From the NCBI GenBank assembly GCA_002269645.1, contig NIVC01004258.1, positions 1 through 52,899 of the forward strand: DNA of 52,899 nt, written 5' to 3'. This DNA is from Macrostomum lignano (lineage: Eukaryota). A program made the translations under genes and the position numbers. Each line of letters starts with the position of its first letter. Position 1 is the stretch's first letter. This document shows, piece by piece, positions 1 through 52,899 of the stretch. The notes below the pieces were generated by a model. The model was not told where the DNA came from. It ran no database searches and was given only the letters and a program-made list of their open reading frames with translations.

Positions 1-330
1 TAGTAGAACTGTCTACTCATTTAGCGACAATAAAAAGGCACTGGCATACACGATATACATGCATACTACTTATATGAATAAAATGAGTAGTACGGCTATG
101 CTGATTAAAGTTCCTTTATAAAGGACTGGCCAACACACACAGAGTAAAAAGTAATAAAAAAAATTCAACTACAAATAAAACAGACGAGTCACAGAGCAGC
201 GGTGGTTCGAGCACGCCTGCGGTGCAAGGATTAATAATAATAGCCCAGGAAAGAGAGGCCAACGCAAACGACAGCAAACCATAGTAAGGGTTAATTAAAA
301 TAGTCTACACAGGTGTCTAACAATTACTGG

Positions 331-2927
331 TCACGTGACCGGCAGGAGCCGCCGCGCGGCCAGGCACCGCTCTGAGCCAGCTGACGCTGCCAACGGCCAC
401 CCCGGGCGCCGAGTCGCCGGCCGCGGCGCCGTCCGGCCGCACAAGGTGGGTGGCGTCAGCGCGCTTCGTCAACCACCGTCGCCATCGTAGGCGAAGACGA
501 GGCGCTCGAGTTCGCGCCGTTCGGCCGGCAGCACCTCGGCGGCGAAGCAGATCCGTGGCCGACTTCAGCGCGCGTCGGGCAGCTGCAGCCGCTGCCGCTT
601 CGCGGCGACGACGACGAGGCCTCCGCCGACTTCGCCAGCTTCCTGCCGGCTGGCGCCTTCTTCGGCGCGGGCGGCCGCAGCTTCGCCGTCGTCCTCGTCA
701 TCGTCGTCGCCGCCATCGCCGCCGGCGTCGCCAGTGAAGCTTGGACTCGGCGGCGAGTTTCTGCAGCCTCTGGAGGTTGGTGGCCTCCCGCCAGGTCTTG
801 TCGTCGCGGACCTTTGTGACCCGGGAAACCGGATGCCAACGCCGCCGGTCGTGTGCTGCGAGGAGTGCGAGAACTCGGCGCCAGTGATCTCCACACCGGG
901 GAGGCCTTCGGGTCGCGCACCAGGCAGTCGGGCAGGAGGCCGCTGCTGCAGCGAAGCCAGCTGGGCGGCGAGCGGCGGTCGTACCTGCGGGGGAGGGGCA
1001 AAGCCGCGTCACGTGACCATTACTGGGATCATTGATCACGTGACCAGGTAGCAGCTCCCGGTATGGGTCTGGAATTCACTGATCACGTGACCAGCTGGCA
1101 TTCACAACAAAGACCATCAGCTCACTTGACCCAGTCGATGGACTTCTGCAGTTTGGCCACCGTGGCATCATCGAAGCCGTTGGCACACTTGCAGACGGTT
1201 CGCCAGGTGCCCTCGCCGTCGTGGCAGCCCATGAGGAAGATGGACAGCTGGCCGCCTTTGCTGCCGGTGCCGTAGTAGCCGCCCAGCACCACCAGGTCGG
1301 CGGAGTCGCGCCATGGCTCCGTCGTGCAGGTAGTCCTTCTTCATCTTCAGCCAGTGCCGCTTGCCGGGCTCGTAGACGCCGTCCAACGACTTCAGCACCA
1401 GGCCTTCGAGACCCTCGTTGAAGACGCGCTTCAGCAGGCGTTCCAGAGGCGCCGGACTGCGGATGAGCTCGGCCTCAGACAGGTGGACTCGATGCTTCAC
1501 CTCCTGCATGCTGCGCTCCAGAACCTGGTTGCAAGTGATCCGACAGATACTATTTAATCGTAAAAGTACTCAAGAGCTTTAGTATGCGAGTACTTAAGTA
1601 CATGAGAAATTACGTACGCAAGTACTTAAGTACACGAGAACTTACGTACGCGATAACTTACGTACGCAAGTACTTGAGTACAGAAAAACTTATGTACGCG
1701 AGTACATGTACTTACGCACACGAGAACTTACGTACGCAAGTACTTGAGTACAGAAAAACTTATGTACGCGAGTACATGTACTTACGCACACGAGAACTTA
1801 CGTACGCAAGTACTTGAGTACAGGAAAACTTACGTACGCGAGTACCTAAGCACACGAAAGCTTACGTACGCGAGTACTTAGTAGAAGAGAAGCAAAGCTT
1901 TGTATCCAACGCACCTCTCTCCGTTCCTTCAGAGGCCGCAGCATCAGATTGTCATTGTTAAACTGCAGACAGTCGAACACAAACAGACAGACGGTGGCAT
2001 CTTTAAAGGCCTCCTTTTTGTGCACGCCGAGGGTGCCAAACGGCAGCGGCTTGTCGGTCTTGGTGTCCATGAGCAGCACCTCGGCGTCCACAATCAGATT
2101 GTCGCCGCCGGGGAAGGCGCGCGGAATGAACTCCTTCAGGTGGGCCACCTGCGAGTTGGAGAATGGGGATAGCAGTTCGGCTTGCAGGGGCTGGCAGTGA
2201 CTGACACGCAAGTACTTGACAAATACCTGGCTACTTACCTTGTGCGGCTGCACAGGCTTGAGCGAGCGGCTGAAGTAGGAGAACTGCTGGCCCTGCTTGT
2301 GCACCTGCACCCGCTCTCCATCGTACTTGATCTCCGCGTAGAACCCGTTCGGGCAGCGGCGCATGGCCTGAGGGAGGGGTGAGCGCCGATCTCAGCTGAT
2401 CTCACTGATCTCAGCCATCACACAGCTGCCAGTGTGACTCAAATCTCACATCTCACAGATCTCAGCCATCACACAGCTGCCAGTGTGACTCAAATCAAAT
2501 CTCACGTGTTCAACGGAGCGGCAGGCCTCGGCCAGCATTGGCAGGACGGGCGTCATGAGAGCGGCCCGGACGCTGAGGTTTCGCTTCACGGGGCTGGCCT
2601 TGGCGGCCAGGGCTCGCTGGAGCACGTCGTGCAGGTTCCTGGAGGCCTGGAAGGCCGCGTAAGCGTTGGGGTCGATGGCGTCCAGGATGTGCTTGGAACC
2701 GGCGTTCATGCGCAAGTCGTGGCGCACCAGACGCAGCACCATGCGCAGGTCGTTGCCGGTGCACCTGGGTGGAGGGGAGCAGTTGGCTGCTGTGACACAG
2801 TGATGGGACTGCTATGCGTCTGTCTGCCTGCCTGCCTGCCTTTCTGCCTGCCTGCCTGTCTGTCTGTCTGCCTGCCTTTCTGTCTGTCTGTCTGTCTGCC
2901 TGCCTTTCTGTCTGTCTGTCTGTCTGT

Positions 2928-3005
<78 letters not shown>

Positions 3006-3067
3006 GCCTGCCTTTCTGTCTGTCTGTCTGTCTGCCTGCCTTTCTGTCTGTCTGTCTGTCTGTCTGT

Positions 3068-3100
<33 letters not shown>

Positions 3101-4600
3101 TGTCTGTCTGTCTGTCTAACTATCTATCTGTCTCACTTGGCGGCCAGCTGCTTGAAGGCGGCGCCCTGGTCGTCCTCGCGGCTAAGGCCGGCCAGCCGGT
3201 CCAGGAAGGCGTCCACCTCCTGCATACTCAGACTGCTCTTGGCGGCGCCGCTGCCCCGCTTGTCGAACTCGATGCCGACTGTCTCGGCGATGTCGCCATT
3301 GGAGTTGAGCAGTTCCTGAAAGACATTTGAGGGAGGACGGGCGACTCAGTCAACCGCGAGCGGCTTGGATTGCCAGCTGCACCAGAAAACGCGGGAGCCG
3401 GTCTCTCCCACCTGCATCGCGTCAATGGGCGCGCCGAGGATGCCGCTGAAGATCTTCAGCAGCTGGCGATCCTTCACGTTGTAGACGCGGCGTTCAACGC
3501 CCGGCAGCAGCAGGCGAATTAGCAGGCTCAGGTCGCCTTTGAAGCCGCCGCCCGTGGAGCCTCTGCGAAAAAATTTGGCGCGGCAGAGTTGATGGCTTAG
3601 CTGGGATGGGTCAGCAGTGACTCACTGAAGGACACTGGGGTGGGTCAGCAGTGACTCACTGAAGGACACTGGGGTGGGTCAGCAGTGACTCACTGAAGGA
3701 CACTGGGGTGGGTCAGCAGTGACTCACCGGGGGACACTGGGGTGGGTCAGCAGTGACTCACTGGGGACACTGGGGTGGGTCAGCAGTGACTCACTGGGGG
3801 ACACTGGGGTGGGTCAGCAGTGACTCACTGGGGGACACTGGGGTGGGTCAGCAGTGACTCACTGGGGGACACTGGGGTGGGTCAGCAGTGACTCACTGGG
3901 GGACACTTGGGTGGGTCAGCAGTGACTCACTGGGAGACACTGGGTTGACTAAGAAGCAGCCAGAGGGAAGCACCAGAGTCAGGCCATTTTACTTGGCTAG
4001 AAACTCGGCCAGCACCCGGGTCTTGTCCGAATAGCCCGGCCGGTCTGCAATTTCGGCCACGAGTTTGCGGAAGGTGCGAAACGCGTTGTCCTTGGCAGCG
4101 TCTTCGGGCGAGTCGCCTGGACCGGCCATCGACAGCGGCGCTCGAGTTGGCAAGGTCGAGGCGGCGGCAGAGGCGGCGGCAGAGGAGGCGGCAGCGGAGG
4201 CTCCGGCGGAGGCCTTGCCAGCGGGGCTGACGGGCAGGGTGGTCTGCACCAGCTTCTTCGGTGACGCCCTGGCGCCGCCGGCCGCTTTGTTGCGCCGCTT
4301 CTCGGCGAGATCGTCGATGAGGCGCTGCAGCAGCTTCTTGTCGGCGTCCTGCAGCGATTCGGCGCCGTCCAAATCGTCCAGCGACTCCACAACCCGCGTG
4401 GTGGCGCGGGCCCGCTCGAACGTGGAGAACAGGCAGCCGGCGTGGTACCACATCTTCATCTCGCCGCCCTCGGACGAGAACGGGTTGGCGGCCACCTTGC
4501 AGAGGCGCAGGGTGTCCTTGTCAATCTTCTGCTTGCACTGCTTGCAGCCGGCCGTGCCGCGCTTGGCGTACTCGCAGCCGAAGCTGCCGACGTTCGACAT
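331..4600 (-). CDS. LIG3: DNA ligase III (alpha-type, with C-terminal BRCT); 8 coding exons; last two exons contain frameshifts in this sequence
   Basis: Exons (minus, all GT-AG): 4600-3993, 3562-3412, 3315-3137, 2764-2506, 2367-2239, 2148-1915, 1524-1126, 984-331. Domains seen: PARP-type zinc finger (CEYAKRGTAGCKQC...WYHAGC), DBD (LLLPGVERRVYNVKDRQ; RHDLRMNAGSKHILDAIDP), adenylation motif EIKYDGER, EGLVLK...PGKRHWLKMKKDYL, OB domain (EITGAEFS...GIRFP), and BRCT remnants (VFAYDGD, ATHLV, VSWLRA..LAARRLLPVT*) ending at TGA 333-331. Exons 1-6 are in phase; indels occur at about 1309, 892, 824 and several more in 331-740. Confidence 0.96.
1565..1880. repeat. GTAC/CGTACG-rich minisatellite in LIG3 intron 6 (70-nt higher-order unit)
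   Basis: 1661-1730 is repeated exactly at 1731-1800 and partly at 1801-1880. Sub-units are built from cttacgtacgc(a/g)agtact. Confidence 0.9.
2819..3132. repeat. (TCTG/CCTG)n compound microsatellite in LIG3 intron 3
   Basis: Continuous tctg/cctg tetramers; source of the spurious LSVC/LPAC ORFs. Confidence 0.95.
3607..3945. repeat. 34-nt minisatellite (about 10 copies) in LIG3 intron 1
   Basis: Unit ggggtgggtcagcagtgactcactgggggacact, with a 34-nt period. Confidence 0.95.
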
Positions 4601-4714
4601 TGCCTGGTTGCTGCTTTCGCTGATGGGGCGCTGCTGGCGGCCGCGGACGGGACAATGCGCTGAGAGGGGGGGGGGACAGGGATGAGGCCAGTGTTGTATG
4701 ATTAATATGCGACA

Positions 4715-5235
4715 CTGGCTGTGTGATACTGGCTATGTGATACTGACTGTGTGATACTGACTGTGTGATACTGGCTGTGTGATACTGGCTGTATGATACT
4801 AATGACAGTGTCACACTAATGGGTGCGTGATACTAATGACAGTGTCACACTAATGGCTGTGTGATACTAATGACAGTGTCACACTAATGGCTGTGTGATA
4901 CTAATGACAGTGTCACACTAATGGCTGTGTGATACTAATAACAGTGTCACACTAATGTCTGCGTGATACTAATGACAGTGTCACACTAATGGCTGTGTGA
5001 TACTAATGACAGTGTCACACTAATGGCTGTGTGATACTAATAACAGTGTCACACTAATGGCTGTGTGATACTAATGACAGTGTCACATTAATAGCTGTGT
5101 GATACTAATGACAGAGTCACACTAATGGCTGTGTGATACTAATGACAGTATTACACTAATGGCTGTGTGACTAATGACAGTATTACACTAATGGCTGTGT
5201 GACTAATGACAGTATTACACTAATGGCTGTGTCAC
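4715..5235. repeat. 34-nt minisatellite between TMEM19 and LIG3, with a 14-nt lead-in repeat
   Basis: Unit tgtgatactaatgacagtgtcacactaatggctg, preceded by (tgtgatactggctg)-type 14-mers. Confidence 0.93.
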
Positions 5236-5442
5236 ACTGGCTATAACTAGTATAACTTAGAATAAATCTAAAACTATAAAGGAGCAACAAAGCTTGCCAA
5301 TTGTTCCCTAACAAAAGAATCAAACAAACAGTCATCATTCACTCTTGTAAACTTACTCCCATTAAAAATGCAGCAGTATATTTGGAAACCAATGGCAGTT
5401 GAATTTTATCATCAAGATACGGAATTATCTGGCAAAGTTGGC

Positions 5443-5448
5443 TTTATT
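5443..5448 (-). terminator. Candidate poly(A) signal of TMEM19
   Basis: AATAAA on the minus strand about 100 nt after the stop codon. Confidence 0.45.
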
Positions 5449-5544
5449 CTTAGTATAGCGGATTATATCAGTGGCGGCAATTAGGCATGTACAGAACAGC
5501 TGGAAATCAGTGATCAGGAGCCCTGGATTGACACCGGCAGGTGC

Positions 5545-8379
5545 TCACAGCAGCCAAGGCGTCGCTGCCAAAGCCAGTCGGGGCAGCAGCAGGCAGGTGA
5601 TAACGGATGACAGCAGGTTAACCAGGTGATTGTTCAGCACCCGGCAGCCGCTGATGTGGCGGATTCGCGGCCCGGGGTGCTCCGTCACCAGCCCCGTGTC
5701 GATGTCGAAGCCTGGGAAGCGAAGGGGCGCCACTGAATGCCAAGGGCCAACAATGGGTGCCAAGGGGCGCTAATGAGGTGCCAAAGGGCGCTAATGAGGA
5801 TGTCAAGGGGCGCCAATGAGGATGTCAAGGGCCAACAATGAGGTGCCAAGGGCCAACAATGAGGTGCCAAGGGACGCTAATGAGGATGTCAAGGGACGCT
5901 AATGAGGATGTCAAGGGGCGATAATGAGGATGTCAAGGGGCGCCAATGAGGATGTCAAGGGGCGCCAATGAGGATGTCAAGGGGCGCCAATGAGGATGTC
6001 AAGGGGCGCCAATGAGGATGTCAAGGGGCGCCAATGAGGATGTCAAGGGGCGCCAATGAGGATGTCAAGGGGCGCCAATGAGGATGTCAAGGGGCGATAA
6101 TGAGGATGTCAAGGGGCGCCAATGAGGATGTCAAGGGGCGCCAATGAGGATGTCAAGGGGCGCCAATGAGGATGTCAAGGGGCGCCAATGAGGATGTCAA
6201 GGGTGCGAGGCACAGAATATACACAGAATGCCAAATCGAGCGATTTCAATGAAGCCGAATTAAAATTCGTGTGCACTACTCTTGTTGTGAAGTCTATAGC
6301 TAGTAGTATAAATTAGCGAAGAATAATAAGTAACCTGGAGGACCAAGTGTAAAATTGTATAATTTTTTCGTATTTTATCATCTAAACAAACCAAACACTT
6401 TGAAGAACTCCAGTTAAGCAGAATTCATTCGCATCATCAACAAACAACAGTTAAACAGCATTTAATCGCATCAGCTTCTTCCTCTCTTCAGCTCTCTTTA
6501 TTCCTGTCGTACGCCCCCGCTTTCTCTGCTGAGCGAGCGTCCTCTGGCTGTTGCACCAGTGATGCAGGCGAAGTCTGGCAAACAACTTAGCCATTGCCTT
6601 AGCACAGCGTTCGCCGTGATCCGAGCTGTGCGTCTGAATATTTGCAAGAACAATGGGAAAGAACTTTTCCTGAAGCCGTTTGCTCACGTCCTTCAGAACG
6701 AACAACTCTTTGTCCGTTGTCGTGAAGGAGCGCTCCATCTGACAGACTGCAGATATACTGCCTTGTTGGGAATGATCCAGCCAACTGTGCCAGCAGGCAG
6801 GTCTTGAGCTTCCTCAGTGGAGTCTGCTGAAATCAGACCATCGCCCTGCGGACCAGGACTGGGCGCACTTGCACTTGCTGTTACTTTGGCCTGAAACTCG
6901 GTCAGCAAGGTGCTGCCATCGTTCTCGCAGTTGCTGTTGGTCTGCGATAGACAGCCCAACAAGTGGTTGACAGTGGATTTTCCAGCCATGCTGCGCAGAA
7001 AAGCTCACACTGAACTTAGTTTTCATTTGAAAGCAAAGAATAAAAGTCGCTCTTAGAATAGTCTATGGCAAAAACTCAAGCCCTACTTATCAAAGCTTCA
7101 CAACAAGAGTAGGCTGGTGTAATTTCAATTCTTGCACCGATTTTTTAAACAAAAATGCTCGAATCCGCATTCTGTGTATATTCTGTGGTGCGAGGTGGCC
7201 AAGGAGATGAGCAGACAGGTAATACACCAGATCTCAGCTGAGCTAAACTCACCTGAGTACTGCAGGGTGGCGCCCAGCAGGGAGTCCACCAGCGAGCCGA
7301 TGAAGCCGGCGGCGGCACCGGCGGCCAGCAGGAGCGGCAGCTGTGGCGGCGCGGCTATCAGGTCGTCGGCGGGCACGGCGGCGCAGACGGCCAGCCAGTA
7401 GGCGAGGCCAACAATACCGCCGCCGGCGCAGCTGGCCGCCGTTCCGACCAGGGAGACGCCGCCGTTGGTGCCCGGCGGGACTCGGCGAAGGCCGATGATG
7501 AGGCGCGGCTGGCCCCAGGCGAAAGCGGCGCCGACCTCGGAGGCCCAGGTGTCGCCGCAGCAGGCGGCCAGGGCGGCCAGCAGGGCCAGGGAGACGTAAG
7601 AAGGCGACGGGTAGCGGGCGAGGTCGATTGGCAGCTCGGGTCGCGGAGGCGAGGCGAAGGCGAGGTAGGCGACGGCGCACAGGGCCGCGGCAAGGCCGTT
7701 GCAGAGGACCTGCGTGAAGGGAGGGGGAAGTCGGGGCAGTCCGGGATGAATTCAGGAGAGAGGTCAGGCCACTCTGCCACGTGCGATCCTTTGCTCCAAG
7801 GATGGAACGTAAGCTCAGCGAATATCGTGATAATTTGTTAAGGCTTAGGGAGCCGGTTTCATGGCAACAAATAACTCAGGCCCACACACCTGTATCCAGT
7901 TGCGCTGCGCGCCCTGCTCAAAGTCGGCCTCCAGACGGACCTTCCGATGGGCGCCCAGGCGGGTCACATAGGAGCCGGAGGCGAAGAAGGCCAGCAGGGC
8001 TGCCACATAGCAAGCGTTGGCGTAGGCCAGCAGGGCGCCAATGGCATAGCCTGAAACAGTAGGTGGGGAGGCTCTGAGGCCTGCAGATTGCCAACTGACT
8101 GACAGACCAAGGCCTTGGTACTGGAAGGCTGCAGTGCTTCACAGCAGCTGCCTCTGGCAATTGCAGCCTCCCCTTGTAAGTCTGCAACTTGCATTCCAGA
8201 ACTATCCTAGTGAGATTGGCGTTTTTCAGCTTTGTTTTTTCCACTAAGACTCTTAGACTCTCAGCACAACTCAGCTCACCTAGCAATGCTCCAGAAATAG
8301 ATAGCGATTTCTTCTTTAACCCAGCCTTGGCAACAAAGAAAGGAAACACCAATGAGAATAGGATCCTCAAGTAATACAT
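5545..8379 (-). CDS. TMEM19: Transmembrane protein 19 (DUF92 family), 4 coding exons, 294 aa
   Basis: Exons 8379-8280, 8050-7890, 7709-7253, 5711-5545; total 885 nt, phases consistent. Motifs GLKKKSLSISGAL, GAQRNWIQVLCNG, GDTWASEVG, VPPGTNGGVS, GSLVDSLLGATLQYSG and HISGCRVLNNHLVNLLSS match the TMEM19 family. An acceptor (TTTGCAG) 9 nt upstream of the ATG implies a further 5' exon or leader. Confidence 0.93.
5735..6202. repeat. 22-nt minisatellite in TMEM19 intron 3
   Basis: Unit gaggatgtcaaggggcgccaat, about 20 copies, degenerate at the left end. Confidence 0.95.
6211..7187 (-). mobile_element. P-element-superfamily DNA transposon, internally deleted (977 bp), in TMEM19 intron 3
   Basis: Perfect 21-bp TIRs cacagaatatacacagaatgc (6211-6231) and gcattctgtgtatattctgtg (7167-7187). 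Perfect 8-bp TSD GTGCGAGG (6203-6210, 7188-7195). The interior encodes a frameshifted P/THAP9-like transposase C-terminus. Confidence 0.88.
6451..7000 (-). pseudogene. Truncated, frameshifted P-element/THAP9-like transposase C-terminal fragment
   Basis: ...NSNCENDGS...GWIIPNKAVYLQSV / MERSF...KLFARLRLHHWC...ERKKLMRL resembles the GNC-DD, GL.YPS and F.IR.HH.K blocks of P-type transposases. Recognised by eye; frame break near 6740. Confidence 0.6.
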
Positions 8380-8664
8380 GGCTTTTTGCTGCAAAGCATG
8401 GATTTGTAATCCAGAAAGGTTTTTTAAATTGATTTTTTGTAGCTTGAATTTGTAATTATAATTGTATGGATAAATATTTATAAACAGCCAATTATCTGTC
8501 AAAGCAGCTAATCAATTTTTAGCCATTTCTGCAATAATTACTAAACTCTAACTAAATTATACAGTTTTATTATTGGATTGGAACTTTTATAAGTTGCTTA
8601 AGAGTAAATATTGTAAAAGCTACTGAAATAGAATGGTTTTCTCGGGGTGGCCTGGTAGGTCTTT

Positions 8665-8684
8665 GAATCCCACCGCTGCCACCA
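8665..8684 (-). other. Primer-binding site complementary to the 3' end of tRNA-Leu
   Basis: Minus strand TGGTGGCAGCGGTGGGATTC is the complement of the tRNA-Leu 3' end GAATCCCACCGCTGCCA+CCA. It lies 1 nt from the LTR end (...ACAACA). Confidence 0.88.
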
Positions 8685-8685
8685 A

Positions 8686-9668
8686 TGTTGTACCTGTGGT
8701 TGTCCTGCTGTACAGCGCAGTGACTTGGGCTCCGTCGTCTCACTTAGAAGCCTTCTTAACTTTAGTAGCGTAGGTAGTGCTGCCACCAGTTCCTTCAGGT
8801 CTCGGCCTTCGATGAGGTGAGCTTCCCGTCGGAACGAAATAAACAAGTCAACGAACTCAGCACAGCGTGCAGATTTGCAGATTAATGAACAAGGCGTCCT
8901 GATCAGCAGATCCCCGCCGGGCTCAGGGGTGGCTGGGAAGGCAGTGTTAGCCTCCCTTAGGCTTGGGCTTTAGTGGGGTCTCAGTCAGACCAGTACAAAC
9001 GGATTCAGTACGCAAAGGGCACTTAGTTAGACACTGACGCACACGGGATCTTAGTGAATTCTCCGCAGATAAGAAGCCAAAATCCTTGACGGAAACAAGG
9101 GGAGAGGGGTCCTATTTATAGCCGGGAAACACCCACGCACAAGACCTCGTGACTTGTTCTATTTTTAGAACTGACGTCACTTGAGATCTCGAGGCAGGGT
9201 CTCAGTGCGCGCAAGACCTCGTGACTCGTTCTATTTTTAGAACTGACGTCACTTGAGGTCTCCGGCCAGAGTACACGCGGCTGTGACTCAGTTGCTATTT
9301 TTAGCAACATGAGTCACTCCTCTCCTTAGAGAAGGGAGGGGTCCGAAAGCACGTGATTCTCCCGGTAAACAGGGCCAACGAGTGCAGCAAACATGTTTAC
9401 TGCACTTTAGGACTCGAAGAACGCAGAGTCTGTCATGTGACTTGCTCCCATGACAGAGGAAAACGGGACGGGAACGAAACAGAGACAGCCCACAGCAGAG
9501 AAGCTGAGGGCTGAGAACAGAGACGCAGAAGGGCAGAACAGGCCAAGGGGGCAACAGACGGGCCAAGGGGGGTGGGAAGCTGACCAGCGGCAGACAGCAA
9601 CCCAGGGCGAGGGCGAGGGAGACTGCTGACAAAGTGGGACGCCTAACATCAACTAGCGGATCACTACA
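8686..9668 (-). mobile_element. LTR of a retrotransposon (5' LTR + PBS, internal region lost), probably Ty3/Gypsy
   Basis: On minus it begins TGTAGT (9668) and ends ACAACA (8686), followed by the PBS. It contains a TATA box, a duplicated ~50-nt U3 motif (9140-9260) and a GC content distinct from the AT-rich flanks. Only ~25 nt of internal sequence follows the PBS. Superfamily is inferred. Confidence 0.82.
9113..9120 (-). promoter_or_regulatory. TATA box within the LTR
   Basis: GGCTATAAATAGG on the minus strand, at the expected U3/R position. Confidence 0.6.
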
Positions 9669-12006
9669 CTACCATTGTTCTATAATTAACATCAAAAGGC
9701 TTTTTTGATTATCATATTTTATATTCTAGGGTCTGGGGTAATAAAAGAGGTGGAATTATATTCTTGCAAAAATTAACTTGATTCTCTCATTTTTTCATGT
9801 CTATCAAAGAGAGAAGCTACCCCTTTGGCCCCATAAATCCCTGTTCACAGAACCTAATAATTCTCCTTGCATTTAAAATAAAAAATCTCAATCTAGCCTC
9901 CACTAGGCTTACCTTCAAAATTATTTTGATAGTAGTACTTCAAAAACTACTCTACTAACTTAGTGGTAAAGACAAAGTATATCTACACAATGCTTATAGG
10001 AGATAAAAATCTATTGCATAAGACCCCAACCCTAGGCACTTAAAGCTTTAAAACTAGCAATATTCATTTATTTTTACTATTTAATACAGTATTTTCACAA
10101 GGTCAAAATTTCACATTGAAAACTCTAGTAACACTTCATAAGGTTAAAATTTTATAATATCAATAAACTTTAGCAAAGGATTTTGGCATTCTTTTATTAT
10201 GCAATCCCCTTTGTTGCACTGTTTTGTTATATGATATGATCCTCTTGCACCTAGTTGATGCATTGCCATTGATTTATTATTAGATCCCCATTAAAAAAGT
10301 CAAAGCAAGGTCAGTCTTCACTTTATCATAATGAAATTAAATAATTAAAAATACAAATCAATGAGAAGCCACACTAAATATTCATTTTCATAATATGATC
10401 CCTTAAATAGTAAATTTGGCAAATGTAGAATCTGATATGATAATGAAAATGAAGAGGGTATTCATTTCGTGATCACTTCATTAACAATTTTGTATCATGT
10501 AGATTACAAAAAAAGTAATACAATTATTTTTATAATATTATCCTCAACTTCTTATGGCCATTGCCATGTATAACTATGGCAGAATTCTAGACCTATCAAT
10601 ATCATCTAACTAACTAAAGTAAAGTATTTAATTTCATTTGGTTTATCATCTCTGTTATTTATCAGGAACAACTAAAACTACTAAGAAAATATAAAAAAAT
10701 GGGAGCTTATTTTTTGTCTTTGACTATACAAAATTAATGTTTTTGTTTTGCGATATAAGCCTTTTTTTATTCTAATATACTCAAGTAAGTTGACTGCCAA
10801 GGGGCTTCTATAACTTTTTAATAAGCTCTAAAAATTGTTCATCTATAGTTAAGAAACAAAGCCATGCTACAAAAGTGCAGCATCTGAGGATGCAGATCAA
10901 ACTATAACTCTAAAACTAAATGAACAAGAATCTTTTCTTTTCCAACTAAGCCCAATTCATATAAGCTTTGGAAAATGGCATTGCCAAATTTTATTGAGAT
11001 AAATCTCCCAGTCAATTTCTAAGCATTGTGCAATTGTTTCTTCAAAATTGCCTAAAATAATTATTTTAGATCATAACAGTGCATATGAGCATTTATAAGA
11101 ACCATTGGCCTATGGACGCTCCAATGTAAAATGGTTTCAATTCTGAAAAATAACTCTTGCTATTAAAAGACATGCAACTGCAAAGGAGGGTATCAATAGA
11201 ATAGATATTATTTTTGATAAGAGCATTCTTGCAAGGGAATTTATAGAAAAAGTATCATAGGGGGCCTATGGAAAATGGTGTCATCTTTGTCAAATTATCA
11301 ATGGCTATTCAATTTTTTATATTTATATTATAGCTACTTTATTATTTATTTACCAATACGCGCAACTCATGTGCAAAAATTATTCTTTTCTCTTGGCAAG
11401 TACTAAGGCTTACCTTCCCACTAAAAAGAAGTCTACTATTATCGATAATGTTACTCAAAGATTTATAAACATTTTTAAAGGCTTGGTAAGGCACTTGTCA
11501 AAAGTTGCCTTGCTTCAAACATACATATACCACTTTTTCTTACAAGTTTTTATTCTTTTTTATGTCAATGTTCCTTTATACTTTGTTATGACCATTTGCC
11601 ACTAGTATTGTACTATTGTACACCATTTTGTATATATTAGGGCCTATTCAGAATTTTAATAAAACACATTTGGCTCTGTACAGCAAGGGTTCTACTACGA
11701 CTTGCTAGTTATATAAGAAAAAAATTTCACGACATTTCTACACCAATTCTAATTTTATTTTTCAATATAATTAAAGTATCTCAGCTATAGGACCATAGAA
11801 GAATGAACAAACTTTTTGCCATGATATGGCTTGTTTCACGTCCTGGTAGTTTTAGTTGTCCCTATTATATATATTGTTAAACATCAAACAGTCAGCTCAT
11901 AATGATAAATAGATTCCTAAAACCAAGCAAGCCGAGCTGTGCCATTTTAATAGTTTTTAGGCATAGGACATGTAGAATTGTATGTTTTTGTTATGTAAGG
12001 AATTGG

Positions 12007-12418
12007 GGCAATGTCCTAGTTTCACCTGTTAAATTATTTTGACCTGAAATTTAAAATGAACAAACAAAAGCAAGTTTATTAAAAGTTTAAAATGAGTCTT
12101 AGGTCTTAAAAGGAGTATTACAGGGTGTAGTAATGTGTCAGCCAGTACAGAAAGCTTCCTGACGGTGGCTGCAGTTCCATGAGTTTGCTATTAGATGATA
12201 GGTTGCCAGCCAATGCATTGTCGACTCAGCATCAACTGTCAAGTGTCAACAGCACCAGATCGCAGTGACTGATCTCAATGTCACAGAGGTCAGTTGATGG
12301 CTGCAAATTAGCAGGAGGTATGATATTTGCAGTGCTCGAGGTCATCCAGCCATGATTTGTGCTGAAAATGACAAAAATCGGGTCAAAATAATTTAATGCG
12401 GGAAACTAGGACATTGCC
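12007..12418. mobile_element. Merlin-type MITE (412 bp)
   Basis: ~40-bp imperfect TIRs starting GGCAATGTCCTAGTTTC. Perfect 8-bp TSD GGAATTGG (11999-12006, 12419-12426). GG-initiated TIR plus 8-bp TSD fits Merlin; it shares the GGCAAT terminus with the element at 49888. Confidence 0.82.
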
Positions 12419-13125
12419 GGAATTGGATAGGGGGCCTATAAAATAAACATAGAATCTTAATATTCTGAACGAAAAGATTTATGAATATCAATTGAGCTAT
12501 ATGAAAGGCACAACATATCAAAGGATAAACACTGGCTCGGCCTCTTATCGGAATCAGTAACCATTTTTGTGCTGAAAAAAATAAAACTCCCTATCTCCGT
12601 AGTGTATTGTTTTCGAAAATACTTTTCCAAGAAACGGATTTTCCCGGACCTCTTTTATTTAAGTTAAGTAGTAGTCAACATAAAGAGTAAGAGTTCTGCA
12701 AGTATTGTTCAGTAGAATTTTTAAAGTAATTCTTAAACTAAAAAGTAATAAAACTAAATTATACACTACTTAGCATTTAACACTTGTTTTACTTTATGTA
12801 AAGACTGGCACAGTTTTAACACTGCCTTTCTGCAAAATTTTTTTTTGGGCTTAAATAAGTCAAATTATGGTTTTTTACTACTCTGCACAAGTTTTAGTTT
12901 TAAACATTTGTTTCTAAAGCGTTGTCTACGCAGATGTCTTTTCGCTTTTGATTACATCAATTTTAAATAATTTTCGTACAGGTTGAGGCGTTAAAGATAT
13001 TATTTATCTTATTACGATTTTACTTGCTGTAGTTTTACCTGAACCTGGCATAGGACTGCTCACGAAGTCTTCAACTTGATTGCTGCTTTTTAATTCAACA
13101 ACAAACAGAGTTTAAATTTTGAATC

Positions 13126-16100
13126 ATGGGTGTGCCCAAGTTTTTCAGATGGATAAGCGAGCGATATCCATGTCTGTCAGAAATTGTTCGAGAACATGAG
13201 GTATTTTTGAGTCTCTGACTTCAGTTTTTGTACAAATATTTAGTTTTATTAATATAAATATTTTTGGCTTTTAGGATCATATTAGTATTATTATTTAGGT
13301 CTACATACTTGCAAAAAATGTACTTATAGCTGATGCATTATTCATAAAACAAATATGATGTATTAGGCCTACTATTTTTGATTAGGCCTAGGCTAATCAT
13401 TTTTACTTCTACTACCAGGATTTTGATACCATTATAGGTAGCTCAAAGCAGTAGCACAACCAAAAGTTTTTTGAGGGGGGGGGCAGATTCTAAGGGAACC
13501 AGTTAATTTGGTGACAAATCAATTCAGTGATAGTCAATTTGGCAACATGCCTTTTGTCAGTTTTAAATGTAAAATGTATTTTAGTAAAACTAATGTTGAG
13601 ATGCAAGTAACAAGTACAAAATGTCCCTCTTAGAAAGCCACCAGCAAGTTGCTAGCAATCAGTAGCAATTTAGTGGCATTTTTTTCTCAACAAATGCTAA
13701 ATAACCATCAAAGTATTTAAGCCTAATATGTTGGGTCAGATAGGAAAATAGTATACATGGCCATGTATCCCCCAGCATATACTAGTGCCTATGTCTCTGT
13801 GGTTTCAGTCCATTTCAGCAAAAGCCTACATCTGCAAAGCCCACTTTAATGAAAGACCATTTCGAAGAATCTACTTAGGCAAATACAATGACTACTTCAG
13901 CAAACAAAACATTTAATATAGGGCGAAATCCAAAAACATGGGATAAAATGGTAAAACAAATCTGCGGACATTCAATGGAAAGTAATGTATCTAAAAAAGG
14001 TTTTTGAAAGATAGATAGGTCTTTAGAAAATAGTTCTGGATAAAAACTATTGTTTTCATGCTTTATATTGTTGAATAAATAAGAAAAAACCACAAAAAAA
14101 GCTTTTTGAAAGTCCGAGTTGACTGATTTGCAATTTTTTGTTTCACTTTTTTCATTATTAAACAATTAATTTTAAGACTTGTAGGCCTTAGAGAAGGCTA
14201 ATTTTTTTACTACTTACAAAACAGAAAGTAATCTGTGTTTTACTTTTTATTCAATTCAAAAAGATGAAGTATTTCTAAGGATTTCAAAGTTTTTCTAAAA
14301 CCATATAAACTCGCAAAAATTCATACTAATATAAAGTGCAAAGTTTGCCAGCAAACATCTTTTTCTAAAAGTAAATATATCGCTAATTCCTTGTTGAAAA
14401 ATAATCTTTAAGTTGTTTTCTTTCATTTAAATATCAACTTGCATAGTATTAGTATTTGTAATATGCCTATATTTAGACTTAAAAATTTTGGGTAAAAAAT
14501 GGTACCACAAAATGTGAACCCGGCATCCAAAGCAGATGCTTACTGTGTATGCTCATTAAGCGACGAAGAACAATGAAATTACACTAAAACATGTATCATC
14601 GTGGCGTGTATGCAGGAAAAAAAGAATTTTCCAAATTGCTTCAGTAGAAGCTGAGTAAAATGCAATTTTCCAATCCTTATGGGAATTCCAATGTGTTACC
14701 CGGCTTCCAAATCAGATACTTACTGTATGCTTATTAAGCGACGAAGAACAATGAAATTACACTAAAACATGTATCATCGCGGCATGTATGCAGGAAGAAA
14801 GAATTTTCCAAATCGCTTCAGTAGAAGCTGAGTAAAATGCAATTTTCCAATCCTTATGGGAATTCCAATGTGTTACCCGGCTTCCAAATCAGATGCTTAC
14901 TGTATGCTTATTAAGCGACGAAGAACAATGAAATTACACTAAAACATGTATCATCGCAGTGTGTATGCAGGAAAAAAAGAATTTTCCAAATCGCTTTAGT
15001 AGAAGCTGAGTAAAATGCAATTTTCCGATCCTTACGGGAATTTGTATGTTTAAATAATAAACTTATGTTGAATACAATTTATTGCAAACGAACTCTACAA
15101 AATACACGTTGTCAAGAGTAACGAAAGTGATAAACAAATAAAACCTTAAAATAATGTTAAATATGTTGTAGAATTATAGAGTGTAACATTATAAGATAGT
15201 TAAAGTTAATAAAATACATTATTATAGCTTTTCAATCATTTTCATTAGACTCATTTTAGGTCGTAATTAAACTTACCGTTTTAACAAATCATTTTATTAA
15301 AAATAAAGCTATACAAAAATAATTTGTGCTTTAATAGACTTTTTTACTTTTTAAAAACTTGAATAAATTTATTTTATAGCTTTATTGCTTTCAAATTGCC
15401 AAAAAACGAATTTTCATAAAACTTGCCCCTGATTTTTGGATTTCCCCATAGTTTATTTAACTTTATATAATTGAATGTTAAATTAAAAGTATTGAATTAC
15501 TAGCTACAACTCAAAATTAAGTACTCAAAATTATTACAACTTTTATCGCCTTTGTTATGCTTTCTTAACATATTATATAGTCAGTCCACTCTTATTATCA
15601 CTTAATTATAAGAAATGGATATTAATTTCTCTATTAGAGATAAACTCATGCTAGCAGTCCATTGTCTTGTTTTGTAAACAAATGTTTTGTTAAGCTCCAT
15701 AGGCTTTGCCAAAATGGTCATTTTATTTGCATAATAGATTCTCTAAAATTGTCTTTTGCCAAAATGATCAGTACCCTATCTCTATAGAAAGTATAAAATG
15801 TTATATATATTTTTGAAAACATACAATTTGACATGATTAAAACCATTTTTCTATATTTAATGGCATATACATACGTAACCTTGGGAATCATTTTGCCATT
15901 TCTATTGACAATATATACATGTAAGTCACTGTTGGCTAAGAGTAGTCACATGACTACTATTTTGTCCAATAGCAATTTACATGTGTTGTTAATAGAAATG
16001 GCTGGGTGAATCCCTAGGTTGCACCTAAGCATAGAATGGTAAAGGCAAAAGGCAGTGTTTATATATAGCTCGTACATATTTAGAATTCAATGAGTTGTAG

Positions 16101-19100
16101 TAGCTTAATGCTTTAGCTTTTAGCATTCGCCAAATTGGTTGTCACCAAACCAACTTGTCACCAAATTGGTTGTTGCCAAATTGGCTTGTTGTTGAATTGA
16201 CTGGAAGCTGATTCTGGAAGGTAAAGACTTGAAAAGGAGGCAAAGAGGTAGCTTTGTTTTTTTGTAAAAATTTGCTTGATCTCCCCTTTGATTTTTTCTA
16301 GTCTTTGTCTAAGGGGGGTGTCAGGGCCATTGTATACCCTATGTGAGTGTGGATAAGTGCTGGCCAGGATATAATAACCACATACTTTTATGTGCTCATA
16401 TGGGCAAAATTGGCCTTAGACTAGTTATGGAATAATGTCTTTGTTTCAGGGTGCTTGCCAACACTTTAAAAATATATTTATAGCTACTAGCAGTAGCACT
16501 TAATATTTTATAACAACTTTGTCTTGTCATTGGCAATATGATGATATTAAGGCAATAAAGCAGCATATTTGAAAAACTGATTGATATTTTATTGTCTTGT
16601 ATTGCTCAAGTGGTCATGAGTAAAAAATTAGCTATTTTAAACCACATTAACTGCTCAGATCCCGGAGTTTGACAATCTCTACCTGGACATGAACGGCATC
16701 ATTCACCCGTGCTCGCATCCCGAGGATGACAATATCCACTTCCGCATGTCCGAGGAGCAGATGTTCAAGAATGTGATGAACTATGTAGATTTCATCTTTC
16801 GCATGATCAAGCCTAAAAAAGTGTTCTTCATGGCCGTTGATGGCGTTGCTCCCAGGTAATTTTTGTGTTTGCTGCTTTATATGCAACGTGGAAGATCCCA
16901 TGTTCCTGATCCCAAGATCCCATTTCTCTCAGTTTGTTCTAAGATCCCTATGTCTGTCAGCTGATCCCAATATCCCATGTCTGTCAGCTGTTCCCAATAT
17001 CCCATGCCTGTCAGCTGATCTAAATATCTCAAATCTCTCTGTCAGCTAATCCCAATATCCCATGCCTGTCAGCTGATCCCAATATCCCATATCTGTCAGC
17101 TGATCCCAAAATCCCATGTCTGTCAGCTGATCTGATTTCAAAATCCCATGCCTGTCAGCTGATCCCAATATTCCATGTCTGTCAGCTGATCCCAATATCC
17201 CATATCTGTCAGCTGATCCCAATATCCCATCTCTGTCAGCTGATCCCACTATCCCATATCTGTCAGCTGATCCCAATATCCCATGTCTGTCAGCTGTTCC
17301 CAATATCCCATGCCTGTCAGCTGATCCCAATATCTCATATCTCTCTGTCAGCTAATCCCAATATCCCATGCCTGTCAGCTGATCCCAATATCCCATATCT
17401 GTCAGCTGATCCCAAAATCCCATGCCTGTCAGCTGATCCCAATATCCCATGTCTGTCAGCTGTTCCCAATATCCCATGCCTGTCAGCTGATCCCAATATC
17501 TCATATCTCTCTGTCAGCTAATCCCAATATCCCATGCCTGTCAGCTGATCCCAATATCCCATATTTGTCAGCTGATCCGAATATCCCATGTCAGTCAGCT
17601 GATCCCAATATCCCATATTTGTCAGCTGATCCCAATATCCCATATTTGTCAGCTGATCCCAATATCCCATATTTGTCAGCTGATCCCAATATCCCATGTC
17701 TGTCAGCTGATCCGAATATCCCATGTCAGTCAGCTGATCCGAATATCCCATGTCAGTCAGCTGATCCCAATATCCCATGTCTGTCAAAGAATCCCAAGTT
17801 TCTCCCCCCGCTCGCCCCCAGAGCCAAGATGAACCAGCAGCGGTCCCGCCGGTTCCGCTCAGCCAAGGAGGCCGAGTCGCAGGAGGCGCGGGCCATCCGC
17901 AAAGGCGAGACGCTGCCGTCCGAGTCCCGCTTCGACTCGAACTGCATTACGCCAGGCACGCCATTCATGGCCCGCCTGCAGGACGCCCTGACCGAGTTTG
18001 CCCAGCGCAAGGTGGCCGAGGACCCGCTGTGGCGCGGCATCCGGGTTGTGCTGTCTGGCCACCAGACTCCCGGCGAGGGTGAGCACAAGATCATGGAGTT
18101 CATTCGCTATGAGCGCAGCCTGCCGGACTATGACCCCGACACCCGGCACTGCCTGTACGGCCTGGACGCTGACCTCATCATGCTGGGCCTGGCCAGCCAT
18201 CAGGCGCACTTCTCGCTGCTCAGAGAGGAGGTGAGCAGTAGGCAATTCGTGTACTTCGGAATTCTGTAGACGCCCCTAGATGTGCAACTTCAACTCGAGT
18301 GTTTTCATTGTTTCGGTGCTTTAAGAGCTTAGTCTATGGCCATAACTGACAGGTCTGATTTCTCATCGGAAAAGTCGATAGTAATTCGCGCTAAATATGT
18401 CTAAAAGTAGGCTAAAGCAGAGTCTAGGAGCAAGTGGGTTCTATCACTCACTTCTCACTTCAAATTTCGAGTCTCTTAAAATAAATTTTTATATCCTTAG
18501 CAGGCTACTGACAACTGGCGATGAGTAGTAAGCAAAGTAAATAGAGTATTTCAGAGAATTCAATTTACAAATACCTAAGAAAGATCGCTCTCTCCTCTGC
18601 AGGTTCGGTTCGGCGGCAAAAAGGACAAGAAGTCTCACGGCAAGGCCAGCGCCCCGGAGACCATCACCTTCTTCCTGCTGCACCTGTCACTGCTACGCGA
18701 CTACATCGACATCGAGTTTCGCAGCCTCCGAGCCGACCTCAAATTCGGCTACGATCTCGAGCGAATCATCGACGACTGGGTGCTGCTCGGCTTCCTGGTT
18801 GGCAACGACTTCCTGCCTCACCTTCCGGATCTGCACATCCATTCAGAGGCCCTGCCGATGCTGTGGAACACCTACAAGAAAGTGCTTCCCACTTTAGATG
18901 GCTACCTGCAGTGCAATGGAGAAATTGCCCTGCACCGGCTGCAGGTGCGCAACTGCTTTTGGTTGGTGGGAAAGTAGAGAGACATGTTAAGTATGTCCGA
19001 TTCCCCTATCCTACATTAGCATTATAGAATTCCCCTGTCCTACATTAGCATTTTAGAATTCCCCTGTCCTACATTAGCATTTTAGAATTCACCTGTCCTA

Positions 19101-22100
19101 CATTAGCTTAATAGAATTCCCTTGTCCTACATTAGCATTTTAGAATTCACCTGTCCTACATTAGCATTATAGAATTCCCCTATCCTACATTAGCATTTTA
19201 GAATTCCCCTGTCCTACATTAGCATTTTAGAATTCACCTGTCCTACATTAGCATAATAGAATTCCCTTGTCCTACATTAGCATTTTAGAATTCACCTGTC
19301 CTACATTAGCATAATAGAATTCCCTTGTCCTACATAAGCATTATAGGATTCCCCTGGTCTACATTAGCATTATAGGATTCCCCTGTCCTACATTAGCATT
19401 ATAGAATTCCCCTGTGCTACACCAACATTTTAGAATTCCCCTATCCTATAACCAACATAGAATTCCCCTATCCTATAACCAACATAGAATTCCCCTGCTC
19501 TATAGCCAGATAGAATTCCCTGTCACACTGCAGCCAGACAGAAGTCCCGATACCTGAAGTGCGGCAGTCCTCAGTCTCCCCACCTCCCGCCGCCCCCCAG
19601 GCCTACTTCGCCACCCTGGCCCAGTTCGACGATGACACCCTGCGCGAGAAGTGCAGCGACATGCGCTGGATGAAGGGCCGCCAAGGTGAGCGGATGGCGC
19701 GTGAGCTGGAGCGGCTCGGCCAGCCGCCCGACCTGCTGGACAACCTCCTGGCCGACGGGGCCAGCGGCAACAGCGCCGGGACCGAGGACTCGGACTCCAC
19801 CAGTGAGGACGATTTCCTCGCCGACGAGATGCAGATGATGAAGCAGGAGTACTATCAGGTCAGTGTTGTTCCGATAGTGAAATCCCTATGTTTCTACTGT
19901 AAGTAGACTTGTGCGAACTAAATTCATGATATCATGTTTTCTCAATTCGTGCAGGGCAAGATGGGCCTGCAATTCGACGAGACAGAGCGCCGTCGGCAGA
20001 CCCGAGAGTACGTGCGCGGCCTGCAGTGGGTGCTGTACTATTACTACAGGGGCGTGCCTTCGTGGGGCTGGTTCTACCCGCAGCACTACGCTCCGTGAGT
20101 GGCTCTCTGCTATTTTGTGTAGCTGGCCTATTAGAGATCGCCTACTAATAGTAGCAAGAGAACACTATCGAGCTAATCTCTTTGTAGTATGTGTAAAAAG
20201 GTTTGCGTTGTACACATTTAAAAGCTCTCAGCTATCCTTGTTCCCTCGCTTAGAAATTGACCGGGTTACGGTGATCCGGGTCCAGAGTTTGGAAGTTTCC
20301 TTGTGAAGGATCATAAATGGAAGATCCTGGTGGAGGATCCGTGTGGAAGATCCGGGTGAAATATCCTGGTTTAGTATCCTGGTGGTGGTGGAAGATCCGG
20401 GTGGAGGATCCTGTTGAAAGATCCGGGTGGAGGATCTGGGTGGAGGATCCTGTTGGAAGATCCTGGTAGATAATCCGGAATTGAGAATCCGGGTGGAGGA
20501 TCCCGTTGAAAGATTCGGGTAGATAATCCGGAATTGAGAATCCGGGTGGAGGATCCTGTTGAAAGATTCGGGTAGATAATCCGGAATTGAGAATCCGGGT
20601 GGAGGATCCTGTTGAAAGATTCGGGTAGATAATCCGGAATTGAGAATCCGGCTGGAGGATCCTGTTGAAAGATCCTGGTAGAGGATCCGGCTGGAGGATC
20701 CTGTTGAAAGATCCTGGTAGAGGATCCGGCTGGAGGATCCTGTTGAAAGATCCTGGTAGAGGATCCGGCTGGAGGATCCTGTTGAAAGATCCTGGTAGAG
20801 GATCCGGCTGGAGGATCCTGTTGAAAGATCCTGGTAAATAATCCGGGTGGAGGATCCTGTTGAAAGATTCGGGTAGAGGATCCGGGTGGACATGTTTTAC
20901 ATGGCTCGGTGGTTTTTAAATTCCCGACCCCGAAAGGCTTCCCCCAACCCACCGATCTTCAGCTACATCTCGGACGTGCGCGACTTCGCGGACCTGGACC
21001 TGCAGTTCGACCTCGGCCACCCGTTCCTGCCCTTCCAGCAGCTCATGGCCGTCCTGCCCGCGGCCAGCGGCCCCCTGCTGCCCGACTGCCTCCGGCCGCT
21101 CATGGACTCGGTCGACTCGCCCGTGCAGCAGTTCTACCCGGCCGAGTTCGAGACCGACCTGAACGGCAAGAAGCAGGACTGGGAGGCCGTGGTGCTGATC
21201 CCATTCATTGACGAGGACGAGCTGCTGGCGGCCATGCGGCCCCGCCTGCCGCAGCTCACCGAGGAGGAGCGGGCCAGGAACTGCTTCCGGCCGCACCTGC
21301 TGTTCCAGTGGGACCCGGCCAGCCGCAACTGCAGGCGCACCGAGATCGAGCCGTTTGGTTTCCGGATTAGCGCCGACAAACTGGCGCCGCCCGTGTGCCG
21401 CGCCGCCCACCTGCCCGGCTTTCCCGTGCTGCGCGGCCTGCCGTTCACCGCCGAGCTGCGCAAAACCGGCGTGAAGGTGTTCCAGTTCGCCAGCCGGGGC
21501 GAGAACACCGTGCTCACCCTCACTGACTGCGAGTTTGACGAAGACCGGGTGCAGCGGGCGGCCGCCGCCCTGCTGGGCAAAACTGTGCTGGCCGGCTGGC
21601 CGCACCTCAGCGAGGTGCACGCGGTGGCCGTCAGCTCAACCACCCGGCGCTACACGCTCGGCCCGGACGGCGCCATCCAGTGCGAGCAGCTCTCCGACAG
21701 GGACGCAGCACTCATGAAGAGCCAGTGGGATCTGGTGCGGCAGGAGTCTTGGAACCGGTACGGCATCTCCGTTGGCGGTGAGTGCCTGGGATCTTGCTAT
21801 CTACAGCTGCCTCAAATCCCCAGTGTGCTCACAGCTGCCTCAAATCCCCAGTGTGCTCACAGCTGCCTCAAATCCCCAGTGTGCTCACAGCTGCCTCAAA
21901 TCCCAAGTGTGCTCACAGCTGCCTCAAATCCCAAGTGTGCTCACAGCTGTCCCAAATCCCCAGTGTGCTCACAGCTGTCCCAAATCCTCAGTGTGCTCAC
22001 AGCTGTCCCAAATCCCCAGTGTGCTCACAGCTGTCCCAAATCCCCAGTGTGCTCACAGCTGTCCCAAATCCCCAGTGTACTCACAGCTGTCCCAAATCCC

Positions 22101-25100
22101 CAGTGTGCTCACAGCTGTCCCAAATCCCCAGTGTGCTCACAGCTGCCTCAAATCCCAAGTGTGCTCACAGCTGTCCCAAATCCCCAGTGTGCTCACAGCT
22201 GTCCCAAATCCTCAGTGTGCTCACAGCTGCCTCAAATCCCAAGTGTGCTCACAGCTGTCCCAAATCCCCAGTGTACTCACAGCTGCCTCAAATCCCCAGT
22301 GTGCTCACAGCTGCCTCAAATCCCCAGTGTGCTCACAGCTGCCTCAAATCCCAAGTGTGCTCACAGCTGCCTCAAATCCCAAGTGTGCTCACAGCTGTCC
22401 CAAATCCCCAGTGTGCTCACAGCTGCCTCAAATCCCCAGTGTGCTCACAGCTGTCCCAAATCCCCAGTGTGCTCACAGCTGTCCCAAATCCTCAGTGTGC
22501 TCACAGCTGTCCCAAATCCCCAGTGTGCTCACAGCTGTCCCAAATCCCCAGTGTGCTCACAGCTGTCCCAAATCCCCAGTGTACTCACAGCTGTCCCAAA
22601 TCCCCAGTGTGCTCACAGCTGTCCCAAATCCCCAGTGTGCTCACAGCTGCCTCAAATCCCAAGTGTGCTCACAGCTGTCCCAAATCCCCAGTGTGCTCAC
22701 AGCTGTCCCAAATCCCCAGTGTGCTCACAGCTGTCCCAAATCCCCAGTGTGCTCACAGCTGTCCCAAATCCTCAGTGTGCTCACAGCTGCCTCAAATCCC
22801 AAGTGTGCTCACAGCTGTCCCAAATCCCCAGTGTGCTCACAGCTGTCCCAAATCCCCAGTGTACTCACAGCTGCCTCAAATCCCCAGTGTGCTCACAGCT
22901 GTCCCAAATCCCCAGTGTACTCACAGCTGCCTGAAATCCCAAGTGTGCTCACAGCTGCCCCATATCCCCAGTGTGCTCACAGCTGCCCCATATCCCAAGT
23001 GTGCTCACAGCTGCCCCATATCCCCAGTGTGCTCACAGCTGCCCCTTCCCCGCTCCAGACGAGACGCCCTGTCTGCTGACCGCCAAGACGCTGCTGGGCC
23101 GTGTGCTGGACTTCGACCGGGACGGCACCGCCCGCAAGCGGCCCCAGTGGTCGCAGGGTGCGCTGCCCTTCGTGCTGCAGCGCTGCCTGCCAGAGCCGGT
23201 GCCGGAGTCCGGGCCCGCCCTGCGCATGGAGGACGTGCTGCCGGTTGGCGAGTTGGCGTTCGTTGCCAAGGGCAACTGGTACGGCATGAGCGGCCCGGTG
23301 CTGGGCTTCAAGCAGACCAAGGTGCGCCTGCAGCTCAGGGTGAGGCGGCAGCCCGACCTCAGCGTGGTGGACTCTGAGGACTGCTTCCTGTCTGCCCAGG
23401 CCCTGGCTCAGAGAACAGGTGCGCCTCAAAATTTTCTCAGAATCCGCCCCTGTTCCAACCAAACCTAATGGAATCCGCCCCTGTTCCAACCGAACCTAAT
23501 GGAATCCGCCCCTGTTCCAACCGAACCTAATGGAATCCGCCCCTGTTCCAACCGAACCTAATGGAATCCGCCCCTGTTCCAACCGAACCCAATGGAATCC
23601 GCCCCTGTTCCAACCGAACCCAATGGAATCCGCCCCTGTTCCAACCGAACCCAATGGAATCCGCCCCTGTTCCAACCGAACCCAATGGAATCCGCCCCTG
23701 TTCCCACAAACAACCCGCAGGCTTCTCCGGCCACCTGGTGTCCCGCATCACCGGCACGGTGCTGGTCACTCTGCCGCAGCAGCCGAAGAAGCCGCTTTCG
23801 CCATCAGACCTGGACGCCAACGTCAGCTCGTCGGCGACGGACACCCGCAGCCGCCGGCTGAACATCGGACTGGAGCTGAAGTTCAACCGGGCTGAGCAGG
23901 TGAGTCCGGGTTTTTCTTCCTACCTGGGCTGGAAATTAAGACCTATATAGTAACTATGCAAAAAACTCACCCCCCCCCGGACAGGAGGTGGCCGGCTGGA
24001 CCCGCAAGGACGCCTCCATAGGCTGGCAGTACTCGCCGTCGCTGGCCCAGGTGCTGTGCGACTATGCCGCTGAATTTCCCGAGCTGTTCCGCTGTCTGGC
24101 AGGCAAGCACGGCTCGGACACTGGCGACCTGTCAGCCGAGCAGATCTGGGGCGGGGCCGAGCCGCCTGTTGAGCGCCTGACGGAGTTCCTGCGCAGCCTG
24201 CCGTGCTACGGAGCCGAGCGGGTGCCTGTCGGCAGCAGCATCCTGTCTGGGCGCTCCGTCAGCCTCATCCGCCAGGCTCTGGACTCCCAGCTGCCCAAAC
24301 TGCCCAAGCCGGGCGTGTCCGCCACGGAGATCCCGGCTGGCCACCTGTACCGCTGCCAGTCCGACACCAAGCACTGCCAGCCCGACCCGGCCGCTGTCCA
24401 CCGCCTCAAGGACCGCGTGGTCCTCTGCCGGCCGGGGACGGGCTCGCCGCTTGACAGTCTGGGAACCATCATCGGTATCCGGGCCTGTGAGCATCCTTAG
24501 TAACTGCAAATGTGTTATGCACTGCCTCCTCAGTGTGTTATGCACTGCGCCCTCAGTGTGTTATGCACTGCGCCCTCAGTGTGTTATGCACTGCTCCCTC
24601 AGTGTGTTATGCACTGCTCCCTCTGATCAGTGTGTTATGCGCTGCTCCCTCGGTGTTATGCACTGCGCCCTCAGTGTGTTATGCACTGCCTCCTCAGTGT
24701 GTTATGCACTGCTCCCTCAGTGTGTTATGCACTGCCTCCTCAGTGTGTTATGCACTGCCTCCTCAGTGTGTTATGCAGTGCTCCCTCAGTGTGTTATGCG
24801 CTGCTCCCTCGGTGTTATGCACTGCGCCCTCAGTGTGTTATGCACTGCCTCCTCAGTGTGTTATGCACTGCCTCCTCAGTGTGTTATGCACTGCCTCCTC
24901 AGTGTGTTATGCACTGCCTCCTCAGTGTGTTATGCACTGCCTCCTCAGTGTGTTATGCACTGCCTCCTCAGTGTGTTATGCACTGCCTCCTCAGTGTGTT
25001 ATGCACTGCCTCCTCAGTGTGTTATGCACTGCCTCCTCAGTGTGTTATGCACTGCCTCCTCAGTGTGTTATGCACTGCCCCCCTCAGTGTGTTATGCACT

Positions 25101-27197
25101 GCCTCCTCAGTGTGTTATGCACTGCCTCCTCAGTGTGTTATGCACTGCTCCTGCTTGCACACTGCTGCCCCAGACCATATTCTCAATCTCTGCGCCCTTC
25201 CCCCCGCCAGGCGTGCGCGAAAGCGACCCGGAGCTGGAGCTGCTCCTTGACGAGCCCTTCGAAGGCGGCATCAAAATCCGCGGCGTCGACGGCTGCTGCC
25301 TGGTGAGCGGCACCGCCATTCTCAACCTGAGCCACGGCGAGCGGACCAACCCCAACATCCGGCTCACCGTGGCCTGCAAGGACCGGCCGGATCAGCATGT
25401 TCAGCTGTGGGCCGACCTGCAGCAGCACAAGCAGCAGCAGGGCAGAGCAAACCAGCAGCCAAGGCAGCAGCAGCAGCAGCAGCAGCAGCAGGGGTCGTTC
25501 AACTTCTCAGCCTTGGTGTCCGCCCTGCAGCAGCAGCAGCCTGTGCAGCAGGCCGCTTCACCGGCCCGAAACCAGCCTACGGCTGAGCACGAGTCCCAGC
25601 GCCTGCTGAACTCCCTGCTAGCCGAATGGGATTGGCCGGTCCCGGCCATAGACTTCCAGGTGTACGGGGACGTCTGCTCCGCCGTGGTTCGATTCCCCAA
25701 CGGCTTCGTGATGGAGGGGCAGCCGATGCGGTCCCGGCCCGAGGCCAAGCTTGATGTGGTGAGTCGGGGGCGCGAGCGAGGCTGGAGTTAAGCAGAATCG
25801 GCGTCGGTTAGTACGCAGATATTCTGCTTGAATCGTTCACAGGGCAGCCAATTAATTAGTGCTGGATTGAACGAATTACGTGCATTACTGATCCCAAATT
25901 CACAAGTAAAGTACTGGTCCCAAACTCACAGATGCAGTACTGGTCCCACACTCACAAGTACAGTACTGGTCCCACACTCACAAGTACAGTACTGGTCCCA
26001 CACTCACAGATGCAGTACTGGTCCCACACTCACAGGTGCAGTACTGGTCCCACACTCACAGGTACAGTACTGGTCCCACACACACAGGTACAGTACTGGT
26101 CCCACACTCACAGGTGCAGTACTGGTCCCACACTCACAGGTACAGTACTGGTCCCACACTCACAGGTGCAGTACTGGTCCCACACTCACAGGTACAGTAC
26201 TGGTCCCACACTCACAGGTGCAGTACTGGTCCCACACTCACAGGTACAGTACTGGTCCCACACTCACAGGTGCAGTACTGGTCCCACACTCACAGGTACA
26301 GTACTGGTCCCACACTCACAGGTGCAGTACTGGTCCCACACTCACAGGTACAGTACTGGTCCCACACTCACAGGTGCAGTACTGGTCCCACACTCACAGG
26401 TGCAGTACTGGTCCCACACTCACAGGTGCAGTACTGGTCCCACACTCACAGGTGCAGTACTGGTCCCACACTCACAGGTGCAGTACTGGTCCCACACTCA
26501 CAGGTACAGTGCTCAAAAGCTTGCTTAGACAGTTCCCAAGTGGACAAAGGCACTCTTACTTCTCTGCTTCTTTATTCCTTAAATTTTCTGTCTTCAGGTG
26601 CGCAGACTCTGCGACTATTGCAATTCGCTAAAAGTGCAACAGCAGCCCCAACAGCAGCCGCAGCATCAAAGGCAGAGATCTCACCAGCAGCAGTACAGTA
26701 AGCCGCAGTCAAATTACACCTACCAGCCTGCTTCAGCTCAGCAGCAGCAAAGACAGAATCTGCAACAACAGCAGCAGCAGCAAAGACAGAATCTGCAACA
26801 ACAGCAGCAGCAGCAAATACAGAATCTGCAACAACAGCAGCAGCAGCAAATACAGAATCTGCAACAGCAGCAGCAGCAAAGACAGAATCTGCAACAGCAG
26901 CAGCAGCAAAGACAGAATCTGCAACAACAGCAGCAGCAGCCGCAGGACCCGAAGGCCCAGGCAGTGGAGCAGGCCTTGCGGGCCATGCTGCAGATCCCGA
27001 AGCCCGCTGCCGACCAGCCCGCAGCTGCCGCAACTGCGTCTGCAACTTCGAAGCACCAGCAGCAGCAGCAACAACAACAGCAGCAGCAGCAACAAAAGCC
27101 GCGCTCGAACGGCTCGAAGAAACCGAAATCTGCCCCGAAGAAGCGGCTGGGCATCAACCTGGACGGCCTGGGGTCTCAGCAGCAGCCGGGCAGTTGA
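13126..27197 (+). CDS. XRN1: 5'-3' exoribonuclease 1, 12 coding exons, 1474 aa
   Basis: Exons 13126-13200, 16659-16855, 17822-18230, 18603-18944, 19601-19858, 19955-20094, 20963-21777, 23059-23418, 23721-23899, 23985-24486, 25211-25758, 26598-27197; total 4425 nt, all GT-AG and in phase. Motifs: [105 protein letters not shown]. The exon 10 donor was chosen by alignment length to the vertebrate protein. Confidence 0.97.
13495..16208. mobile_element. Possible degenerate foldback/MULE-like element in XRN1 intron 1
   Basis: Short repeated motifs caatttgg(t/c)(g/a)ac at 13497-13555 recur inverted at 16125-16205. Flanks share only gattct. No transposase seen. Confidence 0.3.
14519..15045. repeat. 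Three tandem copies of a ~178-bp unit in XRN1 intron 1
   Basis: Copies start at about 14519, 14699 and 14876 (cccggc...gcgacgaagaacaatgaaattacactaaaacatgtatcatcg...). Confidence 0.92.
16940..17787. repeat. 27-nt minisatellite in XRN1 intron 2
   Basis: Unit gtcagctgatcccaatatcccatgtct. Confidence 0.95.
18995..19520. repeat. 29-nt minisatellite in XRN1 intron 4
   Basis: Unit agaattcccctgtcctacattagcatttt. Confidence 0.94.
20320..20890. repeat. GGATCC-rich minisatellite (39- and 53-nt units) in XRN1 intron 6
   Basis: Units ggaggatcctgttgaaagatcctggtagaggatccggct and a 53-nt variant containing ataatccggaattgagaatcc. Confidence 0.92.
21800..23045. repeat. 28-nt minisatellite in XRN1 intron 7
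   Basis: Unit cagctg(c/t)c(t/c)caaatccccagtgtgctca, about 44 copies; source of three spurious long ORFs. Confidence 0.96.
23440..23705. repeat. 31-nt minisatellite in XRN1 intron 8
   Basis: Unit aatggaatccgcccctgttccaaccgaacc(t/c). Confidence 0.95.
24510..25150. repeat. 23-nt minisatellite in XRN1 intron 10
   Basis: Unit cctcctcagtgtgttatgcactg. Confidence 0.95.
25905..26512. repeat. 26-nt minisatellite in XRN1 intron 11
   Basis: Unit cagtactggtcccacactcacaggt(g/a); the g/a variants alternate over part of the array (52-nt higher order). Confidence 0.95.
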
Positions 27198-27654
27198 ACT
27201 GCTCAACTCTGTTGAGTACCTATTGAGCTGTAGACTAGATAACTGAAGACTTCGTTCTGTTTTGACATCTCCCTCCAGTGCTTGTGTGACTCAAATTTAG
27301 CTCTAATTGCTGGATTTCTACTGCTTTGACATGTTTCTCCGACTCTTAGCGTTCGAGCGGTTTGTAACTCCCGCCAGTTTAATAATTAATAGCTTAATCT
27401 AATTTTCTCTCCGATTTTTAAGTCTCAAGTGTTCATGCCGCTCCGGCGTTCTGCCTGCAGCCTCATCAATATTTTTATTGTTTTTGGTGTTTTGACGCTC
27501 TGTTGCTTGTATTGCTTCTGCAAGCAATTCGCTGCAGAGCCTCTGCCGTTTGGTAGACAAGATAATATAGCCGCTCCACCTGGTACTGCCTGTTGTGTTC
27601 AAGAAAATGTTTCTGGCGTTCTTTCATTCATTTTCTTTAATAAACTACTTCATG

Positions 27655-28190
27655 ACCCAAGCCAGGTGTCACCAGCTCCATGCCCCAAGCCAGGTGTGTC
27701 ACCAGCTCCATGCCCCAAGCCAGGTGTGTCACCAGCTCCATGCCCCAAGCCAGGTGTGTCACCAGCTCCATGCCCCAAGCCAGGTGTGTCACCAGCTCCA
27801 TGCCCCAAGCCAGGTGTGTCACCAGCTCCATGCCCCAAGCCAGATGTGTCACCAGCTCCATGCCCCAAGCCAGGTGTGTCACCAGCTCCATGCCCCAAGC
27901 CAGGTGTGTCTCCAGCTCCATGCCCCAAGCCAGGTGTGTCACCAGCTCCATGCCCCAAGCCAGATGTGTCACCAGCTCCATGCCCCAAGCCAGGTGTGTC
28001 ACCAGCTCCATGCCCCAAGCCAGATGTGTCACCAGCTCCATGCCCCAAGCCAGGTGTGTCACCAGCTCCATGCCCCAAGCCAGATGTGTCACCAGCTCCA
28101 TGCCCCAAGCCAGGTGTGTCACCAGCTCCATGCCCCAAGCCAGGTGTGTCTCCAGCTCCATGCCCCAAGCCAGGTGTGTCACCAGCTCCG
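27655..28190. repeat. 30-nt minisatellite between XRN1 and BRAP
   Basis: Unit ccaagccaggtgtgtcaccagctccatgcc, about 18 copies, ending ~10 nt before the acceptor ccgctgcag (28204). Confidence 0.96.
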
Positions 28191-28217
28191 CCCCGCCGCT
28201 GCAGGCCGCCTCATGGC

Positions 28218-30307
28218 ATGGACAGCGCTGACGCGAGCCCCCGACCCAGCCTGCTGGTGCTGCTGTTTGAGCTGACTGACAGCTGCGACTCTCCCGACAG
28301 CCCAGTAGCGCAGCTGAGCTACTGCGCCCCCTTCTACACCCGCTGCCTCAGCAAGCCGGCAGCCGCGGCCGCCTCGGACACCGCAGAAGCCGCGGCAGCA
28401 GCCGAGTGCCGAGGCCAGCGAGTTCCTCACGAAATCCGCATTGCATCGGTGACTCCGCAGGCCCTGGCAGCAATGGCGGAGCAGCCGCCTGAATCGCAGC
28501 CGTCCACAGAGCCGAAGCCGCCAGCGCTGTCGGCGGCTCCGTCGGCCGCCATCGAGCGGGCATTTTTCTCCGGCAACCCGTCAGCCGGCCTGACGCACGG
28601 CATGCTGCACCTGATGAAGGACACGGGAGACTGGGGCTCGGCCCGGCCCTCCGTGCTGGTGATGCTGGCGGTGCCGGCGCACATGACGGTGATTGACCTG
28701 GCTCAGTTCGTGGCGGACAGCGGCTCCGAGCTGCTGGAGATGAAGATCATCAGGGACCGGTCGCCAGGCCAGTTCATGGTGCTGCTGCAGTTCACCGACC
28801 AGGCCGCCGCGGACCAGTTCTACAGCGCCAAGCACGGCGAGCCGTTCAGCTCGCTGGAGCCCGAGCTCACCTGCTGCCTGGCCTACGTGGCCCGCGTGGA
28901 GACCCGGTCCCGCGGCGCCCAGTTTCCCGTGCGCGAGCTGGTGGAGCTGCCCACCTGCCCAGTGTGCCTGGACCGGCTTGACGAGCCGCTCAAGGGCATC
29001 CTGACCATCCTGTGCAACCACAGCTTCCACCTGCGCTGCCTGGACAAGTGGCACGAGGCCTCCTGCCCCGTGTGCCGCTACGTTGCCACCCCGCAGAGCT
29101 CCGACGGCAACAGCTGCTCCTTGTGCGGCGACACCGACAGTCTGTGGATCTGCCTGATCTGCGGCTACGTTGGCTGCGGCCGCTACACCGGCGGGCACGC
29201 GTATGAGCACTTCAGGAGCACCAGCCACACCTTCGCTATGGAGGTGAGTCGTTGGGAGGCAGAGCAGCTCGGTGGTAAATTCACGAGAAATCCATTCACA
29301 CACATGAGAGCCAAGACCCAAGTAGTGCAAATGCCTGACGATTAGAATGCCAGGGCTGCTGTACACCCTGTCTGAGCTGTGTGTGAGCTGTGTCTGACCT
29401 GTGTGTGAGCTGTGTGTGAGCTGTGTGTGAGCTGTGTGTGAGCTGTGTCTGAGCTGTGTGTGAGCTGTGTGTGAGCTGTGTCTGAGCTGTGTGTGAGCTG
29501 TGTGTGAGCTGTGTGTGAGCTGTGTGTGAGCTGTGTCTGAGCTGTGTGTGAGCTGTGTGTGAGCTGTGTGTGAGCTGTGTGTGAGCTGTGTCTGAGCTGT
29601 GTGTGAGCTGTGTGTGAGCTGTGTGTGAGCTGTGTGTGAGCTGTGTCTGAGCTGTGTCTGAGCTGTGTGTGAGCTGTGTGTGAGCTGTGTGTGAGCTGTG
29701 TCTGAGCTGTGTGTGAGCTGTGTGTGAGCTGTGTCTGAGCTGTGTGTGAGCTGTGTGTGAGCTGTGTGTGAGCTGTGTGTGAGCTGTGTCTGAGCTGTGT
29801 GTGAGCTGTGTGTGAGCTGTGTGTGAGCTGTGTGTGAGCTGTGTCTGAGCTGTGTGTGAGCTGTGTGTGAGCTGTGTGTGAGCTGTGTGTGAGCTGTGTC
29901 TGAGCTGTGTGTGAGCTGTGTCTGAGCTGTGTCTGAGCTGTGTCTGAGCTGTGTCTGAGCTGTGTGTGAGCTGTGTGTGAGTGCCTGCGTACAGTATTGG
30001 TTGGTTGTGTGCTCTCGCCAACTCTAAATGCTACCGCAAACGCAACTCGTCCAGGTGGGCACGGACCGGGTCTGGGACTACTGCGGCGACAACTTCGTCC
30101 ACCGGCTGGTGCAGAACAAGGCCGACGGCAAACTCGTGCAGGTCGGCGGCGACGTACCGGACGATAAGTTGGACGCGGTGACGCTGGAGTACACCTACCT
30201 GCTCACCTCCCAGCTGGAGAGCCAGCGGCTCTACTATGAGGAGCAGCTTGAGCAGCAGGCTGCAAACCTGCGCGAGACAGCGCTGCAGGTGCGTGTCCTT
30301 TTGTCTG

Positions 30308-30370
<63 letters not shown>

Positions 30371-30445
30371 GTGTCTGTCTGTCTGTCTGTCTGTGTGTCT
30401 GTCTGTCTGTCTGTGTGTCTGTCTGTGTGTCTGTCTGTGTCTGTG

Positions 30446-30480
<35 letters not shown>

Positions 30481-30553
30481 GTGTCTGTCTGTGTCTGTGT
30501 GTCTGTCTGTCTGTCTGTGTGTCTGTTTGTCTGTGTGTCTGTCTGTGTCTGTG

Positions 30554-30612
<59 letters not shown>

Positions 30613-31437
30613 GTGTCTGTCTGTCTGTCTGTCTTTCTGTCTGTCTGTCTGTCTGTCTGTGTCTGTGTGTCTGTCTGCCTGTCTGTCTGTCTGTCTGTTT
30701 GTCTGCCTGCCTGCTATCAGTCAGCCAGTCCCGCACACGCTACCACCACAGGCGGAGCAGGAGCGGGAGCAGCGGCTCCGCACCATGGCCGAGCTGGAGG
30801 AGGCCAGACGCGAGCGGGCCGCACTGGACAAGCGGCTTGGCCAGACGAACAGCCGGCTGCAGAAGCTGCAGAAGGAGCTGGACGAAGAGCGCGGCTTCAA
30901 CTCGGGCATGCTGGCCAACCAGCGCGACCTGCAGGAGCGGCTGCAGGCTGAGGAGGTGCGAATCGTGGGAAAGGGCTGGAGTCGGAGCGAAGAGAAATTG
31001 CTGTTTTGTCTCATTCTCGACTCAGTCCTAATTTCGCCCAGCTTCCCAGCCTCATCTTTGCCTAGCTTTGCAACTCCATCTCAACCCAGCTTCCCGGCCT
31101 CATCCTCGCCCAGTTTTCCAACTCCATCTCAACCCAGCTTCCCGGCCTCATCCTCGCCCAGTTTTCCAACTGCATCTCAACCCAGCTTCCCAGCCTCATC
31201 CCCGCCAATCCCATCTTCCAGGCTCGCCGCGTAGCCGAGCTGCGCAAGAAGGAAGAGGAGCTGGAGCAGCTGCGGGAGGAGATGAGGGACCTGTACGCAC
31301 ACCTGGAGGCTGGACAGCAGCTGGCCGGTCAGCTGACTCAGGATGAAGCAGTCGGCAGCCAGCTGGTGGTCGGTGAGCAGCCGCAGCAGGGTGCCAGCGG
31401 TTCCAAGTCCGCCAAGAAGAGGAGCGGCAGGAAGTGA
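28218..31437 (+). CDS. BRAP: BRCA1-associated protein (BRAP2/IMP, RING-H2 + ZnF-UBP E3 ligase), 4 coding exons, 559 aa
   Basis: Exons 28218-29243, 30055-30288, 30752-30955, 31222-31437; total 1680 nt. N-terminal [15 protein letters not shown]...THGMLHL, BRAP2 domain, [17 protein letters not shown]...LCNHSFH..CL.KW...CPVCRY, Zn[19 protein letters not shown]...[20 protein letters not shown], then a coiled coil. The start ATG is inferred from similarity to the family N-terminus. Confidence 0.95.
29370..29982. repeat. 11-nt repeat (gagctgtgtgt)n in BRAP intron 1
   Basis: Near-perfect 11-mer array with gagctgtgtct variants. Confidence 0.95.
30301..30712. repeat. (TCTG)n/(TG) compound microsatellite in BRAP intron 2
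   Basis: Continuous tctg with tctgtg variants. Confidence 0.95.
31037..31202. repeat. 48-nt repeat (3.5 copies) in BRAP intron 3
   Basis: cccagcttccc recurs at 31037, 31085, 31133 and 31181. Confidence 0.9.
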
Positions 31438-31819
31438 CTGATGGTTTCCCCCAGCACGAGCCGCTCATTTCAGCCCCTGAGTTGTTCTGCATCAGCATTC
31501 AAATACAATTAGTTCGAATATTATATGACGTATCAAGGCTATCACAATTTATTACTCAACTCGTGTTAGCGTATTTGCTTTCCTGTTCCTTTTTTAAGCC
31601 TGTATTTCCTGTTGAAATTTTTGCATAGCTAAATATAAATATCCATGCTGTACGGATCACTTTGTGTACTTTTGTGTCTGCTTGTTCATTGGCTCACTGA
31701 TTGCAGCTTGTCTTTATTGGTATATTTTATTTAATCTTCCATTATTCGTTGGATAATAATATGAATTTGCTTCCCCAGGTTCCCCTTCCAAGAACCCCAG
31801 TTTCCCCGAATTCATCCTT

Positions 31820-32032
31820 GCTAGACCATTGCTGCTGTCAGTCAGGTGTCAGAGTGGATTGCTAGACCATTGCTGCCGTCAGTCAGGTGTCAGGGTGGAT
31901 TGCTAGACCATTGCTGCCGTCAGTCAGGTGTCAGGGTGGATTGCTAGACCATTGCTGCTGTCAGTCAGGTGTCAGGGTGGATTGCTAGATCATTGCTGCC
32001 GTCAGTCAGGTGTCGGTGGATTGCTAGACCAT
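31820..32032. repeat. 41-nt minisatellite between BRAP and the MCCC2-like gene
   Basis: Unit ttgctagaccattgctgccgtcagtcaggtgtcagggtgga, about 5 copies. Confidence 0.93.
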
Positions 32033-32056
32033 TGCCACTCCGCAGCAGCCGCCCGC

Positions 32057-35000
32057 ATGCGCACCACGCGGCCACTGCGCGCCCTGCTCGGCTCCCCGCT
32101 GGCGAAGCTGCAGCTGGGCGGCCTCGCCGAAGCAGCCGCTGAGATGCGCCGCCTGCAGGCCGCGCTGGACGCCCTCGAAGCCGAGGCCAGCGCCGGCGGG
32201 GGGCCGCGCGGCCACCAGCGCCACTGCAGCGTCAACAAGAAGGTGGCGCCGAGGCAGCGCCTGCGGATGCTGTTCGACGGCGGCAAGTTCTGCGAGATCA
32301 ACCGGCTGGCGGGCCACGGCATGCCCTACGGCACCGTGCCGGCTGCCGGCTCCATCACCGGTGAGCGTCCGGTAGACAGATTTGAATTGTCACTGATGGC
32401 CTCATTGTCACTGATGGCCTCATTGTCACTGATAGCCTAATTGTCACTGATAGCCTAATTGTCACTGATAGCCTCATTGTCACTGATGGCGCCATTGTCA
32501 CTGATGGCGCCATTGTCACTGATAACCTCATTGTCACTGATGGCCACATTGTCACTGATAGCCTCATTGTCACTGATGGCGCCATTGTCACTGATGGCCC
32601 CATTGTCACTGATAGCCTCATTGTCACTGATGGCCCCATTGTCACTGATAGCCTCATTGTCACTGATGGCCTCATTGTCACTGATGGCCTCACTGTCACT
32701 GATAGCCTCATTGTCACTGATAGCCTCATTGTCACTGATAGCCTCATTGTCACTGATGGCCTCACTGTCACTGATAGCCTCACTGTCACTGATGGCCTAA
32801 TCGTCACTGATAGCCTCATTGTCACTGATAGCCTCACTGTCACTGATAGCCCCATTGTCACTGATAGCCTCACTGTCACTGATAGCCCCATTGTCACTGA
32901 TAGCCTCAACTCCTATTCAAATTCCCTACAGCCTTCGGGCGCATCAGCGATCGCCTGTGCATCGCTGCAGCCAACGACGCGACAGTGAAGGGCGGCACCC
33001 TGTACCCCATCGGCGTCAAGAAGATGCTGCGCCTGCAGGAGCTCAGCGGCACCTGCCGCATCCCCATTGTCTACCTGGTGGACAGCGGCGGGGCCTTCCT
33101 ACCGCTGCAGGTACAAGCGCACACTTCGTCTTTGAGTGCTTAAGCGAGGCTTGGGAATCCTGAGCTGAGATTCCTGAAGCCTTAACACCCTGATCCCCAT
33201 ACTCCTCATTCCTGATCCCCATACTCCCCATACATGATCCCCATACTCCCCATTCCTGATCCCCATACTCCCCAGTCCTGATCCCCATACTCCCCATTCC
33301 TGATCCACATACTCCCCATTCCTGATCCCCATACTCCCCATTTCTGATCCCCACACTCCTCATTCCTGATCCCCATACTCCCCAGTCCTGATCCCCATAC
33401 TCCCCATTCCTGATCCACATACTCCCCATTCCTGATCCCCATACTCCCCATTTCTGATCCCCATACTCCCCATTCCTGATCCCCATACTCCCCAGTCCTG
33501 ATCCCCATACTCCCCATTCCTGATCCACATACTCCCCATTCCTGATCCCCATACTCCCCATTTCTGATCCCCATACTCCCCATATCTCCCCATTCCTGAT
33601 CCCCATACTCCCCATTTCTGATCCCCATACTCCCCATTCCTGATCCCCATACTCCTCATTCCTGATCCCCATACTCCCCAGTCCTGATCCCCATACTCCT
33701 CATTCCTGATCCCCATACTCCCCAGTCCTGATCCCCATACTCCCCATTCCTGATCCCCATACTCCCCATTCCTGATCCCCATACTCCCCATTCCTGATCC
33801 CCATACTCCCCATTCCTGATCCCCATACTCCCCAGTCCTGATCCCCATACTCCCCATTCCTGATCCCCATACTCCCCAGTCCTGATCCCCATACTCCCCA
33901 TTCCTGATCCCCATACTCCCCATTCCTGATCCCCATACTCCCCATTCCTGATCCCCATACTCCCCATGCCTCCCCAGTCGGAGATTTTCCCGGACGCGCA
34001 GCACGGCGGCCGCACCTTCTTCAACGAGGCGACGCTGAACGCGCGCGGCGTCGCCCAGCTGGCGCTGGTGCTCGGCTCCAGCACGGCCGGCGGCGCCTAC
34101 GTGCCGACCATGTGCGACCAGGTGGTCATGGTGGACCGCATCGGCCACGTCTTCCTGGGCGGCCCGCCGCTCGTCCAGGCCGCTCTCGGCGAAGTTGTCA
34201 GCGCGGATGAGCTCGGCGGCGCGGCGCTGCACTCGCACACAAGCGGCTGCTCCGACCACTTCGCTGGCGACGAGGCCGAAGGCTTCCGGCTGATGCGGGA
34301 GATTGCCGGCACCCTGCCGAGGCCGCCGCCGCCGCCGCCCGCTGAGCCGCCCGCCGACCCGATGTTCCCCAGCGCCGAGCTGGCCAGCCTCGGCCTCAAC
34401 CTGCTGCCGCGGGAGGGCGAGGCGCGCCGGATCGGCCTGCTGAACATCCTGGCCCGGCTGCTGGACTCCAGCCAGCTGCTCGAGTTCAAGCCCACCTTCA
34501 GCCACGGCCTCGTATGCGGCTTCGGCCGCATCTGCGGGTGAGCAACTTTCTGCCTGTCTGTCTGCCAGTCTGTGTGTCTGTCTGCCCGTCATTCAGTTCC
34601 CGCATCCCCCACCCCCAGTCGCACTGTCGGGCTGATGGGCAGCTGGACGCGGCTTGGCGAGAAGGACGCCGTCAAAGGCGCGCACTTCCTGGAGCTGTGC
34701 GGTCACCGCGGCCTCCCGCTGGTGTCGCTGGTGCACACCGAGCCGGACCTGCCCGAGCCCGCCGGCTCCGAAGCGCTCGCAGAATCGGCGGCCGCCTGCC
34801 TGCGAGCGAAGGCGCGGATGATGGCGCTGTCGGCGGCCTTCCCGCTGCCCCGGCTCAGCCTCATCGTTGGCGACGCAGCCGGCTGCGACTACTTCCTCAT
34901 GGTGAGGCGGGCTGGGGATCCCCGCTGGAATTCCTGGGAGTGGCAACCTTGATGGCCGAGGAACCGTTGCAAATCGACGCCCAGAAAATGGTTTTCAAGA

Positions 35001-35358
35001 TCTTGAAGGCTTCAGTTTTCAAGGCGAGCCACAGCTCCACACACGGAATCGAACCCCGAACCCACAGGGCGGCCGCTGCATGAGCCCGGACTTCCTGCTC
35101 GCTTGGCCGAACGGCCGCCTGTCCGAGCGGCTGGACGCGGCCGAGCCCGGCGCCGACGCCTTCAAAGCCGCAGGCCAGCTGTGGATCGATGACGTCATCA
35201 GGCCGGCCGAGACCAGACTGCAGCTGGACCGGCTGCTGCGGCTCTCCCTGCACTACAGCGGCCTGCCTGTCCACTCGGCTGGGCCGGTTGCTAAGCAGCA
35301 GCAGCCCAGCGGCTCGCGCCCCACTTACTGGCCGAGTTATCCCATCCTGCGCATGTGA
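32057..35358 (+). CDS. MCCC2-like: Biotin-dependent carboxylase carboxyltransferase beta subunit, methylcrotonoyl-CoA carboxylase beta-like paralogue; 5 exons, about 538 aa
   Basis: Exons 32057-32360, 32932-33110, 33978-34537, 34619-34901, 35068-35358; total 1617 nt, in phase. Motifs [101 protein letters not shown]. The start codon is uncertain because an acceptor lies just upstream. Confidence 0.88.
32388..32905. repeat. 18-nt minisatellite in MCCC2-like intron 1
   Basis: Unit cattgtcactgat(a/g)gcct. Confidence 0.95.
33188..33966. repeat. 22-nt minisatellite in MCCC2-like intron 2
   Basis: Unit cctgatccccatactcccca(t/g)t, running up to the acceptor. Confidence 0.95.
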
Positions 35359-35665
35359 CCTATGGAAACCTTTGCACTCGATTCGAATCGGTGCCAATTT
35401 ATCGTGCTAGTAGTATAACAAATTAATTTTACAAAGTGTTTGATTTCGCATTCAAATCTTCAACATGTAATTCGATTATATACAAAATATACGCTACAAG
35501 CCTACTTGCAGTAGAGGTTTAAGCCTAATTTTGAAATTAATTTGATTTAAAGTAACATTGAGACTTTGTTGGGATACGATTGTCCACCAATTTCCAGTTG
35601 AAACCCGGTTAAACTGACCAGAGGCTTAAAAGATTTTTCACACTTGAGCTTTGCACTGAGTTAAT

Positions 35666-35671
35666 AAATAA
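35666..35671 (+). terminator. Candidate poly(A) signal of the MCCC2-like gene
   Basis: AATAAA about 310 nt after the stop codon. Confidence 0.4.
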
Positions 35672-36154
35672 AAATAGCAGTGCAACAAAGCAGTTTCATT
35701 ATTGAAGCTAGTGTTACACAGCTCTACAGTATGAACAGGTGCAACCGCGATGGCTTAGCATGGTGATTACGCAGAGTGCTAATAAGCATATATATGTATA
35801 TATATAGACACTCGCAAAGACACCGGCACCAGCCTACTTTTAGTAGTAAGCCACGCCAAGTATGAAACAGCGGGTTTTGTTGTATATGGTGAATAAATAT
35901 AGCCACAATAAATACACTTACAGTTAGTTAGTTATTAGTTACAGTTAGTTATTAATTAATTACAATGCATATTCATATATGCAAGCTAAAACAGTAGACT
36001 TACTTTAACATGATAAATAAAAATGCACAACATCAAAGCAGCGAGAACAGAACCCATGTCGCCGGGTTGAACAAAGGAGGTGCAAATACAAAATATGCGG
36101 ATGTGACTGCAGCAATGCGTTATGGCCAATAATGTTGCTTTGCGAAACTTATGC

Positions 36155-36338
36155 GGATCTGGGATGCCAGACACCCAATCTGAGGATCTGGGATGCCAGA
36201 CACCCAATCTGAGGATCTGGGATGCCAGACACCCAATCTGAGGATCTGGGATGCCAGACACCCAATCCGAGGATCTGGGATGCCAGAGATCCTATCTGAG
36301 GATCTGGGATTCCAGACACCCAATCCGAGGATCTGGGA
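36155..36338. repeat. 29-nt minisatellite just downstream of the zinc-finger stop codon
   Basis: Unit gaggatctgggatgccagacacccaatct, about 6 copies. Confidence 0.93.
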
Positions 36339-36379
36339 GTCACAAAAGCCAGTCACCATTAACCTCAGTGCCGGCGTAC

Positions 36380-39300
36380 TCAGCCGTCCGAGATGGTGAC
36401 GGTCAGGCGAGGCTTCGGCTCGTCGCTAGCCGATGGGGCGGCAGCGGCCGTGGCAGGCGGAGACTGGGACTGCTGCTGCTGCTGCTGATGGTCCGCGTGC
36501 TCGGTCAGGTGGGCGTGTAGCTGGGCCAGGTCGGCCGAGATGAAGTCGCACTGGTCGCAGGAGAATAGGGTCTCCGTGTCCGGGTCGGCCGGCCTGTGCC
36601 CGCCCAGCAGGGCGTCCTCCTCCTCCGGGTACTCATCCTCGGCCTCCTCGTCAGCATCGGCGCCGCCGTGATGGCGCGGCTGCTGCTGCTGCTGGTGGCG
36701 GGAGCTCTGGCCCGGCCGGCTGTGGTATTTTTCCAGGTGGACGGCCAGAATGTCCGCGTTCTCAAAGTACCTGTTGCAGATCTGGCACTGCAGATATTGA
36801 TGGGGCAGCGGGGATCGGATTGGACATTGTTATTCTTAGAGCGGTTAGAATTCATTTAATGCTCTGTGGCTAAAACGACCTAGCGATTGAAATTATAAGA
36901 AACCTCCGCGGTGGGGATTCTAAGAAACCTCCACAGTTGGGGATTCTACGAAACCTCCACGGTTGGGGATTCTAAGAAACCTCCACAGTTAGGGATTCTA
37001 AGAAACCTTCGCGGTTAGGATTCTAAGAAACCTCCACGGTTGGGGATTCTAAGAAACCTCCACGGTTGGGGATTCTAAGAAACCTCCACAGTTGGGGATT
37101 CTAAGAAACCTTCGCGGTTAGGATTCTAAGAAACCTCCACGGTTGGGGATTCTAAGAAACCTCCACGGTTGGGGATTCTAAGAAACCTCCACGGTTGGGG
37201 ATTCTAAGAAACCTCCACAGTTAGGGATTCTAAGAAACCTTCGCGGTTAGGATTCTAAGAAACCTCCACGGTTGGGGATTCTAAGAAACCTCCACGGTTG
37301 GGGATTCTAAGAAACCTCCACAGTTGGGGATTCTAAGAAACCTTCGCGGTTAGGATTCTAAGAAACCTCCACGATTGGGGATTCTAAGAAACCTCCACGG
37401 TTGGGGATTCTAAGAAACCTCCACGGTTGGGGATTCTAAGAAACCTCCATGGTTGGGGATTCTAAGAAACCTCCACAGTTGGGGATTCTAAGAAACCTTC
37501 GCGGTTAGGATTCTAAGAAACCTCCACGGTTGGGGATTCTAAGAAACCTCCACGGTTGGGGATTCTAAGAAACCTCAACGGTTGGGGATTCTAAGAAACC
37601 TCCACAGTTGGGGATTCTAAGAAACCTTCGCGGTTAGGATTCTAAGAAACCTCCACGGTTGGGGATTCTAAGAAACCTCCACGGTTGGGGATTCTAAGAA
37701 ACCTCCACGGTTGGGGATTCTAAGAAACCTCCACGGTTGGGGATTCTAAGAAACCTCCACGGTTGGGGATTCTAAGAAACCTCCACGGTTGGGGATTCTA
37801 AGAAACCTCCACGGTTGGGGATTCTAAGAAACCTCCACAGTTGGGGATTTTACGAAAACATTCCGCGTTTTAAGCTTTTTAGTTTTCGGGGAGAGAAGTA
37901 AATGTCTTGCAATATTGTTTTCGATTTTCTCTGAGTGAGCAAGTTATATTCTAATATATTGTACATGTACATCTTGGGTTGCATAATTTATGTACGTCGT
38001 ATTGTTCACTTGCAGAACCTCAAATATATAAGTAGCTAATTTGGCCATTTTGGGTCCCACGTTTTCTCGTCAGCTTAAATCGCAGTCTTCAGATTTTACA
38101 GCGGTTAGGGCTCTAAGAAACCTCCACGGTTTGGATTCTACGAAACCCTCGCGGTTAGGATTCTAAGAAACCTCCACGATCATGATTCTAAGAAACCATC
38201 GCAGCTGATATTCTAAGAAACCTCCACGATTGGGATTCTAAGAAACCCTCACAGCTGATATTCTAAGAAAATTCCACGATTAGGATTCTAAGAAACCTCC
38301 ACGATTGGGATTCTAAGAAACCCTCACAGCTGATATTCTCTAAGAAAATTCCACGATTAGGATTCTAAGAAACCTCCACGATTGGGATTCTAAGAAACCC
38401 TTACAGCTGATATTCTAAGAAACCACGATTGGGATTCTAAGAAGCCATCACAGCCGAGATTCTAAGAAACCCTCACAGCCGAGATTCTAAGAAACCTCCA
38501 CGGTTTGGAATTTTACGAAAACATCAAGATATCTTGCCAAAGAAACACTCCGGGTTTATTATTATTGAAAGACACTTCAGTTTCTACTTTCAGTGGCTAA
38601 TGAGCGCAGCGCTCACCTTAAAGCAGGCGCTATTGGCGTACCGCGGCCTGGTCTTGGCCTTCTGCACCCTGGCCAGCTCAACATTGTGCACGAAGCGCGT
38701 GTGCTTGAGCATGTAGGACCGGTCTCCGAACCGGCAGCCGCAGAACGGGCACTGGTGCGGCCGCTCACCCGTATGCACCGGGATGTGCCGGCGCAGGTTG
38801 GAGGCGGTGGGGAACCGCTTGCCGCAGTAGTCGCACTCGTACTCGGTGCTGGCCCCGCTGGCCTCGGCGGCCCTGCCAGGCCCGCCAGCTGCCGGTTGCA
38901 GGCTGCGGCCGCCGCCGAAAACTTCCTGACCGGCGGCTTCGTCTGTGAGGCGGCGCAGGTCCAGGCGAACGCTGTTGGGCCGGTAGGTGGTGACGATCTT
39001 CCTGCGGTACTGCTGGTAGTTCGACTCCGTCAGCTCGTACCGGTGCACCCGGATGTGCTTCAGCAGCTCCAGCACCTGGGCGGGCAGGTCCGCGATTGAC
39101 ATTGAGACTGGGGTATCTGCTAGATGGGACTGTAATCTGCTAAATGGAACTGAGGGATCTGCTAGATGGGACTGGGGGATCTGCTAGATGGCACTGGGCG
39201 AACACATCGAAGCAAGGCTCCCTGATTAGCCAGAAGCACACCTGGTGGAACCTGGCATCGCAAATCTCGCACTCCAGCTCCTCGGCGCTCTCCATCTCGT

Positions 39301-39733
39301 ACTCCTCTTCGTCGTCAAAGTCGGCCTCTTCGACGCCAGGCCGAGGCGCGCGCCGGCGAGCCGCGCCGCCAGCCTCCTGGACGGAGAAGTCGCCGTCATC
39401 ATCGTCCCCGACCATCCCCTCCTCCTCATCCTCCTCTACAAGGGCGGGCCGGGGAGCCTCCGGGTTCGGCAGGTGCGGCGGCGACATCTGGCCGAGCTCG
39501 GCCGGCGGGCTGGCGGCCGAAGGCAGCGGCTCGTCGGGCTCGTCCAGGCACCGCGGCTGGGAATCAGCGGCGGCGTCGTCGGCCTCAGGCTGGCAGCCGC
39601 CGGCCGTATGCCGCTGAAAGATGTAGTTGCTCTCCTTGCGGTGGTAGCGGGCGTGCAGGATGAGGATGTAGTGGCTCCTGAACTGCTTGCCGCAGTCCTC
39701 GCAGGCGATTAGCGGCGACTTTCGTGCCGGCAT
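36380..39733 (-). CDS. C2H2 zinc-finger protein (six fingers), at least 3 coding exons, 452 aa
   Basis: Exons 39733-39242, 39075-38617, 36787-36380; total 1359 nt. Fingers CEDC..HARYH, CEIC/..HIRVH (split by intron 1), CDYC..HIPVH-TGERP-CPFC..HTRFVH, FK/CQIC..HLEKYH (across intron 2), CDQC..HLTEH. An acceptor 11 nt upstream of the ATG means further 5' exons are possible. Confidence 0.9.
36890..37856. repeat. 26-nt minisatellite with higher-order structure in zinc-finger intron 2
   Basis: Unit aaacctccacggttggggattctaag; the variant ttcgcggttagg recurs every 103-155 nt. Confidence 0.95.
38100..38522. repeat. Degenerate second block of the same 26-nt minisatellite
   Basis: The gattctaagaaacc core is retained, and the block ends with the same tttacgaaaaca tail as the first block. 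Confidence 0.88.
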
Positions 39734-39779
39734 TGCGGGCGGAGCTGCGGAAGGCGGGACCGGCAGATATAGAAGCTAT

Positions 39780-41372
39780 ACATGATGTAAATGAAGCTAT
39801 ACATGAAGCTAGACATGGTGGCTCTTAAATGTTTGATATGGTGGCTCTTAAATGTTTGACATGGTGGCTCCTAAATGTTTGACATGGTGGCTCTTTAATG
39901 TTCTACATGATGGCTCTTTTATGTTCGACATGGGGACTCTTTAATGTTCTTCATGGTGGCTCTTTAATATTCTACATGATGGCTCTTTTATGTTCGACAT
40001 GGGGACTCTTTAATGTTATTCATGGTGGCTCTTTAATATTCTACATGATGGCTCTTTTATGTTCGACATGGGGACTCTTTAATGTTCGACATGGTGGCTT
40101 TTTAATGTTCTTCATGGTATAGCTCTTTTATGTTCGAAATGGTGGCTTTTTATTGTTTGACATAAAGTCACATATGTTTGACATGGTGGCTCTTAAATGT
40201 TTGATATGGTGGCTCTTAAATGTTTGACATGGTGGCTCCTAAATGTTTGACATGGTGGCTCTTTTATGTTCGACATGGTGGCTCTTTAATGTTTGACATG
40301 GTGGCTCTTTATTGTTCAACATAGTGGCTCTTTATTGTTTGACACAGAGTCATGATTATGTTTTACATGGTGGCTCTTTTGTGTTTTACATGGTGGCTCT
40401 TTAATGTTTGACATGGTGACTCTTGTATGTTTGACATGGTGGTTCTTTAATGTTCAATATGGTTGCTTTTTAATATTTGACATGTTGACATGGTGACTCT
40501 TGTATGTTTGACATGGTGGCTCTTTTATCTTCGATATGGTTGCTTTTTAATGTTCTTCATGGTATGGCTCTTTTATGTTTGACATGGTGGCACTTTAATG
40601 TTTGATGTGGTGGCTCTTTAATGTTCAAAATGGTGACTCTTTTATGTTTTACATGGTGGCTCTTTAATGTTTGACATAGAGTCACGTATATGTTTTACAT
40701 GGTGCCCATGTAATGTTTGACATGGTGCCTCTTTTATGTTTGACATTGTGCTTTTTTATGTTTAGCAGTTTCGTGTTTTCAAGGTGTTTTAATAAAAAAA
40801 TTATTTTGCACTACTAAGATTCAAACCCAGGTCGCTACGTTGGCAGTCCAGTCTGTTCGTATCTAGGCTATCTCTTTTCAATTGGAGTACATGAATTGTG
40901 GTCCTTATAATTCAATTCTTACAGCAAGTCAATTAAAGTAAAAAGTTATGACATAATCAATTTCTCAGTCAGCCAGTATCAGTCTCAGTTCAAGTTAGCA
41001 ATATTGGTTACGCAATTTAAATCAAGTCGTGTGTGCATTTCTTCGACACTGTTTTCAACTTGTTGTGATTGTGATGCAATCTTTATCAGAATTGAAATTC
41101 AGTCATTCAGGTTTTTCTCTAGCATTCTTACAATGCATTTCAAGTCAAAAAATTTTCTTGAGCTTTGCAAAAAAGCATGTTTTTCGAATATTTAATCCCT
41201 TTAACATTGAGCAATTTCTTAGCCAAGATGCATGTACCGTCCCAGGAAAATTTCTGATCGAATGGTGCAAGTTTGAAAAAAATCGGTTGAGCCAATTTTT
41301 CTGAAATCAATTGCATACCCATATACATACATACATACATACATACAGACAACTCATTTTTAGTATATAGGA
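39780..41372 (-). mobile_element. Non-autonomous Helitron-like element, copy C (3' end not recognisable), with an internal 23-nt minisatellite
   Basis: 5' end TCCTATATACTAAAAATGAGTTGTCTGT(ATGT)n at 41372 (minus). About 600 bp is homologous to 45990-46584 and partly to 42500-42774. A 23-nt array atggtggctctt(a/t)aatgtttgac occupies ~39790-40750. Confidence 0.7.
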
Positions 41373-41399
41373 TTTTGATTTGATTTTTAGTATATTGGA

Positions 41400-41560
41400 T
41401 GGATAAGTTATGACATAATCAATTTCTCAGTCAGCCAATATTAGTCTCAATTCAAGTTAGGCCTAGTTATGCAATTTAAATCAGGTCATGTGTGAATTTC
41501 TTTGGCACTGTTTTCAACTTGTTGTGATGCAATCTTTATCAGAATTGAAATTCAGTCTGT
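41400..41560. repeat. Partial duplicate of the Helitron-like internal segment 40945-41105
   Basis: aagttatgacataatcaatttctcagtcagcc...gaattgaaattcagtc is repeated. Confidence 0.8.
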
Positions 41561-42499
41561 GGCAGTGGGGTTGCCACCGTTTAATAATTATATTTTAATA
41601 ATTTTTATTTTTGAATGCGTGCCAGTATTTTTTTTTCGTGAATACCAACCTGTGCGGCCAATCATTGTAATATGACCTCACCCCTCCTTTTGTGGGCCCT
41701 AGGAGTGGACCCACTGTTGCTATTCGTTTTCCGATTGTTGGTTAACAGTCTTTTCACTGATTGGAATTTAAGCGATTCTATATATGTTTCGGTTATAATT
41801 TTCCAATAACCATTGCATGGCCCCCTTGTTGGTTCATTTTTGCCTCATGCATTGGTTGTTACCTTACTATTTGCTTATATAACTACTCATGCTCAGTTGT
41901 CTCTCTCTACTCCTTCCTTTCTAGCCTTTTGGAAATCTCTCCCCACTATCTTGCTAGTTTATTAGCGCACCAGCACCAGTGAAGTCATCCGTCAATAAAT
42001 TTTACTTTAATCCAAAATTAACCTGCAAAAACTAATAATAATATTTGCTTTAATAAATAACGACAATTTAACATTTAATATTTTTTCCGTTGACTTAAGC
42101 CATAGCCTATCTTGAATCCTTTGCCTGTGGGGCATAAAACAACCAATCAGTCTCATCTAAAGAAAGCTCTGAGACCATTAAACGTTCCGTAATACGTAAA
42201 TTACGGTGGTGGCAGCATCTACCCTACTGACAGTAACAAGCTCAGCAAACCGACAAAAGATTACTACGGTGTCAAATCTACCCCGGTGTTTCTACAACTG
42301 AACGACTGTGCCGCTCTACGACCGCTCCGCTACAATTACAACTACCCTCCCCCCGGACTTGAGAACCTGGCAGTTGGAGTAAAGGAGAAGAATTTTGTTG
42401 TGATTTGTCTGTGCGATTTTCCGGTTTTATTCGTGCAAACGCAACGCTACCGGTTTTCGAAGAATTACCGGCCGACCTCCAATTTCAAATCTTGTTAAA

Positions 42500-42774
42500 T
42501 CTTCTCCACCTTTACCTCACAGTCAATCAGGTTTTTCTTTAGCATTTTTACAATGCATTTCAAGTAAAAAATTCTGTTTGACCTTTGCAAAAAAGCATAG
42601 TTTTTTTTTATATTTAATCCCTTTAACATTGAGCAATTTTTTAGCCAAGATGCATGTACTGTCCCAGAAAAATTTCTGATCAAATGGTGAAAGTTTGAAA
42701 AAAATCAATTGAGCCCTTTTTTCTGAAATTAATCTCACTCACACATACAGACAACTCATTTTTAGTATATAGGA
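42500..42774 (-). mobile_element. Helitron-like element, copy B (5' fragment)
   Basis: Same 5' terminal ~275 bp as copies A and C; its TC start abuts the CTAG end of copy A. Confidence 0.72.
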
Positions 42775-42997
42775 CTAGCAATCTACGCCCCCCGTTGGGG
42801 AGCCAAAGAAATGCAATACACGTTTTTTTAATAAGCTACATGTATCCTTGAAATCTTAAAAAATCTCCTGTCAAACCTTGTAAGCCTTGACATGTCAGTA
42901 ATTCCCCCCCACAAGCTTTAACATATCAACTTCCCCCCTTGACATCTCAGCAATGCCCCCAATAAGCCTTGGAAATCTAAAAATATCTGTCAACCTT

Positions 42998-43059
42998 CTA
43001 ACCCTAACCCTAGCCTAACCCTAACCCTAACCCTAACCATAACCCTAACCTAACCCTAA
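42998..43059. repeat. Interstitial telomere-type (CCCTAA)n tract; a degenerate second tract at 43444-43490
   Basis: taaccctaaccctagcctaaccctaaccctaaccctaaccataaccctaacc. Confidence 0.9.
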
Positions 43060-43904
43060 AGCATTGAAATTTCAGTAATTCTCTCTAAGAGTCATAATAG
43101 CACTACTACAGGATTATAGCGATTACCTACAAGCCTCGACATCGTAGGGATTCCCAAATGAATCTCTTAACTTCGACATGAAGCTTCTTTTATTTTTTAC
43201 ATTATGCTTTTTTATTATCAGCGATCCCTCCCCTGGGGAGGCATCAAATAATGTAATAAAAAGTTACAATAAGTTTTCAATAAACTACATGTAGCTTCTG
43301 ACTTTAGCCTTGAAATCTCATTTATACCCCCGTGAGCCTTGACATCTCAGCTATTCCCCCGTAAGCCTTGACATGTCAGCGATGGCCCCCATAAACCTTG
43401 AAAACTAAAAAATCCCCTGTTAACCTTGAAACCCGATAAAATATAACCCTCAACCCAAACCTGACCTAACCTAACTTTAACCCAACCTAAAGCCTTGAAA
43501 TCTCAGCAATTCTTCTCCCTAAGCCTTGACATTTTAGTGATTCCTTCTTTAAGAATCACAGCACTATAACGATTTCCACCAAGCTTTGACATCGTAGCAA
43601 TTCCCAAATGAATCTTTTAACTTCGACATGACTTTTCTTTTATGTATACATAGTGCTACTTTTATTTTTTACATGACTCTTCTTCTATCAGCGCCCCCCC
43701 CCGTGGCGAGCCAACAAAGAATGCAATAAAAAATTGAGTAAAGTACATGAACTTTGAAGTAGCTTCTGACTTTTGCTTTGACATCTCAGAAACCCCCCCC
43801 CCCCGTAATCTCAGTTATTCTCTGAGAGCCTTTACGTCTCATATTCTCTGAGAGACTTTACGTCTCAGTTTTTCTCCCCAGCACAGCATTATAGCTGCAT
43901 TTAA

Positions 43905-45970
43905 CTTTTACATGACACCCTTCATGTCTGACATGATGCTTCTTTTATTCTACCATGATGCTTCTTAATTTTTTAAATGACACTTTCATTAGTTTATAAA
44001 TGAGGCTTCTATGATTTTTAAATGACGCTTCTATGATTTTTTAAATGACACTTCTATGATTGTTTACATGACGCTTCTATGATTGTTTACATGACGCTTC
44101 TATGATTTTTTAAATTACGCTTCTATGATTGTTTACATGACGCTTCTATGATTTTTTAAATGACGCTTCTATGATTGTTTACATGACGCTTCTATGATCT
44201 TTTAAATGACGCTTCTATGATTGTTTACATGACGCTTCTATGATTGTTTACATGACGCTTCTATGATTGTTTACATGACACTTTTATGATTGTTCACATG
44301 ACGCTTCTATGATTTTTTACATGACGCTTCTATGATTTTTTAAATGACACTTCTATGATTTTTATATGACGCTTCTACGATTTTTTACATGACGCTTCTA
44401 TGATTTTTTAAATGATGCTTCTATGATTTTTATATGACGCTTCTACGATTTTTTACATGACGCTTCTATGATTGTTTACATGACGCTTCTATGATTGTTT
44501 ACATGACGCTTCTATGATTTTTTACATGACGCTTCTATGATTGTTTACATGACGCTTCTATGATTTTTATATGACGCTTCTATGATTGTTTACATGACGC
44601 TTCTATGATTTTTTAAATTACGCTTCTATGATTTTTAAATGACGTTTCTATGATTTTTTACATGACGCTTCTATGATTGTTTACATGACGCTTCTATGAT
44701 TTTTTAAATGACGCTTCTATGATTGTTTACATGACGCTTCTATGATTTTTTACATGACGCTTCTATGATTGTTTACATGATGCTTCTATGATTGTTTACA
44801 TGATGCTTCTATGATTGTTTACATGACGCTTCTATGATTTTTTACATGACGCTTCTATGATTTTTATATGACGCTTCTACGATTTTTTACATGACGCTTC
44901 TATGATTGTTTACATGACGCTTCTATGATTGTTTACATGACGCTTCTATGATTTTTATATGACGCTTCTATGATTGTTTACATGACGCTTCTATGATTTT
45001 TTAAATTACGCTTCTATGATTTTTAAATGACGCTTCTATGATTGTTTACATGACGCTTCTATGATTTTTTAAATTACGCTTCTATGATTGTTTACATGAC
45101 GCTTCTATGATTTTTTAAATGACGCTTCTATGATTGTTTACATGACGCTTCTATGATCTTTTAAATGACGCTTCTATGATTGTTTACATGACGCTTCTAT
45201 GATTGTTTACATGACGCTTCTATGATTGTTTACATGACACTTTTATGATTGTTCACATGACGCTTCTATAATTTTTTACATGACGCTTCTATGATTTTTT
45301 AAATGACGCTTCTATGATTTTTATATGACGCTTCTACGATTTTTTACATGATGCTTCTATGATTTTTTAAATGATGCTTCTATGATTTTTATATGACGCT
45401 TCTACGATTTTTTACATGACGCTTCTATGATTGTTTACATGACGCTTCTATGATTGTTTACATGACGCTTCTATGATTTTTTACATGATGCTTCTATGAT
45501 TGTTTACATGACGCTTCTATGATTTTTATATGACGCTTCTATGATTGTTTACATGACGCTTCTATGATTTTTTAAATTACGCTTCTATGATTTTTAAATG
45601 ACGCTTCTATGATTTTTAAATGACGCTTCTATGATTGTTTACATGACGCTTCTATGATTTTTAAATGACGCTTGTATGATTTTAACATGACGCTTCTATG
45701 ATTGTTTTCATGACGCTTCTATGATTGTTTACATGACGCTTCTATGATTGTTTACATGACGCTTCTATGATTGTTTACATGACGCTTTTATGATTGTTCA
45801 CATGACGCTTCTATAATTTTTTACATGACGCTTCTATGAGTTTTTAAATGACGCTTCTATGATTTTTATATGACGCTTTTACGATTTTTTACATGACGCT
45901 TCTATGATTGTTTACATGACGCTTCTATGATTTTTTACATGACGCTTTTATGATTTTTACATGACGCTTC
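43905..45970. repeat. 23-nt minisatellite inside Helitron copy A
   Basis: Unit atgacgcttctatgattgtttac, about 90 copies; internal variants recur at a 959-nt offset. Confidence 0.95.
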
Positions 45971-46596
45971 TTTTTAAAAAGTCTTTTAGTTTTCCTGACG
46001 TTGAAAAGCTTTAATTAAAAAAATTATACTCTATGAAAATTCAAACCATCGTTGCTGCATTTAGCAGTTCAGTCTGTTCACCTCTAGGCTAGCTCTCATC
46101 GTTTTGATAACATGAAATTTTGCACTTATATAATTCAACACTTTAAAATCCAAGCATCGAGCAAATCACACGAAGCAGTTATGACATAATCAGTTTCTCA
46201 GTCAGTCAGTATCAGTTAACAATATGGTTACGCAATTTAAATCAAGTCTGGTGCTACGCTTCCACACTGCATTTTCAATTCAAGTCGGAGTTACAATTCA
46301 GTTATGATGCAATCTATTTCAGAATCAGAATCAACCAGTCAATTTTTTCTCTAGCATTCTTACAATGCATTTCAAGTCGAAAACTTGACCTTTGCAAAAA
46401 AGCATGTTTTTCGAATATTTAATGCCTTTAGCATCGAGCAATTTCTTAGCCACGATGCATGTACAGTCACGGGAAAATTTCTGATCGAACAGTGCAAGTT
46501 CGAACAAAATCGGTCCAGCCATTTTTTCTCTAATCGATTACAAGCAAGCAAGCAATACAGACAACTCATTTTTAGTATATAGGAAATAAAAAATTA

Positions 46597-47260
46597 TCTC
46601 TACCTATAAAAATAAAAACTCTGTCTGTCTGTCTGTGTGTGGACAATTTTGATCGCTATGGACTCCTAAACCGCTCAACCAAATGACACCAAATTTTACA
46701 CCCACCCTAAACTCACTACGGAGAATGTCTTAGGCTACTTTTTAATTTCCTAAATTTGAGTCTTCCCACCTAAAAGTGCAAAAAACTGCTCAAAATGCGC
46801 GATTTTTTTACTAAAGCCTCCTTAGCGCCACTCCACTTCTACCGATCCTCTTCAAATTTGACACAATCAATTTTCAACTATTTTGACACAATCGTGTAAA
46901 ATTTCGAGTCTCAAAGTTAATCCTGAACGGCGCTGTGCACTTTTAAAGTTTGGCTGTTTTTTTCAGTGAGACAGCCACCCCAACTTCCGCCCGCCTGCCT
47001 CTTTCCCAATCTGGGCAAAGGGTGTAAATAGGTTTTAAAATGACTAACTTTCGGCTGCCATAAGTTTGCTCCACGTGAAGCGATTGACTTCTAACTTAAC
47101 ACAATTCTTCTTTGATTCATTCTCTGTCTAAATGTAAAGTTTCAACTCTCTAACTCAATCAGAACAGAAACTGTAAGCATGTGAAGTTTGTCTGCTTTTT
47201 CTGTTGTTTGTGCCACTCACTCACTCATTTCCCCAGCCCAGACGAAGGGTCAGGCAATAG
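46597..47260 (+). mobile_element. Second Helitron-like family, 5' end (3' end unresolved)
   Basis: A|TCTCTACCTATAAAAATAAAAACTC(TGTC)n...AAACCGCTCAACCAAATGACACCAAATTT has the layout of animal non-autonomous Helitron 5' ends. No CTAG/hairpin was found, so the right boundary is a guess. Confidence 0.45.
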
Positions 47261-47727
47261 GGCTCAATGTACATAGCGAATGTACAGTATTTTGGAATAA
47301 CTTTTTAATTGCCGTCTCTGTACCCCCGCGAGTGGAGAGGCGTGGAGAGGAGAGAGTTTAGCGAGAGATTCAAACTACTTTCCTCTGTATAGACAAGTCG
47401 CAGCAGTTAAACAAGGATGGAAAATCAAGGCGATGTGGGATGGTTTATAAAAATAGCGAAAAATTAATGAATAACTGATTACAATGCAATCCTACTAAAT
47501 TAGTTACACCATGAAAATTTTAACATTAAGATTCGCATAAGGTAACTTTAAAATTTAAATGGCCTCCTAAGAAATGCGTATTTCCTTGGTTGTTAGACTG
47601 CTGCAGACTGTGGTGGTGGAGCTGGAGAATGGAGATACACAAATTCCTCTCAGGGCTGCTAATTGGCCAGAAAAATGACGTGATTAAAGCATAAGAAATG
47701 ATAACAACCATGATAGTACTTTCGAAG

Positions 47728-48562
47728 CAGGGATTGGCAGATTTTTATCTCAAAGGCCAGATAAAGAATCCAGCTCATGGCTGCGGGCCAGATGAGAGTG
47801 AAAAGGAAAAGTGGCGAGGAGAGAGCAGAGAAGAAGGGAGGAAGAAGCGAGAGGAGGGGAGAAAGGAAGGAGAGGAAAGAGTAAAGGTGAGAAGAGGGGA
47901 GAGATGAGACAGATGATCGATGAGAGAGGAGAGTAGAGAAGATTGAGAAGAGAATAGAGATGAGAGAGCAGAAAGAAGATGACAGAGGGTCAAGAGGAGA
48001 GAAGAGATTAGAGAGGAGAGAGTAGAAAGGATAGAGAAGAGAGGAGATAAGAGGGGGAGAGAGGAGTGAGAAGAGAAGAGATAGAGATAAGAGAGTGGTG
48101 AAAGAAGAGGGGAGAAAGGAGAGATGAGAGAGTAAAGGGAAGAGGAGGAGAGAGGAAAGAGATGAGATTGTAGAGATGAGACAGATCAAAGAAGAGATGA
48201 GAGAAAAAGGTGAAAGGAGAGTGCAGAGAGACGAGAGAAGATAATAGAGGAGAGAGAGTATAGAGAAGAGGGAAGAGAAAAGAAGAAAGGAGTAAGGAAA
48301 GAGAGGAGTCAGAAGAGGTGAAAGAGAAGAGTACAGAGGAGATAAGTGAGAGAACGTATAAGAGAGTAAAGATGACAGATGAGAGAGCAGATGAACAGAC
48401 GAGAGATGGGAGAGTAGAGAGAACAGAGGAGAGATAAGAGAGAAGAGATTACAGAGACTAGAGGAGAGAGGAGAGACAGGGAGAGAGAAGAGGAAATAGG
48501 AGAATGAAGAGGGGAGAGAGTAGAGAGAAGAGAGATGGGGGAGGAGAGAGAGAGAGATGGGG

Positions 48563-48622
<60 letters not shown>

Positions 48623-49327
48623 CAGAGCAGAGAGTAACGAGAAGAGATAAGAGAGAAAAGATAAAAGAAGAGAAAGGAGAGATAAAAGAGCGGACGAGAG
48701 AGAAGAGAGGTGAAGGAAGAGACAAGCGACAAGGGGAGAGAGAAGAGATAAAACAAGAAAAGAGATGAGAGGAAAGAGAGAGAGGAAAGATGTGAGGGAA
48801 GAGACGAGAGAAGAGGGGAGAGAGGAGAGAGAGAGGAAAGAATAGAGAGGAGAGATGAGAGAGTAGAGGAGAGAGTTAAGAGAAGAGAGAAAAGAATAGA
48901 GAGGACAAGGAAGAGATGAGAGAAGAGGGGAGAGAGGAGAGGGGAGAGGAGAGAGAAAAGAAGAGGGAAGAGATGAGATAAGAGATATGAAAGAGAAGAA
49001 AGATGAGAGGGAATATACGAAAGAAGATGGGAGAGGAGAGAGGAGAGGAGAGAGAAAACGAAAGAGTAGAGAGGAGAAAGGAGAGCAGAGAGAAAACGAA
49101 AAGTAGAAAGGAGAGAAGAGAGGAGAGAGAAAAGAATAGGGAAGAGATGAGATAAGAGAGATGAAAGAGAAGAGAGATGAGGGAAAATACGCGAGAAGAG
49201 AAGAGAGACGAGAGACGAGAGACGAGGGATGAGAGAGAAGAAAGGAAACAGAAGAGACGATAGAAATTTTAAAGGATCCAAGGGACATAGGGAAAGTCAG
49301 GGAGAGGCCAGAGTTTGCCAATACATG
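47728..49327. mobile_element. hAT-Charlie-like non-autonomous element with a GA-rich interior
   Basis: Left end CAGGGATTGGCAGATTTTTATCTCAAAGGCCAGATAA...GCGGGCCA; right end on minus CATGTATTGGCAAACTCTGGCC. Both resemble Charlie/MER58-type ends. TIR 11/14 identical; candidate TSD tttcgaag/ttttagag only 5/8. Confidence 0.55.
47795..49262. repeat. Polypurine (GA-rich) low-complexity tract including a pure (GA)n run near 48565-48617
   Basis: About 1.5 kb almost entirely of A/G on the plus strand. Confidence 0.95.
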
Positions 49328-49887
49328 TTTTAGAGTCAGAGACAGACATTGCCTGGCATTCTGTGGAGTACCCCAGCAAACAATATCAACGTTTGCCTCA
49401 AACCCTAATTTTACACGAATGTGCTCCATTTTATGTCTACAGCTCTATCCTACTAACATTAATTTGTTTGTGAATGGCCTTAGATTTCAGAATACATGCA
49501 AAAGTAGTTCCGGGGATTGGAATTCCCCGGGTTCAAAATCCGCGGGTTTCAACAGCTTGTATTCTATAAAAATTTCCATTGTATGGTAGGCCTAGTACCA
49601 TTTTTATAGTCTTGTTTTCTTAATTTATAATTTTTTAATGAAAATCCAACTTTTTAACCAAAATTTCCTGTTCTTAATATAATAGTAAGCCCTACCATTT
49701 TTATTGATAGAAATATCTAGTTGCCTATACAGCTATAGAAAAAGATTTATAGTTTTAATAATTTGTCTACCATAAAATAAAAAGAGAAAATTATGATCCT
49801 ATCAAAACTAACTAATTTTAGATATAGGACATAGGTCTAGACAATAGGGCTGATTGGCATAAATTAAATTTTGAGTAGGCCCTAGGC

Positions 49888-50292
49888 GGCAATCTTTTAC
49901 TTTACTGTGTTTAATTTTTTTAATGGTTCTTTTTAAATTTCAGAACATAAAGATGGTAGGAGGATAAAAGGTAAGTGTCTTTAACTCTCAGGTAAGTCAA
50001 TTAGTCAGTAATAATGAGCCAACCAGTACAGGAAGTTGCCAAACTCCTTTCTAGGAAAGAGCCGGCGCCAGAGATACTCGCTGAGATGGCTTTCAAACAG
50101 AGCTTCGGAAGTGCCATGCATCGCCCGGAACTTTGCCTTGACATGGGCCCACGACCCCTCAATGGTGTTTGTGTGGATCGATGGGTCGTTAGGGTGGGCA
50201 AAATGGAGTCGATGATTCACGACATCGTGGTTCTGCAAGCCACGATATTTTTCGGCGAAAAATAATTAAACGCAGTAAAGTAAAAGATTGCC
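49888..50292 (-). mobile_element. Merlin (IS1016/IS1595-related) deletion derivative, 405 bp
   Basis: 29-bp TIRs, 28/29 identical (ggcaatcttttactttactgtgtttaatt at 49888-49916; aattaaacgcagtaaagtaaaagattgcc at 50264-50292), enclosing a transposase C-terminal fragment. No TSD found. Confidence 0.82.
50005..50250 (-). pseudogene. Merlin/ISXO2-like transposase C-terminal fragment
   Basis: YRGLQNHDVVNHRLHFAHPNDPSIHTNTIEGSWAHVK...LFESHLSEYLWR matches the Y..L...H..VNH...F.....HTN.IE..W...K...YL.E..WR signature of this family. The N-terminal two thirds are missing. Confidence 0.85.
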
Positions 50293-51013
50293 TACTAACC
50301 TACAAGAATATTAGCTAGTCTGAGTGCCCTTTAAAAGCACTTCAGACATGGCACATGCCTAGGCCCTAACCTTAAAAATAATAAGCACCGACAATTTACC
50401 CCCTGAGTGCTGAGTTCAGTTCAGACCGTAGAATCAGAATTAAATTGCTAATTCAGCACACTTCAAAAAGCAATACTTTCATAGAACTTGTAAAAGTTTA
50501 ACAATGATATTCAGTTAAAACTTAGTAAAAAGCATTTTACTAGGTTTAGTAAATATAATTTTTACAGAATGCCAAATATAATTTAAAAGCTAACAATATG
50601 TATAAAAAAAATTAATAAAACAAAAAATAAGTTCGTTTAATAAAAAAATTCGGAAATGCATGTGCAGTAATTTTTAATATTAAGCAATTGATTTAGGACG
50701 GATAATCATCGATCAAACCATTAGATTATCAAAAACTATACAAGCCTTATGCATGTACGTTATTCTATTGTATTTTCTGAAGGCTTTTCTTTTAATCGCT
50801 TTCGGAATAAAGTTTTCTTCCAACGAAATTTGATTTATGTATGTATATTTATTTATTTTTACGAATCACGAAGAAATGGAACTCTATTCCATTCCGTGTA
50901 CAGAACAAAATAAGCAAAATAGTTTCATCCATTTCAAGTCCAAGAATTAATGCACTAGAGTTTCCCGCTAAAGAACTCGCGTCGAAAAACAACTCGATCG
51001 CTTGATCACCGCG

Positions 51014-51878
51014 TCATCGCTTTAGCGGCCGCTTGACAATCCGAGTCTGTCGCTTGGAGCGGCTCGAGGGCAAAGGAATGCCAGCAGCCAGCAACAGCTC
51101 GTCCGGTATAACCGGCAGGTTGGTCATGAAGTCGGATTTGCCATCGCCGAAGATGTTATAACGCTCATAGAGGTCCTGTCGGGTTTTCTCTGCCTCGCTC
51201 ATCGCCCGCACGTGCTTGAAAAACATGCTCCAGCCCTCGGTCTTCTTGGCGTGCCGCTCCCTGTGAATCTCCTCAATGACGTCGCGCATGAGGCCCCATC
51301 GCTGGAGCGCCCGTCGCCGCCGCGGGTCGCTAACGGATCCCGGGTCCGGTGGTGGTGCCAGTTCCGCCACCTCGGCCGCTTCGTTGAACACTTCATCCGC
51401 TTCAATGTCGGCGTCTTCTTCCTCAACCAGCGTGTCCGCGTCCAGCCGGCTGACCGACTCCGCCTGGTTGTTGGACCGCCGCTGCTCGCGCACCTGTTGC
51501 GCTGTCAGTCGACGCGACGCCGTGCGCTCTTTGGCCTCCGCCAGTGCTTGCCGGAAGTTGACGCTGACTCGGGAGCGAAACACGCTGGTCCGTCCGCGGC
51601 GGGCGCGGTGGCAGCCCTCGACTGCTCACCTCCGGGGGCCCAGGAGTTGCCCCGCTGCAGGTCCAGCAGCTCCGAGGCCTGGCTCGGGCTGGGCGAGTAG
51701 CCGTGCGGTGCGAAGCTCACGAGGGCGTTGGCGCCGCTGCGCTGCTGATGCGCTGGCCCCGCATGCTTGACGCGGATGAGGCGTGGACGCTCAGGTGCGG
51801 TACACGCAGGTTTCTGCTGCCACTGGAGGCGCCGTTAGCCTTGCCGAAGGTCCGCTGACCACTGCCGCTAGCGGCCAT
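51014..51878 (-). CDS. Hypothetical protein, probably 2 exons (about 242 aa)
   Basis: GC-rich open frame 51584-51014 with host-like codon bias. A proposed exon 1 (51878-51721, ATG GCC) has a GTGAGC donor that joins in phase to the acceptor GGACCAG. AATAAA on minus lies ~160 nt after the stop. No family recognised; exon 1 is less certain than exon 2. Confidence 0.6.
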
Positions 51879-52899
51879 GTGTTGGAGGGGGAGGCCGGCT
51901 CTCGCCTTTGGGCTTCGCTTTTTATGACTTTCTATGCAGAGCGGCTCACTTCTGTCTGGGGAAATTGCAGTGAGAGGATGGGCCGCGGCGACCAATTGAT
52001 GGGTGGGCGCTTCTTCTCTGCTCCGGGCCTCCTTGTTTTCCTTATTGTCTCCTAGTTCTGCCTAAGCGCCACCCCAGCTCCTGCTTTCAGGCCTCTCCGT
52101 CCCGGTCTGGCTGTCCGCAGGCCTTCCTGCCCACCGCGCGTCGTCTGTTTTTTAAAGCGGGCCGGCCTTCTTTCACCCCCAGTCGTCTTCTTCCAATTTT
52201 GTTTCTTGCTGAGCCAGCAAAACGCTTAGAAACACAGCAGCTGTGGCTGCCGGCTCCTCTCTGCCAACCCCCACCGGCTGCTGTCGGCTGGCCGCACGTT
52301 GCCATGGCAACTCGAAGTAGGGGGGGGGGGTAGGGAAGACTCCGAGAAGAGTTTTTGGCCAGCCCGCGGGTGCGGCGATTGTTGGCTGAGCTCTTGAATC
52401 AGCAGCCCGCGGGTGGGCATGGGCCTGAGTACCCGTGCGCTCCCTCCTCCCGGCTGCCAACCAGTTGATAGCAGCTACTTTGCGCCCTGCTGAGATGGGA
52501 GTGGGATAGGATGGGTCTCCCAGGCTTTGTCTGGCTTGGTGGGAGGTCCCATCATATCGCTCTGCAGGAACAAAAGCCCTCTGCAGGGATGCCAGTCATG
52601 CACGGTGGGTGGGGGGACTAAGACTCACTCACGCCTGTGCTGCGGAATGGCGCACAGCTCAGAAAGTCAGGCCGTGGTGACAGCTCAAGCTCAAGTCATG
52701 AGTTCAAGCCTGACTCTGTCTGTCTTTCAATTGGAAAGACTAGACCAAAAGTTTTTGTGTGTACTTGTGGGTTGGGGGGGGGGTAACCGTGAAAGACATC
52801 TGTCATCTTATTTCCCGGCTTTCATTCAGGCTGAAATCCCAATTTTATTCCCTTTTCTTCCTGACATCCCTTGGGAAGCAGGCTAAATGACGCTGGCAT

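Follow-up and report, generated by a model that had tools for sequence, protein, structure and literature searches.

Macrostomum lignano has a single 35-nt spliced leader (SL); 30% of its genes undergo SL trans-splicing, and 15% belong to operons (PMC8629364). These operons were identified by a spacing of under 1 kb together with an SL trans-spliced downstream gene, and the published motif for the trans-splice acceptors is [T/C]TNCAG (PMC8629364). The spacers are inflated by repeats; after adjustment for these, the spacing has its peak near 100 bp (PMC8629364). Two- and three-gene operons account for 93% of those published (Wudarski et al. 2017, PMC5730564; Ustyantsev & Berezikov 2021, PMC8629364). 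In the annotation pipeline, assembled transcriptional units were cut at peaks of SL reads and poly(A), and the resulting genes were named prefix.gN (PMC5730564). The authors of the annotation caution that transcriptional units break in repeats. The cistrons of operons in Schistosoma and cestodes typically lie between tens and a few hundred bp apart (PMC12582326).

The window that we analyzed is the entire contig NIVC01004258.1 (52,899 bp) from the Mlig_3_7 assembly of Macrostomum lignano (GCA_002269645.1). The minus strand encodes TMEM19 (8409-5545) and LIG3 (about 4659-331), and the plus strand encodes XRN1 (13126-27197), BRAP (28206-31437), and an MCCC2-like carboxyltransferase (32051-35358). 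The distance from each stop codon to the next ATG is 945 bp for TMEM19-LIG3, 1021 bp for XRN1-BRAP, and 620 bp for BRAP-MCCC2-like. A first-pass annotation had described these genes as two divergent candidate operons. We confirmed its gene identities and orientations, the 0.6-1.0 kb gaps, the minisatellites, the AATAAA at 27639, and the positions of the AGs. It correctly pointed to Macrostomum and to this type of mechanism, and the TMEM19>LIG3 operon is supported by the common unit prefix of its two genes; BRAP and the MCCC2-like gene have different prefixes. Overall, the two divergent clusters are probably operons of the type already described genome-wide in M. lignano, resolved by SL trans-splicing. 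The finding is sound but ordinary: this kind of operon is known, and TMEM19>LIG3 is already one unit in the public annotation. The suggestion that RNA decay, ubiquitin signalling, and a carboxylase are functionally linked is unsupported.

Under the proposed mechanism, RNA polymerase II would initiate upstream of the two head genes, which are TMEM19 for the minus strand and XRN1 for the plus strand, and would continue through whatever gene or genes follow. The mRNA of the upstream gene would be cleaved and polyadenylated past its poly(A) signal, and the 35-nt SL (CGGTCTCTTACTGCGAAGACTCAATTTATTGCATG, which would be encoded elsewhere in the genome) would be spliced to an AG a few nt before the downstream ATG, forming a new mRNA 5' end. 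The minisatellite-filled spacer would be thrown away like an intron. Within the whole window, we found no SL sequence, SL RNA gene, tRNA, or Rfam family.

TMEM19 and LIG3

5545-8409, minus strand: TMEM19 (DUF92), head gene; PAA48026.1, BOX15_Mlig027203g1
8389-8390, minus strand: TTGCAG acceptor of TMEM19, 9 nt before the ATG; fits the published motif
5443-5448, minus strand: AATAAA, likely the TMEM19 poly(A) signal, 96 nt past the TMEM19 stop
4714-5232, minus strand: two adjoining minisatellites in the TMEM19-LIG3 spacer (14-mer at 4714-4800, 34-mer at 4786-5232)
4660-4661, minus strand: AG of LIG3, a candidate acceptor for SL trans-splicing; follows the pyrimidine tract tccctgtccccccccctctcag
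331-4659, minus strand: LIG3 (DNA ligase 3), downstream member of the pair; runs from the ATG at 4600-4598 to the stop at 333-331

TMEM19 matches DUF92 from Pfam (E = 3e-73) and has exons at 8409/8379-8280, 8050-7890, 7709-7253, and 5711-5545. LIG3 contains zf-PARP and DNA_ligase_A_M domains and matches human LIG3 (PDB 3L2P) with E = 4e-223. The annotated 5'-partial coding region of LIG3 is 4648-1168 (PAA48025.1, BOX15_Mlig027203g2). Compared to three other copies, there is a frame-breaking insertion of 1 nt near 1308, so the annotated product has 654 amino acids instead of 888.

According to the GenBank locus tags, TMEM19 and LIG3 have a common unit prefix in all four genomic copies, with three prefixes in all: Mlig027203 (g1/g2) in the window, and elsewhere Mlig020357 (g1/g2 and g4/g5) and Mlig019205 (g1/g3). 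Given the published naming scheme, a common prefix means that one assembled precursor RNA was cut in two. Via this prefix, the co-transcription of TMEM19 and LIG3 is in effect already on record, and we consider it highly probable.

XRN1, BRAP, and the MCCC2-like gene

13126-27197, plus strand: XRN1 (5'-3' exoribonuclease 1), head gene; complete annotated coding region, 1474 aa
27639-27644, plus strand: AATAAA, 441 nt past the XRN1 stop; the sole canonical signal in the XRN1 3' region
27651-28189, plus strand: 30-mer minisatellite (18 copies) in the XRN1-BRAP spacer; ends 15 nt before the AG at 28203-28204
28203-28204, plus strand: candidate SL acceptor AG of BRAP (CTGCAG); fits [T/C]TNCAG
28206-31437, plus strand: BRAP (BRCA1-associated protein), 5'-partial; PAA48028.1, BOX15_Mlig006518g3, 563 aa
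31818-32035, plus strand: minisatellite between BRAP and the MCCC2-like gene, with 5.4 copies of a 41-mer
32047-32048, plus strand: most likely SL acceptor AG of the MCCC2-like gene (cagCAG); alternative AG at 32044-32045
32051-35358, plus strand: MCCC2-like carboxyltransferase; PAA48029.1, BOX15_Mlig021687g3, 540 aa

XRN1 contains the XRN_N domain (E = 3e-101), and an in-frame TGA lies two codons upstream of its ATG. BRAP contains BRAP2, RING, and zf-UBP domains. The MCCC2-like protein has a Carboxyl_trans domain and is similar to human MCCC2 (E = 7e-101), with a diverged C-terminus; our own exon model (32051-32360, 32932-33110, 33978-34537, 34619-34901, and 35068-35358) matches the annotated protein exactly. 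A canonical AATAAA is absent between BRAP and the BRAP-MCCC2-like array, with AATAAT at 31755 as the nearest variant, and this counts against the operon reading.

Across three contigs, the unit prefix of BRAP (Mlig006518 g1-g3) is not that of the MCCC2-like gene (Mlig021687 g2, g3), and each copy of a unit holds a single gene. This implies that the RNA-seq assembly bridged neither XRN1-BRAP nor BRAP-MCCC2-like in any copy. The TMEM19-LIG3 spacer, which is comparably repetitive, was bridged. On balance, we lean towards XRN1, BRAP, and the MCCC2-like gene being transcribed as one polycistron.

Alternatively, BRAP and the MCCC2-like gene (and, less likely, LIG3) could be SL trans-spliced and yet monocistronic, with the clustering due only to tight packing. 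Each gene would have its own promoter, in the 3' UTR or last intron of the upstream gene or in the minisatellite, and a short outron would be removed by the SL. The differing prefixes, with one gene per unit copy, fit this explanation, and about 60% of those M. lignano genes that undergo SL trans-splicing are outside operons (PMC8629364). We nevertheless think that it is unlikely. Such pairs are operons under the published positional criterion (PMC8629364), and TMEM19 and LIG3 have a common prefix in every copy.

The spacers also argue against separate promoters. The arrays occupy 519 bp (TMEM19-LIG3), 539 bp (XRN1-BRAP), and 218 bp (BRAP-MCCC2-like) of the gaps. The non-repeat DNA that separates the likely poly(A) signal from the acceptor amounts to about 245 nt, about 15-20 nt, and about 50 nt, respectively, so in both plus-strand spacers just 15-50 nt or so of this stretch is unique sequence. 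In particular, the first-pass annotation was right that little unique sequence separates the XRN1 signal (27639-27644) from the BRAP acceptor (28203-28204), given the array at 27651-28189. Furthermore, the gap from the XRN1 stop to the annotated BRAP start is 1008 bp here and 1116 or 2758 bp in other copies, and the corresponding gap for BRAP-MCCC2-like is 613 bp here and 776 or 1469 bp elsewhere. The arrays differ 2-4 fold in length across copies while their flanks are nearly identical. This is expected of a dispensable spacer and would be odd for a promoter.

Candidate splice acceptors

36380-39746, minus strand: C2H2 zinc-finger gene in convergent orientation, serving as a control; 5'-partial coding region from 39742

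SL trans-splicing of the three downstream genes is very likely, judging from the sequence and the annotated 5' ends. The predicted exon starts are 4659 for LIG3 (59 nt before the ATG), 28205 for BRAP (whose ATG at 28218 lies 13 nt after the AG), and 32049 for the MCCC2-like gene (8 nt before the ATG at 32057, or 11 nt for the alternative AG). The acceptor of the MCCC2-like gene had been placed at 32044-32045; there is an AG there, but 32047-32048 is a better fit to the annotated start (32051) in all three copies.

Our argument from 5' ends is based on the coding-region coordinates in the GenBank annotation. Of 17 gene-copy models, 8 have a 5'-partial coding region that starts exactly after an AG, as compared to about 20% expected, and this occurs at least once each for LIG3, BRAP, the MCCC2-like gene, TMEM19, and the zinc-finger gene. 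The other models for LIG3 and BRAP begin 2-27 nt downstream of the same AG; taking LIG3, BRAP, and the MCCC2-like gene together, the starts are at the proposed AGs or 1-27 nt past them, and never upstream. On this contig, BRAP and the MCCC2-like gene begin 1-3 nt past their AGs. In copy L005, the LIG3 coding region begins with the first full codon after the AG at 4661-4660 (in other copies, 3-11 nt further downstream), and that of TMEM19 begins exactly after its TTGCAG acceptor.

There are limits to this evidence. With AG frequencies of 0.066-0.069, about 4 AGs are expected per 60 nt, so the mere presence of one less than 60 nt from an ATG is uninformative. Also, the annotated 5' ends vary by a few nt among near-identical copies, and in copy L003, the start of the zinc-finger model is unchanged although a mutation has turned its AG into TG. 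This means that the copies do not count as independent evidence. If there were no splicing at these sites, then transcription would start a few nt before each ATG and the AGs would be coincidental; nearby AGs expected by chance, and starts that scatter by 1-27 nt across copies, are compatible with this. But the excess of exact starts (8/17), the strong pyrimidine tracts before the AGs of LIG3 and the zinc-finger gene, and the lack of an AT-rich promoter-like stretch in the upstream sequence make it very improbable, and 45% of human-conserved genes are SL trans-spliced in M. lignano (PMC8629364).

We see equally little chance that the downstream genes are cis-spliced, with a non-coding first exon (such as 27530-27580) joined to the AG and the array as an ordinary first intron. 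There are donor-like GTs in the XRN1 3' UTR and in each unit of both plus-strand arrays (AGGTGTG, AGGTGTC), and arrays fill nearly every true intron at the locus. However, the annotated models are 5'-partial and begin at or just past the AG in every copy, while a leader exon with junction support would appear in the StringTie/TACO assembly. Also, the TMEM19-LIG3 unit was divided into g1 and g2, instead of being kept as one gene.

Trans-splicing does not by itself imply an operon. The coding start of the zinc-finger gene (39742) is 2 nt after the AG at 39746-39745, there is a 23-mer array some 70 nt upstream, and this layout of array, acceptor, and ATG is like that of BRAP, the MCCC2-like gene, and LIG3. 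No co-oriented gene is annotated across the 1.7 kb covered upstream, and the AT-rich tract beyond has no clear coding exon. The caveat in the first-pass annotation that TMEM19 (annotated in one copy from its own TTGCAG) and the zinc-finger gene also bear acceptors is correct, and it matters: the acceptor signature alone is no indicator of an operon. Both genes lend some weight to BRAP and the MCCC2-like gene being monocistronic, as the zinc-finger gene shares their 5' architecture without a near upstream neighbor, and one copy even of TMEM19, a head gene, looks trans-spliced, which means that having an acceptor is no mark of an internal operon gene.

The region between the head genes

8410-13125, no strand: divergent intergenic region between TMEM19 and XRN1; no annotated gene

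Presumably, this region holds the promoters of both TMEM19 and XRN1. The GC content is about 28-36% upstream of XRN1 and of the zinc-finger gene and about 45% upstream of TMEM19, while the spacers are at 50-60%, like the gene bodies. The AT-rich tract reported at 8.4-13.1 kb is present, yet it extends into intron 1 of XRN1, to about 16.6 kb. Between genomic copies, the region has kb-sized insertions and deletions, including a segment of about 1.05 kb (8623-9669) that is specific to the window. The proposal that transcription proceeds outward from the region adds little beyond promoters between two divergent head genes.

Comparison to other operons

These clusters do not differ in kind from the published operons of M. 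lignano. They are from the same organism and assembly, and they have co-oriented neighbors, two or three genes, conserved housekeeping genes, downstream 5' ends annotated at AG acceptors, and spacers that consist largely of tandem repeats and are far below 1 kb once adjusted for these. The common prefix of TMEM19 and LIG3 is exactly as in the published example Mlig030697.g1/.g2. In contrast, XRN1, BRAP, and the MCCC2-like gene are separate published RNA-seq units and form an operon under the positional criterion only.

As in the SL2-type operons of C. elegans, a polycistronic precursor would undergo 3'-end formation for the upstream gene and then trans-splicing of the downstream gene, the effective spacer is about 100 nt, and the genes are functionally unrelated. 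C. elegans has a dedicated SL2, whereas M. lignano has one SL for every target, and C. elegans spacers contain a U-rich (Ur) element. Because of the minisatellites, the spacers of these clusters measure 0.3-0.8 kb, and in another copy as much as 2.3 kb.

The operons of Schistosoma and cestodes (PMC12582326) are from the same phylum, and there too the SL ends in AUG and the second genes are trans-spliced. Schistosoma has far fewer operon genes than M. lignano (PMC12582326). The 300-bp threshold on raw distance that was used for parasitic flatworms (PMC12582326) would miss the pairs described here unless the repeats were subtracted.

Gene order and genomic copies

TMEM19 and LIG3 lie on the minus strand, and they diverge from XRN1, BRAP, and an MCCC2-like gene on the plus strand. 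Pfam and PDB comparisons uphold all five names.

Genes of the two clusters
5547-5545, minus strand: stop codon of TMEM19 (four exons)
4600, minus strand: ATG of LIG3
13126 (ATG) to 27197, plus strand: XRN1
28218 to 31437, plus strand: BRAP (PAA48028.1, Mlig006518g3)
32057 to 35358, plus strand: MCCC2-like (PAA48029.1)

According to the annotated gene lists, no gene intervenes within either cluster, so the adjacency and common orientation expected of operons are present. The gene order, orientation, and spacing described in the first-pass annotation were all found again, with stop-to-ATG gaps of 945 bp (TMEM19-LIG3), 1021 bp (XRN1-BRAP), and 620 bp (BRAP-MCCC2-like). Our five-exon model of the MCCC2-like gene matches PAA48029.1 exactly, and the first exon of BRAP is a 100% match to BOX15_Mlig006518g1 from Macrostomum lignano.

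The gene order is identical in three or four further genomic copies; the block is also present on NIVC01000108.1, on NIVC01001281.1, and, partially, on NIVC01000625.1. Duplication is known in this M. lignano line, and the presence of the block on several contigs is consistent with that.

The copies disagree about the reading frame of LIG3. Within 1300-1315 on the minus strand, LIG3 reads ATGGCGCGACTCC here versus ATGGCGGACTCC in three other copies. The one extra C, near 1308, breaks the frame on NIVC01004258.1 relative to those copies, and the shift explains why the GenBank product has 654 instead of 888 amino acids. Either the long-read assembly is in error here or this redundant copy is decaying. 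LIG3 had been identified correctly from the sequence, but its frame had been taken as continuous by reading through the extra C.

TMEM19 and LIG3 share an annotated transcriptional-unit prefix

The published annotation was made from assembled transcriptional units that were cut at peaks of spliced-leader (SL) reads and poly(A), and the genes were named as prefix.gN; for instance, the unit Mlig030697.1 holds genes.g1 and.g2 (PMC5730564). These names are kept in the GenBank locus tags. A shared prefix therefore marks genes from one RNA-seq-assembled unit (Wudarski et al. 2017), and among the four genes whose prefixes were compared (TMEM19, LIG3, BRAP, and MCCC2-like), only TMEM19 and LIG3 share one. 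They are Mlig027203g1 and Mlig027203g2 in the window, and in other copies they are g1 and g2 of Mlig020357, g4 and g5 of Mlig020357, and g1 and g3 of Mlig019205. A common prefix for two unrelated sequences can arise only from a unit that spans both, so each of the three prefix clusters contains a TMEM19-LIG3 precursor. Cotranscription of this pair, as first proposed from gene layout, is well supported by the common prefix in the window and in the other copies.

On the plus strand, BRAP is Mlig006518 g1, g2, and g3 on three contigs, and the MCCC2-like gene is Mlig021687 g2 and g3. The two genes have different prefixes, and each unit copy holds a single gene, which implies that the RNA-seq assembly did not join these genes. 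According to the authors, transcriptional units often break in repeat-rich spacers (PMC8629364). The proposed XRN1-BRAP-MCCC2-like polycistron has the adjacency and spacing of an operon, with no common prefix for BRAP and the MCCC2-like gene, and we consider it probable. Differing prefixes would also be expected if BRAP and the MCCC2-like gene had internal promoters; this is a real alternative, which we rate as rather unlikely.

The 90% clusters of BRAP, MCCC2-like, LIG3, and TMEM19 contained GenBank and UniProt members only, with no run-assembly (Logan) contigs. None of the five Mlig identifiers turned up in the literature that could be searched or in the supplements covered.

Splice acceptors and annotated 5' ends

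In GenBank, the coding regions of LIG3, BRAP, the MCCC2-like gene, TMEM19, and the convergent zinc-finger gene (our control) are 5'-partial, with the start at the first full codon of the transcript model. These starts are indirect evidence for SL addition. Eight of 17 gene-copy models begin exactly after an AG, versus about 20% expected. The MCCC2-like gene does so in all three copies, which makes the AG at 32047-32048 its likely acceptor. In the other models of LIG3 and BRAP, the start follows the proposed AG of the gene by 2-27 nt. Overall, the 5'-partial starts lie at the proposed AGs or 1-27 nt after them, and upstream in none.

The gene copies are not independent evidence for 5' ends. In the zinc-finger copy on NIVC01001281.1, the acceptor (equivalent to 39745-39746 in the window) is CTG, not CAG, yet the annotated start is at the same base. 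This suggests that the annotated 5' ends are common to the copies and are not per-copy measurements.

An AG just upstream of an ATG carries no information on its own because the frequency of AG is about 0.067. The [T/C]TNCAG motif is found at only 44% of published M. lignano trans-splice sites, so it is supportive, not defining (PMC8629364). BRAP (CTGCAG) and TMEM19 (TTGCAG) match it; LIG3 (TCTCAG) and the MCCC2-like gene (GCAGCAG) do not. The frequency of AG would leave room for plain start sites, with transcripts simply beginning near the ATG, and cis-spliced leader exons would also put an acceptor there. Given where the 5'-partial starts lie, we view plain start sites as very improbable, and cis-spliced leaders seem just as hard to sustain.

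In one copy, the annotation of TMEM19 begins at a TTGCAG acceptor belonging to this gene, and the zinc-finger gene is arranged like the operon candidates, without a close upstream gene. The caution that both genes also have acceptors just before their ATGs was justified. Trans-splicing remains the preferred reading of this signature, and these two cases imply that it does not mark operon membership.

If the SL were joined at 4659, 28205, or 32049, its terminal AUG would be in a different frame from LIG3, BRAP, or the MCCC2-like gene. The overlapping ORFs opened in this way would span about 66 codons in LIG3, 9 codons in BRAP, and all of exon 1 in the MCCC2-like gene. With the SL joined at 8388, its AUG and the ATG of TMEM19 would share one frame (AUG-CAA-AAA-GCC-AUG). 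We found no SL copy, SL RNA gene, tRNA, or Rfam RNA within the window.

Spacers and minisatellites

In M. lignano, operons have been defined by a repeat-adjusted distance of under 1 kb and an SL trans-spliced downstream gene (PMC8629364). Raw distances are below 0.8 kb in the window copy, and all three gaps are under 1000 bp after adjustment for repeats. Arrays occupy 519 of 945 bp (TMEM19-LIG3), 539 of 1021 bp (XRN1-BRAP), and 218 of 620 bp (BRAP-MCCC2-like). The AATAAA at 27639, the 30-mer array that follows (27651 to 28189), and the AG at 28203-28204 are present as originally described. With poly(A) sites inferred from hexamers, the stretch between the probable poly(A) signal and the acceptor contains, outside of arrays, about 15-20 nt for XRN1-BRAP, about 50 nt for BRAP-MCCC2-like, and about 245 nt for TMEM19-LIG3. 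The spacers are as GC-rich as the gene bodies; AT-rich sequence precedes XRN1 and the zinc-finger gene, and the sequence before TMEM19 is intermediate.

Across 1560-34000 and the corresponding loci in other copies (L001, L003, and L005-L007), almost every intron and spacer has a private minisatellite, with units of 4-70 nt and arrays of 0.1-1.2 kb; the copy number of the units varies by as much as about 4-fold from one paralogous copy to another. The spacer arrays of different copies vary 2-4 fold in length, and their flanks are nearly identical. Intercistronic and intronic arrays showed no clear difference in length or composition. AGGT is present in the two spacer arrays of the plus strand and in 1 of 15 arrays in introns, numbers too small for interpretation.

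Conceivably, the arrays between poly(A) signal and acceptor are functional spacer elements instead of neutral filler, but we doubt this strongly. They might serve cleavage as GU-rich downstream elements. Alternatively, 5'-splice-site-like AGGTGTG arrays might recruit the SL particle, like the Ur element of C. elegans. If so, the 2-4 fold differences in copy number between paralogous copies would tune the expression of the downstream gene.

Other features of the contig

Intron 3 of TMEM19 (6211-7186, minus strand) contains a 977-bp segment that is found in three copies and is missing from the NIVC01001281.1 copy. It has two overlapping ORFs, of 98 and 95 amino acids, which start 1 nt after an AG, and two UniProt models (A0A1I8I9Q1 and A0A1I8I7Y0) splice these into TMEM19. 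We rejected a conserved nested gene here (6990-6450, minus strand; start 1 nt after AG) because the ORFs overlap in different frames, there was no Pfam match or GenBank annotation, and one copy lacks the segment.

A segment of about 1.05 kb (8623-9669), 214 bp upstream of the 5' end of TMEM19, is missing in two other copies, which have another insert, of about 870 bp, at a different place in the divergent region. It includes a pair of 65-nt direct repeats (9136-9272) and has no Pfam match. Farther along are (CCCTAA)n, a short interstitial repeat of the telomere type with about 10 units (42998-43059), and a low-complexity tract of about 1.3 kb that consists of purines only, is rich in AG/GA, and has a GC skew of +0.88 (47890-49260). 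Two large AT-rich arrays (39812-40763 and 43954-45971) lie near the purine tract.

Significance and comparison with known operons

The first-pass annotation's observation is confirmed, and its interpretation, that SL trans-splicing resolves both clusters as operons, is partly supported. The suggested functional link between the clustered genes is unsupported. SL trans-splicing, operons, and repeat-inflated spacers are already published for the M. lignano genome, and the annotation already names TMEM19 and LIG3 as parts of one transcriptional unit, so that proposal was in effect on record. With the phenomenon known, and with it at least one of the two clusters, the interest is low. Even if the plus-strand trio forms one precursor, it would be only one more three-gene operon among about ten thousand operon genes.

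The locus is a tidy worked example, of little importance beyond annotation. Gene finders merge such neighbors, as in the UniProt models of 451 and 1655 amino acids that are labeled TMEM19. Also, 5'-partial coding regions in GenBank are probably marks of SL sites, not incomplete genes, and an acceptor before an ATG is not in itself an operon.

In SL2 operons of the C. elegans type, internal genes receive a specialized SL2 leader, and the spacer contains a Ur element. In contrast, M. lignano is reported to have only a single SL, of 35 nt (PMC8629364).
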